Source: an uncultured Candidatus Saccharibacteria bacterium
Lineage (GTDB): Bacteria > Patescibacteriota > Minisyncoccia > Phycocordibacterales > UBA918
Direction: 5' to 3'
Length of the DNA: 64,000 bases
NCBI GenBank assembly: GCA_964402035.1
Contig: CAYOAM010000001.1
Span: 371,558-435,557, forward strand
Part shown: positions 1 through 64,000 of the stretch, in pieces
Numbering within the stretch: the stretch's first letter is position 1
Layout of the letters: every line of letters starts with the position of its first letter
The notes under the pieces: model-generated
Told to the model about the DNA's origin: nothing
Databases searched by the model: none
Seen by the model: only the letters and a program-made list of their open reading frames with translations
Program-made: the position numbers and the translations under genes

Positions 1-1294
1 ATGGGTGCATGTGCGTCGTGACCATGGCAAGCTTATCTTTATCGATATTCGCGATCGCGGAGGTCTCCTACAGGTGGTGTTTATTCCACAGGTCTCGACT
101 GAGGCTCATGCGGTTGCATCGACACTCAAAAATGAAGACGTGGTTGAAATCGTGGGCAAGGTCAATGCGCGACCAGAAAAACTCGTGAATCCTAAGATTG
201 CTTCAGGAACTGTCGAAATTGAGGCACATGAAGTACGCGTTCTTGCACGGGCTGCGACCCTTCCTTTCGACATGAGCAAGGATGTTCTCGATGTTGAACT
301 CCCCACACAGCTCGATCACCGCGCACTTACGCTGCGTCACGCTTCGGTACAAGCAGTGTTTAAAGTGCAGGCGGTTATCATCGACTCTTTCCGTGAATTT
401 TTAAAGTCACAAGAATTTGTCGAATTTCAAGCGCCATGCATCACTCCCGCAACAGCGGAAGGGGGTGCGGAAGTATTTGAAATAAAATACTTTGATCAAA
501 AAGCATATCTGACCCAAAGCCCGCAACTCTATAAGCAGATCGTGATGACCGCATTTGAGCGTGTCTTCTCCGTCAACAAAATCTTCCGCGCAGAACCAAG
601 TGTGACCACGCGACACCTAACCGAAATCGTCTCACTCGACGCGGAGATGGGCTTTATCGACTCATGGACTGACGTGCGTGATATGGCAGAAGCGACCGTG
701 CGCTATATCTTGAAAGCTGTCGGTGAACGCTGCACTGCAGAACTCACACTACTCTCTGCCACACTTCCGACCATGACTGAAAAGACGCCCACACTTTCGC
801 TTAAAGAAGCACAAGAAAAGATTTTTGCAGTGACTGGCAAAGATGTACGTGGTGAAAAGGATTTAAATCCTGAGGATGAACGTGCGATCTGCGAGATAGT
901 GAAAAACGAAACGGGCTCTGACTTTGTCTTTGTGTACGGATACCCTACCCGCAAGAGAGCATTTTATGTGTACCCTAATCCTGCAGATCCTGAGGTGAAC
1001 GAAGGCATAGATCTTCTGTGTCGCGGTATCGAGTGGCTTTCAGGAGGTCGTCGTATCAATGACTACGAGCAACTCAAAAAGCACGTAGAGATTTGGGGTA
1101 TGGATGAGGGCAAGATCAAGATGTTTCTCGATGCATTTAAATATGGTGCGCCACCTGAAGGAGGGTTTGCCTTTGGCGCCGAGCGCATGACCATGCAGAT
1201 TTTAGGTCTCAAAAACGTCCGCGAAGCCTGCATGTTCCCTCGTGACCTCTCTCGCATCGACGAACGCTTTGCCGTTGTAGAGGATGAGATATAA
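1..1294 (+). CDS. aspS: aspartate--tRNA ligase, archaeal/eukaryotic type (AspRS2, no GAD insertion domain); 5' end cut by window edge
   Basis: Frame continues from position 2 (WVHVRRDHGKLIFIDIRDRGG = N-terminal OB-fold). Class II motifs QSPQLYKQ and FRAEPSVTTRHLTEIVSLDAEMGF are present. The ~460 aa total length fits type-2 AspRS rather than the ~590 aa bacterial type. Confidence 0.85.
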   Translation, partial: WVHVRRDHGKLIFIDIRDRGGLLQVVFIPQVSTEAHAVASTLKNEDVVEIVGKVNARPEKLVNPKIASGTVEIEAHEVRVLARAATLPFDMSKDVLDVELPTQLDHRALTLRHASVQAVFKVQAVIIDSFREFLKSQEFVEFQAPCITPATAEGGAEVFEIKYFDQKAYLTQSPQLYKQIVMTAFERVFSVNKIFRAEPSVTTRHLTEIVSLDAEMGFIDSWTDVRDMAEATVRYILKAVGERCTAELTLLSATLPTMTEKTPTLSLKEAQEKIFAVTGKDVRGEKDLNPEDERAICEIVKNETGSDFVFVYGYPTRKRAFYVYPNPADPEVNEGIDLLCRGIEWLSGGRRINDYEQLKKHVEIWGMDEGKIKMFLDAFKYGAPPEGGFAFGAERMTMQILGLKNVREACMFPRDLSRIDERFAVVEDEI

Positions 1295-1324
1295 TAGGTA
1301 TTACTTAAATTTAATATTTTTTAA

Positions 1325-1873
1325 ATGACTAATCTAGAGCGAGTAGATTGGACAAAGTTCAATCCAATACCAATCACTTCATTAGATAAAATTAATTCCT
1401 ATATACTAGCAAGAGGAGGAGTGAAGGCATTTTATATTGGCAAGCCGTCTCTAATGAAGCAGCAGGAATTATGGGTAGATATTTTCCCGCATTTAAAAAA
1501 TGCTATTAGAATGAGGCAATCACATGATTTCTCTTTACAAGAACCGTTTATAGCAAGTCTTGATCCTTACCCGGGAAATACCACAGTCACAAAATTATTC
1601 CCAGAAGGTTTTGTCTTGGGAACACTGTATGGTGATGGCACATATCAATTTGTACAATTAAATGGCACGAGAAATATAAAGAATGCTTTGGAAATAATAA
1701 GTGCACATAAGACAGCCGATACATCAATAACAGGTAATTATGAGCAGTTCAAGAACGGAAACATTGACATAATCATTCTGTATCCATGGATTAAAATTTT
1801 CATTCTTTTAGGAATGAGCATACTTTGTACTGGCATACTAACATACTTCATTGGCACGATAATGTACAAATAA
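1325..1873 (+). CDS. hypothetical protein with a C-terminal transmembrane helix
   Basis: 182-aa ORF. A hydrophobic C-terminal segment (IIILYPWIKIFILLGMSILCTGILTYFIGTIMY). AT-rich composition distinct from neighbours. No recognisable motif. Confidence 0.4.
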   Translation: MTNLERVDWTKFNPIPITSLDKINSYILARGGVKAFYIGKPSLMKQQELWVDIFPHLKNAIRMRQSHDFSLQEPFIASLDPYPGNTTVTKLFPEGFVLGTLYGDGTYQFVQLNGTRNIKNALEIISAHKTADTSITGNYEQFKNGNIDIIILYPWIKIFILLGMSILCTGILTYFIGTIMYK

Positions 1874-2042
1874 TCTTCGCACTTTCTAGCTTCATGACAG
1901 TTGTGAATCTCACATACTCTCGCATTGACGAACGCTTTGCGGTAGTAGACGAAGAGAAAAAGAAGTCCTCTAATTTCCAAGGGTAATCTTCGAAATAGAC
2001 AAAACGCTTGGAGACTTGCCTTCTACGCATTGTTAAACATGT

Positions 2043-2474
2043 ATGTCTTTAATACCAAAAGATAACTGGCTTGATCCTAGAGTAGAAATACGAGTGTCTG
2101 GAGTGAGTGGCAAAGGATCATTTGCAAAAGCACCCATTCAAAAAGGTGAGACTGTCGTTATGTGGGGCGGTGGCGTTATTGTCCCAAATGCTGAATTTGA
2201 AAAAGGTTTTGCAGAAGGACTGTATGAACCAGAGACAGCAATCCATTTCGATAAAGATCACAAGTGGGTACAACTCGCATCCGACGATGATAAAGAGGAT
2301 GCATTTCTCAATCACTCATGTGACCCAAACCTGTGGTTTACCAATGGCTGGCCCCTTACGGCACGCCGTGACATCTTGGCGGGTGAAGAACTAACCTTCG
2401 ACTACGCGACGGTGAGACCTATCCACTCAAATCGGAGTGTCAGTGTGGTGCGCCTCAATGTCGAAAACATATAA
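2043..2474 (+). CDS. SET domain protein (putative protein lysine methyltransferase)
   Basis: SET hallmark NHSCDPN followed by ELTFDY near the C-terminus. 143 aa fits the minimal SET fold. Confidence 0.65.
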   Translation: MSLIPKDNWLDPRVEIRVSGVSGKGSFAKAPIQKGETVVMWGGGVIVPNAEFEKGFAEGLYEPETAIHFDKDHKWVQLASDDDKEDAFLNHSCDPNLWFTNGWPLTARRDILAGEELTFDYATVRPIHSNRSVSVVRLNVENI

Positions 2475-2755
2475 CCAGTGAAGAATGGTTAGACAAGCAT
2501 TTTCAAGAAAAGTATAAGGGGCATTTTAATCCCTACATTCAATCACTGATTGATACTGACAGTGCCGTGTAGATCTATGTAAATTCCGTTACATTTGAAT
2601 CCGTGATTTCTATCGAGCGATCCGTTCTATTGAAATGCACAAACTTTGAGTGTTCATTATAGTAATTTCCAAGGTCCGGCCTTGGAAACATAAAAACAAC
2701 TTGGAGGTCCGGTCTCCAAGTGGTTTTTAGTACGTACAGTACGTACTAAGTGCAT

Positions 2756-2785
2756 AAAACCCCAAGCCAGATTGCTTGGGGTTCC
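2756..2785 (-). terminator. rho-independent terminator for the minus-strand gene 2820..3359
   Basis: The hairpin ccccaagc-cagatt-gcttgggg reads on the minus strand as a stem followed by TTTT. Confidence 0.5.
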
Positions 2786-2819
2786 CGTTTAATTGGCATA
2801 TCGGGTGAGCCAAAATTCG

Positions 2820-3359
2820 CTAGTCAACCATCGTTGCCCCCAACCGGAACGCATCGATAAGTGAGCAGTCGCCACACCGAGCAAGCTCATGTGCAGCAAC
2901 GACATCATCGATGCCGAGCCCTTCCGCCATTTTTAAAGCAGCATGGAAGGAATCCTGGCATTCCTTGTAGTGCTCAAGGAGCACTACAAGCACCATTGCC
3001 CTCCGGCTCTGCTCTTTGTACAGAGAAGGAGGTCCAAAGCTCTGCTTGAACACCTTCGGCCAGTAGAACCTCGGTTCTTGCAGAGTGTTGAGGAGCTCAG
3101 CGAACCTTACCAGAACTCGCATCTCCTCGACGTCGCCGGTATAGCTTACAACGTCGACTGCATTCCATCCTGGGGTCCGAGTAGTGATGGTAATCATCCC
3201 ATCACTCTCGATAACGCCGGACAGTCGACCTCCCCACTGGTCTTGTTCGATCAACATCTTGACGGCGGTCGGTAGCGTCATGGACTGCGGAGTGGTGGGA
3301 AAAGCTTTCCCGCCCACCCAGCAAACCTTATTGTAAATAAGCGAGACCGGAATGGTCAT
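2820..3359 (-). CDS. hypothetical protein
   Basis: 179-aa ORF with coding-like composition. No recognisable motif. Confidence 0.45.
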   Translation of the reverse strand: MTIPVSLIYNKVCWVGGKAFPTTPQSMTLPTAVKMLIEQDQWGGRLSGVIESDGMITITTRTPGWNAVDVVSYTGDVEEMRVLVRFAELLNTLQEPRFYWPKVFKQSFGPPSLYKEQSRRAMVLVVLLEHYKECQDSFHAALKMAEGLGIDDVVAAHELARCGDCSLIDAFRLGATMVD

Positions 3360-3570
3360 TGATGAACTCCTTGGATCTAAAATGGTTAAAAGTTAAACTA
3401 CCTGCGATATATTATACCATAACAGACAATATATTGTCAATATCAAAAGCGGTAGATTCCAACCTGAAGTGCAACACCTGTTAACTCATAGAATACTTCA
3501 TACGGTGCCTTTCCACCAAGTCGCCCTGCGGGGTCGCGAGTTTTTTTACCAAGGGCAGCCCTTGGTAAAG

Positions 3571-4194
3571 CTATGGGCGGTTTGGATTGCCCTCATCTGC
3601 AAGGCGCCAGAGGTACCATGACGCGACCGAGCAGTATGGGTGCCAGTCTTTCGCAAGCTTTTGCATCTTTTTATCATCCGGCAATGCGCGAAGTTTAAAA
3701 AGTTTCTGAAAGCCTTTTTTAATTCCTAAATCAAGTGTCGGCAGCACATTGGTGCGTCCCAGGGTAAACATCAAAAACATATCGGCAGTCCATACACCGA
3801 TCCCCTTCACCGCTATCAAGTGCTCTCGTATCTCTTCATCCGTCATCTCGGTGAATTTGTCGGGAGTGATAAACCCTTCATTAAACTTGCGAGCGAGATC
3901 GTAGAGATAGTCTGTCTTTTGATTTGAAAGTCCACATTTTCGCAAGGTCTCACGACGCTTTTTCAAAAGTGCTTGCGGCACAGGTTTTTGATCCGGAAAG
4001 AGTGCGACAAAGCGTCCGTGGATCGTACCCGCTGCTTTCCCTGAAAGCTGCTGGTAGATAATGGACCGGCAGAGCGCCTCATACGGATCACCATTTTTTC
4101 CAATATCTGGTTTTGGATGACGAGCAGTAACTGCCGCAAGCGCAGTATCTTTTCGCAAGTGTCGTAGTCCACGGGCAAACTCTTTTGTGCTCAT
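3571..4194 (-). CDS. alkA: DNA-3-methyladenine glycosylase II / HhH-GPD family base-excision glycosylase (AlkA-like)
   Basis: Helix-hairpin-helix Gly/Pro-rich loop region (VKGIGVWTADMFLMFTLGRTNVLPTLDLGIKKG). Size matches the AlkA core. Confidence 0.75.
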   Translation of the reverse strand: MSTKEFARGLRHLRKDTALAAVTARHPKPDIGKNGDPYEALCRSIIYQQLSGKAAGTIHGRFVALFPDQKPVPQALLKKRRETLRKCGLSNQKTDYLYDLARKFNEGFITPDKFTEMTDEEIREHLIAVKGIGVWTADMFLMFTLGRTNVLPTLDLGIKKGFQKLFKLRALPDDKKMQKLAKDWHPYCSVASWYLWRLADEGNPNRP

Positions 4195-4805
4195 ACGTCA
4201 GAAAGATTCTGGATGAGTTCAACTATTTCAGGAAACTGTTCTTGATTGAAATGACCGCGATCATCAAATACTATTGGGGTCGCAAACGGAAGCGCTTGTG
4301 TGTATTTTCCAAGATCAGCGTACGGTACGACAGGATCGTCACTACTATGTATGAGATACAGCTCTCCCCCTTGCGCAGTACATTTTTCCATGGTGGGCGG
4401 CACTGCAAAATCTGCCAATGAGTAGCCGTATGATCGATCACTGTCATCATAAGGAGCCGCAACCAGTATCGTTGCCCGTATATCCCGTGGCAAATGGTGT
4501 TCAGAGAGATACTTTGCCAGAAAAATACCACCCAATGAATGCCCTACAAAAATCACGCCGTCACGAAGATGTGGAATATATTTTTCAAACCACATTTTCC
4601 ACTCGAAGTACTTAGCATTTTTTGGAGACGGCATGCTTGGTCGTATGACCTCGTAGTCCTCACCCAGATCTTCCGCCAAGTTGTCTTTCCAACCCATCGT
4701 CTTAGGCACGTCAAAATCTATTTCATAACTCTCAAGATAGGTGAGATATTTTTCATACGTATCAAAAGCTTCCCCTCCATGCACCACAAACACCTGCTGT
4801 TTCAT
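4191..4805 (-). CDS. alpha/beta-fold serine hydrolase (YdeN/RBBP9-like)
   Basis: Nucleophile elbow VGHSLGG. ~200 aa. The 4-nt ATGA start/stop overlap with alkA suggests an operon. Confidence 0.55.
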   Translation of the reverse strand: MKQQVFVVHGGEAFDTYEKYLTYLESYEIDFDVPKTMGWKDNLAEDLGEDYEVIRPSMPSPKNAKYFEWKMWFEKYIPHLRDGVIFVGHSLGGIFLAKYLSEHHLPRDIRATILVAAPYDDSDRSYGYSLADFAVPPTMEKCTAQGGELYLIHSSDDPVVPYADLGKYTQALPFATPIVFDDRGHFNQEQFPEIVELIQNLSDV

Positions 4806-4856
4806 ATGAAGAGTATAACAAAAAAAGCCCCCGTCCAGTATGGCGGGGGCCGCATC

Positions 4857-5501
4857 TCAAGAGCAGGCTTGGATAATGTACTGAGCTCGACTGAGCTCGG
4901 CCTTGTACAAAGCAGCTCTGGAGCGTCTATTCGGCAAATTGAGTAACACAAGGCCGACAACCGACAGGCCGACCACACTCCACCATGGTGGAGTACCGTT
5001 CAGGAAGTAAAATACTCCGGCGTTTACCAAAATCCCAAGACAGCACAACGAAAGCAGTTGTGGAGTCCGTAGCAATACCCTATTCCATGCACGCTCCTTA
5101 AGTGCACTAGCACGCAGTATTGCGGTTAACACCTCAAAATAGCGAATCCCGCGAATGCCAGTCAATGTATAGACATCTTGCGCACCGCAGACTCGTACAT
5201 GAAAGACATGCCCGTTCAGTTCTTTCTGCAACAAGTGGTAACCATCATCGACATCCATGTAGCATAATTTCCACTCGCCATGTAGGAATGCTTGCATGAC
5301 CGCACCAAAATCCACTTGGCTCGGTCGAGTGGCTTCGTGCCGAAATAACACTTCAAAATCAGCCGAGATTATGATTTGTTTAGAAGCAGAAAGCTCTTCG
5401 GTGACGTTTTTAATTGATGCAGAAACGCGCACTGGTGCAAGCGTCATAACTTCCTCCACTGAGCGACGTAACCCAAACGGGATGCCTGGGGTGTCGCTCA
5501 A
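4857..5501 (-). CDS. hypothetical membrane protein (two C-terminal TM helices)
   Basis: 214-aa ORF. Hydrophobic segments LLSLCCLGILVNAGVFYFL and WWSVVGLSVVGLVLL. Confidence 0.4.
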   Translation of the reverse strand: MSDTPGIPFGLRRSVEEVMTLAPVRVSASIKNVTEELSASKQIIISADFEVLFRHEATRPSQVDFGAVMQAFLHGEWKLCYMDVDDGYHLLQKELNGHVFHVRVCGAQDVYTLTGIRGIRYFEVLTAILRASALKERAWNRVLLRTPQLLSLCCLGILVNAGVFYFLNGTPPWWSVVGLSVVGLVLLNLPNRRSRAALYKAELSRAQYIIQACS

Positions 5502-5619
5502 AAATTGATCCGACTACATTAAGCGCCGAATATAGTATTTTGTCAATCAATATAACTCCACAGTCTACTCAGACAGAGATGCATCCCTATGCTACTGTCA
5601 TAGGGTACGACAGACTGTC

Positions 5620-6807
5620 ATGGAACATATCCTCACCATAAACGCAGGTTCTTCGAGTATAAAATTTGGCCTATTTGAGGCAGGCACTGAACCCAAGAAA
5701 ATTTTGTGGGGTTGCATGGAAAATATCGGCCTTGAACACACCACATTTTCTATACAAAGTGCCGAAACTGAGTCACCGCAACCGCAACCGGTGGATGCCG
5801 CAAATCTTTCGATCGCTCTCCCGATCTTTATCTCGCTACTCAAAGAGCATCTTGCACCGTACACGATTGTTGCTATTGGTCACCGCATCGTACATGGCGG
5901 TGCAACACACGCCGCATCGATAGTGATTACACCTACCGTCATAGAGGATATACGGCAGCTCACCCATTTCGCACCGAACCACCTCCCTGCTGAAATCGCG
6001 CTTATTGAAGCACTGCAACAGACATTTCCACACGTACCACAAGTGGCGTGTTTTGATACTGCATTTCATCATGACCTACCACGCAAAGCGCAGATCATCC
6101 CTATTCCCCGCTCACATGAATCAAAAGGTCTTCGTGCGTATGGTTTCCATGGAATTTCCTATCAGTTTTTGATGCAGCGCCTCCATGAAATAGGAGGCGC
6201 TGCAGTAGCAGAGAGTCGCGTAGTCCTCGCACACCTGGGAAATGGTGCCAGTCTCGCGGCTGTGAGCAAGGGAGCTGTGGTCGACACTACTATGGGTTTT
6301 TCGCCCGCCTCAGGCATACCCATGAGCACCCGCTCCGGTAGCATCGACCCCGGTATCGTCAACTACTTTCTCGAAACAGAAAAAATGTCAGCGCAAGACT
6401 TGAGCACGCTCCTCACCGAACGTTCTGGGCTCCTTGGTATGTCGGAGACGAGCGCGGATATGCGCCAGCTGTTAGACCAAGAAGCAACGGACATACGCTC
6501 AAGAGAAGCGATAGATGTATTTTGCTACCACATACAAAAAACCATCGGCGCATATGCCGCAGCCATGGGAGGCATCGACACCTTAGTATTTAGTGGCGGT
6601 ATCGGTATGCGAGCGCCAAAAGTGCGAAGTCGCATCTGTGAAAACCTTGTCTTTCTTGGTATCGCTATTGATGCAGAAAAAAATAATGCGGGGGCATTGG
6701 TTATTTCTGTAGCTGATAAACCCGTAACGATATACGTCATCGCAACCGATGAGGAACACATGATTGCAAGCGACACAGCACGTATTTATGCCGCATCAAG
6801 CCAGTAA
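5620..6807 (+). CDS. ackA: acetate kinase
   Basis: N-terminal ILTINAGSSSIKF(G) signature. ~395 aa. Immediately upstream of the phosphoketolase gene. Confidence 0.9.
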   Translation: MEHILTINAGSSSIKFGLFEAGTEPKKILWGCMENIGLEHTTFSIQSAETESPQPQPVDAANLSIALPIFISLLKEHLAPYTIVAIGHRIVHGGATHAASIVITPTVIEDIRQLTHFAPNHLPAEIALIEALQQTFPHVPQVACFDTAFHHDLPRKAQIIPIPRSHESKGLRAYGFHGISYQFLMQRLHEIGGAAVAESRVVLAHLGNGASLAAVSKGAVVDTTMGFSPASGIPMSTRSGSIDPGIVNYFLETEKMSAQDLSTLLTERSGLLGMSETSADMRQLLDQEATDIRSREAIDVFCYHIQKTIGAYAAAMGGIDTLVFSGGIGMRAPKVRSRICENLVFLGIAIDAEKNNAGALVISVADKPVTIYVIATDEEHMIASDTARIYAASSQ

Positions 6808-6825
6808 TATATTAAAAACCAATTT

Positions 6826-9210
6826 ATGCAAACCACACACAACACACTGTCAGACGAAATGCTCGCACGCATCGACGCATATTGGCGCGCCGCAAACTTT
6901 CTCTCCGTTGGACAAATTTACCTGAAAGAAAACCCTCTACTCAAGGAGCCTCTCAAACTAGAGCACATAAAACCAATCCTACTCGGGCATTGGGGAACAA
7001 CACCTGGTCAAAACTTTATCTATGCGCACCTCAATCGCATCATAAAAAAGTATCACCTCAACACGATTTACATATCGGGACCCGGACATGGTGGCCCCGC
7101 ACTTGTTGCGAACACCTACCTTGAAGGCACCTATAGCGAAATCTATCCAAACATTAGCCAAAATGAGGCCGGCATGAAACGGCTCTTTCAGCGTTTTTCA
7201 TTTCCCGGTGGTATTGCAAGTCACGTGTCGCCTGAGTGTCCTGGCTCCATACATGAGGGCGGAGAGCTCGGATACTCCTTGAGCCATGCCTTTGGTGCAG
7301 CATTTGATAACCCCGATCTCGTCGTTGCGTGTGTCGTGGGTGACGGCGAAGCAGAGACCGGGCCGCTGGCAACCGCATGGCACTCAAACAAATTTCTAAA
7401 TCCTGCAACAGACGGCGTCGTGCTCCCCATTTTGCATCTCAATGGTTACAAGATTGCGAACCCAACAATCCTCGCTCGTATTTCACACGATGAACTCGAG
7501 CAACTATTCCGCGGCTATGGATGGACCCCGTATTTTGTTGAAGGAGATGACCCACAGTACATGCACCAGCAAATGGCAGCAACACTGGATACTATTACGG
7601 AGGAAATCCAAGAGATCCATCGAAAGGCACGCGAAGAAGGAAGTACCGAACGACCACGCTGGCCCATGATCGTACTACGATCACCTAAAGGGTGGACAGG
7701 GCCAAAAGTGGTCGGTGGAAAACTAAACGAGAATACGTTCCGTGCGCACCAAGTGCCACTCTCCGATCTTCCCAACAAACCTGAAAATTTGATCCAACTT
7801 GAGGAGTGGCTCAAAAGCTACCGTCCAGAAGAGCTGTTTGATGTTGACGGTCGACTGATACCTGAACTCGCTGAACTAGCCCCAACAGGCGATCGTCGCA
7901 TGGGAGCGAACCCTCACGCCAATGGTGGCGGGCTTCTTCGCGACCTCCAAATGCCTGACTTCCGTGACTATGCAGTCGATGTACCCGCGCCGGGTGTTGT
8001 AAAAAAGGGAGACACTCACGTGATGGGCGTATTCCTCCGCGATGTGACGAAACTCAATGAGTCACAAAAAAACTTTCGTATTTTTGGACCCGATGAAACA
8101 CTTTCAAATGGTCTCGAGTCAGTATTTGAAGTCACGAACAGACAATGGATGGGCAACCGTATGGACGCAGATGAATTTCTATCGCCCAATGGTCGCGTCA
8201 TGGAAATGCTATCAGAGCATCAGTGTCAGGGCTGGCTTGAAGGATATCTCTTGACCGGTAGACACGGTCTCTACAACTGTTATGAAGCGTTCATTCACAT
8301 AGTGGACTCGATGTTCAATCAGCACGCCAAGTGGCTCAAGATTACGTCAGAGCTTCCATGGCGCCACAAAATTGCTTCACTCAACTACCTGCTAGCGTCA
8401 CATGTGTGGCGCCAGGACCACAATGGTTTTACGCACCAAGACCCCGGCTTTATTGACCATGTGGTCAATAAGAAATCAGAAATTATTCGTGTGTACCTAC
8501 CACCGGATGCAAACTGTCTCCTCTCGGTCACTGATCACTGTTTGCGTAGCCGTCACTACGTCAACGTGGTCGTTGCAGGCAAGCACCCTGCCCCACAATG
8601 GCTCAATATTGATGCAGCCATAAAGCACTGCACCGAGGGCATCAGTATCTGGCAATGGGCAAGCAATGATCAAGAGAGCGAGCCGGACATAGTCATGGCC
8701 TGCGCAGGTGATGTACCGACACTTGAAACATTGGCCGCAGTGACGATTCTCCGAGAACACGTACCGAATCTAAAAGTTCGTGTTGTAAACGTGGTTGACC
8801 TTATGAAACTCCAACCACAAGAAGAGCATCCACACGGGCTCAATGAAAAAGATTTTGAATCTATTTTTACCAAAGACAAACCAGTGATTTTTGCTTTCCA
8901 TGGATATCCTATGTTGATACATCGACTCACGTATCGACGTGCAAATCACCGAAACATCCATGCACGCGGGTACAAAGAAGAAGGTACCATCACAACCGCA
9001 TTTGACATGACAGTACTCAATGATCTCGACCGTTTTCATTTGGTCCAAGATGCGATCGAGCGACTACCGCAGCTTGGCACTAAAGGGGACTACCTAAAAC
9101 AAATGATGCAGGATAAACTTGTCGAGCATAAACAGTACATCAAAGAGCATGGCGAAGATATGCCCGAGATACGCGACTGGAAATGGTATGTTGCGGATGC
9201 ACAGCAATAG
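6826..9210 (+). CDS. xfp: xylulose-5-phosphate/fructose-6-phosphate phosphoketolase
   Basis: 794 aa. [18 protein letters not shown] signature and the TPP-binding region GDGEAETG. Canonical ack-xfp pairing. Confidence 0.9.
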
Positions 9211-9215
9211 CTTCT

Positions 9216-9785
9216 ATGGCTCTCAAAAGTTTTTTGATTTCCTGTGCTATTGAATTTGGCCCTATCACACTCTTTTTTTTTGGAACGGAATTTGTAGGGT
9301 TCTTTGTCGGTACGATCCTGCTTGTAGTTGGAACCGCGGCAGCACTCGCTACATCGCTCGTACGTGACAAACGGATACCACTTTTTTCCCTCATTTCAGG
9401 AGGATCCGTGCTGGTATTTGGTATCTCAACACTGAGTCTTCGAGATCCCGTATGGCTCATGATCGAATACGCGCTCTACAATGGCGCATTTGCACTGGTG
9501 CTCCTCGTCGGTAGTGCACTCAATAAACCACTGCTCAAACCACTCTTCATCAACATGTTCCAGATCACTGACCGTGGTTGGTATATCCTCTCATTGCGCT
9601 GGGGTCTGTTTTTTCTCCTTGTTGCGCTTACCAATTGGTACGTGTGGTATACGTATACTGATGATCAATGGGTATTCTATCGACTACTCGCAACTGTACT
9701 GCTATCTCTCTTTGGATTTACACAATTTTTTCTCACACGCAAAGAGCGACTGCCCCACGCAAGCCCTTGGGGTTTACGACTGTAG
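9216..9785 (+). CDS. yciB: inner membrane protein YciB/IspZ family (intracellular septation protein A-like)
   Basis: ~190 aa, 5 TM. Its architecture and the segment KPLLKPLFINMFQITDRGWYILSLRWGLFFLLVALTNWYVW parallel E. coli YciB ([43 protein letters not shown]). The start was moved to the ATG at 9216, after the xfp stop. Confidence 0.7.
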   Translation: MALKSFLISCAIEFGPITLFFFGTEFVGFFVGTILLVVGTAAALATSLVRDKRIPLFSLISGGSVLVFGISTLSLRDPVWLMIEYALYNGAFALVLLVGSALNKPLLKPLFINMFQITDRGWYILSLRWGLFFLLVALTNWYVWYTYTDDQWVFYRLLATVLLSLFGFTQFFLTRKERLPHASPWGLRL

Positions 9786-9801
9786 AAAAGCTACATACCG
9801 A

Positions 9802-10200
9802 CTATGACTCCTTGATACACCGTGTACGCTTTCCGTACGATTCAATATCGTGTGGCGCAAACAGTTTGTGCATGTGTGCGAGCAATGCGTCTGCTAGCGC
9901 GTCGTTGTTCTTGGTGAAATTGCAATAGTGAATCGTGAGCTCGAGCGCCTTCCGTTCTGGCCATGTGTGTATCGCTACATGTGACTCGCCAATAATTGAG
10001 ACGAAGCTGTATCCATGCCCTTCTCCAAATGAATAAAAACATGAATCAATGTAGGTAAAACCAGAATTTTTGATAGCATTCACCAACTCATCATGCGCTC
10101 GCGGCTCATGCAGCATGTCGACATGTTCACACTGATAAAAATCCCACGCGAGATCAATACTTCCCCCAAACTGAGGTACCATTTCTTTTTCCATATACAC
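9802..10200 (-). CDS. speH: S-adenosylmethionine decarboxylase proenzyme, archaeal/Bacillus SpeH type
   Basis: Diagnostic ESHVAIHTWPE motif (self-processing serine). ~130 aa. Confidence 0.8.
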   Translation of the reverse strand: MYMEKEMVPQFGGSIDLAWDFYQCEHVDMLHEPRAHDELVNAIKNSGFTYIDSCFYSFGEGHGYSFVSIIGESHVAIHTWPERKALELTIHYCNFTKNNDALADALLAHMHKLFAPHDIESYGKRTRCIKES

Positions 10201-10349
10201 ATCAACCTATGAGTCGGAGCAAGCTTCGAACTCTTCGAATAATAGATACTATTGTGGTCCCATTGCCCCAAAAATCAAATGGTACTTGTCCCCTGTTTTA
10301 TGATACGATGCGTGCAGATAAGTATAGTGATTTGCAACAGAACCCATGA

Positions 10350-10634
10350 GTGGAGGCTGGCATGTCTACTACGAAACGCAATACAAAAAAGAGCACTCGG
10401 AAAAAACCTCGCAAGCGTCGTCAATCCAAAATGTACATAACTGCAGGACAAGTATTCGATATACTTCATGCTCCGAAGAGTCCAATCAGACAAATGATGG
10501 ACTTCCATGCCGCAGGCGGAACGCACCAGGAACCTGGCAAACCATACGATAGTGATGCTTTGCGGAAGATCAGTAAAGAATCAATTGGAATGCACGTTCG
10601 CAGTGCAGGTAGAACCGCACTCAAGATGAAGTAA
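10350..10634 (+). CDS. hypothetical small basic protein
   Basis: 94-aa ORF with a Lys/Arg-rich N-terminus (TKRNTKKSTRKKPRKRRQSK). A terminator-like hairpin follows at ~10648-10685. Confidence 0.3.
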   Translation: MEAGMSTTKRNTKKSTRKKPRKRRQSKMYITAGQVFDILHAPKSPIRQMMDFHAAGGTHQEPGKPYDSDALRKISKESIGMHVRSAGRTALKMK

Positions 10635-10772
10635 TCGTACACGGTGCGCATAGCCCTCGCCACGACTGGCTAGGGCTTTTTCATATAGAAATGACACAGA
10701 CTGTTTATTATTCATTTTTTATGGTACAAACATCGGCAGACTACGGAGATTCAGCAACCAAGGAGACACAGC

Positions 10773-11090
10773 GTGGGCTTTAGTGATACACGGATTGGAA
10801 ATCGTCCGATCGGAAGCATCGGAAACGGCTGCCTACACAACAAGCATGCTGGCGTGAGGAGGGGCAAAACCGAAGCTGAGCTGAAAACCGCAGCAATTGC
10901 ATTGGCGGCAGAAACGCAAAGACGTGAACAACTGCTTGCACATTTGACCATCCGCAAAATGGTCAGGTACAAAGATGGTGACAGTCCGCTCGGTGTTATA
11001 GTGGGGTTCACCGACCATGGTACTGTTAACGTGCGATCAGGCAGAAAAATTGCATCCTATTGCCCCTCTGTGCTGATCATGATGACCTAA
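10773..11090 (+). CDS. hypothetical protein
   Basis: 105-aa ORF. Followed by the hairpin gctctc-tacg-agagcg plus a T-run (~11096-11127), which could also terminate the convergent ABC operon. Confidence 0.3.
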   Translation: MGFSDTRIGNRPIGSIGNGCLHNKHAGVRRGKTEAELKTAAIALAAETQRREQLLAHLTIRKMVRYKDGDSPLGVIVGFTDHGTVNVRSGRKIASYCPSVLIMMT

Positions 11091-11118
11091 GGCGAGTGCT
11101 CTCTACGAGAGCGCTTTT

Positions 11119-11883
11119 TTAATTTTTGGATGGATTTTTACTATCAAAATGTGATAGGACTTGATCTTCGAGTGCAAAAAACGCAGCAGAGCGTGCATCA
11201 CGTGGTCTTGTGAGCTCATTTTGTATCACCGCTTTAATAGAGCTTGGACGATCAGAGAATACCGCAATTCGATCCGCCAAGAGCACCGCTTCATCAATAT
11301 AGTGACTCACCATGACCACGGTCGTCTTATGCTCTTCCCACAGCGTCAATAGCACTTTCCGTAAGTTTTCTGCGGTAAAAAAATCGAGTTCAGAGAATGG
11401 TTCGTCCAGAAATATGACGTCGGGCTTTATCACAAATGCACGGGCAAGCCCGACCCGTTGCTTCATACCTCCTGAGAGCTCATGTGGAAATCTATCCTTA
11501 AAAGCAATAAGGTCAAAAACTTCGAGTATATGTTTGACCTCAGCATGACGCTGGTGCTCTGGCATACTCTTCCCTATTAAATTAAGTTCTACATTTTGAA
11601 ATATTGTCAGCCATGGAAGCACACCAAAGTTTTGAAAGACAAAACTACTATTTTCTAGCCTAAAGCGTTCACTATACTCTATATGCCCGCTCGTCGCATG
11701 ATCAAGACCAGCCATGATACGAAGCAGTGTAGACTTCCCACATCCAGACGGCCCTAGCAATATGAGAAATTCACCTTGCTCGACCGCAAGGTCAATGTCT
11801 TTAAAGACTTCCACGCGCCTATTCCCTTCCTTTTTAGGAAATATTTTTGCAAGCTTCTTAATGGTAATGATGGGTGTGCGCAT
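11119..11883 (-). CDS. ABC transporter ATP-binding protein (NitT/TauT nitrate/sulfonate/bicarbonate-type)
   Basis: Walker A LLGPSGCGKSTLL, ABC signature LSGGMKQRVGLARA, Walker B VIFLDEPFSELD. Confidence 0.85.
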   Translation of the reverse strand: MRTPIITIKKLAKIFPKKEGNRRVEVFKDIDLAVEQGEFLILLGPSGCGKSTLLRIMAGLDHATSGHIEYSERFRLENSSFVFQNFGVLPWLTIFQNVELNLIGKSMPEHQRHAEVKHILEVFDLIAFKDRFPHELSGGMKQRVGLARAFVIKPDVIFLDEPFSELDFFTAENLRKVLLTLWEEHKTTVVMVSHYIDEAVLLADRIAVFSDRPSSIKAVIQNELTRPRDARSAAFFALEDQVLSHFDSKNPSKN

Positions 11884-11884
11884 A

Positions 11885-12607
11885 TTATTGTTCGAGCATA
11901 CGATGGCTCTTCTCCAAAAGCGGCAACCAAATAAATTTATTCAATGCATAAATGATGGAAAGAAAAATCAAAATGCCAAATAATGTCTTTACCGAGTCAT
12001 TTGAAAATATCGTGAAAAATGGCCCGAGACCTGTTTTGGTATGCAACAGCAACTCAGTTGCAATGAGCGCCTCCCACCCCTCGCCCAAACCAATGATCGC
12101 ACCGGTCACAATACCAGGCGCAGTAACCGGTAGCAAAAAGTAGCGTATGTAATCAATTCCTCGAATACGACTCATACGTACCGCTTCAAGCCAACTGCGA
12201 TCCACTTGCTTTAATGCGCTCACTATGGAAAAGATAATGGGCCAAATAATCGTGATCGTGAGAAAGAAAATAATGGTGGTCTCAGTTTGTCCAAAATAAT
12301 GCACAGCGATCGGTAAAATCACAAAAGTTGGTAGACTTTGTAAGACATCAAAAAGTGCGAGTACCGGACTTTCCGTCTTGCCTCGTATGAGAAGTACAAC
12401 CAGAAACCACGCCAAAACAGTGGCAAGTACAAAAGCCGCAAAAAGTCTCCACATAGAAATCGAGAGATCCCGCATAGCAGTACCAAACGAAATGTCGCTC
12501 ACTTGTGAAAAAACAAACAGTGACACGAGCGGCAACACGAGGATGCCAAAAGCAATGAGCACGTGCCTACGAGAGCGATTGAGCGAGAAGTGGTGATACG
12601 CACGCAT
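11885..12607 (-). CDS. ABC transporter permease (NitT/TauT family)
   Basis: 240 aa, multi-TM. Abuts the ATPase gene with a 1-nt gap. EAA-like loop region. Confidence 0.8.
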   Translation of the reverse strand: MRAYHHFSLNRSRRHVLIAFGILVLPLVSLFVFSQVSDISFGTAMRDLSISMWRLFAAFVLATVLAWFLVVLLIRGKTESPVLALFDVLQSLPTFVILPIAVHYFGQTETTIIFFLTITIIWPIIFSIVSALKQVDRSWLEAVRMSRIRGIDYIRYFLLPVTAPGIVTGAIIGLGEGWEALIATELLLHTKTGLGPFFTIFSNDSVKTLFGILIFLSIIYALNKFIWLPLLEKSHRMLEQ

Positions 12608-12735
12608 TGCATAATGCTACCATATACCTGGAGCCGCTTTTGGTATATCTGAGATGTGAGTATACTCGTTGCGGTATGTACGAGCCTGAGCCAGGAGCAA
12701 TGGCACAAAACCAGTTTACGACTGCTTTCTTGGCG

Positions 12736-14103
12736 CTATTTTTTTATCGAAGCTTTTTTTAGCGGAATGATCATCGGAGTTTTTCCCGTCTTTGGATTTG
12801 GTGCGATACTTTCGACAAACGAAAGCTGCACATCGACATCAGTTTTCCTGAGACATTTTTCTGCAAGAAGAAGTCCAATAAGTGTCTGTATTTCTTCAGT
12901 GATTCGCTCCCTATCACCCTCTACAACCATCCGCAGTACGACTGTCCGCACCCCTGTCTGTTCAATTTGATACTGTTTTAATCCAGGGAAAAATAGACCC
13001 ACAAGATCCATGGGATGAATTTCAACCACTCGCTTATCTTTAAGTGTAAGAGTAATTCGGTCGAGTTTCCTTCCAGTCACCTGACTGATGCGTGTAAATG
13101 AAAAAGCATCATCCTCGCCCTCAATCGTCAGTTCATCGTCAAGTGTATAGCGAATCAGAGGGAAAATATCATTGCCAAAAATAGTGATGACCACCCGCCC
13201 CAATACACCAGAAGGGACAACGGCCCCGTGGTCATCAATAGCCTCAAGTTTTAAAATATCATCAAATACATCGAGCGTGCCAGAGCTATGGAGACTTGCC
13301 GCCATCGCGAGGCATTCAGTTGCGCCGTAGTAGTCGACAGGACGTCTACCGAAAGCAAGTTTGATCCGCTCTTCGCGATCTGCTGTTAGAGGTTCGCCTG
13401 AGGTGATGATCATCTTGGGCGCAAGATCAAGTAGTTTTTGTATTTGCGCTTCAGCAACGACGACAAGCCCACTCGCATACCCCACAAGCACTGTTGGCTT
13501 AAATGCAGTGAGTTTTTTTACTAACTCCTCTTGTGGCAGCGCAACATCGACACTCAAGGTCTTTAGAAATGGCACATCGTTGACGAGGCTAAAGCCTGCA
13601 TGATGTCCCGATGCTTCACCGATAAAAGCGATACGCACGCGTCCTAAAAGGAAATCACTGATCGGGAGTGGCAGCAAACGTGAAGCAACGGTCCCTGAAA
13701 GCCGTGCCCAAAACTTCAAAGAGAACAAGAAGATACCAACAAACCCAGATGAGCCCGATGTATTGATCGCAATATATTTGTTTTGAAAAAGCTCCTTTCC
13801 GGTTGGATCTTGTCGTATAAAATCTTCAATGGCCCCCTTCTCTATCCCCGGGACCGTGATCACGTCCTCAAAATGTGTCATGAGGTCATGTTTATTGACC
13901 GTCGGAAATTTTGAAAGTGGCGTTCGCAGGAGTGTTGCACGTGTAATCCCAGCCTTCGCCCAAAGCTCGCGATAAAATTTTGAATGCGTATGCGCATGGA
14001 GTAACGTCGCATGCAGCCGTCGCTCTTGCAGTGACAATACTTTCTTGCGTGGAAACGAAAAAATCCGTCGTGCATTAAAATAACTTATGATTCCAAAGAA
14101 CAT
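12736..14103 (-). CDS. adenylate-forming enzyme, phenylacetate-CoA ligase (PaaK/CapK/F390-synthetase) family
   Basis: 455 aa. P-loop-like AINTSGSSGFVG matches the PaaK (S/T)SG(S/T)TG motif. The C-terminal domain architecture fits the family. Confidence 0.6.
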   Translation of the reverse strand: MFFGIISYFNARRIFSFPRKKVLSLQERRLHATLLHAHTHSKFYRELWAKAGITRATLLRTPLSKFPTVNKHDLMTHFEDVITVPGIEKGAIEDFIRQDPTGKELFQNKYIAINTSGSSGFVGIFLFSLKFWARLSGTVASRLLPLPISDFLLGRVRIAFIGEASGHHAGFSLVNDVPFLKTLSVDVALPQEELVKKLTAFKPTVLVGYASGLVVVAEAQIQKLLDLAPKMIITSGEPLTADREERIKLAFGRRPVDYYGATECLAMAASLHSSGTLDVFDDILKLEAIDDHGAVVPSGVLGRVVITIFGNDIFPLIRYTLDDELTIEGEDDAFSFTRISQVTGRKLDRITLTLKDKRVVEIHPMDLVGLFFPGLKQYQIEQTGVRTVVLRMVVEGDRERITEEIQTLIGLLLAEKCLRKTDVDVQLSFVESIAPNPKTGKTPMIIPLKKASIKK

Positions 14104-14110
14104 ACCTGAA

Positions 14111-14794
14111 CTAAGTCTCTAAATATTCCTTTAAACGCTCTTCTCCCAACGGGTGATCACCTTTGGGTATTCTAAAACTCTCCCTTAACTCTCTCCAATG
14201 GTTTTTATTTAGTATCCAATTAATGCAAAATACAATAAGCAAGCCAATGAGTCCACCCAACATAGCTAGGGCCATATCTTTTTGGGCATCCCATATATCT
14301 CCCTGACTCCCTAAAAATGCCAACCCGACCGCAGGATCAACACTGCGAGCAGCGGCCCATTCTATGATTTCATACAGAGCTGAAGATGCTCCTACAAGAT
14401 CGAGTGGGAAGTAGTACGACCAAAACCCCTTGACACGCGATATACGTATGAAGACTTCTCGCATAGGATATACCAGAAGCAGACCAAAGCTAAAATGTAC
14501 CAATCGGTCATACATATTTCGGTCAGAACCAAACCAGTCTTGCAGCGTAAAGCCAAAAGGCACACTCGAATACGTGTAATGAGATCCAATAACGTGCAGT
14601 ACCATAAAGAGCGTAATCAGCGTATACGAAATATTTGAAAGCCGAAAATACCGCCCCAGCACAAGTAGGAATGGTACAAAACCAAAAACTAAGTAATTCT
14701 CCAACAGCCAATCGTGCGGATACAACGGGTTAATCGCTGCCCAAATCCACGCAACGACAAAAATAATAAGGAGAGATATCTTGTACATGCTCAC
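14111..14794 (-). CDS. membrane protein, YjdF/DUF2238-like
   Basis: 227 aa, multi-TM. The segments HVIGSHYTYSSVPF and NMYDRLVHFSFG resemble the DUF2238 family. Confidence 0.45.
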   Translation of the reverse strand: MSMYKISLLIIFVVAWIWAAINPLYPHDWLLENYLVFGFVPFLLVLGRYFRLSNISYTLITLFMVLHVIGSHYTYSSVPFGFTLQDWFGSDRNMYDRLVHFSFGLLLVYPMREVFIRISRVKGFWSYYFPLDLVGASSALYEIIEWAAARSVDPAVGLAFLGSQGDIWDAQKDMALAMLGGLIGLLIVFCINWILNKNHWRELRESFRIPKGDHPLGEERLKEYLET

Positions 14795-14978
14795 CCATAA
14801 AGCATATCAGGACACGGAGACTGAATTGTGTGTTGTACACAAATGCTGCTGCGTTTTATAAAATAAACCGGGCAGCCCACCACCTCTGTCTCCTTTTGTT
14901 TTTGAGCTAAATTTGGTATAACAGACGAGCAGATTTACTGCCTGCTTTAAAGTAAGTGAAGTGGTAAATCTAACCGGT

Positions 14979-15167
14979 CTCCCCTTCACAGGGGCAGTAC
15001 ACCTTCAGGATTTTTTGTCTCCCTTCGGTCACAAAAAACCTCTGAAGGTCCCAAAACAGTCCCCCGGACTTTTTCTCCCTACGGGAGCAGTACACCTTGC
15101 TGCTACTTTTGTTGCTTCGCACAAAAGATACCTATCAAGGTCCCAAAACAGTCCCCCGGACTTTTTT
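14979..15167 (+). repeat. tandem direct repeat of two ~95-nt units, each ending in a terminator-like hairpin plus T-run, immediately upstream of tRNA-Glu
   Basis: The units share ...c(c/t)cc(t)-hairpin-gcagtacacctt...aaggtcccaaaacagtcccccggacttttt. The 3' hairpin agtcc-ccc-ggact is followed by TTTTT. Confidence 0.6.
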
Positions 15168-15239
15168 GGCCCTATCGTCTAACGGTTAGGACGGAGCCTT
15201 CTCAAGGCTCAAATCAGGGTTCGATTCCCTGTAGGGTCA
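15168..15239 (+). tRNA. tRNA-Glu (anticodon CUC)
   Basis: Cloverleaf fits. Acceptor GGCCCTA/TAGGGTC, D-arm GTCT..GGAC, anticodon stem GAGCC/GGCTC with loop TTCTCAA, T-arm CAGGG-TTCGATT-CCCTG, discriminator A. CCA is not encoded. Confidence 0.8.
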
Positions 15240-15261
15240 TGGTTTAAGTTTACTTCACAAA

Positions 15262-15290
15262 AGAGCACTATTTCAGTGCTCTTTTGTGTT
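15262..15290 (+). terminator. rho-independent terminator after tRNA-Glu
   Basis: Hairpin aaagagcact-atttc-agtgctctttt followed by a T-rich tail. Confidence 0.55.
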
Positions 15291-15729
15291 TAGTAAACTC
15301 ACCATGACCCTAAGCAGGCAACCTATGTTGCCTGCGTCGGGGAATCGAAGCGGCGCAGTATATCGCAAAGCGATACGAGCCGCCGTCCAGAAGTCTTAGT
15401 ATTTTAAATATTTTAGTATTTAAAATACTAAGAACTTCGGGGACGATCCAGAACCGGCAAGAGTCCTTACGGGACCCGTTTAGGTTGTATGATATTTTTT
15501 TCAAAAATAATCGACAACCTCTTGAGAAGCTACATGTATTCGCTTCTCAACCCTGTAGGGTCACCATTGACAGCTAGCACTAATAGGTTTGTAATGAATG
15601 CATTTAGAGCTAGCTGTAGAAGCATACGAAATCCCCTAAATTGATTAGGGGATTTCGTATGCTTCAAGATAAATCACTTTTGCAAGAGTTTTTCGGTCCG
15701 CGCCATACTGAATCAGTTATACTTGGATA

Positions 15730-16359
15730 ATGTTTGAACGAAACTCTTTAAGTGACAAGATATTATTTTTAAAATTTGGACTTTTAAATCTCATCTTATT
15801 TTTACTAGTCTATGTTCCAACTAATAATTTACCCCATGAAACATACTTTCAACCATATTTTCTCTGGGAACTTCAGACACAACGAATAGACTGGATGATA
15901 ATTCCATACCATAGTTTCAACTTACTCTTTCTCATCCCTTTGTTTCTCCTCAGAGGCAGACATATCAAAATACTTGGAGTATCATTTTTTTTAACCACTG
16001 TAATCGCGGGGCTCTTCTTTATAATATTTCCCACCCAACTTGGTTTTGTGAGAATAGTTCCTGAAGGTTTCTTCACCTTTTTTTACGAGCATCTATACAA
16101 GTTGGATAATACGACAAATCTTGTTCCTTCATTGCATGTTACGTATGTAACACTTTATTTTATATCTTGTGTACCATTCTTGAAGAGAAAGCTTTCTAAA
16201 ATGTTATTCACTCTATTTACTCTGACAATTATAAGTTCAACATTCTTTACACATCAGCATCATATAGTTGATATAGTATCTGGGATCCTCTTAGCTTCTT
16301 CTGTCTACTGGTTTGTCAGCTATAAATTATTTCAGGAAAATTCTCAACATCTGCAATAA
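15730..16359 (+). CDS. PAP2-superfamily membrane phosphatase-like protein
   Basis: 209 aa, multi-TM. PSLH (resembling the PSGH motif) and HQHHIVDIVSG (matching the SRxxxxxHxxxD third motif) suggest an acid phosphatase/PAP2 fold. Confidence 0.45.
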   Translation: MFERNSLSDKILFLKFGLLNLILFLLVYVPTNNLPHETYFQPYFLWELQTQRIDWMIIPYHSFNLLFLIPLFLLRGRHIKILGVSFFLTTVIAGLFFIIFPTQLGFVRIVPEGFFTFFYEHLYKLDNTTNLVPSLHVTYVTLYFISCVPFLKRKLSKMLFTLFTLTIISSTFFTHQHHIVDIVSGILLASSVYWFVSYKLFQENSQHLQ

Positions 16360-17251
16360 CAGCAGGGGCCTTTTCGAAATTTGGTCGCATACCCCACCAG
16401 AGACTCAACCATCGTTTGAAATATGAATATTGTGGGACTGTATGATATTTAGGGTTAGACAACTCTGTCCAAGGAAGAAATGGGAACTTATGGTGTGCAT
16501 GATCCCACTGTCCATTCAAGAGTACTGCACCATGTATCTTACTTACAGAAAGATCTGAAGCTCCTTCAACTACATTTCTTGGTGTCCATGCATGAGTAAC
16601 ATATTGACGCGTTGCCCAATTAATACCAAAGCAAGCGTAAACAATCAAAACACTTTGCCACTGTAAGGAAAGAATATTCCACATTACGATCCATAGGGTG
16701 ATAGTAAAAATAATCTCAAGCCGTACTTTTGTAATAACCTTTCCTTTAAATTCGTTAAATAAGATACTTGAGAATGGCGATTGTCTAAAAGGTTTAGTCT
16801 TAAAGAACCAAGGTGCTATTGCCATCAGTAGATTTCCGAGTGGTACTAATGGGTAATATATGCCGGTGAGTATCCCGTACCATTGAATGTTTTTTGTAAT
16901 CTTATTATCATTGGGATAATAGTAATCGAAGAGTTCATGATCCGTCCTATTTCCCCGATGATGCATTCGATGAGCAATCTCGAACATGGTGAAGGATTTT
17001 GGAAATAAGCTGTGACAAAGTACTCCGAGGATATAATTCATCTTTTTCGATTTATGGAGTACGTGATGTACCGATTCGTGCATAAGTGCATAATTCGTAA
17101 GTAGCACAAACGAAAATAATATTCCTATCGGAATCGACCAAATAAGCTCAAGACGCGAACCTAACCAAAGCAAGCCAAATGCTCCAATTTGAATCAGAAC
17201 AACGAGTAGTAGGTTGAGTCTACTAGGTAATTTAATCGTTGTAATTTTCAT
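16316..17251 (-). CDS. membrane fatty-acid desaturase/hydroxylase superfamily protein (three His boxes)
   Basis: His boxes HESVHH, HRMHH and HAHH with multi-TM spacing typical of di-iron desaturases/hydroxylases. OlsE-type lipid hydroxylases share this fold. Confidence 0.8.
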   Translation of the reverse strand: MKITTIKLPSRLNLLLVVLIQIGAFGLLWLGSRLELIWSIPIGILFSFVLLTNYALMHESVHHVLHKSKKMNYILGVLCHSLFPKSFTMFEIAHRMHHRGNRTDHELFDYYYPNDNKITKNIQWYGILTGIYYPLVPLGNLLMAIAPWFFKTKPFRQSPFSSILFNEFKGKVITKVRLEIIFTITLWIVMWNILSLQWQSVLIVYACFGINWATRQYVTHAWTPRNVVEGASDLSVSKIHGAVLLNGQWDHAHHKFPFLPWTELSNPKYHTVPQYSYFKRWLSLWWGMRPNFEKAPAVIADVENFPEIIYS

Positions 17252-17259
17252 TTGTGACT

Positions 17260-17931
17260 CTACGATTTACTTCTGCGGAAAAATCTAAATGCAATGAAAC
17301 CAAGAATGAGACCAAGTGCCACTCCACCTAAAGCAAAATACTTATTCCATGACTGAGCACTTGTGAGAAGCGGGTTATCGAACAGATTGCTTGTAAATTG
17401 TAAGGAGACAACTTTCCATGAACCATTCTCCTTAACTAGTGTAGTAGACCACTTTGATGTGACTTCCATTTCCATACCGGCTACAAAAGTATAGTGATCA
17501 ACTGCAGTTCCATATGCTATTGCCGTATCGCCGTAAAACTCAGTCAATTTGTCGGCAGTCACTTTTGTCTTTATACTCTTAAGGACGCCACCATTTTCAT
17601 TAAAAATCCTTTCTTGAAATGCTTTGACTTCAGCAACTCCATCAGCAACTTCTGCATTTTGGTAAATAATGTTCACATTTGGATCAAGGTACTTGATCAT
17701 GTCATCAAACCTACCCTCATTAATTGCCTTTTCCGCATCAATCAACATTGTTCTGAGAGCATTATGATCTGCGGTGCGGTCAGAAGTATCAACAGCAGAG
17801 GTGCTCGTTTGAGCAAATGTGGTGAGGCTAAAACTACCTGCTAAAATTAACCCTACCAGAAAAAAGAGTCCTTGTTTCATAAATTTAATTTGTATTATTA
17901 ATATAATGGCACATCTTATATATGATCCCAC
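17260..17931 (-). CDS. secreted/membrane-anchored hypothetical protein (NTF2/SnoaL-like fold suspected)
   Basis: A signal peptide starting at the internal Met (MKQGLFFLVGLILAGSFSLTTFA) and a C-terminal TM anchor. No catalytic motif recognised. Confidence 0.4.
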   Translation of the reverse strand: MGSYIRCAIILIIQIKFMKQGLFFLVGLILAGSFSLTTFAQTSTSAVDTSDRTADHNALRTMLIDAEKAINEGRFDDMIKYLDPNVNIIYQNAEVADGVAEVKAFQERIFNENGGVLKSIKTKVTADKLTEFYGDTAIAYGTAVDHYTFVAGMEMEVTSKWSTTLVKENGSWKVVSLQFTSNLFDNPLLTSAQSWNKYFALGGVALGLILGFIAFRFFRRSKS

Positions 17932-18820
17932 TCATATCACTTGTTCTGAGGAAATGGTCAACTCCCCACACGGGATACACCTCACCAGAGATGTGTATCA
18001 AATCCTTGAGAAGAATTATACCATCATTCGGACCTGATGGAGCAAGTGTTTTATATCTTTTTACAAGAAATGGTTCTACATGTGAAAGTAGTGGGAACCC
18101 AACGATATGAACTACTTTAATATGTGAATCTAGAAGCATTTCTTTTTGCAAAGACTTGTTCCTGCACGCAATTTGATCTGTGACAGCATAATCAATCCTC
18201 AAGACTTTCAGCGTTAAGTACCAAATTATTTTCGTCAAAAAAGTACGAAGTTTTTTATCTGCGTGGGGTGTTCCGTTGATTAGACCACCAATACTGATCC
18301 ATCCTTTAATATTTTTTGCAAGATTTTTACCTCGTAATTCTTCAAGCGCTAAACGAACTTCTGTAGAACCTTTACTTAAAGAGACAAGCCAAACATTGTT
18401 ATGCTGGTTATCACGGAGTTTACTTAAGATGATTTCTTTATTATCTAAAACTGACCCTCGACTAAGCACTTCAACAGTCTCTGTTTCGAATCCAAATTTC
18501 TCTGCAATATTTCTGACCAATAATCCGTCCCCGCCAATATCACCATGTTCTTTATAGAACATGCCCGGTATTATAATTATTTTCGTCGGTTGATTAGGTG
18601 CTGATAGTGACGTGGAGAAATTATTAATAGTGGCAATAAAGTTCTTGTGTTTCATGAGTAAATACTTATACAGCATTGCTGTCGCCTGATCAGTACCATG
18701 CGCAGAAGTCACTTCGTCTACTTTTTCAAGTATCAGGTCACTAGTAAAAACAACTGATGTCTTTTTAAACAGTTCAATTTCATCTATAAGCGGTGAATTA
18801 CGGACAATCCCTCTTTTCAT
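17885..18820 (-). CDS. hypothetical protein, possible alpha/beta-hydrolase-like
   Basis: 311-aa ORF. A weak nucleophile-elbow-like segment LVSLSKGS. No confident family assignment. Confidence 0.35.
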   Translation of the reverse strand: MKRGIVRNSPLIDEIELFKKTSVVFTSDLILEKVDEVTSAHGTDQATAMLYKYLLMKHKNFIATINNFSTSLSAPNQPTKIIIIPGMFYKEHGDIGGDGLLVRNIAEKFGFETETVEVLSRGSVLDNKEIILSKLRDNQHNNVWLVSLSKGSTEVRLALEELRGKNLAKNIKGWISIGGLINGTPHADKKLRTFLTKIIWYLTLKVLRIDYAVTDQIACRNKSLQKEMLLDSHIKVVHIVGFPLLSHVEPFLVKRYKTLAPSGPNDGIILLKDLIHISGEVYPVWGVDHFLRTSDMSGIIYKMCHYINNTN

Positions 18821-18822
18821 AA

Positions 18823-19782
18823 TTATTTATTCATTGGGTATCGAGGCAACTTGTCCCAATAATTCCAAAAATCAACTGCAGAAGCATCTTCTATCGTAAG
18901 AATGCCCTTTTTCGGTTTCATATTCTTTTGTATAGGAAAATCGGGTTTAAGAAAAGAGAAACTCATGAATCTCAAAAATGATAATCTTGGTTTCTCAATT
19001 ATTCGCAGAAATGAGGTTCGGGATTCTTTAGGAAGAGCGACAACAAAATAAAGTGTTGTCGTTTTATTTCCTTCGTTTGGGAGGAGTGCAAGAAAAGCAC
19101 AGTGCCCTGTAATCTTGTTATGAACCATAATAAGATTACCACCGTAATAATCCAATTGAATATTTGACTTAAGTAAACCAAGAAATTTTATTATGTAGTC
19201 ATACCACCTTCTAACAATAAGACCAATTTCAAGGCTAATGCCAATATGAAATATATTCTGACTAAACACAGTATGACTAAACACAGTACGATTATGGACA
19301 TTATAAAAATGCCATGTATCAAAACCATTAAGGCTAACTGCCAGATACGGGTTTTGCAACTGATGCACCAACGGCATTGAATATGCCGGATTTGCTATTT
19401 CAGTAAATTGCGGAATTTCGAAAAGAGGTTTTTCTCCCCAAAATATGAACACGAGACCATACCTTTCCTCCACAAAAAGTCTGCCTGTTACAACTTGTGA
19501 GGGCTTAAGATTTGAGGGTGGCATTTTTGTGCATTCTCCATCTGCATTAAACTGCCATTCATGAAGTGGGCAAGCAATGCAATTGTCCTTAACCGTCCCA
19601 TTTGCAAGGTCGGTTCCCATGTGAGGACAAAACCTGCTCACCATACCGAGTTTTCCATCACCACCTCTAAATAGAAGCCAATCTGTTCCGTTAAACAAGA
19701 TCGGCTTAAGCTGTTTTCTCTTGATTTCACGTGATAAACAGATTGGGTACCATGATTGAGGTAAGGAGAATTGTTCTGCCAT
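18823..19782 (-). CDS. Rieske [2Fe-2S] domain non-heme iron oxygenase-like protein
   Basis: Rieske motifs CPHMG...(17 aa)...CPLHEW at the N-terminus. ~320 aa matches the oxygenase alpha-subunit-like (PaO/KshA-like) architecture. Confidence 0.75.
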   Translation of the reverse strand: MAEQFSLPQSWYPICLSREIKRKQLKPILFNGTDWLLFRGGDGKLGMVSRFCPHMGTDLANGTVKDNCIACPLHEWQFNADGECTKMPPSNLKPSQVVTGRLFVEERYGLVFIFWGEKPLFEIPQFTEIANPAYSMPLVHQLQNPYLAVSLNGFDTWHFYNVHNRTVFSHTVFSQNIFHIGISLEIGLIVRRWYDYIIKFLGLLKSNIQLDYYGGNLIMVHNKITGHCAFLALLPNEGNKTTTLYFVVALPKESRTSFLRIIEKPRLSFLRFMSFSFLKPDFPIQKNMKPKKGILTIEDASAVDFWNYWDKLPRYPMNK

Positions 19783-19903
19783 ATTTTTTAATTATCTAAC
19801 AATTATTCTGTTTTGACAATACAGCACAATACGGTACTATTCGATGCGGATTGCCCTTGTTCATTGAAATAATTCACCAACCTCAACCTCTGGAGATTCT
19901 GAT

Positions 19904-21284
19904 GAAGATCACACTACTTATGCCTCAGAGCGATATGTATCGTAAGGGTGGGATTTTCCCGAAAGCCCTCCGGTATGCACCGCTTACACTCACAACTCTC
20001 GCAGCTTTGGTTCCAGAAGCTCTAAATGCCACTATCAAGTGCCATGACGAAGCTTCTGAAGTCTTTGATCCCGAGAAGTGTGATGCTGACATCGTCGGCA
20101 TCACCGTAATTACACCGACGTCAAAACGTGCGTATGCTTTTGCAAAAAAATTGCGCGCGCGAGGCATCTTTGTGGTTCTCGGTGGTGTCCATGTAACTCT
20201 TGTGCCTGAAGAGGCCCAAAAACATGCCGACGCAATCATCACTGGCTACGCAGAAGAGACATTGCCACAACTTTTGCGAGATTTTGCCAAGAAGCAGACT
20301 CGTAAGAGGTATGACCAAGGACATTCGTATCAGTTTCAAAGCGTGCCAATACCCCGACGAGACCTGCTCAACAGGAAGCCGTACGTAACCATGAACACTG
20401 TGCAAGCAGTGCGTGGGTGCCCATACAAGTGCACCTTCTGTGTAGTTCCGTCAGCTTGGCCTCAATATATGCACCGACCAATCAAAGAAGTCATTGCAGA
20501 AATTGAAGCCCTTGATGGGGACACGTTCTTATTCCTCGATTTGAGTCCTGTGGAAGATCGAAGGTACATCAAAGATCTTTATCGAGCTTTGATACCACTC
20601 AAGAAAAAATGGGGAGGCTTGTCTACGTTCACGATTTGCAAAGATCGTGAGATGCTTGAACTCGCTTCCAAGAGTGGTTGCCGAGGTTTGCTCATTGGTA
20701 TCGAATCAGTGAACCCATCAAACCTACACGAAATGAAGAAAGGGTTTAATAAGCCCGACTCCTACCGTGAGCAGATCAAAATGCTGCACGATCACGGAGT
20801 AGCAGTAAACGGCTGTTTCGTGTTTGGTATGGACGAGGATAACAAAGACGTCTTTGATAGGACGGCTGAGTTTGCAATCGAGACCGCCATTGACTTGCCG
20901 AGGTTTGCCGTGGCTACTCCTTTCCCTGGAACGCCGTTCTTCAAACAACTGCAATCTGAGAAAAGGATACAGAGCTACGACTGGAGCTTGTACAGTGGCC
21001 AACACGTCTTGTTCCAACCAAAGCAAATGACCGCCGAAGAGTTGCATCAAGGTATTCGTAGGACATGGAAAGAGGTTTACAGGCTTGGTTCGGTTTGGAA
21101 GAGAATCTTTTCTTCTGAGGCGAGCAGAGACTGGGACTTACTCAAAGTGTCCATCCCTGCAAACTTGGGTTACGCCGCGTATTCAAAATTTCTCCCACCA
21201 TTCATTTCGATGTCGTGTGGGGAGGAAGATATGTGGCTACCTGAGACAGTGCAACAATCACCAATCGTTCTCAACAGACTCTAG
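19904..21284 (+). CDS. B12-binding domain radical SAM protein (class B radical SAM methyltransferase-like)
   Basis: N-terminal B12-binding-like region, then the CxxxCxxC cluster RGCPYKCTFCVV. The start is set at MKITLLMPQ, which is typical for the family. Confidence 0.8.
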
Positions 21285-21292
21285 GAGGTTTT

Positions 21293-22687
21293 ATGCGTAT
21301 TCTATTTGTCACTCCTCATGTCGGACGAAAGTCTGATATGAGGTATGTGCGAACGTGGCAAATGGAGCCGCTCACCATTGCCACGCTCGCAGCACTAACA
21401 CCGAATGATGTGGAAATTGAGTATGTCGATGAACGCTTAGGCGAACGCATCGACTACTCTGTCCACAGGGACTTGGTCATCATCACGGTAGAAACCTATA
21501 CAGCAAAGAGATCTTACGAAATCTGCGCTGAATGCCGTGAACATGGTCTCCCTACCTTAATCGGCGGGTACCATGTAATGCTCTTGCCCCAAGAAGCACA
21601 GAAGTACGGAGACTCCATAATGGTCGGCTTCGCCGAGCCATTGTGGGAGGAGATGATTTCTGACGCAAAGAAAGGAAGTCTGAAACCTCTCTACGTTCAA
21701 GATAGAACGGTGAAATACCCGTTCGTTATTCCACGCAGAGACATTTTCGGAGGGAGAAACTACTTCAACCTCCACTGCGTGGAAACTGGACGTGGATGTC
21801 CTCTCACGTGCGAGTTTTGCTCGATTACGGCCGTAACAGGTGCAACATACATTGCACGGCCAATAGACAGAGTCGTGGAAGATATTCGATCCCTCAAAGG
21901 AAACAATATATTCCTCGTCGAAGATAACTTCGTTGGCAACAAGCGACACGCCAAGGAATTACTTCGAGCAATGATTCCCCTCAAAATCAATTGGGTTGGC
22001 CAAGGAACACTCAACATGGCCAATGACGAGGAATTACTTGAACTCATGAAAGCAAGTGGGTGTGCAGGGGTGTTGATCGGCTTTGAGTCGCTTAAAAGGG
22101 AGACCTTGATGGCGATGAACAAACCAATCAATACAAGGTTCGACTACGAGAAGTCAATCAAGCAATTGCACCGGTACGGCATCGCACTCTACGGTACGTT
22201 TATCTTCGGGTATGACACCGAGAGTGTGGAAGACATCCGCCTTACTGTCGAAAAAGCAATCGACTTCGGCATCTTCATGGCCGCATTCAATCACTTACTA
22301 CCGTTCCCTGGTACGCCAACGCATGACAGGCTTCAAGCTGAAAAGAGGTTGGTGTATGACAAGTGGTGGCTGTCCCCCGAGTTTCGATTTGGGGAAGTTC
22401 CATTTCACCCGAAAAGTATGTCTCGGGAGAGACTGCATGAAGAATGTTTGCGAGCACGTGAACGTTTCTACAGCATGTCATCAATTCTGCGAAGAGGTGT
22501 TGAAAACATCCAAGGTAACTGCGGTTCTTTGAAGAAAATCGGTGCATACACGTGGATCAACTATTTGCTTCGGCGAGAAGTTGCCGAAAAAGATGGTTTG
22601 CCACTTGGTAATCACCCATTTGTACCAAAACCAAACGAAAGGAGTCCTGGGCATGAAGCGTTTCCTATTCGGATCCGAAGTGCATGA
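21293..22687 (+). CDS. B12-binding domain radical SAM protein (paralog of the preceding gene)
   Basis: MRILFVTPH start and the radical SAM cluster RGCPLTCEFCSI. Same domain order as the upstream paralog. Confidence 0.8.
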   Translation: MRILFVTPHVGRKSDMRYVRTWQMEPLTIATLAALTPNDVEIEYVDERLGERIDYSVHRDLVIITVETYTAKRSYEICAECREHGLPTLIGGYHVMLLPQEAQKYGDSIMVGFAEPLWEEMISDAKKGSLKPLYVQDRTVKYPFVIPRRDIFGGRNYFNLHCVETGRGCPLTCEFCSITAVTGATYIARPIDRVVEDIRSLKGNNIFLVEDNFVGNKRHAKELLRAMIPLKINWVGQGTLNMANDEELLELMKASGCAGVLIGFESLKRETLMAMNKPINTRFDYEKSIKQLHRYGIALYGTFIFGYDTESVEDIRLTVEKAIDFGIFMAAFNHLLPFPGTPTHDRLQAEKRLVYDKWWLSPEFRFGEVPFHPKSMSRERLHEECLRARERFYSMSSILRRGVENIQGNCGSLKKIGAYTWINYLLRREVAEKDGLPLGNHPFVPKPNERSPGHEAFPIRIRSA

Positions 22688-23726
22688 CGAAGCGTGTCGT
22701 GCAATACTTCGAGAAAGTTCGATGGGAAAAGACGTTAGGCTCTCGTTTCGACGGGAGCCTTCTTTTTTTCCAGCAGAAAAAATCACCAACACGTGGTCAC
22801 AACTAGTCGTCTTACTAGACGACGAAAACGACAAAGTGCTTGGCTTCGGTGTAAGGTCAGGAAGACCATACTGGCTCAATGGTCAAGAAGTTGAACTCGG
22901 TTACATCAGTCAACTCAGACTCGTTCCTGAGTTCAGAAATGGACTCTATCTTGCGAAAGGATACAGGAAGTTCAAGGAGTTACACGAACAAGATGGAAAG
23001 GTTCCGTTCTACATTACAACAGTGTTTTCAGACAACGAAATAGCGAGGTCAACACTAGAAAGTAAACGGGTTGGGTTACCGTCCTACAGACCTCTCGACG
23101 AATTATCCTCGTACTTTTTCATTGCACAGAAAGCGCACAGTGAGTCAGCCGAAGCTACACATCAGGCTGATATCGTTGAGGTGCTGACAAAATACAATGA
23201 AGAAGTGCGGGGCGGAAGTCTTGCAACGAGGTACGACGGAAACACGATGTCGTGGATGGCACTGGTTGATCATGAAGCAGTTGCGGTGCACACCAGTAAT
23301 TTCACAGCTTCGGCAGTACTTGTAGATTTCTCAAACGTTAAGCAAGTGGTTATTGATGGGTACTCAATGCCTTACAAAATAATCACAGGACTCGCAAGAG
23401 CCACTGCTCTATTTTTGGGAATTAGACCACCACCAAAGGTCGGTTCACACCTGAGATCTCTCTACCTGACCGCTATGAGTATCACAGGTGACAGAGAAGA
23501 TGGATTTAATACGTTGTTGCAACACGCAAGAGACAGAGCCTTCAAAAGAAACTGTCACGGGGTTGTGTGTGGACTTAGTTCTCGTAGTTCTTTTAATCAG
23601 CACGCAAACCGGATGTGCATCAGCATCACAAAAAGTATTCTGTATGCTGTTGCATGGGACGAGAGCGTGATACCGAAAATAGATGCCGACACTAATCAAA
23701 TCAATGTCGAAGTCGCCACCTTATAG
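22653..23726 (+). CDS. hypothetical protein, GNAT-like acyltransferase suspected
   Basis: The start is set at the Met preceded by AAAGGAG (22637-22643). It overlaps the upstream radical SAM stop by 35 nt. The core LVVLLDDENDKVLGFGV...LGYISQLRLVPEFRNG resembles the GNAT beta-strand/P-loop region. Confidence 0.4.
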   Translation: MKRFLFGSEVHDEACRAILRESSMGKDVRLSFRREPSFFPAEKITNTWSQLVVLLDDENDKVLGFGVRSGRPYWLNGQEVELGYISQLRLVPEFRNGLYLAKGYRKFKELHEQDGKVPFYITTVFSDNEIARSTLESKRVGLPSYRPLDELSSYFFIAQKAHSESAEATHQADIVEVLTKYNEEVRGGSLATRYDGNTMSWMALVDHEAVAVHTSNFTASAVLVDFSNVKQVVIDGYSMPYKIITGLARATALFLGIRPPPKVGSHLRSLYLTAMSITGDREDGFNTLLQHARDRAFKRNCHGVVCGLSSRSSFNQHANRMCISITKSILYAVAWDESVIPKIDADTNQINVEVATL

Positions 23727-23808
23727 CCATTCGTTGCGGAATGGCTATTTTTATAATGCTGTGATAGATTTTCATAAGTTTTTTGTTCATTGTCAAGGAG
23801 CACACACC

Positions 23809-24510
23809 ATGAGTAAAATTATCGGAACGCTTGAGCCTGTATGGTCATGTGGACCAGAAATAAAGCAGGCCTGTTTTGAACTACTGTCACGACATTTTCA
23901 AGGAGTGACGTGGAAGCAGTTCAACTCTGACTTTCATGAAAAACAGTACGTTGCACTTTTGAGGAAAAATGATCGGATTGTCGGTTTTTCAACTATGACA
24001 ATTCTCCCCATATTTCTTTCAGAGGGTCATGCCATGAACGTCGCCTTCTCTGGCGACACGATTGTTGAATTTGAAGACAGGAATACAACTGAACTGGGAA
24101 AGTCACTGGCTTCCTTCTTCCGAGAGGTAATATCTGTTCATGGTGATGGAAACGTATGGTACGTACTTATCTCGAAAGGATGGCGTACATATAAAGCAAT
24201 GGAATTTATGTTCCACCGTTTTGCGCCACATGCCCATCAGAAACTTTCGGGTCTCGAAAAAGAAGTCATTGTTGGATTCGGAAAGGAAAAGTACCTGTCT
24301 CGTTTTGATGAGAAAAGTCTCATCATTAAAGCGCTTGACGGCGATCAAAAACTGCAACCAAATTCACCTGACCTGAAAGTCCCTCCTTCAGAGCTGGGGG
24401 CGTTCTTTATTGAGCGGAACCCCGGCTTTGCAAATGGTGACGAACTTGTTTGTGTGGCTCGGTTGTCCTACAACAATTTTACTGAGAGGTTTAAGCGATG
24501 TTTCAGATAA
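23809..24510 (+). CDS. OlsB/FeeM-like N-acyltransferase (Acetyltransf_5-like), putative N-acyl amino acid/aminolipid synthase
   Basis: The start is set at the Met preceded by AAGGAG (23795-23800). ~234 aa. The segments ALLRKNDRIVGFSTMTILP and AFSGDTIVEFEDR match the pattern of ornithine-lipid OlsB / long-chain N-acyl amino acid synthases. Confidence 0.45.
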   Translation: MSKIIGTLEPVWSCGPEIKQACFELLSRHFQGVTWKQFNSDFHEKQYVALLRKNDRIVGFSTMTILPIFLSEGHAMNVAFSGDTIVEFEDRNTTELGKSLASFFREVISVHGDGNVWYVLISKGWRTYKAMEFMFHRFAPHAHQKLSGLEKEVIVGFGKEKYLSRFDEKSLIIKALDGDQKLQPNSPDLKVPPSELGAFFIERNPGFANGDELVCVARLSYNNFTERFKRCFR

Positions 24511-25940
24511 AGCTACTGCTATGCAATATAGTGCTGTGGCTGTCGTTGCTACCTGAAGCGACACGCTACATCATTGCATTTCTATTTCCGAAACGAGCTC
24601 AGAAAAAAGTACTCATGCAAATCCTTAAGAAGATGAGCATGGACATATCTGAGTTCAGTAATCGCCCTGTCACCAGATATGACGATTACACGGGACAAAT
24701 CGAAGTACTGAAAGAAACAGGAGTTCACCCTACCTACCATGAAGAAGTAACGCGACTGTGTCCAACAAGTGGCACCTCGGGAGGAAGTAAGCTCATACCG
24801 TACACAAAGAGCCTTAAGGGTGCATTCCAAAGTGGATTATACCCTTGGATCTTCTTTATGTACCTGAGATTTCCTTCGCTATTTCTCAAGCGCCAATACT
24901 GGTCAATCACACCAATTATTCAGACCAAAACTGATGATGCTACAAGCAAAGTCAAGATTGGGTTTGAAGACGACGAGGAATACGTTGGTGCTCTGCAGCG
25001 TCACATTACGAAGACGGTATGGGTTGATACGAAAAGGATTACCCACAACTGTCCTGATGTTGAAGCATTTCTTTCCCGACTTGGGGCGAAGTTAAGCAAA
25101 GAGAAGAGGCTGGGTTTAGTTTCAGTCTGGAGCCCGAGTTTAATTTCCTTGCTGGTAAGAAAGTATGGGGGGATACTACCGAAGAATCTTGTTCTCAGCT
25201 CATGGGCACACGGTTATTCAAAGGCGGAATCAGAAAATGTAGTTCAAATTCTCAAGGCAGAGTTACAGCCGAAAGGACTGTTATCTACGGAAGCTTGCGT
25301 CACAATCCCGATCGGCACTGACACCTTTCTACTTTCGTACAATTCACACTATTACGAATTTAGAGACACCAATACGGATAAGCTGGAAACAGCCACAACT
25401 GTAGAGGTTAGTCATGAGTACGAAGTGGTTGTAACCACGCAAAGTGGGTTTGTGCGATACGCCACAGGAGACGTAGTGAGAGTGGTAAAATTTGCGCTTG
25501 GCAGACCCTCTTGCGTGTTCATTGGAAGGATAGGAGTTACAGACCTATTCGGAGAGAAACTTGACGAACGCACTATTGAGAAAGCAGTTGGTGAGCTTTT
25601 GGGCGAACAGAAGACTGAGGAGTCGTTTTGGTTCTTTGCCCCAACAAGAAACCATGACGAATCAATTTCCTACACATTGTTCGCTGGATCAAATGTAGTA
25701 GGTGCTTCGTTACCAGAAAGTCTTGATACTCTGTTACGGACCTCGTATCACTATAACTATTGCAGAGAGCTCGGTCAGCTGGCGCAAGCAAGGATTTTTG
25801 TCATTGAAGATTCTTCGCCAGAAGTACGGTTTATCGAGATATGTTCACGTGAAGGTGGTACTCGACTGGGAGACATCAAGATAGGTCGAATCTCAAAAAG
25901 GTTCGACTGGAATCAACTGTTTTCAGGTCATTTCGTTTAG
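24498..25940 (+). CDS. GH3 auxin-responsive-promoter family protein (acyl-acid amido synthetase-type adenylating enzyme)
   Basis: The GH3 signature TSGTSGGSKLIPYTKS matches SSGTSGG-KLIP. 480 aa. 13-nt overlap with the upstream gene. Confidence 0.7.
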   Translation: MFQIKLLLCNIVLWLSLLPEATRYIIAFLFPKRAQKKVLMQILKKMSMDISEFSNRPVTRYDDYTGQIEVLKETGVHPTYHEEVTRLCPTSGTSGGSKLIPYTKSLKGAFQSGLYPWIFFMYLRFPSLFLKRQYWSITPIIQTKTDDATSKVKIGFEDDEEYVGALQRHITKTVWVDTKRITHNCPDVEAFLSRLGAKLSKEKRLGLVSVWSPSLISLLVRKYGGILPKNLVLSSWAHGYSKAESENVVQILKAELQPKGLLSTEACVTIPIGTDTFLLSYNSHYYEFRDTNTDKLETATTVEVSHEYEVVVTTQSGFVRYATGDVVRVVKFALGRPSCVFIGRIGVTDLFGEKLDERTIEKAVGELLGEQKTEESFWFFAPTRNHDESISYTLFAGSNVVGASLPESLDTLLRTSYHYNYCRELGQLAQARIFVIEDSSPEVRFIEICSREGGTRLGDIKIGRISKRFDWNQLFSGHFV

Positions 25941-25971
25941 GGCTCGGTCATTTGATCGAGCCCTTCTTTTT
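25940..25971 (+). terminator. rho-independent terminator after the GH3 gene, with a second hairpin at 25981-26010 serving convergent dedA
   Basis: gggctcggtca-tttga-tcgagccc followed by TTCTTTTT. The hairpin gatcccaccg...cggtgggtc is followed by a T-run on the minus strand. Confidence 0.55.
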
Positions 25972-26023
25972 GATAAAAAAGATCCCACCGCATTATCTAC
26001 GGTGGGTCTCATAAAGGTCAGTG

Positions 26024-26596
26024 TCATCTTGGTTGGATACTCTTTACGTATTTGTAGAATATGTAGATGGCTCCACCTGCAAGAATAAGTAGCCCAGCAC
26101 TGTACCAACCAAATGTGCCATCACCGTAATTCCTGCCGAAGTAGTAGCCAAAGTACGTCAGTCCTAGTGCCCATAAAAATGATGTGACCGCGATAATCAC
26201 AAAATACAAGGCACGATTCATTTCAGCAATACCTGCTACGACAGGAACAACGACTTTAACCCCTGGAAGAAATTTCCCGAAAAAGATAACTGCGGAGCCA
26301 CGTCTAGCAAAAGCAATCTGTAACTTAGCAATTTTTTCTTCTGAGAATCCTTTCCATTTTCTCACGTATACTATGCCTTTACTCCGGGATGCTTCATACA
26401 GAATCGTATTTCCGATGATATTCCCGATGGTTCCTGACACCGCAATCAACAATATCGACAATTCGATTGTTGGTGCAAAAAATCCTGCGGTGACGTATAC
26501 AAACTGACTTGACGGTAAGCTGATTACGCCGTTTGTGATCATAAAGATCACAATGGCAAGATAGCCAAACGTCACGATGGTTGTTTCGATAGTCAT
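26024..26596 (-). CDS. DedA/TVP38 family membrane protein
   Basis: 190 aa. The conserved DedA segment VTAGFFAPTIELSILLIAVSGTIGNIIGNTILYEASRS. Confidence 0.75.
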   Translation of the reverse strand: MTIETTIVTFGYLAIVIFMITNGVISLPSSQFVYVTAGFFAPTIELSILLIAVSGTIGNIIGNTILYEASRSKGIVYVRKWKGFSEEKIAKLQIAFARRGSAVIFFGKFLPGVKVVVPVVAGIAEMNRALYFVIIAVTSFLWALGLTYFGYYFGRNYGDGTFGWYSAGLLILAGGAIYIFYKYVKSIQPR

Positions 26597-26694
26597 GGCG
26601 ACCTCCCATAGCGTTAAACATCAAAATTCCATTACGACTCTACCATATAAATCCTAGTTCCCTAAGCTCTATAAAAAATACTTCTTGAACTACA

Positions 26695-27423
26695 CTAGTG
26701 TGAAAAGAAAGCCTCAGTATAGATTTGTTCCTCACGGATATTTGCATTTATTAATCCATTCCACATATCTCTCACAAAGTGTATGGAACCACAGATAAAA
26801 TACTCATCGTTACTTGATCCATCCCCTCTGCAATTAACCTCCTCAACAATTAGAGCGGGGGACATCCTGCCTTTTCTGTATGTACCTGAGACAATATCAT
26901 CTTTGGTGATAAAAAAAGTTGCTTGGATGTTAGAATTTTTCTCTACTATTTCTTCCAGTTCGCCTTTAAAGAGGATTGATTCAATAAATGAATTACTGTA
27001 AAAAAGTTCTATTTTTCTTTCTACATTATTTTTTAGAAAATGCCCAAGCATACTCATGATTGGTGTAATACCAATCCCTGCAATAATAAAAATAAGTCTT
27101 GTTTCATTGTTTTCAGTATAAAAATAACCGTAGGGATCAGACGCTTCTATAGTGTCTCCAGCATTTAAATTAGATAGATGCTTAGAAAATTCCCCCATTT
27201 CTTTAACTGTAATAGCGAGAAAGTTGTCTTGAGGCGCACTTGAAATACTGTATGATTTTCCCTCGGTAATAGATGGATCCTGAAGAAAAATATTTATGTA
27301 TTGACCAGGGATGAAAGCAGGGACAGATGATTCTGTTTGTGTGACTAGTTGAATGGTAACCACGTCATCCAGCTCTCTTTTCTTGTCAATCACTTTATAG
27401 GTTCTCTTACTTGTCTGATGCAT
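26695..27423 (-). CDS. FAD/NAD(P)-binding oxidoreductase, ferredoxin-NADP reductase-like
   Basis: FAD-binding RxYS-type motif (KSYSISS) after a beta-barrel segment (GQYINIF), then a Rossmann-like GxGxxP (IIAGIGITPIMSM). Confidence 0.6.
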   Translation of the reverse strand: MHQTSKRTYKVIDKKRELDDVVTIQLVTQTESSVPAFIPGQYINIFLQDPSITEGKSYSISSAPQDNFLAITVKEMGEFSKHLSNLNAGDTIEASDPYGYFYTENNETRLIFIIAGIGITPIMSMLGHFLKNNVERKIELFYSNSFIESILFKGELEEIVEKNSNIQATFFITKDDIVSGTYRKGRMSPALIVEEVNCRGDGSSNDEYFICGSIHFVRDMWNGLINANIREEQIYTEAFFSH

Positions 27424-27874
27424 ATACTGTTTCGTAATTTTTTATCGCTTCTCGTAGTGCTAAGTGTCCAAGTACGGAACAATGATACTTCCTGTCTGGT
27501 AATCCTATTAACCTAGTCACAATTGCTTCTGGTGTTAATCGTTTTGCTCGTTTCAATGTCATTCCACCATTTTCCGTCACCATGATAGACATCATTGAAG
27601 TCGAGGCCACCGCAGATGGACACCCAAACGTCTTCCACTTACATTCAGAGATACTTTTCGTATCTTCCATTACCTTTATCCATACAGCCATCATATCTCC
27701 ACAAGTAGCACTCCCCACAACGCCATAACCATCTGCATCATACTGCGATTCGTCAATCAAACAGTTTTGGGGGTTAAAAAAATGCTCTTTTACGGTATCG
27801 CTATACAACCAACCGAGCTGCTCTGCTTCTTTCTTACTAGCTTTAGAAAAGAGTTTTTGAAAAAAGTTTTTCAT
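27407..27874 (-). CDS. iscU: Fe-S cluster assembly scaffold, NifU/IscU N-terminal domain type
   Basis: GSATCGDMM (matching GSPACGD) and KYHCSVLG (matching KLHCSMLA) scaffold cysteines. Adjacent to the cysteine desulfurase gene. Confidence 0.8.
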   Translation of the reverse strand: MKNFFQKLFSKASKKEAEQLGWLYSDTVKEHFFNPQNCLIDESQYDADGYGVVGSATCGDMMAVWIKVMEDTKSISECKWKTFGCPSAVASTSMMSIMVTENGGMTLKRAKRLTPEAIVTRLIGLPDRKYHCSVLGHLALREAIKNYETVYASDK

Positions 27875-29058
27875 AGCTCGGAAAGTGGAGATAAGTTTGT
27901 TAACGTACTCACGACCTGTGGAAATACTTTAAGAAAATAATCAATCTCTTTTTTTGTTGTGAATCTACCCATGGAAATCCTTAAACTTCCGTGAATCAAT
28001 TCGGGATTTTGTCCAATAGCAGTAAGTACATAGGATGGTCGTAAATCAGTTGCGGAACACGCTGATCCTGTTGAGACACAAATACCATGACTATCAAGCA
28101 TCATGAGCATCGACTCACCCTCTATACTTGGAATTGTTATATGCACCATCGAGGGCACACAGGCGACTTGATCACCATTAAACAGAACCTGAGGAATTTT
28201 CTTTTCCAATTCAGTACGCAAATATTTCTGTAGAACTTCTAATCGTTTGTGTTCGGTCTCTCTTTTCTCATTTGTAATAAATAGTGCTTTAGCAAAACCT
28301 ACAATCAGTGGCACACTTTCCGTTCCTGCTCGGAGATTATTCTCTTGACCCCCGCCAAGAATAAGAGCCTCAATCTTAATCCCAGTTTTTTTGTATAGTA
28401 AGCCCACCCCATTTGGACCGTACACTTTTGAGCTGTTCAGCGTTAAAAGATCTACGCCTAAAGTTTCCACATTAACAGGAAGCAATGTTATAGCTTGGCA
28501 AGCATCAACATGGAGCAAAGGAAGATTATTATGTTTAATTTGTGAAATTCTTGCAGACAGCTCTTCAATCGGTTGTATGGTACCTATCTCATTATTTACA
28601 AGCATTACAGAAATCAAAATTGTTCCATCGGTGATAAATTTTGCGCATTCATCGACATCAATAATCCCCTTCGCATTGGCCGGCACGACACTCACTCGAA
28701 ATCCCTCTCGTTCTAAACTATGCACCGCCTCTAGATTCGACTTATGTTCTATGTTGGAAATAATAATATGGTTTCCCCTATCTTTATAGGCCCTCGCCGC
28801 ACCAACAATAGCCATATTATTTGATTCAGTACCAGAGCCCGTAAAGATGATTTCTTCAGATCTTGCTCCTATGATTTGTGCAATTGATGTACGGGCATCT
28901 TCGATTGCCTTTCTGGATCGTCGTCCGCGGATATGAAGCGATGACGGATTCCCATAAGATTGATCAAAAAAAGGCACCATGCAAGCAGTGACCTCTCTGT
29001 CTATAGGTGTACTGGCGGCGTAATCCAAATACACCTCCTTATGTGAATGGAAAAACAT
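27871..29058 (-). CDS. iscS: cysteine desulfurase (NifS/IscS, class V aminotransferase)
   Basis: PLP-lysine region SSKVYGPNGVGLLY (matching SGHKIYGPKGVGALY) and the active-site-loop Cys in SACSA. The start is trimmed to MFFHSHKEVYLDYAAS, which is preceded by GGAG. The longer ORF-track start lacks homology. Confidence 0.85.
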   Translation of the reverse strand: MFFHSHKEVYLDYAASTPIDREVTACMVPFFDQSYGNPSSLHIRGRRSRKAIEDARTSIAQIIGARSEEIIFTGSGTESNNMAIVGAARAYKDRGNHIIISNIEHKSNLEAVHSLEREGFRVSVVPANAKGIIDVDECAKFITDGTILISVMLVNNEIGTIQPIEELSARISQIKHNNLPLLHVDACQAITLLPVNVETLGVDLLTLNSSKVYGPNGVGLLYKKTGIKIEALILGGGQENNLRAGTESVPLIVGFAKALFITNEKRETEHKRLEVLQKYLRTELEKKIPQVLFNGDQVACVPSMVHITIPSIEGESMLMMLDSHGICVSTGSACSATDLRPSYVLTAIGQNPELIHGSLRISMGRFTTKKEIDYFLKVFPQVVSTLTNLSPLSEL

Positions 29059-29463
29059 AGGGTCTCCAGTGCGTAACGATCCTAGTCTAACATAAATAGG
29101 CAGTACCCACATCGAATATGCCTTGTAAGTACAGATATGCAACATTATTCTTGAAATACGCCAAACAAAGCTGCTCCACATATAAAAATGATTAGCATCG
29201 CTGCACATCATTGTCTAAAGTAGAATTAAGCGACTCATCATAGTACTATGTCTTCTGTACACTATCGGGAGGCGTTACCCCATCCACGCAAAGACGAGCA
29301 ATACGTCCAACAATCTTTTCAAACAAGTTGAAGATGTGGCGAGCCAAACGAGCTGTTTTGTGTGCAAATCTAAATGACGTCTAAATTCGTTACAGTGCCC
29401 ATTTCTTCTCTGTACAAAAAACTATCCGGCACCCTATCCCATGGGTTATAATTTGAAGCAACC

Positions 29464-29814
29464 ATGTTCAAATGGATTAAAAAAATTTACAGAGCTGTTC
29501 GCCCCCTCTCTCGCCTGGGACTCTTGGAGCAGAAACTGGTTGATTTAAAGGATACGGATATTCGCAATGCTGCTGAACACGCCTATGCATTGGCGATCAT
29601 TTATAAGAAAAAAGGAGACACTGCAAAAGCAATCGATTTTGGCCTTGAGTCTCTTGCTCTGTTTGACCGTTCTAAACTTCGCGCTGAATGGGACAGCACA
29701 AGGCATAACACAGTAATAGGCGGCATAACAATCCCTGAAATAATCCACCAAGGCATAGTGCGTGAGCACCTAAAACCCCTCGAACTTAAACACCCTCCAA
29801 AGAAAGAAACGTGA
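29464..29814 (+). CDS. hypothetical protein
   Basis: 116-aa ORF with coding-like composition. No motif. Confidence 0.3.
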   Translation: MFKWIKKIYRAVRPLSRLGLLEQKLVDLKDTDIRNAAEHAYALAIIYKKKGDTAKAIDFGLESLALFDRSKLRAEWDSTRHNTVIGGITIPEIIHQGIVREHLKPLELKHPPKKET

Positions 29815-29945
29815 CCTCTTTTGATTCATACGCGCCTCCCAGCAGTGTGAGGTAAGAAAAATATAAAAAAATCGCCGCTATCTCTAAGGAATGCGGCGGT
29901 TGTTTTGTTAGGTAAGAATAACTTAACTAAAGATGAGGAGCTTCT

Positions 29946-30197
29946 TCACTCGATACGGAACTTCAAATAGGTATGTACCATATACAAGTGCATGAGCTTC
30001 ATAGCTTCTGGACCAAAATTCCTGAGGTTCTGTATTTCAGACTCCGTTCTATTGCAGAGGTCCTCGAAGGTATGTATGCTCGCATTTCGAAACGTTCTCC
30101 TTAAGCTGTTTACCACTCTAGAATGACATATGACGTCAGCATATTCCGCCCAGAAGCGGTAAATCGATCGAGTGAGGATCGTTTCAAAATCATCCAT
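29946..30197 (-). CDS. small protein resembling the RNA polymerase alpha-subunit C-terminal domain (HhH)
   Basis: 83 aa. LRNFGPEAMKL resembles the alpha-CTD hairpin (KNFGKKSL). The preceding SIHTFEDL fits the first helix. Confidence 0.4.
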   Translation of the reverse strand: MDDFETILTRSIYRFWAEYADVICHSRVVNSLRRTFRNASIHTFEDLCNRTESEIQNLRNFGPEAMKLMHLYMVHTYLKFRIE

Positions 30198-30376
30198 TGT
30201 ATCCTACGGCAAGAGTAGCACGTCCCATTCAGGGACATGGTGTCTCTTTGAAACCGAAGGAACTTGCTGAGGGCAAATATATCATGAGTTTAGTCATTGT
30301 CAAATGCGCACATTAAAGAACCGAGCTCTTTGCCCTACAAATACCCCTCCTCACCCATCCATGCTAGGATGCAGAA

Positions 30377-30943
30377 ATGAAAATCGTATCCTCAGTATTT
30401 ATGCGCAGTGTCCAGGGTGATAATGAGATTCTCGATGATGGAATCCCACATATCGCGTTTATAGGACGTTCCAATGCCGGCAAATCGAGCCTCATCAACT
30501 CTCTGACCGGAGTAAAAAATCTTGCCATAAGCGGCAAGACTCCTGGCCGAACACAATCTATCAATGTGTTTTTGATTAACGGTTCTCACTATTTTTTAGA
30601 CCTACCTGGCTATGGATTTACAAAGCGAGACGCAGGGACGCACGAACAATTTGGGAAACTAATCTATTGGTACCTCTTTGATTCGAAACATACACAAAAA
30701 GTAGTACTTATTGTCGACGCAGAAATTGGCCCTACCGATAGTGATATTGCCATGCTCGAAGACCTAGTGCGCGCACACAAAGATATCATCATTGTACTCA
30801 ATAAAGTAGATAAGATTAAGAAATCACAGTACAAGCATCACATAGAAAAGATTGCCTCCCGGCTTTCTCCACATAAAATCTTTGTTCACTCCGCCATAAG
30901 TAAAGTAGGCAAACAAGAATTAATCGATCAACTCTTGGGTTAG
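30377..30943 (+). CDS. engB: ribosome biogenesis GTP-binding protein EngB/YsxC/YihA
   Basis: G1 motif IAFIGRSNAGKSSLINSLTG, G3 motif DLPGYGF, G4 motif NKVDK. 188 aa. Confidence 0.8.
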   Translation: MKIVSSVFMRSVQGDNEILDDGIPHIAFIGRSNAGKSSLINSLTGVKNLAISGKTPGRTQSINVFLINGSHYFLDLPGYGFTKRDAGTHEQFGKLIYWYLFDSKHTQKVVLIVDAEIGPTDSDIAMLEDLVRAHKDIIIVLNKVDKIKKSQYKHHIEKIASRLSPHKIFVHSAISKVGKQELIDQLLG

Positions 30944-30984
30944 ATAAGATACAGACAGGTTATTTCTTTTGTTATAATTGAAAC

Positions 30985-31515
30985 ATGAGTTTTGAGAATC
31001 AATCAGAGAGCATCCGCTTCCCCCACATTGCAAAGGAACTTAAAGCGATGGTCGACATTGACCAAGATATGCGTAATCGTAATCGTAGCGATGATTACTG
31101 GGATGAAACAATTGACGTAAAACATACTGAACGAATGAAACAGATTGTTTCAGAAATTGGATGGCCTACTATATCAAAAGTAGGAATTGTGGGAGCTAGT
31201 AATGCGTGGCTTTTAGTGCAGCACGCTAATCATGATGTAGATTTTCAAGAGCACTGCTTACAGCTGATGAAGGAAGCGCCAGCTGGTGAAGTTAGTATCA
31301 TCGACACTGCCTACCTGACAGACAGAGTAAACGTTCACCGAGGCAAGGGTCAAATATATGGAACTCAAGTTACGCGCGAAAATGGAAAACATATTCCACG
31401 TACGATCGAAGACGAAGTACATGTAGACGCGAGACGCGCCGCAATCGGAATGGGACCACTTTCAGAATATATTGAAATGATTTACAAACAATACCCAATC
31501 AATAACGAGAAGTGA
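30985..31515 (+). CDS. hypothetical protein
   Basis: 176-aa ORF. No motif recognised. Confidence 0.4.
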   Translation: MSFENQSESIRFPHIAKELKAMVDIDQDMRNRNRSDDYWDETIDVKHTERMKQIVSEIGWPTISKVGIVGASNAWLLVQHANHDVDFQEHCLQLMKEAPAGEVSIIDTAYLTDRVNVHRGKGQIYGTQVTRENGKHIPRTIEDEVHVDARRAAIGMGPLSEYIEMIYKQYPINNEK

Positions 31516-31797
31516 TTTGATTCAGTTTACAACAATATCCACAATATTTAACTCCTGACAGTTCCTTAACTGTCAGGAGTTAAAATTTTTTTCTAGAATG
31601 AAGGGAAATAGGGTCAATCACCATTTCTCATTCTTTCTCACCAAAAAAAGTACCTGACACCTTTTCCACTTTTCCTTTTCCTATATCACCTCTTCCACTA
31701 CAAAACTATGAAAGCGCGCGATTGGGTGGCAGATTTAAAAGTTATCGTTTAGGCAGTATTTCGATACCCCCAAAGAGAGTTTAGAACTATTGACTTT

Positions 31798-32457
31798 TTG
31801 TATATACATGGTACATTGCCATCAGCTCTTTCACATTTTGGAGAACTTCCGATGAAGTCCGTTACCCTCACACTCGACTACCGCACCATCGAACAACTCA
31901 TCGACCTGATAGATGAACCACACAGGGTGATTTGTCACAAAATCCTCGTCGACAACCGCGTGCTTTTTGAAAAAACACGTGGCTCGACACACAATCACCA
32001 GACATGGGAAGGTGGCTACATTGACCATGTGACCGACGGGATGAACTACACTTGCCATCTGTACGCATTTGATACCGCCTTTGGCAGACCAATGCCGTTT
32101 ACGTTATCTGATGCCCTGCTTGTCTTTTTTCTCCATGACCTCGAAAAACCGTGGCGGATACAGGTGGATGAGCGAGGCAAAGCATCAAACCGTGAAGGTC
32201 TTCAAACCAAGGACGACTTCAAGAGGTTCCGTGACAAAAAGCTCGCCGACTACGGTCTCGTCCTCAACCCAAACCAGCTGAACGGCTTCACCTACGTCGA
32301 AGGAGAGCTGGCCGACTACAGCAGTTTGCGTCGAGTGATGAATGAACTCGCTGCCTTCTGCCACAAAGTCGATAACTGGTGTGCCCGGGGATGGTATGAC
32401 TACCCAAAAGCCGAAGGTGACGAGTGGACAGGGGCAAAGCGATTTCGTACTACATGA
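31798..32457 (+). CDS. hypothetical protein, possible HD-domain phosphohydrolase
   Basis: HNHQTWEGGYIDHV ... FFLHDLEKPW resembles the H...HD metal-binding pattern of HD domains. Confidence 0.4.
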   Translation: MYIHGTLPSALSHFGELPMKSVTLTLDYRTIEQLIDLIDEPHRVICHKILVDNRVLFEKTRGSTHNHQTWEGGYIDHVTDGMNYTCHLYAFDTAFGRPMPFTLSDALLVFFLHDLEKPWRIQVDERGKASNREGLQTKDDFKRFRDKKLADYGLVLNPNQLNGFTYVEGELADYSSLRRVMNELAAFCHKVDNWCARGWYDYPKAEGDEWTGAKRFRTT

Positions 32458-32531
32458 ACAGAGACAACCAACCCCGCGGTGGAGCATGGCTCCACCGCGG
32501 GGTTTTTTATACTTTTTTTAAAAGAGGTAAC

Positions 32532-33821
32532 CTACATCTTCTGCCACATCTTGTCCTGGCGTACCAACAGATCTGCAGCGGCTTCTGGATGTGCCATGAT
32601 CTCCTCGACAGCGCGCTCGGCGCGGATACTTTGTGAGCCTTTGATCAACACGATGTCGTTTTCTTCGAGCATCTCTTCCAACTCCTTGCCTGCCAATCGT
32701 GCATCTTCATACTGCCGAATCGCTGACTCTTTCATACCAACAGCCATAGCACCTTCTGCTATACCGCGCGCACGGATACCCACCGTAAACAGCATATCTG
32801 CCACACGACCAATCTGGTGACCCGCCTTTTCGTGTGCTTCAACCGAGTACTGCCCTAGCTCCATCATATCGCCTAAGACGGCTATTTTGCGCCCATTGGT
32901 ACGTACTTCCTTCAAAGACTGAATCGCGCGCTCCATGGCGACTGGAGAAGCATTGTAGGTATCATCAATAATTAGTGTGTCTTTGAGACCGGCGACGAGA
33001 CGCATACGCCCTGGTGGCGGTACATGAGCGCGTAGGGATTCCGCACACTCGGTGAGTGGGATTCCAAAAATAGAACCGATAGCAATTGCTGCAGCATAGT
33101 TGTATGCATGTTGTACACCAAGTGAACCCGAAACATGTACCACAACCGCATCCGCGCCATGGGTCAGCGTAAACTCCAGACCTTCTGGTATGCCCTTTTC
33201 ATAAATTATTTGATCACCGGAAGCAGTAAATGGCGAGAATGAATAACGACTATATCCGATAGACTGTTGCCGTATCCCCTCTTTTATTTTTACAATTGCC
33301 TCATCGTCATTGTTGTACACAAAAATACCATCAGGTTTTAATGCCTCTACCAGTTGTCGTTTCTCATCGATCACTGCATCAGGAGAGCTGAAAAACTCGA
33401 CATGTACCGGCACATCAGGAAGCCGCGTCAACACTACAATGTCGGGTTTTATCCACGAAGCCAGGCGTTTGATATCGCCTGGGCGATCCACCCCAATTTC
33501 TAAGACCAGCCAATCAGGATATTTCCCGGGAAAGAGAGCGGTCAAAGCTCCATCAAAAATATTTTTTATCCAACGAAATGGATTACTCCACCCATTTGGC
33601 AGACCTAAAATGGTGAGCGGTACCCCTATTTCAGAATTAAAACTTTTTTCACTTTTTCGGGCATGCACTTTTTGTTTGATGACGGTATAAATAGCGTCCT
33701 TTGTCGATGTCTTTCCTACGCTACCGGTGATGCCAATAATGTGCGGTCGTGTACGCATCAAAAGTACCCTCGCTTCGAGCGTCAGTATGGCTACAATAAT
33801 GTGCTTGAAAACTTGTTTCAT
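32532..33821 (-). CDS. murF: UDP-N-acetylmuramoyl-tripeptide--D-alanyl-D-alanine ligase
   Basis: Mur ligase P-loop GITGSVGKTSTKD. Three-domain length (429 aa). Located directly downstream of ftsI. Confidence 0.85.
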   Translation of the reverse strand: MKQVFKHIIVAILTLEARVLLMRTRPHIIGITGSVGKTSTKDAIYTVIKQKVHARKSEKSFNSEIGVPLTILGLPNGWSNPFRWIKNIFDGALTALFPGKYPDWLVLEIGVDRPGDIKRLASWIKPDIVVLTRLPDVPVHVEFFSSPDAVIDEKRQLVEALKPDGIFVYNNDDEAIVKIKEGIRQQSIGYSRYSFSPFTASGDQIIYEKGIPEGLEFTLTHGADAVVVHVSGSLGVQHAYNYAAAIAIGSIFGIPLTECAESLRAHVPPPGRMRLVAGLKDTLIIDDTYNASPVAMERAIQSLKEVRTNGRKIAVLGDMMELGQYSVEAHEKAGHQIGRVADMLFTVGIRARGIAEGAMAVGMKESAIRQYEDARLAGKELEEMLEENDIVLIKGSQSIRAERAVEEIMAHPEAAADLLVRQDKMWQKM

Positions 33822-33833
33822 AGTAGAAATCCG

Positions 33834-35585
33834 TTATCGATCCGGTGGGACGTCGTAGTAGTTGAGTAAAAACTTCGCGAGGTTGAAAAAAGGTACCGTG
33901 AGTGTCTCCGAGGCATACTGCACTCCTTTTGGTTCTACCGTATAGAGAAATACCAAAAATTGTGGATCATACGCCGGGAAATACCCAAAGAAAGAATGGA
34001 GGTACCGATCCTCATAGTACCCCTTCCCGTTTGGATCCGCAATTTGGGCAGTTCCGGTCTTTGCGGCAATCGTATAGTGCTCCATTTTTTGCTTTCCATG
34101 CGCAAGAGCGGTATCCACCACTTCGACTAACATACGCGTTATTTCCTCGCTTGTTTCCTCTTTAAAGACCCGTTTATCAGGAGGAAGCGTCATCTCTTTT
34201 TGCTTGCCATTTTCATAGATCACCTTCTTTCCGATGTGCGGAGTGATCAACATCCCACCGTTTCCTAGTGTGGAGAGCGCGCGCGCCGCCGCAATAGGCG
34301 TGAGTGCAATACCCTGCCCAAATGATGCCGTAGCATACTCCAGATCGCGAGGGCTTTCCAGATTTTTGGTTAGCCCATGTGTTTCACTTGGTAGATCAAT
34401 CCCTGTTTCCTTATCAAATTCTAATGCTTTGAAATATGTGCGAAATTTATCACGCCCCATCGTCTTTACTACATACGCAACCCCTGTATTCAAAGATTGA
34501 TTGAGAACTTCCTGCATAGACACAACACCACGTCCAACACCATCATAGTTTGAAATGGTGTAATCAGAAAGTTCAATAAATCCTTTATCATCATAAGTCG
34601 TACGACGAGAAATCATGCCCGAATCAATACCCGACGCAATCGTAAGCGGTTTGATAATTGATCCCATCTCATACACACTCTCGATCATTGGATTCTGAAA
34701 GAGTTGCGGATCAGACACACCACTAAAATCATTGAGGTTAAAATCAGGATAATTGCCTATCGCATAGATCGCACCCGTTTTTGGATTGATGATCACGCCA
34801 CCTGTCTGTGCACTATTCCACTGTTCATGTGCCTTTTTTAGCTCAGATTCAAGAAGGCGTGACACCGCTGGTTCGAGTGTCGTCACTACATCGCCTGCTT
34901 TGTTCTCACTTGAATCAAATACCAGTGATCCAAAATTGGTAAAAATTTCTGCAAAGAAATTGACAAAGAGATTGGCGGTGTTTCGTGTCAGTGTATCTTC
35001 ATAGTATCGCTCAAGGCCATAGCGTCCGCCTAAAGAATCTTGATTGTAGGCGACAAAACCGATAGCGTGGGAAGCCAGTGATCCACCTGGGTAATAACGC
35101 CACTGGTCACGATAGAGCGACACGCCAGGCAGCTTTAGTGCACGTATCTTGATGCCGTCTTCTTCACTCACCCGCGTCTTGATTTCTTCATACGGATCAC
35201 CCTTCTTTGCTGCACGGGCTAAAAATACATCCTGATCAATCGACACTACTCCATTCAGTGCTGCATACGTAGCTTCTTGGTCTCGTACGAGATCAGGACT
35301 AATAGCCAACGTATATCCCACTTTTATCGTAGCCGCTGTGACTTCCGTATTATCCTTGGTGGTGAAATACACCATGCCGCGATCAAAGATATTCTGTACC
35401 GAATGCACATACTGTCGCTCTGCTCGATCAACATAGTCTTTGTTATGCATGACTTGGACGACATACAACCGTGCAATCAGCACAAGAGCAACAAGCAAAA
35501 CGCCGCCAGTGACCAACCGAATACGAAAGAGAATGTTAGAACGATTCATTTGAAGAAAATGCAACAGAAGATTTCTTTTCAACAA
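33834..35585 (-). CDS. ftsI: peptidoglycan D,D-transpeptidase, class B PBP (FtsI/PBP3-like; dcw cluster copy)
   Basis: N-terminal TM anchor, SxxK (SIIK) and KTGTA motifs. Positioned between ftsL and murF. Confidence 0.85.
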   Translation of the reverse strand: MLKRNLLLHFLQMNRSNILFRIRLVTGGVLLVALVLIARLYVVQVMHNKDYVDRAERQYVHSVQNIFDRGMVYFTTKDNTEVTAATIKVGYTLAISPDLVRDQEATYAALNGVVSIDQDVFLARAAKKGDPYEEIKTRVSEEDGIKIRALKLPGVSLYRDQWRYYPGGSLASHAIGFVAYNQDSLGGRYGLERYYEDTLTRNTANLFVNFFAEIFTNFGSLVFDSSENKAGDVVTTLEPAVSRLLESELKKAHEQWNSAQTGGVIINPKTGAIYAIGNYPDFNLNDFSGVSDPQLFQNPMIESVYEMGSIIKPLTIASGIDSGMISRRTTYDDKGFIELSDYTISNYDGVGRGVVSMQEVLNQSLNTGVAYVVKTMGRDKFRTYFKALEFDKETGIDLPSETHGLTKNLESPRDLEYATASFGQGIALTPIAAARALSTLGNGGMLITPHIGKKVIYENGKQKEMTLPPDKRVFKEETSEEITRMLVEVVDTALAHGKQKMEHYTIAAKTGTAQIADPNGKGYYEDRYLHSFFGYFPAYDPQFLVFLYTVEPKGVQYASETLTVPFFNLAKFLLNYYDVPPDR

Positions 35586-35853
35586 AAATCTTCACCTCAT
35601 TTTTTTCAAATCCTTGTGTGAGCGCCTGCGCTTCTCCAATAGCGTCCTTTCCAATGACGTAGGCTGACTCAAGCTCGCTAATACGAGTATGCATGGCAGT
35701 AATATCTTGATCCAGCTCCTTGCGTACCACCACATGCGCCACCGCCGCGCTTACAAAATAAATATACAAAACGGCCAAAATAAAAAATAGTGAAACGGCG
35801 ATGCAAAATGCCTGTCGTTCACGTTGATATGTTTTAATGTGCACTCGTGTCAT
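35536..35853 (-). CDS. ftsL: cell division protein FtsL-like (small bitopic membrane protein)
   Basis: 105 aa with a single TM (FCIAVSLFFILAVLYIYFVSAAV) followed by a coiled-coil-like segment. Canonical position between rsmH and ftsI. Confidence 0.45.
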   Translation of the reverse strand: MTRVHIKTYQRERQAFCIAVSLFFILAVLYIYFVSAAVAHVVVRKELDQDITAMHTRISELESAYVIGKDAIGEAQALTQGFEKNEVKIFVEKKSSVAFSSNESF

Positions 35854-36751
35854 TTTTTTCTAAAATACGCAACTTCGCACTCCGCGCCCTCGGGTTTTGG
35901 GCACATTCGTCCTTTGTTGCAATAACAGGTTTCTTTGTAATAATCGTTCCAACGCCACTCTCTGCTGCTACTTTGAATGCGTGCTTTACAATGCGATCTT
36001 CGATGCTATGAAAGGCAATGACTCCCACTCTCCCGCCCGCTGCTAGTCGCAGTTCCGCCGCTTTTAGGAAATCACCAAGTGCATCGAGCTCATCGTTGAC
36101 CGCTATGCGCAATGCTTGGAATGTCTTCGTAGCTGGATGTATGCGTCCATACTGATACGCACGCGGCGTTGCCTCCTTAATGAGCGCAACCAGATCATCG
36201 GTGGTTCGTATTGGTGTACGGATCCTGCTTTCACAGATTTTTTTTGCTATGCGCAGTGCGTAACGTTCGTCTGCATATCCGTAGAGCACATCAGCAATCG
36301 ATTCCTCTCTCCACTCGTTGACAATATCCGCTGCTGTAAATGCATGCGTAGCGGGATCTCCAAAGGTCATGAGCAGCGGTTCTGTGTTCTGAAATGAAAA
36401 TCCCTTCAAACCATGTGCAAACTGATCACTATTCCAACCAAGATCTGCGAGTATTCCATCAACGTGGGTAATCTGTAGGGAATCAAGTACTTCTTCAAGA
36501 AATCTAAAATTTTTGCACACAACGTGCACGGTGCCCGAAGCATCGTGGAAACGTTTCTTCAATGCTTCTACAGCAACAGGATCCTGATCAAGGATGATGA
36601 GTGTCCCGTCTGCACCAATAAGCTCCAGTATGCGCGCGCTGTGGCCTCCACCACCGCCCGTCGCATCGACTATGGTCATACCGTGCTTCACTTGAAGTAA
36701 GGTTACCGTCTCATTGATGAGAACCGGTATATGTCCACTAACGCTCTCCAT
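35834..36751 (-). CDS. rsmH: 16S rRNA (cytosine1402-N4)-methyltransferase
   Basis: HIPVL N-terminus and the SAM-binding DATGGGGGHS motif. Downstream of mraZ. Confidence 0.9.
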   Translation of the reverse strand: MESVSGHIPVLINETVTLLQVKHGMTIVDATGGGGGHSARILELIGADGTLIILDQDPVAVEALKKRFHDASGTVHVVCKNFRFLEEVLDSLQITHVDGILADLGWNSDQFAHGLKGFSFQNTEPLLMTFGDPATHAFTAADIVNEWREESIADVLYGYADERYALRIAKKICESRIRTPIRTTDDLVALIKEATPRAYQYGRIHPATKTFQALRIAVNDELDALGDFLKAAELRLAAGGRVGVIAFHSIEDRIVKHAFKVAAESGVGTIITKKPVIATKDECAQNPRARSAKLRILEKNDTSAH

Positions 36752-36754
36752 ACA

Positions 36755-37189
36755 TTAGAAGACTCCGATCTCACCCAACTTCTCGGCGAGCGCATCACCC
36801 TGCTTCTCAATACGCGCTTTGTACTCACTCCATACCTTCTCATCCCAGATTTCAACCCGATCGTGGATTCCTGCAAGTACCACCTTGCTGGTGAGTCCTG
36901 CAAAATCCTTTAAGAAATCAGGAACGAGAATACGACCGACACTATCGATATCAACTTCTACTGCACCTGACAGAAAGAAGCGATTGAATCCGCGGGTGTC
37001 CGCTTGACCAAGTGGCAGCTGTGCGATCTTTTTAGTGATCTGCTGCCACTCCTTCAAGGGATAAACAAAGAGACAGTTATCGAGTCCACGGGTCACCACC
37101 ACCTTCTTCCCAAGCTCGCGCCGAAATTTAATCGGCAACGACAGCCGTTTCTTGGGATCGAGAGAGTGTGTGTATTCGCCGATGAGCAT
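36755..37189 (-). CDS. mraZ: transcriptional regulator MraZ
   Basis: 144 aa with two DxxxR-like repeat halves (LDPKKRLSLP / VDSVGRILVP). Confidence 0.85.
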   Translation of the reverse strand: MLIGEYTHSLDPKKRLSLPIKFRRELGKKVVVTRGLDNCLFVYPLKEWQQITKKIAQLPLGQADTRGFNRFFLSGAVEVDIDSVGRILVPDFLKDFAGLTSKVVLAGIHDRVEIWDEKVWSEYKARIEKQGDALAEKLGEIGVF

Positions 37190-37379
37190 AACTCGATTTC
37201 TTTACTAGAATATTGAGCGTATCTAGATTTACCACTATCTCCCACCACCCCTACATTCTATAACACTTTGCCCCACCGCACCACACTGTTATCCACATCG
37301 ATCCTCCCTATCCACGATGCACAAAAGGTTCACATAACAAAAAAATCCCCAGCATGTGCCGGGGATTTTTTTGTTGCTA

Positions 37380-38849
37380 TTATGTTTCTTGCTCTGTCTT
37401 TTTTGGACGCATGAGTGGAAACAGTTGTGTCTCACGCAACGGTTTATCCATAAGAAATGCAAAGAAGCGTTCGCCAAATCCAAATCCGCAGGTTGGCGGC
37501 ATTCCATATTCAAGCATCTCAACAAAGTCCCATTCGGGCATCATTGCCTCATCATCACCTGCCGCCAAAAGTTCTTGCTGCAATTCAAAACGTCTTCGCT
37601 GATCGATAGGATCATTGAGCTCGCTGTACCCACGACCGACTTCGCTCCCTGCTATAATTGGCTGAAACATTTCTACCGTCTCTCCGTCAGCGCGGAGTTT
37701 TGCGAGTGGCGCCACCATTTTTGGATGATGCACCAGAAATGCAGGACCCGATATTTTCTTGCGACAGTATTTCCATAGGGTGTCCGTGAGTCGTTCACGA
37801 TTTTTTCCATCATATACAACCCCGAGCTCACGCAACTTTTTTTCCATCTCTTCGAGCGAAGTAGTAATAATATCGACGCCCGTTTGTCGCAGTACTTCTT
37901 CACGATAATCGATGAGCGGCCACTCTGCTGCGAGGTCAAAACTATGACCATGAGAAGTAAACGCCGTTGTGCCAAACACTTCTTGTGCAACCGTACGGTA
38001 TAAATCCTGCACGAGTTTCATACCTTCTCGGTAGTCAGCGTACGCAAGGTAGAACTCCATGTTGGTAAATTCTTGCAAATGCTCGGGACTTGTTCCTTCA
38101 TTGCGATATGCACGCCCAATTTCAAAAGTCTTCGGATATCCTGCGGCCATGAGTCGCTTTTGCCACAACTCACCTATTGAGATGCGTAAGTAAACATCCA
38201 TATCAAAGTCGTAGTGATGTGTTTTAAATGGACGCGCTTCAGCACCACCAGTCGTGACTTCGAGTGTCGGTGTCTCGACTTCTAAAAATCCTTTCGTCTT
38301 CATGAATGAGCGCACGGCATCCCAAAAGAGCGCCTTCTTATAAAACATATTTCGCACATCTTCATTTTGTAGCAAGTCGAGATATCGCTTGCGAAAAAGT
38401 TCCTCCTCGTCTGCAAGCCCATACCAATCACTTGGAACTGCTTGCAGAGCCTTGGTGAGAATGTGCCAAGTAGAGACTTCAATCGTGGCTTCACCACGCT
38501 TTGTTGTAAATGCAGTTCCAGACGCCTGTATAAAATCACTCGCATCAATGGCGTCGGTCAAAAGTGTATACGAAGCATCGCCGAGTATATCCTTTGAGAA
38601 AAATAACTGTAGGCGACCCGTACCATCAAAGAGATCTGCAAAGGTTGATCCTCCATGGCGACGCAACGACATGATGCGACCTGCGATCGTGACCACCGTG
38701 CGATCGGTACTATGTACTTCAAAATCAGTGCGCACAGCACCTATGGTGTGCGTGCGTGAGGTTGCTGCAGGATATGCATCTTGACCCGCTTCCTTTAATA
38801 GCTCGAGCTTTCGCTCGCGCTCCGCCTTTAGTTCTTCACGAGTTGACAT
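37380..38849 (-). CDS. lysS: lysine--tRNA ligase (class II)
   Basis: N-terminal OB-fold anticodon-binding region, then class II motifs FRNEG and GxGxGxDR-type (GFGFGERF). 489 aa. Confidence 0.9.
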   Translation of the reverse strand: MSTREELKAERERKLELLKEAGQDAYPAATSRTHTIGAVRTDFEVHSTDRTVVTIAGRIMSLRRHGGSTFADLFDGTGRLQLFFSKDILGDASYTLLTDAIDASDFIQASGTAFTTKRGEATIEVSTWHILTKALQAVPSDWYGLADEEELFRKRYLDLLQNEDVRNMFYKKALFWDAVRSFMKTKGFLEVETPTLEVTTGGAEARPFKTHHYDFDMDVYLRISIGELWQKRLMAAGYPKTFEIGRAYRNEGTSPEHLQEFTNMEFYLAYADYREGMKLVQDLYRTVAQEVFGTTAFTSHGHSFDLAAEWPLIDYREEVLRQTGVDIITTSLEEMEKKLRELGVVYDGKNRERLTDTLWKYCRKKISGPAFLVHHPKMVAPLAKLRADGETVEMFQPIIAGSEVGRGYSELNDPIDQRRRFELQQELLAAGDDEAMMPEWDFVEMLEYGMPPTCGFGFGERFFAFLMDKPLRETQLFPLMRPKKTEQET

Positions 38850-38870
38850 AGCAGTATCCTATCGTGTCTG

Positions 38871-38896
38871 TGAGAAAAGTACAAAGCCCGCTCATG
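38871..38896 (-). terminator. rho-independent terminator downstream of greA (minus strand)
   Basis: caaagcccgc-tcat-gcgggctttg. On the minus strand it is followed by GTACTTTT. Confidence 0.5.
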
Positions 38897-38911
38897 CGGG
38901 CTTTGGCTTCT

Positions 38912-39385
38912 CTACCTGACCTCGATAATCTTATACGACTGTTTTCCGTTTGGCGTTTGAAAATTGAACACATCGGCTTTTTGTTTTCCCATAAGCGCTT
39001 CGCCCAGTGGGGAAAGGTATGAAAGTTTGTGTTCGTGAATATTTGCTTCTTCGGATCCGACAATGGTGTACACACGATTGTCTTTCTCTCCGTCGCGCAC
39101 CATAGTAACTATGGAACCCAAGCCCACTACTGCACCTTTCTTGTCCCCGACAACGATCTTCGCTTCCTTGATGACGCGCTCAAGATGCTGGATACGTTCT
39201 TCGATAGCGGCTTGCATATCACGTGCCTCCTGATACTCAGCATTCTCCGAAAGGTCTCCAAGGCTTCGTGCGTACTCCAGAGACTCTGCCACTTCCTTTC
39301 TTCGATTCGTTTTTAAGTGTTCCAGCTCTTTTTTTAATTCCTCAAACTTTTCAGCGGTGAGAAATGCGTCATGTGAATCACTCAT
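38912..39385 (-). CDS. greA: transcription elongation factor GreA
   Basis: 157 aa. N-terminal coiled-coil with acidic tip residues and a C-terminal FKBP-like domain. Typical length. Confidence 0.9.
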   Translation of the reverse strand: MSDSHDAFLTAEKFEELKKELEHLKTNRRKEVAESLEYARSLGDLSENAEYQEARDMQAAIEERIQHLERVIKEAKIVVGDKKGAVVGLGSIVTMVRDGEKDNRVYTIVGSEEANIHEHKLSYLSPLGEALMGKQKADVFNFQTPNGKQSYKIIEVR

Positions 39386-39441
39386 ATATTTTCCAAACTA
39401 AATTGTGGCTCTATTATACGTGCAGGTCGATCGAAGTCAAA

Positions 39442-41127
39442 TCACACCGAATCAGCGGGGTCAAAAACATACTCTGGCATGTGTGCAATCATCCATCCAA
39501 CAAACTGACTAAAGATGGGAGATGCACCGAAAAGGTTTGCTCGTGGACCTCGTTCCATCAACAATACAAATGCATATTTAGGTTTTTCGTATGGATAAAA
39601 TCCCACCACCCAAGAATTTACAAACTCTTTCCGCGATCCCAATTCTGCCGTACCTGTTTTTCCACCAAAATGAATGTCTGGCCGATTGAGCGCACGCGCA
39701 GTCCCTTCCGTCGCAGAAAGGCGCATACCTTCATGAATAATCTTTAGATGTTGCGGATTAATATCTATTTTTTCTGCAAGCTGCGCTTCGCCTTTCACTA
39801 TGAGCGGACGAAGCAACGTACCACCGTTTGCGATGGCGGCGTATGCACGCAACATTTCAATCGGTGTCACCTGAAATCCAAACTGTCCAATGGATGTATG
39901 ATAGGTATCCCCTAGTCTCCAATCGTCATCAAACACTTCCTTTTTCCAAACTGGATTTGGAATAACGCCGACAGATTCTCCTGGTAGTGCGATACCGGTC
40001 TTTGTATCAAAACCGAACCGATGCATGTAGTCATATATTTTTGTTATACCAAGACCTGGCTGATCACCAAATCCTCCACCGACATAATAAAAATATACGT
40101 TCGATGAAACCGAAATAGCATGCCGCATATCGACGTACCCATGCGCTCGCCAATCCATAAACACCGACGGCTGCGATGGATTGTATTTGTTTGGCAGAAT
40201 CAGTGAACCCGTGCTTAATATCTCTTTTTCAGGACTTATAATCCCTTCACCAAGTGCAGCAAGCGCCATAAAAGGTTTAACAACAGAACCGGGTGTATAA
40301 ATACCCGCAACAATTTTGTTCAAAAAAGGCAATCGGTCATCGGCATTGTATGCCGCCAACTCCTCTGCACTTCCGCGCGTCATAACCTCGGGATCAAAGG
40401 CCGGATAACTCGCGAGCGCTACAATTTCTCCCGTCTCAACATCCATAATGACTCCTGCACCGCTACGGAAGCCCACCTTGGTCGCTGACGTCGCTATTTG
40501 ATCATAGAGTGCCTCACTCAGCTTTGCATCAATAGTGAGCGAGATAGGGGTACCTGGCTCGGGTGCATGCACCACATGCTCGGATATCGTCTCTCCAAAT
40601 GCATCAACTTCAAGTAGCTGTTCACCATTGGTGCCATGCAACACGTCCCCAAATGATTCCTCGACACCACCGCGTCCCGTATAGTCAGTACGAAAATAGT
40701 AGCCGGCTTTGTCCTTTTTTGGATAATTGACGTACCCCAGGAGCTGCCCCAACCCTCTCCGGTCGGTATACACACGCTCGGCAAAATCGCTCGCATCATC
40801 ACTTTCTGCATTCCACGCAAGCCGCTCACCCGTTCGATCAAAAATGACTGCGCGCTCAGCAAAAATAATGTTTCGATCAAGATGATTGTTTACACTACGC
40901 TTGGCGTACGCCGCTCCCGATACGACCTGCAGTTGTATCAGTTGACCTAAAAATACCAAAGCTATGAGCGTAAAAAGCACCCCCACACCAAAGACACGAA
41001 AGCGTGTGAGCGGCTGCTCGAGTCGACCTTCTAACCGTCCACGATTAAATTCCGGAAGATTTGAAGCGTCCATAAAGATCTGCTCGACATCAATGGTTTT
41101 TTTCTTTCGGGGTTTTAAAAAAAACAT
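39442..41127 (-). CDS. mrdA: peptidoglycan D,D-transpeptidase, class B PBP2 (MrdA-like; elongasome copy)
   Basis: TM anchor, SxxK (SVVKP), SxN (SSN) and KTGTA motifs. Downstream of mreBCD. Confidence 0.85.
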   Translation of the reverse strand: MFFLKPRKKKTIDVEQIFMDASNLPEFNRGRLEGRLEQPLTRFRVFGVGVLFTLIALVFLGQLIQLQVVSGAAYAKRSVNNHLDRNIIFAERAVIFDRTGERLAWNAESDDASDFAERVYTDRRGLGQLLGYVNYPKKDKAGYYFRTDYTGRGGVEESFGDVLHGTNGEQLLEVDAFGETISEHVVHAPEPGTPISLTIDAKLSEALYDQIATSATKVGFRSGAGVIMDVETGEIVALASYPAFDPEVMTRGSAEELAAYNADDRLPFLNKIVAGIYTPGSVVKPFMALAALGEGIISPEKEILSTGSLILPNKYNPSQPSVFMDWRAHGYVDMRHAISVSSNVYFYYVGGGFGDQPGLGITKIYDYMHRFGFDTKTGIALPGESVGVIPNPVWKKEVFDDDWRLGDTYHTSIGQFGFQVTPIEMLRAYAAIANGGTLLRPLIVKGEAQLAEKIDINPQHLKIIHEGMRLSATEGTARALNRPDIHFGGKTGTAELGSRKEFVNSWVVGFYPYEKPKYAFVLLMERGPRANLFGASPIFSQFVGWMIAHMPEYVFDPADSV

Positions 41128-41138
41128 ATGTCAGTACG

Positions 41139-41405
41139 TTACACATAATCGACATCAGTGCCTCGGAGAAACGGTTTTATGCTTTCAGCCGCCACGATGA
41201 GTATACCCGCAGCAAGTGTATACGCAATCGGTACAGGAAAAATATGGTCTGCATTTCCAAAATGTAGATCAAGGACCATCGCAAAAAAGACGATTTCGTA
41301 TGCCGTATAGCGGAATACATAGATACAAGTACACAAAAGCGTCAGCCACCAAGGGCCCACAACGGCGATAGCAAAGAGTGCAATTCCAAAAGCAGTGTGC
41401 TGCAT
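41139..41405 (-). CDS. mreD: small polytopic membrane protein, possibly a short MreD
   Basis: 88 aa, ~3 TM. Sits in the mreD position between mreC and mrdA. The assignment is by synteny only. Confidence 0.35.
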   Translation of the reverse strand: MQHTAFGIALFAIAVVGPWWLTLLCTCIYVFRYTAYEIVFFAMVLDLHFGNADHIFPVPIAYTLAAGILIVAAESIKPFLRGTDVDYV

Positions 41406-41407
41406 AG

Positions 41408-42331
41408 TTATGGTGCTTCCGCCGTCGTCGAAGCTGTTGTTGAAGCGATAGGTAAGCTCTCGATTAGCGTCCCTATGCTCGAAGTTCCTTGCAGATAATG
41501 AGATTTTGTATAGGCAACCATACGTTCGGCCTCTTCAAACGATATCGGCTCAAGTGCCTTTGTATCAATCGCAACAAAGCGCAATGTATTGATCGGTGGT
41601 TGCATTGTGACATACGCATATTGCTCCGGTTTTGATGGATCAACCTCAAGATTTTCAACCAAACCAAAAACGGCGGAAGGTGTTGTCGGTATAACGACAG
41701 GATCCCGTAGGGAGACAGGAACTCCTTGCGGCACTCCGAGCCGTACAACACCACCACCCATCCCCGTACCGTGCACAAAAATATTGGCTCCATATATGTA
41801 CATAGGACTCTTGACGCCCGCGGTCGAAAACAGCACGACAAATGCACTACCCGGAAGCACGCGACCAACCGTACCGATAACTGCGCCATTGCCGTACACC
41901 AAAGCGCCTTCGACGATGCCGTCTGCCGACCCCTGATCAACAACCAATGAATCATACGGTGTTTCATAGGGTCGACGTACGATGTTTGCTACGATCCGTG
42001 ACGAGTTGGCACTACTCGCCATAGGAAACAATTTTTTTTCTTCCGCCAATATACGCACATAGAGTTCGTCAACATGTGCACGTACCAATCGCTCCCGCAG
42101 CTCCTCATTTTCTTGTTGCAGAGCAGCGCGCGAGCGAAAATAAAATGGAATCATCGAATCAGATGTCACGAGCCACACACGCACCACAGAAAGTGGAGCA
42201 ATCACATACGAAGTCAAAAAACTAAGGGGTCCCGAAAAAAAGAATACTCCAATGCACGCAACGGCGACAGCAAAAAACACGTTCCGTCGTGTGCGTGTTG
42301 TTCTAAAACGCTGCTGAGAATTCATTCTCAT
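41408..42331 (-). CDS. mreC: rod shape-determining protein MreC
   Basis: N-terminal TM + coiled-coil, then a Gly-rich beta-domain (VVDQGSADGIVEGALVYGNGAVIGTV). Confidence 0.75.
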   Translation of the reverse strand: MRMNSQQRFRTTRTRRNVFFAVAVACIGVFFFSGPLSFLTSYVIAPLSVVRVWLVTSDSMIPFYFRSRAALQQENEELRERLVRAHVDELYVRILAEEKKLFPMASSANSSRIVANIVRRPYETPYDSLVVDQGSADGIVEGALVYGNGAVIGTVGRVLPGSAFVVLFSTAGVKSPMYIYGANIFVHGTGMGGGVVRLGVPQGVPVSLRDPVVIPTTPSAVFGLVENLEVDPSKPEQYAYVTMQPPINTLRFVAIDTKALEPISFEEAERMVAYTKSHYLQGTSSIGTLIESLPIASTTASTTAEAP

Positions 42332-43373
42332 TATCTATAAGCACTTCAGCATACCGATCCATATGCTCAAGAATTATGCCAGTACCGCGGACGACCGATG
42401 TCAGTGGATCAGGGACCACAATCACCGATACCTGTAACACTTCTTCGAGGAGACCAGCAACTCCCGGTATGAGTGAACCACCACCCGCAAGATAGATACC
42501 GCGCTGCATTATATCAGAGAGGACTTCAGGAGGCGTACGCTCCAATACGTCTCGGACGGCCTCAACAATACTATCGATTGAATGTGATATTGCTTCACGG
42601 ATATCAGCGTCGGTGATCACCACTTCACGCGGTAATCCGGTCACCACATCACGACCACGGACCACTGTCTCACGAGCAGCATCAAGTCTCACGATCGATG
42701 CGAGCAATATCTTTACATCTTCGGCCGTCTTATCCCCGATTAATATTTTAAAGTGATCGCGAATATAACTGGTGACATCATCGTCCAGTGTATCGCCCGC
42801 CACGTGCAAATTTCGGGATACCACGATGCCATTGAGAGAAATAACCGCGATGTCGGTTGTACCACCCCCAATATCAATAATCATATTCCCGACAGGTAAA
42901 TGAACGGGGAGTTTCGCACCGATAGCCGCAGCCATCGGCTCCTCGACAAGAAATACTTCACGCGCGCCGGCATTGCGCGCCGCATCACGTGCCGCCCGCA
43001 TCTCAACGTTCGTAATCCCGGATGGAACACCAATAAGAACACGCGGACCAACGAGTGATCGTGAGTCAGCGCGCACCTTTGCTATTAAATATGCCAGCAA
43101 TTCTTCCGTCATCTCAAAATCTGAAATAACACCATCAACCAGCGGTCGCACTACTGCGATATGGGCTGGTGTGCGTCCCAGCATATTTTTTGCCGCCTTT
43201 CCAACAGCAACCAACTGATCCGTTTTTTTATTGATAGCCACTATGGTGGGCTCGTTGAGAATGATGCCCTTATTCTTTTGATATACGAGGGTGTTTGCCG
43301 TACCAAGATCAATCCCAATATCAGTTGAGATAGTACCTAAAATACGCTGCGCAATTCGCCTAAGCTGAATCAT
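42303..43373 (-). CDS. mreB: rod shape-determining actin homolog MreB
   Basis: Actin-fold motifs DIGIDLGTANT (phosphate 1), DIGGGTTD (phosphate 2), adenosine motif and GIYLAGGGSL. Confidence 0.9.
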   Translation of the reverse strand: MIQLRRIAQRILGTISTDIGIDLGTANTLVYQKNKGIILNEPTIVAINKKTDQLVAVGKAAKNMLGRTPAHIAVVRPLVDGVISDFEMTEELLAYLIAKVRADSRSLVGPRVLIGVPSGITNVEMRAARDAARNAGAREVFLVEEPMAAAIGAKLPVHLPVGNMIIDIGGGTTDIAVISLNGIVVSRNLHVAGDTLDDDVTSYIRDHFKILIGDKTAEDVKILLASIVRLDAARETVVRGRDVVTGLPREVVITDADIREAISHSIDSIVEAVRDVLERTPPEVLSDIMQRGIYLAGGGSLIPGVAGLLEEVLQVSVIVVPDPLTSVVRGTGIILEHMDRYAEVLIDNENEFSAAF

Positions 43374-44638
43374 GCTTCCGCCTCGTTACGATCAGGGGTT
43401 AAAAGTGCAAAAAGTTCATCCTCCGTAACAAAAGATACCGCACCTGATTTCCGCTCAACGACTTCAAACTTACCTTCTTCCTTTGTTTTCTTTCCGACAA
43501 CAACTCGGTATGGAAGTCCAATAAGATCACTGTCGGCAAATTTTTCTCCGGGACGAAGATCGCGATTATCGTACAACACTTCTATGCCCGCACTCTTGAG
43601 TGAAGCATAGATGCCGTCAACATAATCCTTCATTTCGGGCTGATCGAGTGATAGTCCTACCAAGTGTACGGTATACGGCGCAAGCGTTGCTGGCCACACT
43701 AATCCCTTTTCATCAGCAAACGTCTCAACGGCGACACCCATGAGTCGTGTAATACCAATACCGAAGCAACCCATGATTGGATACTGTGGAGCACCGGCCC
43801 GATCTTTATACGTGAAATTAAAATCGGTTGGATATTTGATACCTAAATCAAAAATATTACCTACCTCCGACGCCTTCGCGCGGGCCAACGTCCCGTTGTC
43901 GCAGCGCGTACATGCATCACCCTCTTTTTGGTCAGAAATCTCTACGTTTGCGCAGTACGAGCATGAAGAACAATATAAAATGTCATCCTCACCCGCATCA
44001 GTAAGCACCATAAACTCATACGAGAGTTTTTTGGTAAAACTACCACCCGAAGCTTCGGTTGCTTTTGCAATGAGTCCGCATCGTGTATAGACCCGCAAAT
44101 AGGCTTCTTTTGCCTCCGCATAAAATCTATCGAAATCTTCTTGCGTCTCATGAAATGAGTACATGTCTTTCATGGTGAACTCGCGCCCGCGCATGATACC
44201 GGATTTTGCACGCAATTCATCACGATATTTCTGTCCCATCTGATAGATAGCGACTGGCAAGTCTTTGTACGAAGAAATATACTCTTGTGCGATAGGGGTC
44301 ACAATCTCCTCTTCACTTTGCCCGACAGTATATTCTTTTTCGGTGCGACTCTGTATCTTAAAAACAACATCGACACTATCCCATGCGCCAGTTTTTTTCC
44401 ACGGTTCGGACGGATGCAATGTTGCCATGCGCACCTCGATTCCTCCAATAGCGTCCATCTCACTTCGTACTATTGCTTCTATTTTTTCGAGTACACGTCT
44501 GCCAAGTGGCAGATATGAATAGACCCCCGCCATCTCTTTATGAATAAAACCGGCACGGATCAATAGCTGTGCGTTTTTTGAAACTTCATCTTTTGGCGCT
44601 TCGCGCCGAGTCTTTGTAAAGAGTCGAGTCTGTCGCAT
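43370..44638 (-). CDS. proS: proline--tRNA ligase (short bacterial form lacking the INS editing domain)
   Basis: N-terminus MRQTRLFTKTRREAPKDEVSKNAQLLIRAGFI matches the bacterial ProRS start. Class II core and C-terminal anticodon-binding domain. 422 aa. Confidence 0.85.
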   Translation of the reverse strand: MRQTRLFTKTRREAPKDEVSKNAQLLIRAGFIHKEMAGVYSYLPLGRRVLEKIEAIVRSEMDAIGGIEVRMATLHPSEPWKKTGAWDSVDVVFKIQSRTEKEYTVGQSEEEIVTPIAQEYISSYKDLPVAIYQMGQKYRDELRAKSGIMRGREFTMKDMYSFHETQEDFDRFYAEAKEAYLRVYTRCGLIAKATEASGGSFTKKLSYEFMVLTDAGEDDILYCSSCSYCANVEISDQKEGDACTRCDNGTLARAKASEVGNIFDLGIKYPTDFNFTYKDRAGAPQYPIMGCFGIGITRLMGVAVETFADEKGLVWPATLAPYTVHLVGLSLDQPEMKDYVDGIYASLKSAGIEVLYDNRDLRPGEKFADSDLIGLPYRVVVGKKTKEEGKFEVVERKSGAVSFVTEDELFALLTPDRNEAEA

Positions 44639-44700
44639 ATCGCACTATTGTATAGGCAAAGGAATATGCGGTCAAAAAATCCGTATGTACGCACCAAAAT

Positions 44701-45792
44701 CTACCCGATCAGTCGCACTATATCGTTGTAGGTTACTGCGACCATAAGGAGCATGAGGAGAATAAACCCAAATGCATTAAGGCCATACGCAATTCTTGGT
44801 GCAATTGGCGAACCCTTAACCATCTCAACAATAACCATCAACAACCGTCCTCCATCAAGAGCTGGAAACGGTAGGACATTAATAACCGCCAAATTTAAGG
44901 ATATAAATGCCGTAAACATAATAAGTGACGTGAGGCCAAATGTTGCAGCATCACCCACAAGGCCTGCAATACCAATAGGTCCAGCGACACCTGAAAAATC
45001 TGCCTTAAACCTGACTGCATCGTACGCCAAACTAGCGATTCCAAGTGCAACAGCCTTTATACTTGAAAGCGTATACCCCGCCGCTTCATACATTGCCGTG
45101 TGAATCGGCATCGATGTTGTCTCTAGAAGCCCCATCGTGATACCGAGCACTTTTTTGTTTGGATCGTCAGCAACAAGACCTGCCGCAGACGAAATAGTCT
45201 CCACATGTTCTTTTTGGTTACGGACATAAGTGATGGCAACAGTCTCTTCATCCTGGATAAACGTTGATACCACACTCGGCTTCAAACGATCAGCATCTAC
45301 GCCATCAATGTTTTTTACCGACACAATGCTGTCACCCAACAGCAAACCTGCTTTTGCGGCAGGACTTTCTGGAAGTACCGAAAGTACGGTCAACGTGGCA
45401 TCGGCACTTGCCTCAGACTCATCGACGGCTGTACGTGTACCAACAGTAAACGCTATTGAAAAAAGAAACCATGCGAAAAGTACATTCATGGAAACACCTG
45501 CTATGAGCACGGCGATTTGTGCCAGAAAAGGGCGGTTGCCAAAAGCACGAACGCTATCTACATCTCCAGCAGCGGCATCTGCATCCTCCCCGTAGATTTT
45601 TACAAAGCCACCCAATGGAACAGCATTGAGTGTATAGACGGTCTCCCCTCTCTTCATACCAAATAAACGCGGTGGAAAACCAATACCAAATTCATCAACG
45701 CGCATGCCCGTCTTTTTTGCCACAATAAAATGACCGAACTCATGGACGAGCACTAGGACAAACAGCACTGCAATAAAAATAAGTGCGCTCAT
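44701..45792 (-). CDS. rseP: RIP metalloprotease RseP (site-2 protease) with PDZ domain
   Basis: HEFGHF zinc motif in TM1, central PDZ, C-terminal LDG motif (FPALDGGRLL). Confidence 0.85.
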   Translation of the reverse strand: MSALIFIAVLFVLVLVHEFGHFIVAKKTGMRVDEFGIGFPPRLFGMKRGETVYTLNAVPLGGFVKIYGEDADAAAGDVDSVRAFGNRPFLAQIAVLIAGVSMNVLFAWFLFSIAFTVGTRTAVDESEASADATLTVLSVLPESPAAKAGLLLGDSIVSVKNIDGVDADRLKPSVVSTFIQDEETVAITYVRNQKEHVETISSAAGLVADDPNKKVLGITMGLLETTSMPIHTAMYEAAGYTLSSIKAVALGIASLAYDAVRFKADFSGVAGPIGIAGLVGDAATFGLTSLIMFTAFISLNLAVINVLPFPALDGGRLLMVIVEMVKGSPIAPRIAYGLNAFGFILLMLLMVAVTYNDIVRLIG

Positions 45793-45797
45793 AATGG

Positions 45798-46349
45798 TTA
45801 TTGCTGTATTTCAGCTTCTTTACGTACCAACATATCATCGAGCGTCAGATTTCCTGCATCGATTCTTTTTTGCACACCCTCCTTGCACGCAAACTTTTCA
45901 TCTTCACTCATATCTCCACCTTTTTCTTTAGCATCGATATCTTTCATCACTTCATCACGAGATTTTCGCAGCGCTACACGCGCTTCTTCGAGTTTTGCTT
46001 TTGCAACCTTGAGTAGTTGCACCCTGCGCTCACTCGTAAGCTCCGGGAAAACGACGCGAATACCTTTGTCGTCCGTGACAACCGAGAGACCAAGATTTGC
46101 GTCCACAATAGCCTTTTCAATAGCTTTGATTTGATTTTTATCCCACGGTGATATACGAAGTGTACGAGCATCTTCGGTTCCAACTGAGCCTACTTGCTGC
46201 AGAGGCACTTTTGTCCCGTACGACTCCACATGCACCATATCGAGTAGTGTTGGTGTTGCACGACCTGTTCTGATGGAGGTAAACTCACGTGTCAACCATT
46301 CAGTAGTCTCTCTAATACGTCCCTCAAATGGTTTAAAATCATACGCCAT
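45798..46349 (-). CDS. frr: ribosome recycling factor
   Basis: 183 aa. Conserved RRF segments (IRTGRATPTLLD..., LSERRVQLLKVAK...). Confidence 0.9.
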   Translation of the reverse strand: MAYDFKPFEGRIRETTEWLTREFTSIRTGRATPTLLDMVHVESYGTKVPLQQVGSVGTEDARTLRISPWDKNQIKAIEKAIVDANLGLSVVTDDKGIRVVFPELTSERRVQLLKVAKAKLEEARVALRKSRDEVMKDIDAKEKGGDMSEDEKFACKEGVQKRIDAGNLTLDDMLVRKEAEIQQ

Positions 46350-46386
46350 ACCTTATGATAGCTTTACTACGGGCGCGACGCAAGAA

Positions 46387-47013
46387 TTAACGTTGTATGG
46401 GTAGCGCAAGTGAAAGATGCTCAAGCAACATCTTTACCGATGATCCTCGAGCGAGAAAATGCCGCGAAACCACCGCAAGATCCCTAAGCACCGCGGTATG
46501 CATGGACGCATGAAAGATTTCTTCAAGCGAAGAAATGAGTTCACCACACCACGCCATATCCTTTGCCTTATGCCGACGAGCTATTTCTTCAAATCGTTGT
46601 GCATATGACAGCGCCAAAAAATCGGATGCCACGCGATGCTCTATTCGTGTATGCAAAAGACGGACCACTTCAAAACGAGAACGTAACGTAGGGAGGATGC
46701 GATCATCGCGGTCGATCGAAAGCACAAATGCACTCGTCAGCGGAGGATCTTCAAAAAGTTTCAAAAGTGCGTTCTGCGCCTCATGTGTGACGTTGTCAGT
46801 ACGGATAACAAATACGCGATACGGCCTAACTACGGGTCGCTGATACGCGTACTGTTGCAGTGCCCGCACTTCCTCAATGCCAAATACCGTATAAACAAAC
46901 GCTTGGTAGTCAGGATTTCCTACCGTATCCTCGTCCACTATGCCATGCAGACTTGATGCCTTTTGTTGGGCAGCTTCCCAGGATCCTACAAGTAGATATG
47001 CATGATGCGCCAT
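46387..47013 (-). CDS. holB: DNA polymerase III delta-prime-like clamp-loader subunit (short)
   Basis: HAYLLVG start, sensor motif EAQNALLKLFEDPP (matching AANALLKTLEEPP), and SRC-like LRSRF. No Walker A, as expected for delta-prime. Confidence 0.55.
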   Translation of the reverse strand: MAHHAYLLVGSWEAAQQKASSLHGIVDEDTVGNPDYQAFVYTVFGIEEVRALQQYAYQRPVVRPYRVFVIRTDNVTHEAQNALLKLFEDPPLTSAFVLSIDRDDRILPTLRSRFEVVRLLHTRIEHRVASDFLALSYAQRFEEIARRHKAKDMAWCGELISSLEEIFHASMHTAVLRDLAVVSRHFLARGSSVKMLLEHLSLALPIQR

Positions 47014-47042
47014 ACACTAGCAGTATACCGTCACCAAAGCAG

Positions 47043-48479
47043 TTACGCAGCTTGCTGCATACCAGCCATCACAACACGACGCACAAAATGTTCAACAAGC
47101 TCACGTTCAATCGGCAGTAGTTTGTATGCATCGCGCCACGCTCGCAGATTTTCACCGACATTATTAAACGTCTCAGGACGGATTTCTTTTGGAATAGTGC
47201 CATCATTATGGAGCAAGTCTTCAATCATGATATGTCGTACCGCAATCCAATCGGGATGCTGCGTGCCCGACTGCCCACCGATGCCGAGGAAACCTGTGGT
47301 ACCTAACCAACGCGTAAGCAAATCATTGAGACCTTTTGTCACCTCAGGGGCCAACAGCGGATCGATCGGTGTACTTTCTCTGAGCACTGCAGCATTTGCA
47401 TCACCCACATTCTTTTGCTTTTCAGTTAGAATGCTCCCTGCGGTCACTACACCAGAAGCAGGAGCACGGGGCACTGCTACTGGTGCAGACGGAACAGCAT
47501 CTGGTCTTGGAATTGATGGCGTCGTCACCGCTTCATTACTCTGTTTATTGATCACGATGTCGAGTGGTGCATCGACATGCTTACTGGTGCCATAATTGGT
47601 CGGCGCAGAAACATCGACTGGTGGAGGTGGAGGGACAGCAGCCTCCACAACTGGCTTAGTGAGAATTGAGACACGCGCTTTCAGAACGGCAGGCGGAGGG
47701 ACGGATGCTGCTGCCGATGGAGGAGTGGTTTCTGGCTTCGGCACATGACTATCTTTTCCCACAACCATACGTACTGATTCCGCTTGTTTTTTCAAACCCT
47801 CCAAACGCTGCTCTAAAGCAGGTATATCAATACCTGCAGTTATTGATGCAAGTGCCGCTCGAATCTCAAGCAACTCTTTTACATACTCGCGATACCCAGT
47901 CGTCGTATCATTGAGCCACTGAAATGCTCTTCCACGTCCAAATGCAATGAGCTCATCGTTTGTCTTTTCGAGCCGAGTGCGCAAGGCCTGTATTGCAGTA
48001 TCCACTCCTGTGCCCGCCGAAGTTTCCGACACTGCTACTACGGGTTCGGCTTGAGGTACTGGCACGGGCGCTGAAGTAACCGAAGCCGCAACGGGTGCTC
48101 CAAAATCAGGTCCTCGCTTTCGCGGAGCAGAAACGACCGCATCTACAGACGATCGTGCGGGGTCGACTGACTGGACTTCTATCTTTTTTGATACGACAAC
48201 AGGAGCAGGTGCGTCAGGTGTAGTAGGCGCAGATGCAGGTTGTGTGGCTGGAAGCGCTGCCACAGGAACAAGAAAGTGGGCAAGCGTTTTTAATTGTGCG
48301 TCAACATGAGCAGGAGTTCCACCTCCTCGCGCAAGCTGCATAAGTTCATCACGAAGTGTATTGTACGCCGCACGCTCAACATCATTAAAAGAAGCAGATG
48401 CTTTCTGAAGCGTCACAAACATACGCGCACGATCGGCAGCATTTTTTATATCAAAATTCTGAGGAGCATTTCCGTTCAT
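47043..48479 (-). CDS. hypothetical protein with a long Pro/Ala/Val-rich low-complexity linker
   Basis: 478 aa. A structured N-terminal ~110 aa, a >200-aa P/A/V-rich region (PPPPVDVSAPTNY...) and a C-terminal ~120-aa domain. No signal peptide seen. Confidence 0.5.
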   Translation of the reverse strand: MNGNAPQNFDIKNAADRARMFVTLQKASASFNDVERAAYNTLRDELMQLARGGGTPAHVDAQLKTLAHFLVPVAALPATQPASAPTTPDAPAPVVVSKKIEVQSVDPARSSVDAVVSAPRKRGPDFGAPVAASVTSAPVPVPQAEPVVAVSETSAGTGVDTAIQALRTRLEKTNDELIAFGRGRAFQWLNDTTTGYREYVKELLEIRAALASITAGIDIPALEQRLEGLKKQAESVRMVVGKDSHVPKPETTPPSAAASVPPPAVLKARVSILTKPVVEAAVPPPPPVDVSAPTNYGTSKHVDAPLDIVINKQSNEAVTTPSIPRPDAVPSAPVAVPRAPASGVVTAGSILTEKQKNVGDANAAVLRESTPIDPLLAPEVTKGLNDLLTRWLGTTGFLGIGGQSGTQHPDWIAVRHIMIEDLLHNDGTIPKEIRPETFNNVGENLRAWRDAYKLLPIERELVEHFVRRVVMAGMQQAA

Positions 48480-48523
48480 ACGATACCACTACTATAGCAT
48501 CACCCAAATCGGCAACCGAGATG

Positions 48524-51262
48524 TCATCGTTGATAACGTGCTTGAATATCATTTTCAATAGCAGCTCGTTCTTTTCCGTACCGCACGTACGACGCGTTCA
48601 TGAGCGCCTCAATACGGTGAGCGTCACCAACAACAGGAGGAAATGTAGCGATGGAAAATGGTTTTGCCGGCACTCCCTCGACCAACATGCGTACGTATGC
48701 ATGTCTGTTTTCTATGTGCATCAAATCATGCGCTTTAAACTCTGGTGCAAATTGCTTTTCCAAAAATTCAGCGTCAGCAGAACCGACACGAAACGCACAG
48801 ATTGAACCCACGTTGCCAAAAACCGCATCACGAATTTTTTCATCTATTTGCGCTATAAACTGGTGTGCTATTGTGAGCCCAAGCTTGTATTTGCGCGCCT
48901 CAGAGAGAATCGATGCGATCGAGTTTGTGGTGATATTTTGAAACTCATCGATGTGGAGATAAAACGGTGCGTAGTCGCCCGATCGATCATCGACGCGTGA
49001 GAGCGCAGCCATGAGTATTTTTCCGACAATGATCATACCGATGAGGTTCGCATTGATTTCTCCCAAACGCCCCTTGGAGAGATTTACCAATAAAATTTTC
49101 TTACTGTCCATCACTTCACGCATATTAAATGCAGATGTTTGTTGACCAATGATCGGACGCATAAAATCGTTTGCGGTAAAGATATCAAACTTGGAGGTGA
49201 TATACGGCACCATATTTTCAAGCGCAGCATCTCCGCCGGCCTTGGTCGCAATTTCTTTCCAAAACTGGATGACGACGGGATTTGTCGCTTTGCTCAATTT
49301 GAGACGACGAAATTCGGCATCAGCCATGACGCGAGAGACATCGAGCAAAGTTGAACCACTTTGAGGATCATCAAGGACGAGCATGGTGGCGTTTCTAAAA
49401 TACTGTTCAAATATCGGACCCATTGATTCCGGTACCGCGCCATACAATTTTTGAAAAATTGAAAAAAGTTCGTTGACAACAAACGTTTTCTGCTCGGGAA
49501 ATTGCGGATCGTACTCGAGCATGTTGAGTCCGAGCACATGTTCCGTGTGCGCAGGATCAAAATAGATAATATCTTTTTCTCGCTCAGGGGGAACAGCAGC
49601 CAATACATCTGCAATATCGGTACCGTGTGGGTCAATAAAGCACACGCCTGCCCCATTTTTCATGTCGTCAATCACCATGTTTTTGAGCAATACCGATTTT
49701 CCCGTACCGGTCTGCCCCACGACATAAAAATGTCGCAGACGATCTTGTGGCGAAATATAAATATCAGTTTCTTTGCCACGATGTGAATTTTTTCCAATGC
49801 GCGTCCCTTGCTGCGGCATTACGATCGGTGCGGGAGCAGTTTTTGCTTGCACCTGTTTAAATTGTGGCGCAAGTTCATTGCTACCACGCGGTATATGGAT
49901 GAGTGTTGCAATTTCGCGCTCAGACAGTGGCAGTGCATACTCGTCTGCAAACTCACGAAATGAGAATCGTTGTAGTTCGCGCGTGCTCGTCCGACCCTTG
50001 AGCGTAGAAAAAGAAATACTATTTCCCATGGTGTGTTCAAACTGATTGAACGCCGCCTCTATTTCATGGACGAGCTGCTGCGCACGTGCTTCTTCCTTTG
50101 CTGAAATAGCGATACGTATCACCACCTCATGAATGGGTCGTTCAATCTTCTTTTGAAACAATTCGAGTTTCTCTTGCGGTATATCGTGCTTCTCTTTCTC
50201 CTCTTCTTTTTTCTTTGAGCTAAACAATTCATCCTGCACAAAGTGTAGGACGCTACCAAACATGGTCGACTGCTCTATCGCCTTGTCAACCGAGGTACCT
50301 TTCCGCACTTTTTTTATAATATCCTCGTACTTTTTTTGATAATCAAATGGACGAGGACGCACTAGTATCTGGAGCGATGCTCCGCCTCCCTCGCGTTCTA
50401 TTTTTGAAAACGCATTCAAGAGAACTCGCAATGGGTCATGGTCAAATGTATCGTACGTCCGTATCGGATAAATCGGAAACTTCTTGAGCTTCGCCACTGA
50501 GACGAGCGAAATTCCACCTTCAGAAAAAATATTGTAGTCATTTTTCTCTTCAGTCAAAACGGCATGTGGAAAAAGTGAGAGTAGCTGTTTTTCAAAAAGG
50601 TCAATGTACTGCGTTGGTACCGCCATATAAAAAACAATGTCGTCACTCTTGTCGGAGACCGCAATTTCGAGCGAATAATGAAAGTGCTGTTTGCGATCAC
50701 CCTTGCCAATGGTCTGGAGTCCCGCAAACAATTGCTCCATCGCCGATATGATAGCCGTCAATTCTTGCGCTTCTTCTTTTTCATCGGGAGATTCTGGGAG
50801 CGACACCGAAAACAATGTCATATGGAGAATATTCCACTCAGGTGCTCCGTCTTTGAAATTTGCAACATGCTTGCCGGTGCGGATATGCGCTACGAGTGCG
50901 CGATGCGCCTCATCGATAATAAATGAGTTTCGTGTTCGCTCAAGCACCGAAAGCGCATTGCGGATACCATAGTCTTCGGCAAGATGTATAACTTCCTCAA
51001 CCTTGTTGCGCGCCACGCTAACCTGCTCTGCAAGTCCGACCGTGAGTGCTGGCGAGAGTCTGCGATCCTCGGGCAAGACGGCGCTCGGTTCATGTTCACC
51101 ATATTCACGCAAAGCGGCCTTGCCCAAGGTCTCATAGTCTGCCGTATCGCCATTCCCTTGCCGCTCCATCATTGTACGTTCACGCTTTGCTATTTCTGCG
51201 CGCAAATACGCAATCTCTGCTTCAGGAGACCCAAAACTCTTCGGTTGTGGCCGCTCACTCAT
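48524..51262 (-). CDS. HerA/FtsK/VirB4-superfamily ATPase (DUF87-like), 912 aa with a large unknown N-terminal region
   Basis: Walker A GQTGTGKSVLLKN is followed by FIDPHGT (HerA/VirB4 DPHGE-like). Walker B YLHIDEFQNI. Arginine-finger segment EARKYKLGLTIAHQ (matching EGRKYGVGL). Confidence 0.7.
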   Translation of the reverse strand: MSERPQPKSFGSPEAEIAYLRAEIAKRERTMMERQGNGDTADYETLGKAALREYGEHEPSAVLPEDRRLSPALTVGLAEQVSVARNKVEEVIHLAEDYGIRNALSVLERTRNSFIIDEAHRALVAHIRTGKHVANFKDGAPEWNILHMTLFSVSLPESPDEKEEAQELTAIISAMEQLFAGLQTIGKGDRKQHFHYSLEIAVSDKSDDIVFYMAVPTQYIDLFEKQLLSLFPHAVLTEEKNDYNIFSEGGISLVSVAKLKKFPIYPIRTYDTFDHDPLRVLLNAFSKIEREGGGASLQILVRPRPFDYQKKYEDIIKKVRKGTSVDKAIEQSTMFGSVLHFVQDELFSSKKKEEEKEKHDIPQEKLELFQKKIERPIHEVVIRIAISAKEEARAQQLVHEIEAAFNQFEHTMGNSISFSTLKGRTSTRELQRFSFREFADEYALPLSEREIATLIHIPRGSNELAPQFKQVQAKTAPAPIVMPQQGTRIGKNSHRGKETDIYISPQDRLRHFYVVGQTGTGKSVLLKNMVIDDMKNGAGVCFIDPHGTDIADVLAAVPPEREKDIIYFDPAHTEHVLGLNMLEYDPQFPEQKTFVVNELFSIFQKLYGAVPESMGPIFEQYFRNATMLVLDDPQSGSTLLDVSRVMADAEFRRLKLSKATNPVVIQFWKEIATKAGGDAALENMVPYITSKFDIFTANDFMRPIIGQQTSAFNMREVMDSKKILLVNLSKGRLGEINANLIGMIIVGKILMAALSRVDDRSGDYAPFYLHIDEFQNITTNSIASILSEARKYKLGLTIAHQFIAQIDEKIRDAVFGNVGSICAFRVGSADAEFLEKQFAPEFKAHDLMHIENRHAYVRMLVEGVPAKPFSIATFPPVVGDAHRIEALMNASYVRYGKERAAIENDIQARYQR

Positions 51263-51357
51263 AGTAGCTTCATCGTACTTGATCTCGCCTACCGCTAGAA
51301 GTGTTTCCGTCCACAGGCCATATCACACAAGAAGGTTGTTGCGCAGCAATCGTCCAA

Positions 51358-52368
51358 TTATTGCTTAGAAACAATACTACGTTTATAAGTATCCAAATGC
51401 TCAAGCGCAATGCCAGTACCTTTTGCGACACAGTAGAGCGCATTGTCCGCAAGAATTGCTTTTACACCGGTACGACGACGTACGAGCTCGGGAAAATTGC
51501 GGAGTTGCGATGTACCTCCCGTCATAATGATGCCTTTATCAATAATATCTGACGCAAGTTCTGGTGGTGTTTCTTGAAATACATCCTTGATTGCTCGCAC
51601 CATGTCACGCAACTCGCGCGAGATAGCACGCACGATTTCATTTGTCTTGATTTCAACCGTACGTGGAAGTCCCGTCAGCAAATCGCGACCTTTGACTTGC
51701 ATCACCAACTCTTCTTCAAGTGGCAACGCTGATCCAATATTTATTTTTACTTCCTCCGCAGTCTTGTCTCCGATTGCAAGGTTGGCACTTTTTTTAACAT
51801 AGTCGATGATGGCGTGATCAATATGATTTCCTGCACACTTCACCGAGTTTGCCGCGACAATACCGCCAAGTGAAATAACCGCAACGTCGATCGTTCCGCC
51901 TCCGACATCGACGATCATGTGCCCACGCGGCTCATATATAGGTATGCCAGCTCCAATTGCGGCGAGGATCGGCTCTTTGACCACATAGGCATTGCGAGCT
52001 CCGACATTCATCGCCGCCTCGACCACAGCACGCTTTTCAGTCGAAGAAACTCCAGCAGGTACCGACACCATGACATCCGGCTTAAATATCGAATACGGTC
52101 CAAGAGCTTTGCGGAGAAAATACCGCAACATCGCCTCAGTCACGCGATAGTCTGCGATGACGCCATCTTTCATCGGACGATACGCACGAATATTTTCTGG
52201 CGTCCGACCCACCATCTCTTTTGCCTCCGCGCCCACAGCAAGGATTTTTTTATCATCAGATATCGCCACAACCGAGGGTTCATTGAGTACAATCCCCCGC
52301 CCAGGGATAAAGACGAGCACATTAGTTGTACCCAAATCAATACCAACTTTTGGAGTGAAATAAGACAT
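51358..52368 (-). CDS. second actin-like MreB/Mbl paralog
   Basis: Actin-fold motifs VGIDLGTTN, DVGGGTIDVAV and IIMTGGTSQL. 336 aa. Shares only low identity with the mreB at 42303..43373. Confidence 0.8.
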   Translation of the reverse strand: MSYFTPKVGIDLGTTNVLVFIPGRGIVLNEPSVVAISDDKKILAVGAEAKEMVGRTPENIRAYRPMKDGVIADYRVTEAMLRYFLRKALGPYSIFKPDVMVSVPAGVSSTEKRAVVEAAMNVGARNAYVVKEPILAAIGAGIPIYEPRGHMIVDVGGGTIDVAVISLGGIVAANSVKCAGNHIDHAIIDYVKKSANLAIGDKTAEEVKINIGSALPLEEELVMQVKGRDLLTGLPRTVEIKTNEIVRAISRELRDMVRAIKDVFQETPPELASDIIDKGIIMTGGTSQLRNFPELVRRRTGVKAILADNALYCVAKGTGIALEHLDTYKRSIVSKQ

Positions 52369-52501
52369 ATCTCTAAAACGTGCTTAGTATAGCAGTTTTT
52401 TAGCTTATATATTGAAGATACTTGCTTTATTCATGTTATATGGTATAATTGACACCTGATATTGTTCCCAGTTCTTCTCACTATCGACAGGGAGTATCCC
52501 A

Positions 52502-52984
52502 ATGAACAATTCTTCAATGCAAGCAAACCCCTGCATTCTTGTTGCTTTACGTGGAGGTATCAAGGATGCGTTTGCCGAAATCATAAGGCAAATCGAGCTA
52601 TTAGAAATGGAATTCGATGCACTGCGTTTGAGACCGCTCGACTCCGAAGAAGAGAGACGATTCCTACTTTCTTTTCACAAAGAAATAGGCGTCTCTCTAA
52701 AAAGTATATTGCGTCAATCCGCCACGATGGATGTTGTCAATACAATGACATCAATCGACACTGTTCTCTGTCTTTACGCATTCGCCACAAGCAACCGATG
52801 CATTGAAAAGGTGAAACCAAGAACGATTGTTGTTCTGACAGAATTTAGGGTGACGTTTCAAGCTCTTGACCGGGCACGAAAATGGCTTCAAAGGGAAGTT
52901 GAATACATTACCAACCCGCCACCATTGTGGTGGCGCATACTTGCGGGTCTAACGAACAGCCGAGCACCGTTGCGCGGTCGGTAA
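52502..52984 (+). CDS. hypothetical protein
   Basis: 160-aa ORF in the divergent region between mreB2 and murA. No motif. May be spurious. Confidence 0.3.
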   Translation: MNNSSMQANPCILVALRGGIKDAFAEIIRQIELLEMEFDALRLRPLDSEEERRFLLSFHKEIGVSLKSILRQSATMDVVNTMTSIDTVLCLYAFATSNRCIEKVKPRTIVVLTEFRVTFQALDRARKWLQREVEYITNPPPLWWRILAGLTNSRAPLRGR

Positions 52985-53047
52985 CAACATTCGCCCACGA
53001 AGAGTCGCTTGCGACCTTCGTGGGCGATTTTTCTATTTATCTTTCCA

Positions 53048-53095
53048 TACCAAGGGTAGCCCTTGGTAGATATTTTTTCCAAGGGTTACCCTTGG
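53048..53095. promoter_or_regulatory. two tandem 17-21-bp perfect palindromes CCAAGGG-N3-CCCTTGG upstream of murA (candidate operator pair)
   Basis: taccaagggTAGcccttggta (53048-53068) and ccaagggTTAcccttgg (53079-53095). Centres are ~30 bp apart. They lie 60-110 bp upstream of the murA start. Confidence 0.4.
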
Positions 53096-53155
53096 CAGTA
53101 TCTGTCCTTACCTTGAGATCTTCCCTCAAAGTCTATATTGACGTATCATTTCGCT

Positions 53156-54493
53156 ATGACCGATCCTAAAAGCCACAAGATCAATGTCAGTCTCTCTATT
53201 GAAGGCGGACACCCACTCTCGGGGACTATTGAAACAAACACCAGCAAAAATGGTGCTGTTGTGCTCTTGGCCGCTTCCCTACTCAACAAAAAAACCACAA
53301 CGCTGCACAAAATGCCACAGATCGAAGAGGTGTTTCGCCTCATTGAAGTGTTGCGCAGCATCGGAGTTGTCGTCACCTGGAGCGGTTCAACACTCACTCT
53401 AACTCCACCTCCAAAATTTTTACTTGACGATGTCGATGTACCCGCAGCACAGCTCACCCGCAGCATTTTGATGTTTATTGGTCCCCTACTGCATCATTTT
53501 TCTTCTTTTTCACTTCCTCAGTCAGGCGGATGTAGACTCGGTGCACGCACAGTACGTCCGCACTTTTTTGCACTCGAACCATTGGGAGTTGCAGTCACAA
53601 CCGAAGAAGAGCGCTTCAATATTTCACACGAGAAGCTTACACAGCCTGCAGAAATCATCCTCTATGAGTCTGGCGACACGGTCACAAACAACCTCACCAT
53701 GGCGCTCGCACTAATGGAAGGCACGACGACAATCAAGTACGCCTCAGCCAACTACCAAGTGCAGGAGCTCTGTTTCTTCCTCGAAAAATGTGGGGTCAAG
53801 ATTGAAGGAATTGGATCTACCAACCTCACCATCACCGGTGTACGTGAAATCGCACAAGATATTGAGTACACACTTTCAGAAGATCCGATAGACAGCATGT
53901 TTTTTATCGCTACAGCGATCGTGACGAAGTCTGCGATCACTATCACTCGCGCGCCGATCGAATTTCTGGAACTCGAACTTTTGAAATTGGAAAAGATGGG
54001 TTTTGTGTACACCAAAAGCGCTCCGTACTTCTCACACAATGGTCGCACCAAACTTGTCGACATTCATACACAACCATCCAAGCTCATTGCACCAGAAGAA
54101 AAAATTTATGGCCGCCCCTATCCGGGACTCAATATCGACAACCTCCCATTTTTTGCTGTCATTGCGACACAAGCCGACGGACAGACACTGATCCATGACT
54201 GGGCATACGATGGCCGCGCCATCCACTACACCGAACTTTCAAAACTCGGAGCCGAAGTACTGCTGGCTGACCCACATCGCATCTTTATCTCAGGACCATC
54301 GACCCTAACACCTGCCGATCTCACCTGTCCTCCAGCACTACGGCCTGCAGCGATACTCTTAATCGCCATGTTGGGTGCGGAAGGCACGTCCAAACTCCGC
54401 AATATCTATAGTATCAAGCGTGGCTACGAAAACTTGGCTGAACGACTTGCTTCGATTGGTGCGCATATCACCTCCTTTGAAGAAGATCTCTAA
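53156..54493 (+). CDS. murA: UDP-N-acetylglucosamine 1-carboxyvinyltransferase
   Basis: EPSP-synthase-fold repeats. The conserved N-terminal (L/V)SG-type segment (GGHPLSGTIETNTSKNGAVVLLAASLL) and the active-site Cys region. The start is trimmed to MTDPKSHKINVS. Confidence 0.9.
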   Translation: MTDPKSHKINVSLSIEGGHPLSGTIETNTSKNGAVVLLAASLLNKKTTTLHKMPQIEEVFRLIEVLRSIGVVVTWSGSTLTLTPPPKFLLDDVDVPAAQLTRSILMFIGPLLHHFSSFSLPQSGGCRLGARTVRPHFFALEPLGVAVTTEEERFNISHEKLTQPAEIILYESGDTVTNNLTMALALMEGTTTIKYASANYQVQELCFFLEKCGVKIEGIGSTNLTITGVREIAQDIEYTLSEDPIDSMFFIATAIVTKSAITITRAPIEFLELELLKLEKMGFVYTKSAPYFSHNGRTKLVDIHTQPSKLIAPEEKIYGRPYPGLNIDNLPFFAVIATQADGQTLIHDWAYDGRAIHYTELSKLGAEVLLADPHRIFISGPSTLTPADLTCPPALRPAAILLIAMLGAEGTSKLRNIYSIKRGYENLAERLASIGAHITSFEEDL

Positions 54494-54546
54494 GATAGAT
54501 CGGAGCTGTAGGAAAATCGCGGACAACGTTTTTTGCAATAGCAACC

Positions 54547-54607
54547 AATGCCCGCAAGCCCTTTTAAAAAAACGTGGCCAGCGGTTTATGTTGGGCATTT
54601 TTTTTTG
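54547..54607 (+). terminator. terminator-like structure after murA
   Basis: The long-range stem aatgccc ... gggcatt is followed by T9. Confidence 0.4.
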
Positions 54608-54640
54608 GTTTTCTGATTCTCACAAGGTACACTACTCCTG

Positions 54641-56527
54641 ATGTTTGTTATTGAAATTACTCCCATTGGTCGTGGTGTTTTGGCTGAATCACTCTCCTAT
54701 TTTTCGCATACCGCCTACCCACTGGGCGCACTACTCTCCATTGCCGTTCGAAAAAGTACTCAACTCGGTGTCGTGACCAAAATCACCGATGCTTTTTCAA
54801 TGAAAACTGCGCTGCGTGCAGCAACATTTTCACTGCGCAAGCTCGACGAACAGGTACCAAAGCATCATCTTTCACCGCATATCATAGAGACAGCAACCAA
54901 GGCTGCTGCTTTTTACGCTGCATCCATGGGATCCGTTCTTTTTTCGTTGATCCCAAAAGAGATACGCGAAGGAACCATTCCTTTTTTAGAAGGGACTGAA
55001 CACAATGATATACTCCCCAATACTGAAAAACCCTACGTATTTATTGCCCCCGCAAAAGAACGGTACCGTGAATATCGGAGAATGGTGCGAGAATCGTTTG
55101 CAAATAAAAAATCAGTGCATTGTGTACTGCCAACGCTCGAGTATGTGAGCGAGGTACAAGACCTACTAAGTACCGGCATCGAGGCATACACCGTACTACT
55201 ACACAGTGGCCAGCCCAGGTCTTCCTTCCAAAAAATGTACGAGCGGCTACGAAATGAAGGACATCCACTGCTCATCATCACAACTCCAGGACATGCTTTT
55301 ATTGATAGAAAAGATATTGGCACGGTTATCGTGGAGCACGCACGGTCAAACGGGTATCGTGCAAAAATACGGCCATATATCGACTACCGCTTTGCGCTTG
55401 AGGTGCACGCGACCGCACACCGCCGCACACTGATATATGCAGATACCGTGGCGCGCTCCGAAGAAATATATCGATTGCACAACGGGAGTGCTACGTCATT
55501 TGGAGAACTGCCAAAAAGACACAGTCTCCCAGCAACACTGCAGGTCATCACCATGGAAAGCGAAGCAGACCCAGCAACTTTTTTGCTTATATCACCAGAG
55601 CTCAAAAAGCACTTGGAGCTCGCGGTAAAAAACAAAGAGCGGTTCTTTCTGTATTCAGCACGACGTGGACTCGCGCCACTTGTCGCATGTGCTGATTGTA
55701 AACATATTTTTAGAGACCCACATTCAGGATCACCGCTCGCGCTCATACGCGCAGCGCATCATGGTGAACAAAAAAGATTCTTGGTGAGTTCTGTGTCCGG
55801 ATATCGCATGTTGGCACCTGACACCTGCCCCACCTGCGGCGGATGGCGTCTGCGCGAACGAGGCATTGGTATTCAGCATGTGTACGACGAACTTTCAAAG
55901 ATCATCGATCCTGCATCTATATTTTTGTTTGACCATATCACCGCATCGACACACAAAAAAGCGCAGAAAATCCGAGACTCATTTTATGAAAAAAAAGGAT
56001 CGATTCTTTTGGGAACCGCCCTCGCACTGCCATACATTGCGCACCCCGTACACCACAGCGCTATCATGAGTATGGACTCTCTTCGTGCCCTCCCCTCGTG
56101 GCGACAACAGGAAGAAGTATTTGCACTCATGATGTCACTGCGCGAAAAGACGATGGGCAGCGTCTTTGTGCAAACCCGGAGTGAGGATGATATTTTTGAA
56201 TTGGTCCGCCGTGGTGAATTGCAGGAGTTCTATGACCAAGAACTCAAATTGCGCGAACAATTTCGTTATCCGCCCTACGATATTTTTTTGCATCTTACGT
56301 GGTATGAAAGTGAGAACACTACAACCACTCGGGATATGCTTGGGCAACAGTTTGCACCATACGCCATTTCCCTTTATAGTGCACCCAATGTGAGCGCTGG
56401 AAAACAGCTATGGTACGGACTTATACGCATCCCGCGTTCAGACTGGCCTTTAGAAGAACTTTCCCAACAGTTACGAACGCTCCCGCCCACAATTCGTATT
56501 ATGATTAACCCTGATCGTATTATCTGA
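54641..56527 (+). CDS. priA: primosomal protein N' (PriA)-like protein with degenerate ATPase motifs
   Basis: The PriA-like N-terminal domain, the conserved-order helicase-core segments (VLLHSGQ..., LLIITTPGHAF) and the C-terminal Zn-finger cysteines CADCKHIF...CPTCGGW are all present. The Walker A position reads IAPAKERY and the DExH position reads VEHAR. Confidence 0.55.
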   Translation: MFVIEITPIGRGVLAESLSYFSHTAYPLGALLSIAVRKSTQLGVVTKITDAFSMKTALRAATFSLRKLDEQVPKHHLSPHIIETATKAAAFYAASMGSVLFSLIPKEIREGTIPFLEGTEHNDILPNTEKPYVFIAPAKERYREYRRMVRESFANKKSVHCVLPTLEYVSEVQDLLSTGIEAYTVLLHSGQPRSSFQKMYERLRNEGHPLLIITTPGHAFIDRKDIGTVIVEHARSNGYRAKIRPYIDYRFALEVHATAHRRTLIYADTVARSEEIYRLHNGSATSFGELPKRHSLPATLQVITMESEADPATFLLISPELKKHLELAVKNKERFFLYSARRGLAPLVACADCKHIFRDPHSGSPLALIRAAHHGEQKRFLVSSVSGYRMLAPDTCPTCGGWRLRERGIGIQHVYDELSKIIDPASIFLFDHITASTHKKAQKIRDSFYEKKGSILLGTALALPYIAHPVHHSAIMSMDSLRALPSWRQQEEVFALMMSLREKTMGSVFVQTRSEDDIFELVRRGELQEFYDQELKLREQFRYPPYDIFLHLTWYESENTTTTRDMLGQQFAPYAISLYSAPNVSAGKQLWYGLIRIPRSDWPLEELSQQLRTLPPTIRIMINPDRII

Positions 56528-56535
56528 CGAACACT

Positions 56536-57087
56536 ATGGCGAAACTCGTACCACAAAAACATCCTGCACTGCATCAAATAGCGGAGGAAGTACCGCTTGA
56601 AGATATTGGCTCCCCGAAGCTTAACAAAGTGCTCGCAGACATGCGGACAGCACTCCATGCATACAATGTGGAAGGTTTTTCTGGTGTCGCCATTGCAGCG
56701 CCGCAAATCGGCATTCCCTTTCGTATTTTTCTTATCGAGGATATGAATCCTGTCCGAGATGATGGAGTGGTTATCCCAGCACTTGTTGCCATAAATCCGA
56801 CCATCGTGAAAATGTCGAAACAAAAGAAAGTTGTTGGTGAAGGTTGTCTTTCGGTACCGGAAGCGTACGGTGCAGTCTCGCGATCGGTCCGCACGACGAT
56901 CCGTGCATACGATGAGAACGGCAACCTGTATGAGCGCGGTGGCAGCGGTCTTTTGGCACAAATATTCCAACATGAAGTCGATCACCTCGACGGCATTCTC
57001 TTTGTTGATAAGGCAACAAAGGTGTGGGACAAAATAGAGGAACAGGAAAAACGTCTGAATAAATCTAAAAAGGAAACACCTGAATGA
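56536..57087 (+). CDS. def: peptide deformylase
   Basis: Motifs GVAIAAPQIG, EGCLS and QHEVDHLDG. Confidence 0.9.
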   Translation: MAKLVPQKHPALHQIAEEVPLEDIGSPKLNKVLADMRTALHAYNVEGFSGVAIAAPQIGIPFRIFLIEDMNPVRDDGVVIPALVAINPTIVKMSKQKKVVGEGCLSVPEAYGAVSRSVRTTIRAYDENGNLYERGGSGLLAQIFQHEVDHLDGILFVDKATKVWDKIEEQEKRLNKSKKETPE

Positions 57088-57962
57088 AAAAAATACGCAT
57101 TGCTTTTTTTGGGACACCAGAATTTTCAGTCGATATTCTACGCGAATTGGAGAAGGCGCATATTGTGCCGTCTCTTGTCGTAACAGCTCCTGATGCGCCA
57201 CGCGGACGCCACCTCGTACTCACGCCCCCCGAAGCAAAAGTCTGGGCTCAAGAACACGATATCCCAGTACTCCAACCGACCACCCTACGGCTCACCTCCA
57301 AAGAGGACAACGATCGCGACGCACTCTATAACAGCGAATGGGATCTATTTATTGTCGCCTCATATGGAAAAATCTTGCCACAGACACTGCTCGATATCCC
57401 ACGTCACGGTACCTTAAACGTTCATCCTTCTCTACTCCCACTGTATCGTGGCGCAAGTCCGATACGATCAGCAATACTTGAAGACAACAAAGCTGCCGTC
57501 GGCGTCACCATCATGCAACTGACCGAAGGGCTCGATGAAGGACCGATCATCGCGCAAGGCCGCGTCGAGACAGAAGAGTGGCCTCCACACGCACTTGTGT
57601 TAGAAAAGCTCCTCGCACACGAAGGTGGCGAGCTATTGGCTGAGGCAATCCCTCTCTGGGTTGCAGGGGGTATCACACCAGAAGCACAGGACAACGCTCA
57701 AGCAACATTTTCATCGAAAATCACTAAAGAGATGGGCGAAATAGATCTTGCTGGTGACCCGTATCAAAATTTCTTAAAAATCCGCGCACTTGAAGGTTGG
57801 CCTGGTACCTACTTTTTTGTAGAGAAAACAGGAAAGAAAATGCGTGTAAAAATTACCGATGCATCATATGCAGATGGCACACTTCATATTGAAAAAGTTA
57901 TTCCCGAAGGAAAAAATGAAATGTCCTACGAACAATTTCAAAAATCACAAGCGACTACCTAA
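57084..57962 (+). CDS. fmt: methionyl-tRNA formyltransferase
   Basis: N-terminal formyltransferase domain (FFGTPEFSV, HPSLLPLYRG) plus a C-terminal domain. 4-nt overlap with def. Confidence 0.9.
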   Translation: MKKIRIAFFGTPEFSVDILRELEKAHIVPSLVVTAPDAPRGRHLVLTPPEAKVWAQEHDIPVLQPTTLRLTSKEDNDRDALYNSEWDLFIVASYGKILPQTLLDIPRHGTLNVHPSLLPLYRGASPIRSAILEDNKAAVGVTIMQLTEGLDEGPIIAQGRVETEEWPPHALVLEKLLAHEGGELLAEAIPLWVAGGITPEAQDNAQATFSSKITKEMGEIDLAGDPYQNFLKIRALEGWPGTYFFVEKTGKKMRVKITDASYADGTLHIEKVIPEGKNEMSYEQFQKSQATT

Positions 57963-57977
57963 GCAAACACCATAATA

Positions 57978-58010
57978 AAAGGCTGGCACCGTTGGCGCCG
58001 GCCTTTTATT
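57978..58010 (+). terminator. rho-independent terminator after fmt
   Basis: The GC-rich hairpin ggctggcacc-gttg-gcgccggcc is followed by TTTTATT. Confidence 0.55.
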
Positions 58011-58022
58011 ATGTGCCGAGTA

Positions 58023-58394
58023 CTAGCCACCAAACCGAAACATTTCTTTCGCACGACGCGCACCACGGCGCATCAAACTTTCTGATCGCGAGTTTGTGCG
58101 TCGCAACTCTTCTTTAATTTCATTTTTCATACGATCAATAGCATTTTCCATCGTCTCCTCCGTCGCTTCCGCGCGCAACACCGTCCCATTTATCTTAAGT
58201 GTGATCTCAGCTCGATAAATCTTGCCTGTCTGATGATGTTCGGTCACCTTTTCAAGCTCAACATCACACACCATATCTGCTGCTTTCCTTGGTAAAAAAT
58301 GCTCGAGAGAAATCAATTGTTTATTGAGCTTCTCTTCTATTTCTGCCGTCATTTGAAAATTCTTGGTCTTTGTATTGATATGTGGAAATGTCAT
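58023..58394 (-). CDS. hpf: ribosome hibernation promoting factor (HPF/RaiA, short form)
   Basis: 123 aa. The beta-alpha-beta-beta-beta-alpha core pattern (MTAEIEEKLNKQL...YRAEITLKINGTVLRAEATEE). Confidence 0.8.
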   Translation of the reverse strand: MTFPHINTKTKNFQMTAEIEEKLNKQLISLEHFLPRKAADMVCDVELEKVTEHHQTGKIYRAEITLKINGTVLRAEATEETMENAIDRMKNEIKEELRRTNSRSESLMRRGARRAKEMFRFGG

Positions 58395-58400
58395 AGGATA

Positions 58401-58619
58401 TTAACTTATGCGAATAACTTTGTTCCGCGAATGATGACCTGACATAATACGGACCTGAGCAAGTCGCACCTCAAAATGATCAGCAAGCATCTCACGCACA
58501 CGGAGATTTGCTTGGTTCTCAATCTTTGGTGCTCGTACCCCGATCCGATACATATTAGTACGCTCCTCCTTGATAGATTCCTTTCGTACTTCGGTCAGAA
58601 CCTTGACACGTATCTCCAT
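58401..58619 (-). CDS. DUF167/YggU family protein
   Basis: 72 aa with the C-terminal GHHSRNKVIRI motif typical of YggU. Confidence 0.6.
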   Translation of the reverse strand: MEIRVKVLTEVRKESIKEERTNMYRIGVRAPKIENQANLRVREMLADHFEVRLAQVRIMSGHHSRNKVIRIS

Positions 58620-58867
58620 TATTCTTGTGCCTTTGCGACCTCACGCTGGTCAAGATAGTCCACTATCTCAGCAGACTCATACATTTCAATACCAGCTTCT
58701 GCATCAACCAAGTACGGCACCTGTCGCTTGCCACCGCGAGCTACAAGCTCCTCACCCACTCCAGATTCAGCAATATCTTTTTCATCATATTCAAGACCAA
58801 GCTCCTCGAGCTTATGAATCACCATAGCGCAAAATGGACATCCCGACTTCACGTAGAGCATGAGCAT
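58619..58867 (-). CDS. glutaredoxin-like protein
   Basis: CPFC active site in MLMLYVKSGCPFCAMV. 82 aa thioredoxin fold. Confidence 0.7.
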   Translation of the reverse strand: MLMLYVKSGCPFCAMVIHKLEELGLEYDEKDIAESGVGEELVARGGKRQVPYLVDAEAGIEMYESAEIVDYLDQREVAKAQE

Positions 58868-58884
58868 AGTTTATATCTCATTAG

Positions 58885-59574
58885 TTATGAACCTTGTAAT
58901 CGAGCGTACCTTGAGAGGAGCTCCGTCTGCTGCAGTATGTGCCCATGCATTGCCTTTTCTACTTCAGCTTTAGTCGCCCCCTCCTCTAATTCTAACACGA
59001 CATCGAGGGCAAAGAGTTTCCAAAAATACCGATGCTCACGATCCGGTGGACAGGGACCGGTGTAGGTATTTTTGCCACTAGAATTTTTCCCCAACGCCCC
59101 ACCCGCCGCTTGATCCCCTTCTGCTAGGTGTGTAGTTGTAGCGGGAATGTTAAAAAGCACCCAATGATCAAAGACATCAATACCCATTCTTTCTTTCACA
59201 AAATTCGGAATATCTGGGTCTTCCATCAAAAGCACAAGCGACCGTGTCCACTCTGGAACACCCGAAATCTGAAGCTCCGGATTTTTGTTTTCCCCATCAC
59301 ACGTGTATTGAGACGGTATCAAGCCGCCCTCAGTAATAGCTGGACTGGTGAGTGAAAATGTGGATGTTGCTTTACTTGCGTCATTCGTAGGTGTAGCCTG
59401 CATTATTGGTTGCTTAGTTTGGTAAAAAATAAAAAACAGTGCAGCCGCAATGATCAAAAAGCCGAGACTCGAAAGCGTAAAAGCCAACCGCATACCCCAT
59501 CCTACCATGTTGAATCTCCACCATTTTGATGTACAATGCAGAGCGTTCGGATCAAAGACCCGAACAAGAAGCAA
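58885..59574 (-). CDS. YbhB/YbcL family (PEBP/Raf-kinase-inhibitor-like) protein with an N-terminal membrane anchor
   Basis: The PEBP core (LIPSQYTCDGENKNPELQISGVPEWTRSLVLLMEDPD). The true start is more likely the internal Met (MVGWGMRLAF, ~59508), because the long start abuts the tRNA-fragment repeat. Confidence 0.7.
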   Translation of the reverse strand: MLLVRVFDPNALHCTSKWWRFNMVGWGMRLAFTLSSLGFLIIAAALFFIFYQTKQPIMQATPTNDASKATSTFSLTSPAITEGGLIPSQYTCDGENKNPELQISGVPEWTRSLVLLMEDPDIPNFVKERMGIDVFDHWVLFNIPATTTHLAEGDQAAGGALGKNSSGKNTYTGPCPPDREHRYFWKLFALDVVLELEEGATKAEVEKAMHGHILQQTELLSRYARLQGS

Positions 59575-59598
59575 TTCCGATGTAGCTCAATGGTAGAG
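59574..59598 (+). repeat. 25-nt exact duplicate of the tRNA-Asn 5' exon start (attccgatgtagctcaatggtagag), followed by a structured ~110-nt insert and a degenerate anticodon-stem copy
   Basis: Identical to 59736-59760. Downstream at ~59710-59724 gctcgctgGgaacag mirrors the tRNA segment gctcgctgTgaacaa. The interval contains the hairpins gacaatttt...aaattgtc and cctct-gtaa-gaggg. Confidence 0.6.
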
Positions 59599-59737
59599 TG
59601 AGAAAGTCTGGGAGACTTTCGCAAGAGGTTGTCGACAATTTTGAGCTTGAGAGAAATTGTCATACAACCTGAACAGCCTCTGTAAGAGGGCTCGCTGGGA
59701 ACAGTTTGGTGAAGTGGAGGTAGGTACAAGTACATAT

Positions 59738-60065
59738 TCCGATGTAGCTCAATGGTAGAGCAGCTCGCTGTGAACAAAAAAGTTCCAATCGCAGCTTCCT
59801 AGAGAAACCTAGGTTGAAAAACAAGGTGAATTGCTGGAAACCCCTTTGGGGCAATCAGCAGCCAAGCCCGATCGTATCGCAGATACGATTTAGGGAAGGT
59901 TCAGAGACTATCCCTTCGGGGAGTAGCAGGATAACGTTAATCTTTGCGAAGCGCCTTGCACCGTCATTTTGATCAAACAAAATCGGTGATGATATAGTCC
60001 ATCCCTTTTAGCAATAAGAGGAGCAATGTAACGAGTTGGTTGTAGGTTCGAATCCTACCATCGGA
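59738..60065 (+). tRNA. tRNA-Asn(GUU) interrupted by a group I intron between anticodon positions 35 and 36 (exons 59738-59771 and 60028-60065)
   Basis: Exon 1 TCCGATG-TA-GCTC-AATGGTA-GAGC-A-GCTCG-CUGU. Exon 2 UAA-CGAGT-TGGTT-GTAGG-TTCGAAT-CCTAC-CATCGGA-G. The acceptor stem pairs perfectly and the discriminator is G73. After splicing the loop reads CU-GUU-AA. Confidence 0.7.
59772..60027 (+). ncRNA. group I self-splicing intron (256 nt) in the tRNA anticodon loop
   Basis: P1: exon GCUGU (59767-59771) pairs with IGS GCAGC (59791-59795), placing U:G at the splice site. Core elements are P aattgctggaaa (59829-59840), Q aatcagcagcc (59853-59863), R gttcagagacta (59899-59910) and S gatgatatagtcc (59987-59999). 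P2 is cctag/ctagg, P8 has a UUCG loop, and the intron ends in G60027. Confidence 0.75.
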
Positions 60066-60069
60066 GCAA

Positions 60070-60106
60070 AATAAAAAGAGCCACATTTGTGGGCTCTTTT
60101 TATTTT
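60070..60106. terminator. bidirectional rho-independent terminator after the tRNA
   Basis: An A-run, then the hairpin gagcc-acatttgt-gggctc, then a T-run (ctctttttatttt). Confidence 0.55.
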
Positions 60107-60378
60107 GCGTAGATGGAGGAAGTGAACAGTTTCACTTCCGTTAGGATTCGAACGACGGAGTATGTTGCAGAGCAACTACGAGTCGGTGCCCAGACAAATT
60201 TCCATTTGGAAATTTAGTCGAGGGAGAAATTCATACCATCGGAGCCCACGATAAAAGCCTTATCAATAGGGCTATTATCTTTGCGCCTCAGACAGGATTC
60301 GAACTAAAGCGCTTGTGTTCTAGCAACATTTATTAAAAATGCTATGCTTCGCGCAGACACCAGCGGAGGAAATGTGCA

Positions 60379-60726
60379 ATGTTTCGATGCGTCAACTGCG
60401 GATGCAAGCGCGAGGAGCATATTCCTGACTTAGTTAACGAGCCTGCCGAAGGAGAATTCGCAGGCATCGACACGGTAATGCCGGGATATACCATGTCGAT
60501 CTTGGACTGCATGGAAACTCCATGGCCACCAGATTACCAGAAGCAAGCTGACGAACTATGTTTTGGTTCTCTTTGTGTTCGAGATGGACGAGGTTACATC
60601 TCACCAGATATGGAACGTGAAGAGGTCGAGGCAAGATCAAAGCTTGCGACGGCGGCTGGCACAGGATCAGTACTCATTGTTTATGATGAACGTACCGGCA
60701 TGTCCCACATATTATATCTTGAGTGA
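60379..60726 (+). CDS. hypothetical small protein with an N-terminal CxxC pair
   Basis: 115-aa ORF (MFRCVNCGCKREEH...). The upstream region is full of tRNA-derived fragments. No motif beyond the cysteines. Confidence 0.35.
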   Translation: MFRCVNCGCKREEHIPDLVNEPAEGEFAGIDTVMPGYTMSILDCMETPWPPDYQKQADELCFGSLCVRDGRGYISPDMEREEVEARSKLATAAGTGSVLIVYDERTGMSHILYLE

Positions 60727-60925
60727 ATTCGCACCCTACGGTCCATTTGACTCCGTTGGGTGCTTTTTTATACTCTCACCACTTCACTGTTACACAGGTT
60801 CTAACATCCTTCATCAACTGGAGCTGAATATAAATAACCATATTGATATGGTTATTTTTAATTCAGATTAGATACCCTGTGAAGACGTACGAATCATCTC
60901 AAGTTCGGCGAGCACCGTAACCCTC

Positions 60926-61660
60926 TCACGACCTTGGCACCATCTCCTGTGGAATCATCTTAATGGATAAATGAACTCGTTCAGTATTATAGTATCGCAG
61001 ATATTTTTTCAACGCACAGTTGATTGCACGCACATCAGTGGGTACATGGTCTAAACACTCCTCTTGGAGAGTTCTGTTGAAGCGCTCAATGTGTGCGTTG
61101 TCGTTTGGTTTCCCGATACGCGAATAGCGATGGTCATGCTTGATTCTGGAGACAAACCATGACGAGAACTCAGGTCCATGATCAGACTGCAGCATCGAGA
61201 ATCGAAAGGTGCAGTGTCGTGCTGCTTCGCGCACGAAACGCACACTGGTTCTGCCGTTCATGCGCGCGTATGCTTTCGCATACGCAACACGAGAGTTCAC
61301 GTCGATGAGTGAGAACACATACAGTCGCTTTTTCTGGTCAATCATGCGGTGGATGGTATCGATTTCCACTAAGGAACCTGGCCGTGCTGCGATCGGTCGA
61401 TCGATATGCGGGTGGTACCGTTTCCACGGACTTCGTTTCTTGAGGAGCCCGTGTCGTTCGATGGTACGGTGTACCGTATTTCGAGACACCATCACCCCCT
61501 CACGCATGAGCATCAGATGTATTGCTTCCGTACATCGCCCCGTACTGAGCCGCAGGCGTACAATCCGTTGTTCGACTGCATCGGGAATACTGCGTGGATG
61601 ATGACGAGGACGAGAGCTTCTGGTGGGTATGGTATGATACCCAATCCTCTTCGCTCTTCA
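60926..61660 (-). mobile_element. IS3-family transposase OrfB (DDE integrase core) fragment without a detectable orfA (truncated IS remnant)
   Basis: The 195-aa ORF carries the rve-domain pattern (LMREGV..., VEIDTIHRM, DHGPEF, IERFNRTLQEE). The same frame extends upstream to ~61660 without a stop (...IPDAVEQRIVRLRLSTGRCTEAIHL). No HTH orfA or slippery heptamer was found. The next plus-strand gene starts at 61903. Confidence 0.6.
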
Positions 61661-61902
61661 CACCCACTTCATCACCGCAGTATGGTGGTACCCAAGGTAC
61701 CGACCAACCTTGCGTGCACTCCATCCTTTGTTGAGGACAAGATACGCCGCTTCGCGGCGTATCTTTGGCATCTGTGGATTTTTGGTATACATGGCACTAG
61801 TATGTGGTGCCAAGGTATTGGGGGATTACGGTAAATTTGACAAACACGTAGCATAATCGTATAGTCGCTCCCGATTGCTCTTTCACAAAGAAAGGACTTC
61901 CC

Positions 61903-63405
61903 ATGAAGATTGAAGATGTTCTCGCCCGCCTCGATCATGAGCACAAAAACGGTGCCTCTGAAGAGGATCTCGCAAATACGGCTAAATCGATCATTCGTCC
62001 ACCTGCCGTCGCGCACCTTAATCCACACTCGACGAGGAAAATGGTGGGAACAAGGGAGTCGTTTGACAAGTCGAGCGTCACCATTTCGTTAGAAACCGAA
62101 CATGGGATGGCGACAGACGAGATTCGTCGTACTCTCGCGGAGACACTTGCAACGTTCGGCACACTGGAAGCACCTCCTGACATGTTTACGGCAGAAATTA
62201 GCTATCGCTGGGAATCGATTGCGGCATTTCTACGAGAAACGGAAATTTCGCCAAAGGTCAGCCATATTACGATTAGTCCGCATTACGCCACTATCGACAA
62301 GACGAAGCTGCGTATGCACAAACCCCGTGGCAACTCCGTTGATCTTAAACTGGACTACTGGCCGAACTACAAAGGTCCGCATATCGAGATCGCCACGAAG
62401 CACAGTGTGCAATTGCACGAGGAGATCGTACGGGCAATTCGTCCGTGGGTTACCTACTCATTCAGTAGGCCTGCATGGCTTCCACGTCTGAGGCGCAGAG
62501 ATACCACACAGATGCGATTCAATTTCGGCGGAGGCGGCGGTATTTCTTTTGCAGAATTCGAGCCCACGATCAATATTCCCGCGCCTGCAAACTTTCTGCT
62601 CGGCGTCGGAAGACTCTTTGGCACGAAACTACCGCTGCCAACGGAGTTCAGGAAGGCAGTTTTCAACAGCGACCGCCTTCTTGAGTACCTGCAGACAGCA
62701 AGCAGCCTCTTTAGCAAGCATCAAGATGCTGCGACGAACAAATACGAACCGCCGAGCGAGGAAGAGACAGCACGCATGTTCCATCAAGAGCTGCTCGTCA
62801 TCGATTCCTTCGGAAAGGACAAGTCGGGCAACGAGTGCTGGCCTTCCTCAATTGCAGCAGGCCGCGCTGCAGTCAGGATGATCCAGGAACATTTCGGGTG
62901 GAATCACCAGCACATGCAAGCACTCATGCTTGTAACTCCATATCCATGGAATCTTGGTGTGTGGATCACGCACGTATCGGATACATACGGCGTTGAACTG
63001 GAACCCGACTACCCTTCGTGCATTCCCGAGAAAGATACCCAGATCATTCGCTTGTGGTGTCTCCTTCGGGCATTTCGGAAGAGCTTTGCAGCTGATCCGA
63101 AAAATTCATATAGGCGCTACCACGAAGAATATCTTCACCCGACATACTTGTGGTCGAGCTACGTAGAGAAGTGTGACCTGAACGAAGTCGTCCACACGCC
63201 AAAGCCGATGCATGCAGATCTGCAGAAAGTCAGCTTCGGCCATGCGGACATACGCCGCGACAACAAAGACTTCTTCAAGGTGGAATGCTCAACTTTCGAA
63301 CCAAATACCTTGAGCTTTGCGCTTTCGCTCAACACGGGGTCCGATACACCGTTCTTTCCTTTCTACAACAGTGTTCTCAAGCAACTGGGATACACACTCG
63401 GCTGA
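61903..63405 (+). CDS. hypothetical protein (500 aa), no recognisable domain
   Basis: A long uninterrupted ORF with coding-like composition and a GGGGG loop (FNFGGGGGISF). It directly abuts the IS3 remnant. Confidence 0.5.
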   Translation: MKIEDVLARLDHEHKNGASEEDLANTAKSIIRPPAVAHLNPHSTRKMVGTRESFDKSSVTISLETEHGMATDEIRRTLAETLATFGTLEAPPDMFTAEISYRWESIAAFLRETEISPKVSHITISPHYATIDKTKLRMHKPRGNSVDLKLDYWPNYKGPHIEIATKHSVQLHEEIVRAIRPWVTYSFSRPAWLPRLRRRDTTQMRFNFGGGGGISFAEFEPTINIPAPANFLLGVGRLFGTKLPLPTEFRKAVFNSDRLLEYLQTASSLFSKHQDAATNKYEPPSEEETARMFHQELLVIDSFGKDKSGNECWPSSIAAGRAAVRMIQEHFGWNHQHMQALMLVTPYPWNLGVWITHVSDTYGVELEPDYPSCIPEKDTQIIRLWCLLRAFRKSFAADPKNSYRRYHEEYLHPTYLWSSYVEKCDLNEVVHTPKPMHADLQKVSFGHADIRRDNKDFFKVECSTFEPNTLSFALSLNTGSDTPFFPFYNSVLKQLGYTLG

Positions 63406-63627
63406 CACAGTGCGACGGCAACGTCGCACTTTTTTTATACAGGAGTGGAATAAGGGTGTCAGGTACCTTAAAAATTGTCCCTGTCCCCATTTCTCCGTGT
63501 TGCACTATGATGCTATCAAGTTGTATATCGTGCTCTTTGGCGTAATTTCCAGGTCTCATGGACCAGTAATATCACAACAAGAAAAATACGCAACTTAACC
63601 TTTTCGGCACTCAAAGTTTTTATCGCT

Positions 63628-64000
63628 TTACAATTCTAGGAATTTCCACTCGCTTAAGTCATTCGGATTGAAATGATACTTCTTTTGCTCGCTTATACGC
63701 CAACTTTTTCCATCAGGAATCACAATCCCTCCAAAGAGCTTAGTCTTCCGTTTACTTCGCTCAAGAATATACTTTGAAAGTCCTTCTGCACGTGACCCTG
63801 CTGTTTCTGCAGTAAGACCACCCTTTGTATCGAACAGACCAATTGAACCATCTTTAAGTTGCACTACAAAGTCGACATAAAATGCCTTCTCTTGATCATG
63901 TTCAACATACGGGACCGCAAAATATGTCGCATCACCAACTCCATTTTTAAACCACCACAAAACATTTTTAGACTTCTCGAGAAAATCAATAAATGAGACC
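63628..64000 (-). CDS. hypothetical protein, C-terminal part only (gene continues past the window end), possible PD-(D/E)xK nuclease-like fold
   Basis: The frame stays open upstream of the TTG at 63958-63960 all the way to the window edge. VDFVVQLKDGSIGLFDTKGG resembles a D...(E/Q)xK nuclease core. Confidence 0.35.
   Translation of the reverse strand, partial: VSFIDFLEKSKNVLWWFKNGVGDATYFAVPYVEHDQEKAFYVDFVVQLKDGSIGLFDTKGGLTAETAGSRAEGLSKYILERSKRKTKLFGGIVIPDGKSWRISEQKKYHFNPNDLSEWKFLEL

Follow-up and report, generated by a model that had tools for sequence, protein, structure and literature searches.

Short palindromes recur between the genes of an uncultured Candidatus Saccharibacteria bacterium, and the locus raises the question of whether they are control sites, in particular for murA, or repeats of another kind. 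The window analysed here is the whole stretch of DNA (64,000 nt), and coordinates are counted from its first nucleotide. The analysis placed it in a Paceibacteria-like genome of the Patescibacteria. An initial annotation had described a family of the form CCAAGGG-N3-CCCTTGG and read it either as operators of a dimeric transcription factor or as a small REP/MITE-like hairpin element. REP/RAYT systems have been described mainly in Proteobacteria, and their definition was based on a hairpin with a GT[AG]G tag. The evidence given below makes it likely that the palindromes are REP-like elements, i.e. short extragenic hairpin repeats of a REP/RAYT system that is widespread in Patescibacteria (CPR).

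Palindromes of the window

Three exact copies of CCAAGGGNNNCCCTTGG were found in the 64-kb window, at positions 3549-3565 (loop CAG), 53050-53066 (TAG) and 53079-53095 (TTA), as opposed to none in 100 dinucleotide-preserving shuffles of the same DNA. The annotated family is thus real, and its spacers vary as described. When up to two mismatches were allowed, four matches were obtained (0.14 expected), the sole addition being 2669-2685. In total, three exact copies and two variants were present per 64 kb, where 0 to 0.16 were expected, and the density in the window was one copy per 21 kb. All five hairpins, designated A to E and listed without strand, are intergenic, in agreement with the initial annotation; like REPs, they are repeated and lie between genes.

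Hairpin A spans positions 3545-3569 (core 3549-3565) and reads TTTACCAAGGG-CAG-CCCTTGGTAAA. Hairpin B (53048-53068; TACCAAGGG-TAG-CCCTTGGTA) shares identical extended 9-nt arms with site A, and hairpin C (53079-53095) consists of CCAAGGG-TTA-CCCTTGG. The variant hairpin D (2666-2688; TTTCCAAGG-tccgg-CCTTGGAAA) carries the arms CCAAGG/CCTTGG of the family, with T/G replacing the G-C pair beside the CCG loop; the variant TCCAAGG-TCCGG-CCTTGGA had been assigned to 2659-2680, its true position being 2668-2686. Hairpin E (2698-2720; ACTTGGAGG-tccgg-TCTCCAAGT), correctly placed before as ACTTGGAGGTCCGGTCTCCAAGT, has the loop and the AGG top of D in common with it but differs in the lower stem and is followed by GGTTTTT, and its membership in the family is less certain.

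The window elements are perfect palindromes of 17-25 nt that match REPs (about 20-40 nt) in size and in the stability of the predicted hairpin, with single-stranded DNA folding energies of -10.3 (A), -8.4 (B) and -6.6 kcal/mol (C) and z-scores of about -4.3 to -4.7. The distance between the centres of B and C is 29 nt, close to the ~30 bp noted previously. Together, the two sites form a REPIN/BIME-like inverted doublet (53048-53095), which is predicted to fold as a single 17-bp hairpin (-17.7 kcal/mol, z -7.2). Since each unit is itself a perfect palindrome, the orientation within the doublet is visible only in the loops (TAG versus TTA, reverse complement TAA).

Transposase genes flanked by the motif

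The motif was followed in other genomes by a GTDB scan that returned genome pieces of 8-10 kb (loci); its counts refer to the matches listed, so that the enrichment is approximate. Among these matches, 20-22 of 119 loci belonged to Patescibacteria, in which 22 copies were intergenic and 9 lay within ORFs, as compared with 15 and 82, respectively, in other phyla. Three MAGs were matched on more than one contig, again among the matches listed. The motif adjoined a Y1_Tnp (Y1/HUH transposase) gene in four loci (L023, L017, L039 and L078) and flanked it directly in three of them. A cognate RAYT gene with the same palindrome on both sides, an arrangement known as a REPtron, was found in the other genomes represented by L023, L127, L017 and L039; in L023 and L127, the RAYT-flanking sequence was TACCAAGGGgaaCCCTTGGTA, whose 9-nt arms equal those of window sites A and B. 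Doublets analogous to B+C were present in L030 and L093, and beside RAYT genes in L179, L183, L195 and L204. The tccgg/ccgga loops seen in hairpin D recurred in RAYT-flanking palindromes of L191, L141 and L197.

The reverse test took in 68 homologous RAYT loci with both flanks. Upstream and downstream flanks shared a word of at least 12 nt in 56 of them, compared with 2 of 68 mismatched-locus controls. The flanking palindrome varied from locus to locus, with AGG/CCT retained at 89-95% at the top of the stem. Stem positions 6-9 formed Watson-Crick pairs in 80-88% of the sites, involving all four pair types, and in 16-25% when the partner was shifted. Across the hairpins that flank RAYT genes (59 upstream, 64 downstream), position-specific information was confined to AGG/CCT and a weak C-A at -7/-6; a 5' GT[AG]G tag gave no signal in the flanks of these hairpins, nor was it seen at the window copies. 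The unit comprised a Y1 gene for a protein of roughly 200-220 aa, with one hairpin located about -50 and the second about +650-690. Solo cognate copies occurred near RAYT genes at about one per 27 kb, and further REP copies were located within the RAYT ORF, as known for subclass 2.4 and some members of subclass 2.8 (PMC6006769).

The encoded protein, about 218 aa in length and with at least 7,800 homologues in the protein collection, is RAYT-like as judged by its motifs, profile matches and predicted fold. It matched Pfam PF01797 (Y1_Tnp) with 35.3 bits (cut-off 23). An HuH motif (H84-F85-H86) is followed after ~58 aa by Y144, N148 and P149 (Y---NP), all invariant in 30 sequences; Y---NP together with HuH is the signature of class 2 TnpA-REP proteins (PMC6006769). 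The best NCBIfam match was REP_Tyr_transpos (NF047646) with 26-42 bits, below the equivalog cut-off of 80. It was the sole family match for two of three proteins, the third having one further weak and unrelated match. A Foldseek search of the PDB with an AlphaFold model of moderate confidence (pLDDT 67, pTM 0.72) gave 4ER8_A as the only match below 1e-3 (E 8.7e-5, probability 1.00, TM 0.50/0.64). This entry is the E. coli RAYT (YafM/TnpA-REP) bound to REP (PMC6006769, PMC3479197).

The same data bear on the strongest alternative, in which the hairpins are the ends, or miniature (PATE/MITE-like) derivatives, of an active IS200-like insertion sequence, with the roughly 740-bp hairpin-transposase-hairpin unit being mobile and the solo palindromes its remnants, in place of a domesticated RAYT present in a single copy with its REPs. 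The size and layout of the unit resemble IS200, and the protein is named 'transposase' in the sources. A RAYT is expected in one or few vertically inherited copies per genome; two paralogous copies are named in at least one Nomurabacteria genome, so that IS-like behaviour is conceivable. A sequence-only PDB search gave ISDra2 TnpA as its sole, weak match (E 0.96). However, the protein carries Y---NP rather than the Y---Q of IS200 (PMC6006769), its NCBIfam match is REP_Tyr_transpos with no IS200 profile at E<=0.1, and the fold search ranks 4ER8 ahead of the TnpA proteins of IS608 and ISDra2 (E 0.1-0.5). The window, moreover, contains five hairpins and no transposase: no RAYT gene was found in its 64 kb (best tblastn E=1.9). 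An IS200-like origin is therefore improbable, although better placed than the explanations considered in the following section.

The window copies are regarded as REP-like on account of the RAYT-like protein and the occurrence of the same palindrome on both sides of its gene in 56 of 68 loci, under the assumption that the cognate RAYT is encoded elsewhere in the source genome. The REP/MITE-like alternative of the initial annotation has thus gained support in its REP-like form, given the RAYT-type Y1 genes flanked by the same palindrome, the co-variation of their flanks and the inverted doublet before murA. A longer mobile repeat whose flanks are conserved, named in the annotation as evidence against an operator and in favour of MITE/REP, was not literally recovered because the flanks vary, but the link to the transposase gene plays an equivalent role.

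Gene context of the hairpins

Hairpin A lies 5 nt beyond the stop codon of a minus-strand HhH-GPD gene (3571-4194). ORF179 (2820-3359) has a perfect sigma-70 promoter (3440-3411), and A is located ~110 nt upstream of its -35 box. The B+C doublet follows the ORF160 intrinsic terminator (52999-53033) and precedes the start of murA (53156), with a distance to the murA ORF of 42-71 nt when this is called from TTG 53138 and of 60-89 nt when it is called from ATG 53156. ORF179 is flanked by hairpin A on one side and hairpins D/E on the other, and the doublet follows ORF160.

According to the operator reading, a transcription factor acting as a dimer would recognise the palindromes and occupy the tandem pair before murA cooperatively to control cell-wall synthesis. 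Its appeal stems from the perfectly symmetric 7-3-7 arms with variable spacers, the 29-nt distance between B and C close upstream of murA, and the fused HTH_3 domain in many MurA homologues of related lineages, which makes DNA-binding control of murA conceivable in the group. The MurA protein of the window, however, is devoid of an HTH domain. None of the hairpins was detected at either the murA or the HhH-GPD locus in about 70 kb of DNA from sister species with 76-82% protein identity; the proteins in these relatives are about 80% (MurA) and 76-77% (HhH-GPD protein) identical. In all sampled relatives (L003-L007), mreB and murA are direct neighbours with a spacer of only 65-100 bp, which contains neither the palindrome nor the 160-aa ORF. 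Owing to their absence from both loci in the species sampled, the hairpins are not conserved operators; the window repeat is extragenic and lineage-specific. Site A is about 110 nt away from the nearest promoter, and elsewhere the motif occupies spaces between gene ends, convergent or tandem, and borders a transposase gene on both sides. In other genomes, finally, the stems continue past the core with unrelated yet complementary sequence, and base pairs co-vary within the family; such an extension is expected of a hairpin, not of a protein-binding site in duplex DNA. The cooperative operator previously envisaged before murA is thus very unlikely. The ORF179 and ORF160 spots, which lie beside hairpins, are empty in the sister species.

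The statement that no U-tracts follow the palindromes holds for A and C but not for B and E, which are followed by GATATTTTTT and GGTTTTTAGT, respectively; a terminator scan flagged B and E (as 2699-2721) as terminator-like, but neither A nor C. One further reading is that the palindromes are ordinary hairpins at transcript ends, serving as intrinsic terminators or stabilising 3' ends, which resemble each other through selection of G+C-rich stems in an A+T-rich intergenic background, without any transposase link. It would fit these flags, the location of site A just after a stop codon and the longer A-run/hairpin/T-run structures topped by the motif in the Patescibacteria loci L022, L038, L043 and L113. 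This reading is very unlikely, as an identical 14- to 18-nt core across sites and distant genomes cannot be convergence (none in shuffles), no T-run follows A or C on either strand, B and C are already preceded by a canonical terminator and the proximity of the motif to RAYT genes would have no explanation. A secondary terminator role is compatible with the REP-like reading.

Proposed mechanism and known systems

Most likely, the palindromes are small DNA hairpins, selfish or domesticated, on which a tyrosine transposase of the RAYT type acts. By analogy with E. coli REP and TnpA-REP, each copy would form a hairpin of 8-12 bp closed by a 3-nt loop whenever the DNA is transiently single-stranded. 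A RAYT-type HUH/Y1 enzyme would then recognise the hairpin, probably via the AGG/CCT three base pairs below the loop, and cut and rejoin it, so that copies could spread or persist in the few dispensable intergenic spaces, either alone or in inverted pairs of the B+C kind. After insertion, they may secondarily serve as transcript-end or RNA-stabilising hairpins. From these parallels we infer the binding and cleavage of the window hairpins by a RAYT; any effect on murA is likewise putative.

No published description of REP/RAYT systems in CPR/Patescibacteria was found in the literature. The evidence suggests that the Candidate Phyla Radiation contains a very large family of the REP/RAYT kind, in which the conserved feature is another one, namely AGG/CCT inside the stem. 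This result provides a search rule for thousands of CPR genomes (AGG-N5-CCT within a stem of at least 8 bp beside a Y1 gene with Y---NP), singles out intergenic spots at which orphan genes entered otherwise syntenic regions and corrects the tempting misreading of the sites as a murA operator; no existing concept is overturned by it. More tentatively, Patescibacteria may harbour a large undescribed REP/RAYT lineage that relies on AGG/CCT recognition inside a perfect 3-nt-loop hairpin in place of the classical GT[AG]G guide and whose hairpins mark, and possibly help to create, variable orphan-gene spots in these tiny genomes with their densely packed genes. If the RAYT is active, a single-strand DNA system would shape gene turnover in CPR genomes.

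As in the REP/RAYT systems of Proteobacteria, the palindromes are short, extragenic and arranged singly or as inverted pairs (PMC6006769, PMC3479197), and a Y1/HUH gene carries its cognate palindrome on either side, with the sequence differing between lineages (REPtron). The protein shares HuH and Y---NP with E. coli YafM/TnpA-REP, whose REP-bound structure (4ER8) is its best structural match; at about 218 aa, it scores below the NCBIfam RAYT cut-off, and its hosts are CPR/Patescibacteria. In classical REPs, the hairpin foot carries a conserved 5' tetranucleotide, GT[AG]G or CGTC (PMC6006769, PMC3733652), whereas the present elements are untagged, perfect, bulge-free hairpins with a 3-nt loop and conserved AGG/CCT in the stem, and their copy density is lower (about one per 20-27 kb). 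As in the REPINs of Pseudomonas fluorescens, two inverted units pair into a longer hairpin (PMC3116915, PMC3337134); here, however, each unit is itself a perfect palindrome, the spacers measure 3-12 nt and doublets do not outnumber singlets. IS200/IS605 elements likewise combine a Y1 HUH enzyme acting on subterminal hairpins with a hairpin-gene-hairpin unit of about 0.7 kb, but Y---Q and an IS200 profile match are absent here, the fold is nearer to RAYT and the window has the hairpins but not the gene. Genes of TnpA-Y1 subclass 2.6 and of class 3 are also flanked by secondary structures without GT[AG]G that have further copies elsewhere in the genome (PMC6006769), and in this respect they resemble the Y1 genes described here. 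Those structures are weaker or have a CnGA foot, and class 3 proteins carry Y----Q (PMC6006769); judged by these descriptions, the Patescibacteria system is set apart by strong hairpins, Y---NP and conserved AGG/CCT.

Palindromes in the window and their surroundings

The window has three exact matches to the pattern CCAAGGGNNNCCCTTGG, located at 3549-3565 (palindrome A), 53050-53066 (B) and 53079-53095 (C), which confirmed the recurring perfect palindrome CCAAGGG-N3-CCCTTGG described in the initial annotation; it was matched in none of 100 dinucleotide-preserving shuffles. A window scan tolerating two mismatches returned one extra site only (2669-2685). The variant TCCAAGG-TCCGG-CCTTGGA (hairpin D) exists as annotated, but its true place is 2668-2686 and not 2659-2680, whereas the second variant (hairpin E) had been placed correctly at 2698-2720. 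Every copy in the window was intergenic, and the arms of A and B ran to 9 nt and were identical (TACCAAGGG/CCCTTGGTA). Hairpins of the family type numbered 4 in 64 kb, with 0.16 expected by chance. When folded as single-stranded DNA, the copies yielded -6.6 to -10.3 kcal/mol (z about -4.5), and B and C folded jointly into one 17-bp hairpin (-17.7 kcal/mol).

The window has a G+C content of 45.6% and encodes, among others, MreB, MurA, a PriA-like protein, Def and AspRS; homologues of its MurA with a source name came from Parcubacteria and Nomurabacteria, which places the organism among the Patescibacteria (CPR). Palindrome A is located 5 nt past the stop codon of a minus-strand gene (3571-4194) encoding an HhH-GPD glycosylase. 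ORF179 (2820-3359, minus strand) is served by a perfect promoter, TTGACA-18-TATAAT (3440-3411; in full, TTGACA-18-TGnTATAAT), and A precedes the -35 box of this promoter by about 110 nt. ORF179 also has a canonical terminator (2760-2781), with A and hairpins D/E on either side. B and C are placed between the canonical intrinsic terminator (52999-53033) ending ORF160 (52502-52984, plus strand) and the murA start codon at 53156. The two orphan ORFs adjoining the hairpins contained no Pfam domains, were not similar to each other and each formed a singleton cluster in a collection of about 15 billion proteins. Many MurA homologues of about 70% identity (Nomurabacteria/Parcubacteria; proteins P0023, P0031-P0033 and others) comprise about 499 aa with a fused HTH_3/XRE-type domain (matching PF01381, PF12844 and PF13560), which is absent from the window MurA (53156-54490) and its closest relatives (441-458 aa).

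Two tRNA genes of the window showed further features. A full-length group I intron (Rfam RF00028, 88 bits, 59762-60021) splits the tRNA gene at 59738-60075 (plus strand) into a 5' half starting at about 59738 (TCCGATGTAGCTCAATGGTAGAGCAGCTCGCT...) and a 3' half extending to about 60075 (...CGAGTTGGTTGTAGGTTCGAATCCTACCATCGGAGCA). ARAGORN made no call on the unspliced gene, and brute-force splicing mostly gave tRNA-His(GUG), with an ambiguous junction. At about 14800-20000, a 935-bp non-coding stretch with several hairpins surrounds tRNA-Glu(CUC) (15167-15240). Within it, a direct repeat of about 29 nt (AAGGTCCCAAAACAGTCCCCCGGACTTTT) has its copies near 15046 and 15137, and 13 nt of the tRNA 3' end (CCCTGTAGGGTCA) are repeated near 15551. 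The stretch is followed by a dip in G+C content to 37.6-40% at 14-20 kb. This arrangement resembles the edge of an element that integrated at the tRNA gene, or the scar left by one.

Distribution of the motif and the associated transposase family

The GTDB collection was scanned with one genome per species and 14 specified bases, giving at least 119 loci, 20 of which were named as Patescibacteria, Paceibacterota or their candidate phyla, with two more in unclassified low-G+C MAGs. Patescibacteria genomes are about 1 Mb in size and represent a small share of this collection, so that the 20-22 loci among those listed correspond to a clear enrichment, the size of the factor being only approximate. 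Among the matches listed, and with genes defined by simple ORF calls, Patescibacteria copies were intergenic in 22 cases vs 9 in ORFs of at least 90 aa, as opposed to 15 vs 82 in all other phyla; three MAGs carried the motif on more than one contig. In many foreign copies, complementarity continued past the core with unrelated sequence (e.g. AAAAACTATCCAAGGG-ATG-CCCTTGGATAGTTTTT), which is a requirement of a hairpin and not of a duplex operator. A search of viral contigs with TACCAAGGGNNNCCCTTGGTA returned no match. The motif also occurred twice in the non-CPR MAG of Candidatus Faecivivens stercoravium (3552-3568 in locus L065, 3519-3535 in L076), within more than 50 nt of nearly identical sequence found on two contigs, presumably a repeated gene or an insertion sequence with no relation to the CPR family.

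One Paceibacterota MAG (locus L023) contained three copies at intervals of 688 and 690 bp, and a 218-aa ORF that matches Pfam Y1_Tnp above the cut-off lies between the second and the third. The loops of these two read GAA and TTC, and the two flanking copies are therefore mutually inverted. By tblastn, homologues of the encoded protein were found adjoining the motif in three further loci (L017, L039 and L078) and in none of the non-Patescibacteria loci; a gene of this kind was not found within the window.

The protein was assigned to the REP-associated tyrosine transposases (RAYTs; Y1/HUH family). It belongs to a family of at least 7,793 proteins (E≤1e-5), whose source names read 'transposase' and whose hosts are Paceibacterota, Nomura-, Davies-, Zambryski- and Yonathbacteria. 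In an alignment of 30 sequences, H84-F85-H86, Y144, N148 and P149 were invariant. Class 2 proteins (TnpA-REP/RAYT) carry the signature Y---NP, as opposed to Y---Q in IS200 transposases, and the HuH-to-Y distance is 58-67 residues in most subclasses (Quentin et al., PMC6006769); the Patescibacteria protein fits both class 2 features. For three proteins, the best NCBIfam family was the REP-associated tyrosine transposase (26-42 bits against a cut-off of 80), with one additional weak, unrelated match in one of the three and no IS200 model among the matches. A moderately confident AlphaFold model (pLDDT 67, pTM 0.72) had a sole PDB match below 1e-3, namely 4ER8 (E 8.7e-5, TM 0.50/0.64), the E. coli RAYT in complex with a REP hairpin, followed by the IS608 and ISDra2 transposases (E 0.1-0.5). 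A PDB search with a four-sequence profile alone was uninformative (E 0.96 to ISDra2).

The association of gene and palindrome was shown in the reverse direction with 80 homologous loci from JGI metagenomes, retrieved with a four-protein alignment as query. In nearly all of them, a perfect palindrome was present some 50 nt before the start codon and again about 650-690 nt after it, with a sequence that varied by locus (ACACAGGG-ttc-CCCTGTGT, CTGCAAGG-tcttg-CCTTGCAG, TACAAGGT-tca-ACCTTGTA and others). A word of at least 12 nt was common to both flanks in 56 of the 68 loci with both flanks, compared with 2/68 after pairing of mismatched loci. Because each RAYT has its own cognate palindrome, the exact window motif was present in only one of the 80 loci (L127), whose protein is 76% identical to that of L023. 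After loop-centred alignment, strong conservation (89-95%) was limited to A-G-G at -5 to -3 and C-C-T at +3 to +5, with weaker conservation of C-A at -7/-6 and none outside the RAYT-flanking hairpins. These positions give CAAGG-N-(3 nt)-N-CCTTG as the family consensus, of which the window motif is a textbook example.

Covariation was assessed in 174 sites from the flanks of 79 loci, picked on AGG-N5-CCT alone. Stem positions 6 to 9 were Watson-Crick paired in 80-88% of these sites, with all four pair types represented, whereas a partner shifted by one position gave 16-25%. This pattern is base-pair covariation, the signature of structure. Solo cognate copies more than 300 nt from the gene occurred about once per 27 kb in foreign genomes sampled as pieces of 8-10 kb each (window, once per 21 kb). 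Inverted doublets with spacers of 3-5 nt were frequent beside the gene (L179, L183, L195 and L204) and were also seen elsewhere (L030 and L093).

A third cognate palindrome was observed in frame in about 10-13 of 79 RAYT genes, usually at codon ~53, ahead of the HuH motif. Relative to the start codon, it was located at about +155 to +170 in L017 (2326-2342), L039 (7509-7525), L140, L151, L160, L166, L198 and L203, and at +190 to +290 in L161, L204 and L205. The in-gene palindrome encodes, for example, IQGEPLE, where the family consensus is IQGxPL; in DNA, IQGxPL reads ATC-CAA-GGn-nnn-CCn-TTG and is thus itself the consensus hairpin. REPs inserted in the reading frame of a RAYT are already known (Quentin et al., PMC6006769).

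Alternative explanations

A role of some copies as transcript-end hairpins is possible as a secondary function. The initial annotation had stated that no U-tract follows the palindromes, which holds only in part, B and the hairpin at 2699-2721 having been flagged as terminator-like.

The reading favoured at the outset, a cooperative transcription-factor operator formed by the murA palindromes, was rejected because the sites are neither conserved among relatives nor positioned at promoters. B and C were unchanged in two further assemblies of the same strain. In species with 79-82% identical MurA, mreB and murA were direct divergent neighbours (65-100 bp apart) or had other small genes between them, and neither the 160-aa ORF nor the palindrome was present in between. 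Relatives with 76-77% identical HhH-GPD had different small hypothetical genes downstream of the HhH-GPD gene, and about 70 kb of relatives' DNA contained no family-type hairpins. The hairpins are therefore insertions at variable spots, specific to the lineage, and not conserved regulatory sites. At the spots of the orphan ORFs, sister species hold nothing (mreB-murA spacer) or other small genes. In one relative (L207), an imperfect palindrome with one arm mismatch (TCAAGGT-tta-ACCTCGA, about 6625-6650) lies 4 nt past the HhH-GPD stop codon, a position orthologous to that of A; it represents another subtype, perhaps an eroded form of the CAAGGT-type REPs that occur beside other RAYT genes.

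A DNA-uptake sequence, in which a conserved word makes terminator pairs as in Neisseria, was rejected because single 7-mers were not enriched outside the palindromes (CCAAGGG/CCCTTGG, 11 in the window, six of them within the three palindromes; any 7-mer should occur about 8 times over the two strands). A known RNA family was dismissed after the Rfam gathering scan of the window returned one tRNA and one group I intron only, and generic hairpin matches, all scoring far under the threshold, were the sole yield of a permissive scan of 52950-53160.

Comparison with known REP/RAYT systems

The window palindromes are most probably REP-like elements (repetitive extragenic palindromes) of a Patescibacteria REP/RAYT system, with B and C forming an inverted doublet of the BIME/REPIN type. 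By analogy to the E. coli system (PMC3479197, PMC6006769), single-stranded DNA would fold into the hairpin, and the RAYT would recognise it and then cut and rejoin it. The AGG/CCT step is the obvious candidate for the recognised feature, and lineage specificity would reside in the lower stem and the loop, which vary.

A literature search combining RAYT or REP with Patescibacteria, CPR or Parcubacteria yielded nothing relevant; one 2026 preprint contained a K07491 match, but in an archaeon. The defining feature of classical REPs is an imperfect hairpin whose 5' foot is tagged with GT[AG]G or CGTC (PMC6006769, PMC3733652). Unlike these, the Patescibacteria hairpins lack the tag, as determined for the RAYT-flanking hairpins. 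Untagged atypical structures have been reported for subclass 2.6 and class 3 (Quentin et al., PMC6006769), and a RAYT with non-canonical hairpins is therefore an existing concept.

Follow-up and report, generated by a model that had tools for sequence, protein, structure and literature searches.

The window analyzed here, a stretch of 64,000 nucleotides (64 kb) from an uncultured Candidatus Saccharibacteria bacterium, carries a tRNA-Glu(CUC) gene that is preceded by two tandem units and followed by partial copies of its own 3′ end. An earlier note on this DNA had read the copies as attachment-site scars left by an integrase, and had offered a small non-autonomous insertion or a structured noncoding RNA as alternatives. 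The features at this locus and at a second site near a tRNA-Asn gene are listed below by position in the window.

14981–15074, plus strand: type-2 module, unit 1; hairpin A CCCC/GGGG (14981–14994), linker CAGTAC
15075–15167, plus strand: type-2 module, unit 2; hairpin A CTCCC-TAC-GGGAG; 3′ end abuts base 1 of tRNA-Glu
15168–15239, plus strand: tRNA-Glu(CUC), called by ARAGORN and by Rfam (RF00005, 62 bits)
15227–15239, plus strand: repeat copy 1 inside the intact tRNA-Glu (T-stem 3′ strand, acceptor 3′ strand, discriminator base)
15247–15299, plus strand: terminator-like palindrome 3′ of tRNA-Glu; core 15256–15269/15275–15288
15301–15349, minus strand: diverged inverted repeat of tRNA-Glu sequence (T-loop, T-stem 3′ strand, acceptor 3′ strand, trailer)
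15350–15462, no strand assigned: spacer with conserved blocks; stem GCGGCG...CCGCCG, then GTCCAG
15463–15550, plus strand: type-1 module at tRNA-Glu; hairpin A GTCC-TTACG-GGAC, then CCGTTT; hairpin B 15482–15520
15551–15566, plus strand: repeat copy 2, a 13-nt exact copy of the tRNA-Glu 3′ end, then CCA; starts at the first base after the type-1 module
59574–59598, minus strand: exact 25-nt copy of tRNA-Asn bases 1–23 plus 2 upstream bases (original at 59736–59760)
59599–59690, minus strand: second type-1 module, ~48 nt upstream of tRNA-Asn and antisense to it (model R1, 102 bits, E = 5.5e-25)
59690–59704, minus strand: partial tRNA-Asn copy, alike at 13 of 15 bases (anticodon-stem region and the 5 bases that open the intron)
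59738–60066, plus strand: tRNA-Asn(GUU) with a 257-nt group I intron; exons 59738–59771 and 60029–60066

ARAGORN and Rfam place the boundaries of tRNA-Glu(CUC) at 15167/8 and 15239/40, and the gene lacks an encoded CCA, with TGG coming next. The ~95-nt tandem units previously described in front of it are real, with a start-to-start distance of 92–93 nt. The string GCAGTACACCTT is present exactly twice, compared to an expectation of 0.23, and the last 30 nt of the two units are 100% identical, while stems A and B differ by compensating changes. In unit 1, hairpin B is formed by ACCTTCAG...CTGAAGGT (15001–15049) and is followed by CCC, and hairpin C by AAAACAGTCC-CCC-GGACTTTTT (15053–15074). Tandem Repeats Finder did not report the units because the two have drifted apart in their interiors, where the stem changes compensate one another.

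These units had been treated as a feature separate from the repeats downstream of the gene. However, R1, the covariance model built for type-1 modules, matches unit 1 over the full length of the model (14973–15085; 23.1 bits, E = 3.3e-4), which indicates that the tandem units are a diverged subtype of the same module. Unit 2 was assigned by its similarity to unit 1 rather than by an R1 score. Homologs were found at eight CPR loci, and helices A and B covary in the resulting alignment of nine sequences. The contig that carries one related locus (L002) ends within the tandem units.

The T-runs of the units had been taken for terminators. The sequence AGTCC-CCC-GGACT with five to six T residues indeed fits the terminator pattern after each unit, directly upstream of tRNA-Glu and with no promoter between. 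In a homologous unit at L013, however, the bases equivalent to the T-run are the 3′ arm of a 10-bp hairpin C and pair with an A-run. Thus, termination is not the sole reading of these T-runs.

Downstream of the gene, positions 15227–15239 recur exactly at 15551–15563, so the reported direct repeat with its CCA is confirmed at a length of 13 nt and bounds a segment of 311 bp. By our own estimate, a given 13-mer is expected to find ~0.002 exact matches in 64 kb; the computed expectation for a 13-mer with up to two mismatches is 0.7. An inverted copy reported at 15301–15318 is likewise present and proved to be part of the longer, diverged copy at 15301–15349, which reads TTCGATTCCCCGAC, a 22-nt hairpin and then TTAGGGTCATGGT on the minus strand. 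Its exact match at the tRNA-Glu 3′ end is 12 nt (15232–15243/15301–15312) rather than 18. The palindrome between gene and inverted copy has as its core a 14-bp perfect stem with a T-rich tail, and the spacer that follows contains an AT-rich 17-bp perfect hairpin (15394–15433) and a diverged T-arm-like block, GGGGACGATCC (15441–15451). Two short ORFs overlapping the 311-bp segment are mechanical calls, and no credible gene is present there. As the earlier note said, this segment is small and hairpin-dense; it is also geneless, and its hairpins are conserved.

The same composite recurs at L053, beside tRNA-Glu, and at L012, beside tRNA-His. Both loci have the inverted copy and, at the same position, the palindrome, and a three-way alignment (A4) reveals that GGAATCGAAC...ACGA..CC and the T-arm-like block are kept in all three genomes. 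The copied segments match the tRNA of their own locus: for example, CCCTG in the window corresponds to CCCAG in L053. An identical arrangement in related genomes had been named as evidence for an ancestral structured region rather than an insertion; it is seen in part, given that the composite is shared while its tRNA-derived sequence is each genome's own. The best relatives identified through a neighboring DUF2238 protein (74 to 76% identity) are not syntenic at tRNA-Glu, as judged from DNA available for one of the three.

Based on sequence comparisons, the repeats around tRNA-Glu appear to be copies of a three-hairpin module of ~90–115 bases rather than a phage-integration scar. The window holds four such copies, three of which are scored by R1 and the fourth recognized by similarity. 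Hairpin A has a variable stem of 4–5 bp and a TTACA-type loop, and a short linker (CTGTTC or CAGTAC) joins it to hairpin B. The base of hairpin B is invariant (AGGTTG/CAACCT or ACCTT/AAGGT), whereas its interior varies, and CTTG or CC comes next. The module then ends with hairpin C and TCAC. In the copy at 15463–15550, hairpin B is followed by CTTG, hairpin C (GAGAAGC...GCTTCTC) and CAA; this copy scores 76.5 bits with R1 (E = 2.7e-18) and has a fold z-score of −3.45.

An alignment of 64 members (A2) demonstrates covariation in hairpins A and B, with 26–33 double compensatory changes at each base pair of A. Hairpin C has a mean length of 9.3 bp and is built from 37 different arm sequences, with a mean folding energy of −10.4 kcal/mol compared to −2.8 kcal/mol for shuffled sequences. 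The type-2 alignment likewise covaries, and across the family covariation is seen in all three helices. In A2 the two ends of the module, hairpin A on one side and hairpin C with TCAC on the other, are unrelated in sequence, and there are no terminal inverted repeats. Hairpin C subtypes have been exchanged between otherwise near-identical modules (L039 versus L056). Solo hairpin-C units number ~3, compared to 54 full modules, a ratio that does not support 5′ truncation as a mark of retroposition.

An exact 25-base pattern from the module matches 63 loci in genome collections. Every one of these lies in a CPR/Patescibacteria MAG; the MAGs span several class- or phylum-level lineages and often carry several matches each. 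The same pattern finds 78 loci in metagenomes and has no match in phage, plasmid or viral collections. R1 identifies 98 copies across 435 kb of CPR loci, with up to six or seven per MAG. The unpaired motifs are near-identical across CPR phyla, which could mean a conserved host function. With Rfam 15 at the gathering threshold, only tRNA and group I intron models pass in the window; nothing relevant appears at E ≤ 10 over 14700–15900, the region for which an Rfam search had been suggested, or at E ≤ 1 over 59540–59740, and no family overlaps the modules in 40 CPR loci. In the papers searched, the motif strings match only unrelated primers, and nothing relevant on CPR repeats, MITEs or noncoding RNAs was found. 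The family is therefore without description in Rfam and in those papers.

The second type-1 module provides a parallel case at a different part of a tRNA. Directly after its ...TCTCA end begins the exact 25-nt copy of the start of tRNA-Asn, and the diverged copy of the anticodon-stem region adjoins the 5′ side of its hairpin A. The tRNA gene itself is interrupted by the intron (RF00028, 88.1 bits at 59762–60021), its exons were read from the sequence, and ARAGORN makes no call for it. It is this tRNA-Asn(GUU) that is the target duplicated in part beside the second module. Modules occupy the syntenic position at L029 and L035, although the three genomes share only 42 to 72% protein identity. 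In two of the three, the copy matches the tRNA of its own genome (25 of 25 bases in the window, 27 of 29 in L035). This combination of synteny and own-tRNA match is explained at least as well by a maintained function or by gene conversion as by repeated insertion.

Placement of the family is strongly biased. Of 69 modules, 28 have a tRNA no more than 300 nt away, compared to 6.6 ± 2.2 under random placement, and the tRNA junctions seen include those at the T-loop and the D-arm. Further sites are the ends of 5S rRNA, the 3′ end of fusA (its last codons) and the hairpins of other modules; one site has a motif that resembles the 5′ start of 23S rRNA and carries no Rfam annotation. Other neighbors are genes for S2, L10 and Obg, assigned by reading N-terminal sequences. 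In 45 of 147 cases, a convergent gene ends directly at the C end of the module. Modules are in sense orientation on the 3′ side of tRNA-Glu, and antisense on the 5′ sides of tRNAs and at fusA, where syntenic modules occur in six to eight genomes.

Of 116 testable members, 20 have an exact repeat, 12 nt or longer, whose start is no more than 3 nt from the module end, compared to 1 of 110 controls; such repeats are thus more frequent than chance would give. Because the remaining members (~83%) have no anchored repeat, the repeat is set by the target rather than being an intrinsic part of the module. Repeat lengths range from 7 to ~50 nt, with no fixed-length target duplication. The copy on the 3′ side is exact from its first base and that on the 5′ side is diverged, with 1–3 bases missing at the junction. 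Matched segments lie 7–220 bp from their modules overall, and 37–42 bp in five tRNA 5′ cases. In several cases the left junction ends in ..CGAT, ..CGAA, ..TCGA or ..TTGAC; by position-wise composition, the sequence upstream of hairpin A has no consensus other than a scarcity of G at position −1.

Given these data, the attachment-site proposal can be judged on more than one locus. It holds that the repeats are attL and attR of an integrative element that has decayed to ~310 bp, and that the 10-kb gene cluster downstream may be the remainder of an island. The position of the 13-nt repeat, from the T-loop to the tRNA 3′ end, is the classical one of the identity block for T-loop-type integrases. 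Arrays of partial tRNA copies without modules exist at L054, and GC3 is low at 15.7–19.8 kb, with 0.31–0.34 in five genes compared to 0.40–0.52 in their neighbors. Moreover, tRNA gene fragments are known products of integration (PMC9897764). However, the repeat begins exactly at the end of the conserved module. Copy 1 starts directly after the T-loop TTCGATT, a tRNA position that is identical in L012, L022 and L053, whereas copy 2 is preceded by TTCTCAA, the module's own end, and the same difference is seen at those three loci. Thus, the usual crossover region, the T-loop, is not shared by the two copies. Elsewhere the same module is joined to antisense copies of tRNA 5′ ends, to a copied 5S rRNA end and to protein-gene ends, and most members have no repeat at all. 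A further copy of the tRNA 3′ end that would delimit a larger island was sought and not found.

Pfam searches of 29 window ORFs gave no recombinase or integrase and no cas or tns domain, and searches of 140 ORFs neighboring modules gave no recurring transposase, integrase, RT, Cas, tns, tnpA or tnpB. Taken across the family, these data refute the attachment-site model as a general explanation, and we regard a decayed integrative element at tRNA-Glu as very improbable. The link between repeats and insertion that had been drawn does hold up, and the two alternatives once offered beside the scar, a small non-autonomous insertion and a structured noncoding RNA, come close to the explanation developed below.

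Several arrangements indicate how modules may come to lie where they do. At L042, the B loop of one module contains a second module, which is flanked by a 7-nt repeat, and a further module is joined into hairpin C of an older one. L024 carries an array with spacers of 21 and 38 nt between modules, whereas no spacer separates the tandem modules of the window units, L044 and L067. L044 has one more module than L102 at an identical junction, and the copy number of modules differs between syntenic loci. At L054, an intact target, CCACTGAACGAT|ACCCGCAC, lies beside a filled copy in which a module occupies that very junction, and filled and intact copies also stand side by side at the window tRNA-Asn, L026, L033, L028 and L013. 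At L016, a tRNA copy disrupted by a module is called as a weak tRNA. Comparisons of filled and empty loci (L042 versus L005 and L061, L071 versus L131) were too deeply diverged to define junctions.

From these observations we favor, with about an even chance of being right, an insertion module that is non-autonomous and that, at essential RNA genes, can survive only where it sits within a partly duplicated target. All of the repeats described above belong to a single family of small structured modules without genes of their own. We infer mobility from the nested modules, the arrays and the number of copies. A module that landed in an essential tRNA gene present only once would kill the cell, so that only modules within a partial second copy beside the intact gene would persist there. 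The direct and inverted tRNA 3′-end copies of the earlier note would be this partial second copy. The tandem units could have arisen when modules inserted repeatedly at one junction, immediately before tRNA base 1, a pattern also seen for L044 and L102. The enzyme would be supplied in trans, and the conserved, covarying hairpins may be the structure that it recognizes, either as RNA or as single-stranded DNA. Clustering of ORFs in 63 and then 141 loci (~0.9 Mb of flanks) returned only recurring housekeeping genes and no partner gene, and no autonomous, transposase-encoding relative was found in the 141 loci, in viral contigs or in phage and plasmid records. The survivorship argument leaves unexplained the polarity of the copies, exact on the 3′ side and diverged on the 5′ side.

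Three other routes were considered and rejected. A simple target-site duplication does not fit a diverged copy of the other target half 5′ of the module, a spacer between the copies, the inversion of some and the lack of repeats at most members. Insertion at the RNA level, by reverse splicing into abundant RNAs, is rejected because many modules are antisense to the target RNA. An attC-like integron site would have its GTT and AAC boxes in the opposite order to that of hairpin B, judging by the attC consensus.

In a different reading, which we consider rather unlikely, the modules are genes for guide RNAs. The module would be the scaffold, and the tail after ...TCAC would be the guide for a protein encoded elsewhere in the genome. 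The guide would bring that protein to the sequence it matches in the neighboring tRNA, rRNA or translation gene, where the outcome could be homing, insertion or regulation, with a logic like that of the TnpB omega-RNA or the tRNA-homing crRNA of type V-K CRISPR transposons. Such a role would suit a copy that always starts at the last base of the scaffold, that stays exact even though the segment on the opposite side of the module decays, and that tracks the tRNA of its own genome (window and L053 at tRNA-Glu; window and L035 at tRNA-Asn). Also in agreement are the spaced array at L024, the hairpin and T-run terminators that follow several tails, the landing of new modules at the same tail junction, and RNA-type covariation in three helices. 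However, ~0.9 Mb of flanking DNA holds no associated protein, 83% of modules have no nearby match, match length varies from 7 to ~50 nt, and no clear conserved motif adjoins the targets. In addition, tandem modules are often spacerless, the fusA “guide” is simply the gene's own end, and a nuclease guide beside its own essential target would be self-destructive.

We hold as improbable a broader version of the guide proposal, namely an orphan, dispersed repertoire of scaffold-plus-guide RNAs in CPR bacteria that has neither a CRISPR array nor a linked nuclease gene and whose partner protein is encoded once elsewhere. Its programmable guides would derive from the end sequences of tRNA, rRNA and translation genes, and would direct either the homing or insertion of modules or the binding of these highly expressed loci.

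Another possibility, unlikely but deserving consideration, is that the modules are host elements that act in cis, as RNA or DNA, in the processing, stability, termination or insulation of highly expressed genes. Such elements would spread by local duplication and be kept by selection, and the partial tRNA copies would be by-products. This would account for modules that adjoin genes for tRNAs, 5S rRNA, EF-G, S2, L10 and Obg, for a C end that usually abuts a gene 3′ end, for the hairpin-plus-T-run motifs that end type-2 units, for strong conservation of structure, and for synteny across deep divergence (tRNA-Asn in three genomes, fusA in six to eight). In contrast, a fixed function of this kind is difficult to reconcile with the variable orientation relative to the neighboring gene, the nesting of modules in modules, the swapped hairpin C subtypes of L039 and L056, and the differing copy numbers of syntenic loci, and it gives no reason for exact target copies to begin at the module end.

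Regardless of mechanism, an abundant, deeply conserved and structured noncoding family at translation-related genes is unexpected in CPR/Patescibacteria, whose genomes are ~1 Mb and thought to be streamlined. The modules account for partial tRNA copies and weak tRNA calls such as that at L016, and may add to contig breaks such as that at L002. Mobile modules would point to an insertion machinery of CPR bacteria that has yet to be recognized, and exact target copies with a function could serve as the set of guides for a new RNA-guided system. The family offers a testable handle on both, with a covariance model, ~140 loci and defined junctions.

The modules share features with several known systems. 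As with tRNA attachment sites and fragments, a partial direct repeat of a tRNA end lies near the intact gene, which in the tRNA 3′ cases runs from the T-loop to the 3′ end, and arrays of partial tRNA copies occur (L054). Unlike these, the modules have no integrase or cargo, the repeat starts at the end of a 90–115-nt module, and the targets include tRNA 5′ ends (antisense), a 5S rRNA end, fusA ends and other modules. SINE/LINE retroposition likewise yields a conserved 3′ end, variable 5′ sequence and flanking repeats of 7–50 nt. However, an RT was not found, modules truncated to the 3′ end are rare, and most copies have no flanking repeats.

The “delocalized” crRNA of type V-K transposons is also a repeat-like RNA element followed by a short match to a nearby tRNA, and the 37–42 bp spacing of the five tRNA 5′ cases is similar to that reported for these transposons. 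The modules differ in having no tnsB, tnsC, tniQ, cas12k, transposon ends or cargo; tRNA-homing transposons of this type are known from cyanobacteria and are not known from CPR bacteria. In comparison with CRISPR arrays, the module “repeats” are ~100 nt, only some arrays have spacers, and no cas or tns domain was found in the window ORFs scanned or among module neighbors. In IS605 elements, a structured scaffold directly precedes the flanking DNA that serves as guide, and insertion usually proceeds without target duplication. The modules resemble IS200/IS605 elements and the TnpB omega-RNA in having a hairpin at or near both ends and a scaffold that directly abuts flanking DNA, but have no tnpA or tnpB among their neighbors, no clear motif on the left side and no Rfam match, and occur in both orientations in the window.

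Finally, REP/BIME, ERIC, Correia, RUP and BOX elements are short, multi-copy, noncoding and hairpin-forming, nest and form arrays, are mostly intergenic and near gene 3′ ends, and rely on an enzyme in trans. The modules are like these and like MITEs in being short, multi-copy, noncoding, hairpin-forming, nested, arrayed and dispersed, in their mostly intergenic location near gene 3′ ends, and in their presumed reliance on an enzyme supplied in trans. Compared to MITEs, they lack terminal inverted repeats, a fixed-length duplication and, in our searches, an autonomous relative. Compared to the small intergenic repeats, they are distinguished by three covarying helices, by enrichment at tRNA, rRNA and translation genes, by partial copies of their targets, and by the fact that all 63 genome matches are CPR MAGs.

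The 3′ end of tRNA-Glu is indeed copied downstream of the gene, as the earlier note had stated. An exact second copy of its last 13 nt, CCCTGTAGGGTCA, occupies 15551-15563 and runs on into CCA; the gene itself continues with TGG, not CCA. The inverted copy exists as well, but is exact over 12 nt only (15232-15243 and 15301-15312). In Rfam searches of this region, to E<=10, the tRNA is the sole match. A related arrangement is present at the second of the two tRNA loci discussed here:

15168-15239, plus strand: tRNA-Glu(CUC), called concordantly by ARAGORN and Rfam
59738-60066, plus strand: tRNA-Asn(GUU) with a 257-nt group I intron in its anticodon loop, assigned from Rfam and by reading

Upstream of tRNA-Asn, a minus-strand stretch (59599-59690) is homologous to 15463-15550, with all three hairpins present, and directly after it come 25 nt identical to tRNA-Asn bases 1-23 and the two bases before them. 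Therefore, the tRNA-end copy is attached to a recurrent structured module with hairpins A, B and C ("type 1"), and either end of a tRNA may be copied, the 3′ end or, in antisense, the 5′ end.

At tRNA-Glu, the stretch 15240-15566 is a composite with these parts:

part 1, after tRNA-Glu: terminator-like palindrome
part 2: inverted and diverged copy of the tRNA segment from T-loop to trailer
part 3: stem-loop block
part 4: diverged T-arm-like sequence, GGGGACGATCC
part 5: type-1 module
part 6: exact 13-nt copy of the tRNA-Glu 3′ end

The same composite lies 3′ of tRNA-Glu in locus L053 and of tRNA-His in locus L012, each time with the sequence of the local tRNA, and synteny between L053 and the window is absent on both sides of the tRNA. 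The CCA at 15564-15566 is encoded by neither tRNA gene of the window, and equivalent displaced copies in L053, L012 and L022 are without it; it may have arisen by chance (probability 1 in 64) or point to an RNA origin of the copy. A perfect 21-bp hairpin (15619-15665, GAAGCATACGAAATCCCCTAA / TTAGGGGATTTCGTATGCTTC, 5-nt loop) also separates the repeat copy from PAP2; no T-run follows it on either strand.

The tRNA-Asn intron (Rfam, 59762-60021, 88 bits) follows a 5′ exon whose last base is U and itself ends in G; ARAGORN did not call this tRNA. Group I introns also adjoin modules in L008 (4876-5065) and L052 (6579-6770), probably inside a tRNA-Met. Modules flanking tRNAs with introns number three in all (window, L008, L052). 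Boxes of the TACAAT/GTACA type, resembling -10 elements, lie 0-9 nt before tRNA base 1 in the window (59721-59737), L026, L039 and L016. Their positions suggest that tRNA transcripts of these Candidate Phyla Radiation (CPR) genomes start with a very short leader at most.

For a search of sequence collections, a 25-base pattern was derived from the two window copies. It yielded 63 loci in species-representative genomes, all of them CPR/Patescibacteria MAGs (Saccharibacteria, Paceibacterota, Kaiserbacteria, Minisyncoccia, Nomurabacteria) and often several per MAG, and 78 loci in metagenome contigs. The pattern was found neither in viral contigs nor in phage and plasmid records. The best matches of the window's DUF2238 protein are likewise from Patescibacteria (76% identity), which places the source of the window in this group as well. 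A covariance model trained on type-1 copies only, R1, identified 98 copies in 435 kb of CPR loci. An alignment of 64 sequences gives the following architecture, in which the invariance of the hairpin B base is imposed by the search pattern and the other features are not:

hairpin A: 4-bp variable stem with a TTACA loop
linker: CTGTTC
hairpin B: base AGGTTGTATGA...TCGACAACCT, variable interior
3′ part: CTTG, hairpin C, then TCAC

In this alignment, double compensatory changes number 26-33 per pair of hairpin A, and covariation is also seen within the interior of hairpin B. Hairpin C has a mean length of 9.3 bp, occurs with 37 distinct arm sequences and has a mean folding energy of -10.4 kcal/mol compared to -2.8 for shuffles. 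In some modules (L015, rc ~6990-7070; L019, 6846-6930; L042, rc ~3650-3720; L051), the region of hairpin C is ~60 nt longer and contains a Shine-Dalgarno-like AAGGAG plus a mini-ORF of 5-8 codons (MKIKVLLW*, MKIEVLLW*, MEVLK*, MGMLQ*).

The two tandem units reported upstream of tRNA-Glu were also confirmed (14981-15074 and 15075-15167, ~93 nt each, head-to-tail). They share GCAGTACACCTT (two occurrences versus 0.23 expected) and a 30-nt 3′ block that is 100% identical between them, and the end point of unit 2 is base 1 of the real tRNA-Glu. Despite its training set, R1 matches unit 1 end to end (E=3.3e-4). In L013, a unit with the core CAGTACACCTT adjoins a type-1 module, and similar "type-2" units occur in eight further CPR loci. 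Such units again have hairpins A, B and C, with CAGTAC as the linker after hairpin A and the complementary swap ACCTT/AAGGT in hairpin B. The CTTG-hairpin-TCAC ending of type 1 is found unchanged in several of them, and helices A and B covary across nine units. Tandem units and type-1 modules thus represent one kind of element. Their T-run does match a terminator pattern, as had been proposed, but this match is ambiguous because in L013 the corresponding bases pair as the 3′ strand of hairpin C, which is 10 bp long there. An independent assembly of the same organism, L002 (contig SRR7369912_60671), is broken within the tandem type-2 units, as its first 30 bases show, and modules may therefore cause contig ends.

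Modules are enriched near tRNA genes. Of 69 modules, 28 have an ARAGORN tRNA no more than 300 nt away, where placing modules at random in these loci gives 6.6 +/- 2.2, and some modules flank 5S rRNA. The motif preceding certain others resembles the 5′ start of 23S rRNA, at sites where Rfam gives no 23S annotation. In 45 of 147 cases, the C end lies against the 3′ end of a convergent gene, and in 23 against a gene start. Neighboring proteins are most commonly EF-G/EF-Tu-family GTPases; ribosomal proteins S2 and L10, Obg and a formyltransferase were also assigned, by reading sequences. The proteins next to modules include no recurrent transposase, integrase, reverse transcriptase or Cas-like family. 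Three adjacent minus-strand genes at 46387-51262 encode a 912-aa HerA/TraG-like NTPase, a 478-aa protein with no Pfam match and a 208-aa protein; a homologue of the NTPase (43% identity) adjoins a module in L014.

An anchored repeat (at least 12 nt exact, starting no more than 3 nt from the module end and recurring within 500 nt upstream) accompanies 20 of 116 testable modules compared to 1 of 110 controls. The repeat is therefore specific, though only a minority of modules carry one. In the four tRNA 3′-end cases (window Glu, L053 Glu, L012 His, L022 Cys), the first copy begins directly after the T-loop. The 5′-end cases (window Asn, L035, L039, L056, L065) start at CTCTACCA in the D-arm and extend 0-4 nt past the first base of the tRNA. 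In many cases, the other half of the target lies just 5′ of hairpin A as a more diverged copy. For example, the intact copy in L054 reads CCACTGAACGAT|ACCCGCAC, and the module of the second copy sits exactly at this junction (identity 12/12 left, 33/33 right); at the window's tRNA-Asn, the left copy matches at 13/15 positions, including five intron bases, and the right copy at 25/25. The module of L013 lies within a tRNA-Lys pseudo-copy, and that of L016 within an antisense tRNA-Gly copy that Rfam calls as a weak tRNA. In general, the intact gene is separated by a spacer from a partial target copy that has the module at its center; past the outer end of the right-hand copy, the sequence is usually unrelated. 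In a Saccharibacteria MAG (L054, 6150-6870), tRNA-Gly(CCC) lies between tandem arrays of its own partial copies: upstream, its first 25 nt recur at least three times, each time with a hairpin spacer of 50 nt, and downstream, the T-arm-plus-acceptor 3′ part recurs five times. Only the outermost copy on each side contains a module.

Several loci resemble the outcome of insertion. In L042, a complete module with a 7-nt repeat on its flanks lies within the B loop of a second module, and a further module is joined into the hairpin C loop of an older one. L024 has three tandem modules spaced by 21 and 38 nt. In L044, a type-1 module lies exactly between a type-2 module and a flank common to L102, which is the same logic as that of the two tandem units before tRNA-Glu. 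The modules of L039 and L056 are almost identical in helices A and B and differ in hairpin C subtype. Downstream of fusA, an antisense module overlaps the last codons with no duplication.

We favor the reading that these are non-autonomous insertion modules, although we give it only about an even chance of being correct. Copy number, nesting and arrays are typical of selfish insertions, as are syntenic sites that differ in module number, the exchange of hairpin C subtypes and gene-end placement. The hairpins would be the structure that a trans-acting enzyme recognizes, and partial target copies might be the only setting in which insertion at a single-copy tRNA is survivable. However, three facts do not fit comfortably. 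First, the 3′-side target copy is exact from its first base, whereas the 5′-side copy is diverged. Second, the junctions lack one to three bases. Third, three genomes with protein identities of only 42-72% share a module position upstream of tRNA-Asn; the copy matches its own tRNA in the window (25/25) and L035 (27/29), whereas in L029 17 of 19 positions match and the sequence after them is unrelated. For these reasons two rivals stay in play: a host element under selection, which we consider rather unlikely, and a set of guide-RNA genes, which we judge unlikely.

The earlier note had likened the direct repeats at tRNA-Glu to the classic att scars of integrase-mediated insertion. This explanation fails on present evidence and is highly improbable: no integrase was found among the 29 window ORFs scanned with Pfam or as a recurrent neighbor of modules, the copies have no crossover region in common, and the family has many targets other than tRNA 3′ ends. 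The island also proposed in that note may or may not exist. Five consecutive genes at 15730-19782 (PAP2, fatty-acid desaturase, SnoaL-like, an unknown gene and Rieske) and an FNR-like gene at 26695-27423 have GC3 values of 0.31-0.34 compared to 0.40-0.52 for their neighbors, and the block is therefore compositionally distinct. A further tRNA-end copy delimiting it is not present in the window, where the sole near match has two mismatches and is within chance. None of the relatives compared is syntenic at this locus.

A description of the module family was found neither in Rfam 15 nor in the literature searched. It is unlikely that modules constitute a categorically new system, namely an orphan guide-RNA repertoire. 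The likeness of module plus copy to tRNA att scars is superficial only. Although modules are without terminal inverted repeats, a fixed-length duplication or a clear adjacent motif, and no transposase was found for them, they come closest in their working to small structured repeat elements and to elements derived from IS200/IS605.

Follow-up and report, generated by a model that had tools for sequence, protein, structure and literature searches.

What does a small-genome (Paceibacteria-like) bacterium make with ten adjoining genes for membrane proteins, oxygenases, radical SAM enzymes, acyltransferases and an amido synthetase? The question arises from a 64,000-nucleotide stretch of DNA (the window; all positions are counted along it), for which an original prediction had proposed an uncharacterised cluster that builds and modifies an aminolipid or N-acyl amino acid. 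The cluster is genuine: all ten genes sit where they had been placed, as shown both by the list of open reading frames and by genes called independently on the same contig in its public record (L001, ENA ERZ3430527 NODE_5, 453 kb). The block is a mobile and undescribed gene cluster, and no paper describing its cassette of GH3, GNAT and radical SAM (rSAM) genes was found in the literature. As a whole, the earlier interpretation is partly supported. Eight family assignments hold, namely PAP2_3, FA_desaturase, SnoaL/DUF4440 with a signal peptide, alpha/beta-hydrolase, Rieske oxygenase, two class-B rSAM enzymes and GH3, and HMM thresholds are passed for the GH3, class-B rSAM, Rieske, desaturase and PAP2 calls; the OlsB/FeeM-like and OlsE-type labels and the single operon are not supported.

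Core enzymes

The gene at 24498-25940 (+ strand) encodes an adenylate-forming acyl-acid amido synthetase of the GH3 family, a call upheld by Pfam scores above cut-off (GH3_M, 56.6 bits; GH3, 33.1 bits against 23.6) and by the motifs TSGTS90 and YATGD321. Its sequence matches in the PDB are plant GH3 enzymes (JAR1, GH3.5/6/12). Plant GH3 enzymes use small acids, and the cluster enzyme scores 19 bits on the OlsH model (cut-off 620); a non-fatty carboxylate is therefore a possible substrate. Judged by sequence, the cluster GH3 and the bacterial OlsH are distant relatives only. An N-terminal hydrophobic helix is confined to the close clade (28 of 119 homologues), which counts against a lipid reading.

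This GH3 clade is marked by its partner GNAT233, a protein of 233 residues (23809-24510, +). Because all homologues begin at the equivalent of 23809, this is the true start, and an alternative at 23683 was rejected. The AF2 model (pLDDT 95) shows a GNAT domain of about 135 residues, followed by some 100 residues that make up a novel C-terminal half; the Foldseek matches to AAC(2')-Ia and Eis (about 1e-5) are limited to the N-terminal half. The family comprises 760 clusters at E <= 1e-30. Its description as OlsB/FeeM-like is not supported: none of 34 family members matches Acetyltransf_5, 18 of the 34 weakly match Acetyltransf_9, and FeeM is absent from the top 50 structural matches. The 357-residue product of 22653-23726 (+), previously called GNAT-like, does have the GNAT fold, but as a tandem GNAT, and in fold it comes closest to N-myristoyltransferase (NMT); the C-terminus of its family is invariant (E-h-x-x-[L/V/I]-stop). 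The fold matches lie at 8-16% identity and do not fix the substrates.

Two tandem class-B (B12-binding) rSAM enzymes had been proposed, and Pfam domains, CxxxCxxC motifs and alignment to B12-rSAM models bear this out. rSAM1 (19902-21284, +) scores 41.8 bits for B12-binding and 59 bits for Radical_SAM and carries CPYKCTFC; rSAM2 (21293-22687, +) scores 65 bits for Radical_SAM, carries CPLTCEFC and aligns at its N-terminus to the B12-rSAM models TIGR04013 and TIGR04072. The two are paralogues (36% identity). The closest solved structures to rSAM1 are 9CCB (QCMT), AprD4 and TsrM, and it is a probable C-methyltransferase. Its orthologues occur in 33 loci at 40-97% identity, and those of rSAM2 are 40-94% identical. 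Similarity of both to named NCBIfam families is at the superfamily level only, no cofactor or tRNA rSAM equivalog threshold is approached, and no cofactor- or tRNA-modification context explains the pair.

Accessory enzymes

Five further genes precede the core; loci compared with the window are denoted by L numbers. The first (15730-16359, +) encodes a PAP2_3 membrane protein (33.4 bits against a Pfam cut-off of 27) that contains four to five hydrophobic segments as well as PSLH133 and HHIVD177 motifs. It is predicted to be a phosphatase or phosphotransferase of the sphingomyelin/IPC-synthase-like type, and it weakly matches the phosphoinositol-dihydroceramide synthase NF052609; a PAP2 gene also adjoins the cassette in L007, L008 and a Citrobacter plasmid. 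The membrane di-iron enzyme at 16316-17251 (-) belongs to the FA_desaturase family (PF00487; 56.4 bits against 29.7, E = 4.9e-15). Its three His boxes (HESVHH58, HRMHH94 and HAHH251) confirm the predicted membrane desaturase, but not the OlsE type, as an FA_hydroxylase match was sought in this protein and not found. Homologues lie beside the cassette in L007, L008, L009, L046 and L048, and FA_desaturase genes likewise flank it in L029 and L041. The DUF4440/SnoaL_3 protein (17260-17880, -) has an N-terminal signal peptide and a C-terminal transmembrane helix by hydropathy and is predicted to be membrane-anchored and to face outward; its homologues accompany the cassette in L007, L008, L009, L041 and L048.

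The 311-residue protein encoded at 17885-18820 (-) gave no match in a Pfam search. A profile of four sequences, however, matches the alpha/beta-hydrolase esterase MGS0156 in the PDB (E = 5.7e-6), and Ser149 (in SLSKG), Asp266 and His289 are invariant in the four-sequence alignment, making it a candidate esterase or O-acyltransferase. A homologue of 28% identity is present in the Pedosphaera parvula cluster. The Rieske [2Fe-2S] non-heme-iron oxygenase of the alpha-subunit type (18823-19782, -; Pfam Rieske 75 bits, 3.4e-21) carries CxH..CxxH and DxxHx4H motifs; its top NCBIfam match is SdmA-like, far under the cut-off, and homologues occur near the GNAT233-GH3 pair in ten loci. None of the five genes from PAP2 to Rieske has an SD motif, and the GC fraction is 0.375 in the 16-20 kb stretch that holds accessory genes, against 0.45-0.48 in the core-gene stretch.

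Transcription units and boundaries

The last five genes had been read as one operon with strong ribosome-binding sites. The overlapping stop and start codons at 22653/22687 and 24498/24510 are real, and SD motifs precede rSAM1, rSAM2 and the 357- and 233-residue genes; the single operon is not supported, given a positionally conserved terminator-like hairpin that parts the two halves and the divergent transcription of the rSAM/tandem-GNAT and GNAT233-GH3 halves in Chloroflexota and Actinomycetes loci. This hairpin, found by scanning and folding, is followed by a T-run (23723-23748, +; -14.7 kcal/mol, z = -3.4) and falls at the 82-bp spacer after the tandem-GNAT stop. Equivalent hairpins with other stem sequences occupy the same position in L004, L006, L012, L008 and L009, and in Patescibacteria this terminator-like element splits rSAM1-rSAM2-tandem GNAT from GNAT233-GH3. 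In the same hairpin scan, a second terminator-like hairpin (25939-25964, +) closes the GNAT233-GH3 unit and faces one that ends a convergent DedA gene (26006-25984, -).

The upstream edge of the block is marked by tRNA-Glu(CTC) at 15167-15240 (+; ARAGORN, Rfam tRNA 62 bits), a boundary marker and not a pathway enzyme. The 13 nucleotides at its 3' end recur at 15551-15563 (two matches against none expected in a repeat search), a possible remnant of an integration site. Downstream, the DedA/VTT membrane protein (26024-26596, -; Pfam VTT_dom, weak UptA-like match) is tentatively counted as a cluster member; L004 and L005 also have a VTT gene close to their cassettes, and in L008 and L009, the closest relatives, the gene is absent at this position. 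An FNR-like FAD/NAD(P)H reductase (26695-27423, -; Pfam FAD_binding_6 and NAD_binding_1) resembles the BenC, PaaE and MmoC reductase modules and is tentatively proposed to supply the Rieske and desaturase enzymes with electrons. The gene adjoins GH3 in L008 and L009 and was not found in the other Rieske loci examined (L007, L029, L041 and L046); as it overlaps the downstream IscU gene, it may instead belong to an Fe-S assembly operon.

Linkage across genomes

In a single-gene search with GNAT233, taking one genome per species, 31 loci were found, and GH3 lies directly downstream in all 29 in which the contig continues. Among 44 distinct loci (43 fetched, plus the window), tandem GNAT is present in 38 and rSAM genes in 33; tandem GNAT accompanies GNAT233-GH3, usually with two to five B12 rSAM genes as well. 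Approached from the other side, five of five independently sampled GH3 relatives (30-37% identity) have a GNAT233 neighbour and four of the five also have rSAM genes and tandem GNAT, while two natural proteins (P0285 and P0312) are GNAT233-GH3 fusions. At least ten phyla have related clusters, as do the Citrobacter plasmid and Acinetobacter baumannii, with differing gene orders and orientations. The possibility that the genes are scattered and unlinked in relatives was thus examined and the opposite was seen; the linkage is far beyond chance and the cluster is horizontally mobile.

The core is again accompanied by tailoring genes (PAP2, desaturase, Rieske, SnoaL, hydrolase) in Verrucomicrobiota, Gemmatimonadota and Burkholderia and on the IncF Citrobacter plasmid. 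L007 holds PAP2, Rieske, desaturase and SnoaL; P. parvula Ellin514 holds desaturase, Rieske, SnoaL and hydrolase; the Citrobacter IncFIB/FII plasmid holds PAP2, a SnoaL homologue, desaturase and five rSAM genes; and the Burkholderia and Longimicrobium loci hold desaturase and Rieske. The Pedosphaera cluster adjoins KS, KR, ACP, FabA and Tes-like lipid genes. Such FAS-like neighbours are seen in Pedosphaera only, which was counted against a lipid product. The A. baumannii cassette is embedded among efflux-pump genes, and a MacAB-like pump lies a few genes downstream of the cassette in L004. Both pump settings were counted as pointers to a lipid or amphiphile.

Proposed pathway and alternatives

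The gene families, protein folds, catalytic motifs, cross-phylum linkage and GNAT233-GH3 fusion are established; the substrates, the sequence of reactions and the idea that the product is a lipid are inferred. With moderate confidence, we read the locus as one mobile biosynthetic cluster for the assembly and tailoring of an acylated amine, likeliest a membrane-associated or exported N-acyl amino acid or aminolipid; the product is probably a methylated, hydroxylated lipid of the fatty-acyl amino-acid type. GH3 would adenylate a free carboxylic acid with ATP, likeliest a fatty acid as OlsH does, and join it to an amino group with no need of ACP or CoA. GNAT233 and tandem GNAT, the latter with its conserved C-terminal carboxylate as base, would add one or two further acyl groups from acyl-CoA to leftover amine or hydroxyl groups, and the two B12 rSAM paralogues would methylate unactivated carbons, a step supported by the fact that their nearest relatives include QCMT (9CCB) and TsrM, which are C-methyltransferases dependent on B12. 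In this lineage, an O2-dependent module of Rieske oxygenase, desaturase-family enzyme, alpha/beta-hydrolase, outward SnoaL-like protein and PAP2_3 phosphotransferase, perhaps with the FNR-like reductase, may then hydroxylate, desaturate and trans-acylate the product at the membrane and possibly add phospho-headgroups. The membrane-embedded desaturase and PAP2_3 proteins, the anchored extracytoplasmic SnoaL protein and the DedA neighbours point to a lipid or amphiphile. GNAT enzymes require acyl-CoA or acetyl-CoA, which a reduced genome may not supply, and this counts against the reading.

The same enzymes could also yield a small non-membrane product, a C-methylated, N-acylated amino acid or short peptide serving as signal, antibiotic or metallophore, for which an amine and a small acid would be joined by GH3 and then acetylated or acylated by the GNATs before export. 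The plant GH3s found in the PDB conjugate small acids, GNAT233 resembles the small-molecule N-acetyltransferases AAC(2') and Eis, B12 rSAM methylases are frequent in antibiotic pathways, and the A. baumannii triad lies within an EmrAB-TolC-type efflux operon. Tailoring sets moreover differ by locus (hexapeptide transferase, Amidohydro_2, class-I methyltransferase, extra rSAM), which favours such a product because variable sets are typical of secondary-metabolite clusters. We nevertheless consider it rather unlikely, given that the desaturase-family, PAP2_3 and anchored SnoaL partners sit in the membrane, that the closest match by fold is an enzyme working with long-chain acyl-CoA, that the Pedosphaera copy adjoins lipid-synthesis genes and that the sole characterised bacterial GH3 takes fatty acids (PMC12493201).

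Modification of a macromolecule, in which NMT-like N-acylation and rSAM methylation would act on the same target, for example a lipoprotein N-terminus or an envelope polymer, would suit the resemblance of tandem GNAT to protein N-myristoyltransferases with its fixed C-terminus, and QCMT, the nearest solved rSAM, methylates a protein residue. In five Patescibacteria loci, moreover, the cassette has Lnb_N (PF13387), related to lipoprotein N-acylation, at a distance of 0-8 kb; however, it is not in the window and its linkage may reflect mere Patescibacteria synteny. A conserved gene for a substrate protein or precursor peptide was sought in or beside the cassette and not found, and proteins are not known as substrates of GH3 enzymes, so that this explanation seems quite improbable. 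That unrelated housekeeping genes, such as cofactor or tRNA rSAMs next to unrelated acetyltransferases, have merely come together is extremely improbable: the Fe-S assembly genes IscU and IscS do lie just downstream and the rSAMs resemble named families only broadly, but recurrence of the set in varied arrangements across phyla and on a plasmid, the domain fusion and the lack of any approach to an equivalog threshold oppose it, and the synteny data effectively refute it.

Comparison with known systems

The favoured reading of a lipo-amino-acid product has a precedent in OlsH, the sole characterised bacterial GH3, an ornithine-lipid enzyme reported in 2025 to form N-acyl-ornithine from free fatty acid and ATP (PMC12493201); this precedent supports a lipid product and makes a lipo-amino acid more plausible now. 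The claim that the cluster has no described counterpart is only half right: the cassette is undescribed, but its combination of GH3, alpha/beta-hydrolase and methylase parallels olsH-olsG-olsI of Singulisphaera acidiphila (PMC12493201). [quoted passage not shown] The cluster differs in having two B12 rSAM enzymes in place of an OlsG-type N-methyltransferase, a hydrolase without an NCBIfam match and two GNAT acyltransferases of new families, one obligately paired or fused with GH3; Rieske, desaturase and PAP2 tailoring genes are not known from any ornithine-lipid locus.

The Acetyltransf_5 enzymes OlsB/OlsF/GlsB and FeeM share the GNAT fold and N-acylate amino acids in aminolipid pathways, whereas GNAT233 has AAC(2') and Eis as its best structural matches and a C-terminal half of its own. 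NMT employs its C-terminal carboxylate as catalytic base, and the tandem GNAT chain likewise has a strictly conserved end point, where the last residue is hydrophobic; unlike the eukaryotic enzyme, it is bacterial, lies within a metabolic operon, is only 8-12% identical and has no Pfam NMT match. The PAP2_3 protein shares the His/His/Asp motif region of the Bacteroides phosphoinositol dihydroceramide synthase (NF052609) and similarly sits by enzymes of the amide-lipid type, but scores 22.7 bits against a cut-off of 480.

Several known class-B rSAM enzymes act on lipids or unactivated carbons. TIGR04072 is a 'lipid biosynthesis B12/rSAM' family and HpnP/HpnR are hopanoid methylases; HpnJ, BchE, OxsB and AprD4 perform non-methylation chemistry, which counts against the favoured reading. 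The cluster enzymes share with QCMT (9CCB), TsrM, HpnP/HpnR, HpnJ, BchE and TIGR04072 an N-terminal Rossmann/B12 domain followed by the CxxxCxxC core, but score 62-67 bits on TIGR04072 (cut-off 360) and 83-94 bits on HpnJ (cut-off 578), and each belongs to a separate orthologous group that accompanies GH3.

Gene content and family assignment

The ten genes of the cluster lie at 15730-25940, where the original prediction had placed them, and for these ten genes the ORF list of the window agrees with gene calls made independently on a public contig of identical sequence (L001, ENA ERZ3430527 NODE_5, 453 kb). The rest of the window is housekeeping in character and encodes aminoacyl-tRNA synthetases, penicillin-binding proteins, a Mur ligase, phosphoketolase and acetate kinase. 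The accessory half opens with a PAP2_3 gene (start at 15730; 33.4 bits against a cut-off of 27; PSLH133 and HHIVD177), followed by a fatty acid desaturase with three His boxes (PF00487, 56.4 bits against 29.7), a DUF4440/SnoaL protein recognized by HMM match, a 311-aa protein free of Pfam and NCBIfam matches (NCBIfam E <= 0.01) and a Rieske non-heme iron oxygenase (Pfam, 75.4 bits). The last retains its CxH..CxxH motif (CPH...CPLH at residue 52) and the mononuclear-iron DxxHx4H motif (DTWHFYNVH at residue 155). The SnoaL-like protein bears the signal peptide expected of it and a C-terminal TM anchor. The desaturase had been termed OlsE-type, a label that fails because no PF04116 or OlsE match was found.

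The core half begins at 19902 with rSAM1, which contains B12-binding (PF02310, 41.8 bits against 32.1) and Radical_SAM domains and a CxxxCxxC motif. rSAM2 contains a Radical_SAM domain and the same motif; its residues 27-202 align to the B12-rSAM model TIGR04013 and its N-terminus also to TIGR04072, while a PF02310 match is absent from rSAM2 itself, although its orthologues carry one. The pair thus displays the CxxxCxxC motif and the N-terminal cobalamin-binding domain of class-B radical SAM enzymes, as originally proposed. Neither protein reaches the curated cut-off of a named equivalog (HpnJ, HpnR, BchE, PhpK, the TIGR04072 lipid rSAM or QCMT/TIGR04014), the best scores being 117 of 481 bits for BchE, 94 of 578 for HpnJ, 91 of 600 for PhpK and 67 of 360 for TIGR04072. 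Their nearest solved relatives are QCMT (PDB entry 9CCB, identified through the literature), AprD4 and TsrM, and the two proteins represent orphan B12 rSAM groups.

The core closes with the GH3 gene (24498-25940; PF03321, 33.1 bits, and GH3_M, PF23571, 56.6 bits, against a cut-off of 23.6), whose product carries the adenylation motifs TSGTS90 and YATGD321 and finds plant GH3 enzymes as its sequence matches in the PDB. As with the PAP2 and Rieske calls, the scores exceed the thresholds and the motifs are intact, so that these three assignments stand. GH3 proteins of the Paceibacteria clade are compact (480 aa, compared with 500-570 aa elsewhere); alignments to other homologues break around an absent segment of ~70 aa, and a GH3_C match is not detectable. 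The window GH3 also possesses a hydrophobic N-terminal helix. Such a membrane anchor was considered as a general sign of a lipid substrate, and the argument was dropped because the anchor occurs in only 28 of 119 homologues, all from the close clade.

Proteins without family matches

The 311-aa protein can be aligned with its homologues in the nearest relatives of the window locus (L008 and L009) and with a 361-aa cluster protein of Pedosphaera parvula; a Ser (in SLSKG), an Asp and a His are invariant. Its family profile retrieves the alpha/beta-hydrolase esterase MGS0156 from the PDB (5.7e-6), in agreement with the alpha/beta-hydrolase fold first suggested.

No HMM matched either the 357-aa protein (a putative tandem GNAT resembling N-myristoyltransferase, NMT, in fold) or the 233-aa protein (GNAT233). 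Searching the PDB with sequence profiles of these two proteins was uninformative, and structure prediction was therefore required. The AF2 model of GNAT233 (pLDDT 95) comprises a GNAT domain of ~135 residues followed by a C-terminal half without any Foldseek match. The best matches are AAC(2')-Ia and Eis (~1e-5), and the Foldseek probability to AAC(2')-Ia, Eis and Naa60 is 1.0 over ~135 residues, as expected of a GNAT fold. This protein had been called OlsB/FeeM-like, a kinship that is not borne out: none of 34 family members matches Acetyltransf_5 (PF13444, the OlsB/FeeM family) and FeeM does not appear among the 50 best Foldseek matches, and Acetyltransf_9 (PF13527) is weakly matched by 18 of the 34. 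An exhaustive HMM search of 1.84 billion representatives returned 2,183 relatives, 760 of them at E <= 1e-30 (counted as clusters at 50% identity); two natural GNAT233-GH3 fusions are among these relatives. There is no Pfam family specific to GNAT233. Its true start is at 23809 rather than 23683, since all homologues start at that Met/Val. The tandem GNAT and GNAT233 constitute two new acyltransferase families.

Conservation of the core

Linkage was examined in one genome per species (GTDB) using the 233-aa family alone as the query, which returned 31 loci. GH3 immediately follows GNAT233 in all 29 loci in which the contig continues (tblastn with the window proteins); the block is conserved rather than scattered, and in every evaluable locus GNAT233 has a partner from a single clade of bacterial GH3 enzymes. 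The full five-gene core (rSAM1, rSAM2, tandem GNAT, GNAT233, GH3) is present in Paceibacteria and other Patescibacteria, Ktedonobacteraceae, Chloroflexia, Actinomycetes, Omnitrophota, Bryobacterales, Gastranaerophilales (Melainabacteria), Victivallales and Desulfobacteraceae. The Longimicrobium locus comprises GNAT233, GH3, desaturase, Rieske and tandem GNAT genes and lacks the rSAM genes. Sampled independently, five GH3 relatives (30-37% identity) all adjoin GNAT233, with rSAM genes and the tandem GNAT in four. Our own ORF calls in high-GC loci were too noisy, and tblastn, family clustering and deposited gene calls were used instead. Of 44 loci compared by family clustering (43 fetched and the window), 43 have GH3, 38 the tandem GNAT and 33 rSAM genes. 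GNAT233, GH3 and the tandem GNAT form the scaffold-forming core, because of these GH3 and tandem-GNAT frequencies and the fusions of GNAT233 to GH3; the B12 rSAM genes, in two to five copies, are frequent tailoring partners of this triad. No GH3 lies within 9 kb of the GNAT233-like genes of Azospirillum, which are therefore more distant family members. The cassette was found in none of 5,426 complete Escherichia coli genomes at megablast sensitivity.

Accessory genes in other hosts

The whole layout is kept in L008 (a 'Candidatus Paceibacteria' MAG) and L009. In another locus (L007) PAP2, Rieske, desaturase and SnoaL genes lie directly 5' of the core, and in the cultured Pedosphaera parvula Ellin514 the desaturase, Rieske, SnoaL and hydrolase genes share one cluster with it. 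A Citrobacter portucalensis IncFIB/FII plasmid (NZ_CP134684.1, 51417-63512) carries, in order, GNAT233, GH3, two rSAM genes, the tandem GNAT (deposited as 'N-acetyltransferase'), two further rSAM genes, PAP2, a SnoaL homologue, rSAM and a fatty acid desaturase; Burkholderia arboris has GNAT233, desaturase, GH3 and Rieske, and in A. baumannii the triad is embedded in an EmrA/EmrB/TolC-like efflux operon. Some partners are specific to particular lineages, namely a hexapeptide transferase, Amidohydro_2, a class-I methyltransferase and one further rSAM. As they recur with the core in unrelated hosts, the accessory genes are part of the same system, and the pattern is that of a mobile biosynthetic gene cluster whose core is fixed and whose tailoring genes vary. 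Directly 3' of the Pedosphaera cassette (L041, 9530-17506) lie genes for a KS-like protein, FabG, a Tes-like rSAM (272 bits on the tetraether-synthase model, under its cut-off of 450), another B12 rSAM, a FabF-like KS, ACP and a FabA/ApeI-like dehydratase, which together with the cassette may form a larger lipid supercluster.

Several further features were observed at these loci. At 6114-13784 of L049 the A. baumannii GNAT233, GH3 and tandem GNAT are interleaved with hlyD/emrB/tolC-like efflux genes, in the order hlyD-emrB-GNAT233-GH3-tolC-tandem GNAT; this entry (deposited as 'Acinetobacter phage MD-2021a') and L047 look like chromosomal contigs with mis-assigned 'phage' or 'plasmid' labels. 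A CarH-like regulator (HTH_17, B12-binding_2 and B12-binding) at 2276-3139 of L007 is the immediate neighbour of the PAP2 gene, a hint that control may respond to light or B12. Five loci from Patescibacteria (L004, L017, L012, L016 and L008) have Lnb_N (PF13387, related to lipoprotein N-acylation) at a distance of 0-8 kb from the cassette; in L004 (12521-13381) it is directly 3' of GH3 and is followed by MarR and a MacAB-like pump. The window contains no Lnb_N homologue.

Transcription units and genomic surroundings

The overlaps cited at 22653/22687 and 24498/24510 are real, and the strong ribosome-binding sites ascribed to the last five genes correspond to SD motifs 5' of the core genes (clear GGAG, AGGAGG and AAGGAG sites). 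The claim of one operon is not supported. The 82-bp spacer after the tandem-GNAT stop codon contains a hairpin with a 10-bp stem and a T-run (23723-23748, -14.7 kcal/mol, z = -3.4), and five comparison loci (L004, L006, L012, L008 and L009) have a hairpin at the equivalent position with differing stem sequences. The two halves of the core are divergent in Chloroflexota and Actinomycetes and abut or overlap in Omnitrophota and Pedosphaera. In view of the spacer hairpin and the varied arrangement of the halves, a single five-gene operon oversimplifies this lineage, whose core consists of two modules, rSAM1-rSAM2-tandem GNAT and GNAT233-GH3; the hairpin may be a partial terminator. A strong terminator-like hairpin (22737-22760; 10-bp stem with six GC pairs, then TCTTTTTTTC) also sits within the tandem-GNAT coding sequence, 50 bp past the rSAM2 stop codon, and could be an attenuator or a by-product of conserved EPSFF codons. 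A search for regulatory RNAs or riboswitches in the spacers (Rfam, E <= 1, over 12-31 kb) returned tRNA-Glu only.

SD motifs are absent from the five accessory genes (15730-19782), and the GC fraction is 0.375 in 16-20 kb, which covers most of the accessory half, compared with 0.45-0.48 in the core stretch (19902-25940); the halves may differ in origin or mode of expression. A tRNA-Glu(CTC) gene (15167-15240) lies 490 bp 5' of the cluster, and a 13-nt copy of its 3' end (CCCTGTAGGGTCA) occurs 312 bp further downstream (15551-15563), where zero copies are expected by chance. The two may be the remnant of an integration site; no att-like direct repeats were found flanking the cluster as a whole. 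Between them, at ~15303-15313, a partial copy in inverted orientation can be made out by eye. Immediately 5' of the tRNA (15023-15166) are two tandem units of ~92 nt with aligned 52-nt cores 87% identical, each ending with a hairpin, AGTCCCCCGGACT, and a T-run. Identities of the window genes (15730-27423) to L008 and L009 form a mosaic (91% and 66% for GNAT233, 56% and 82% for the tandem GNAT, 55% and 70% for GH3), which suggests recombination between cluster variants within Patescibacteria.

The DedA/VTT gene downstream of the cluster is not conserved in L008 or L009. Beyond it lies an FNR-like reductase that resembles oxygenase reductase modules and adjoins GH3 in both relatives; its membership of the cluster is tentative, because it overlaps the IscU/IscS genes. 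An adenylate-forming enzyme resembling F390 synthetase and PaaK (TIGR02304, 92 bits, under cut-off) is encoded at 12736-14103 on the minus strand, 1.6 kb upstream of the cluster and separated from it by DUF2238 and the tRNA; it could be a candidate acyl-activating enzyme for the GNATs.

Proposed function

By analogy with OlsH, a GH3-family ornithine-lipid enzyme, the GH3 protein would form the first amide, GNAT233 and the NMT-like tandem GNAT would add further acyl groups from acyl-CoA, and the B12 rSAM paralogues would carry out C-methylation. The Rieske, desaturase, hydrolase, SnoaL-like and PAP2_3 proteins of this lineage might then act on the product at the membrane by oxidation, trans-acylation and possibly the addition of a phospho-headgroup. 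Taken as a whole, an amide lipid or amphiphile as the product is somewhat probable. Three membrane-located partners and the NMT-like fold point to an amphiphile, as do the DedA and efflux neighbours and the fatty-acid-synthase-like neighbours in Pedosphaera. On the other side, GH3 is distant from OlsH (19 bits against 620), fold matches do not fix substrates and class-B rSAM enzymes are capable of other chemistry. A soluble small-molecule product is less probable, given the membrane-located partners, yet a serious possibility; modification of a macromolecule such as a lipoprotein is improbable. Chance juxtaposition is set against the linkage in unrelated lineages and is most improbable.

Two other candidates were rejected. 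A RiPP cluster would need a precursor-peptide gene adjacent to its rSAM maturases, and six-frame reading of the spacers in 13 loci revealed no conserved small ORF; gene calls likewise showed no small gene common to nine loci. PADLOC was negative for an anti-phage defence system, giving only weak superfamily matches of the rSAM pair to the candidate PDC-M51A (28.5 and 19.6 bits) and none for the other cluster proteins.

A more specific form of the amide-lipid reading is that the cassette makes a bacterial amide lipid of a class unknown until now, an amino-acid lipid with several acyl chains, C-methyl and hydroxyl groups and possibly a phospho-headgroup, which the GH3/GNAT/NMT-like triad would build from free (scavenged) fatty acids. 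This is speculative and unlikely. Ultra-small Patescibacteria are generally regarded as incapable of membrane-lipid synthesis; were such a class real, they would gain an autonomous route to a signature envelope lipid, and the same mobile cassette would be the source of an exported lipoamino acid in A. baumannii and plasmid-bearing Enterobacteriaceae.

The established view is that CPR bacteria lack fatty-acid synthesis, and defining the product would test whether they convert fatty acids that they scavenge into distinctive lipids. It would also assign functions to the two acyltransferase families and the two orphan B12 rSAM orthologous groups, and would account for a locus, carried on a plasmid and linked to efflux genes, in Enterobacteriaceae and A. 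baumannii of clinical relevance. The system is experimentally tractable because cultured hosts carry the cassette (P. parvula Ellin514, C. portucalensis 64A:C, A. baumannii and B. arboris).

Comparison with known systems

The GH3 proteins belong to a bacterial family with a single member characterized only in 2025, and no functional study of a bacterial GH3 besides OlsH was found in the literature. Nor was a description of a cassette combining GH3, B12 rSAM and GNAT proteins, partly in keeping with the original view that the cluster has no obvious described counterpart; a 2026 review includes no rSAM-linked variant. Identity with OlsH itself is rejected, as the window GH3 scores 19.2 bits on the equivalog model NF052613 against a cut-off of 620, over residues 299-383 only. 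OlsH (L0DAW6) forms N-acyl-ornithine from a free fatty acid with ATP and Mg2+, independently of ACP or CoA, and its operon also encodes a methyltransferase, OlsG, and an O-acyltransferase of the alpha/beta-hydrolase type, OlsI (PMC12493201); cell-free assays supplied with fatty acid were required for OlsH. The alpha/beta-hydrolase of the window cluster, the 311-aa protein, lies outside the NCBIfam models and would be a candidate counterpart of OlsI. The cluster would represent GH3-dependent N-acyl amino-acid or aminolipid synthesis, with the two new families of acyltransferases and the orphan B12 rSAM groups as its additions.
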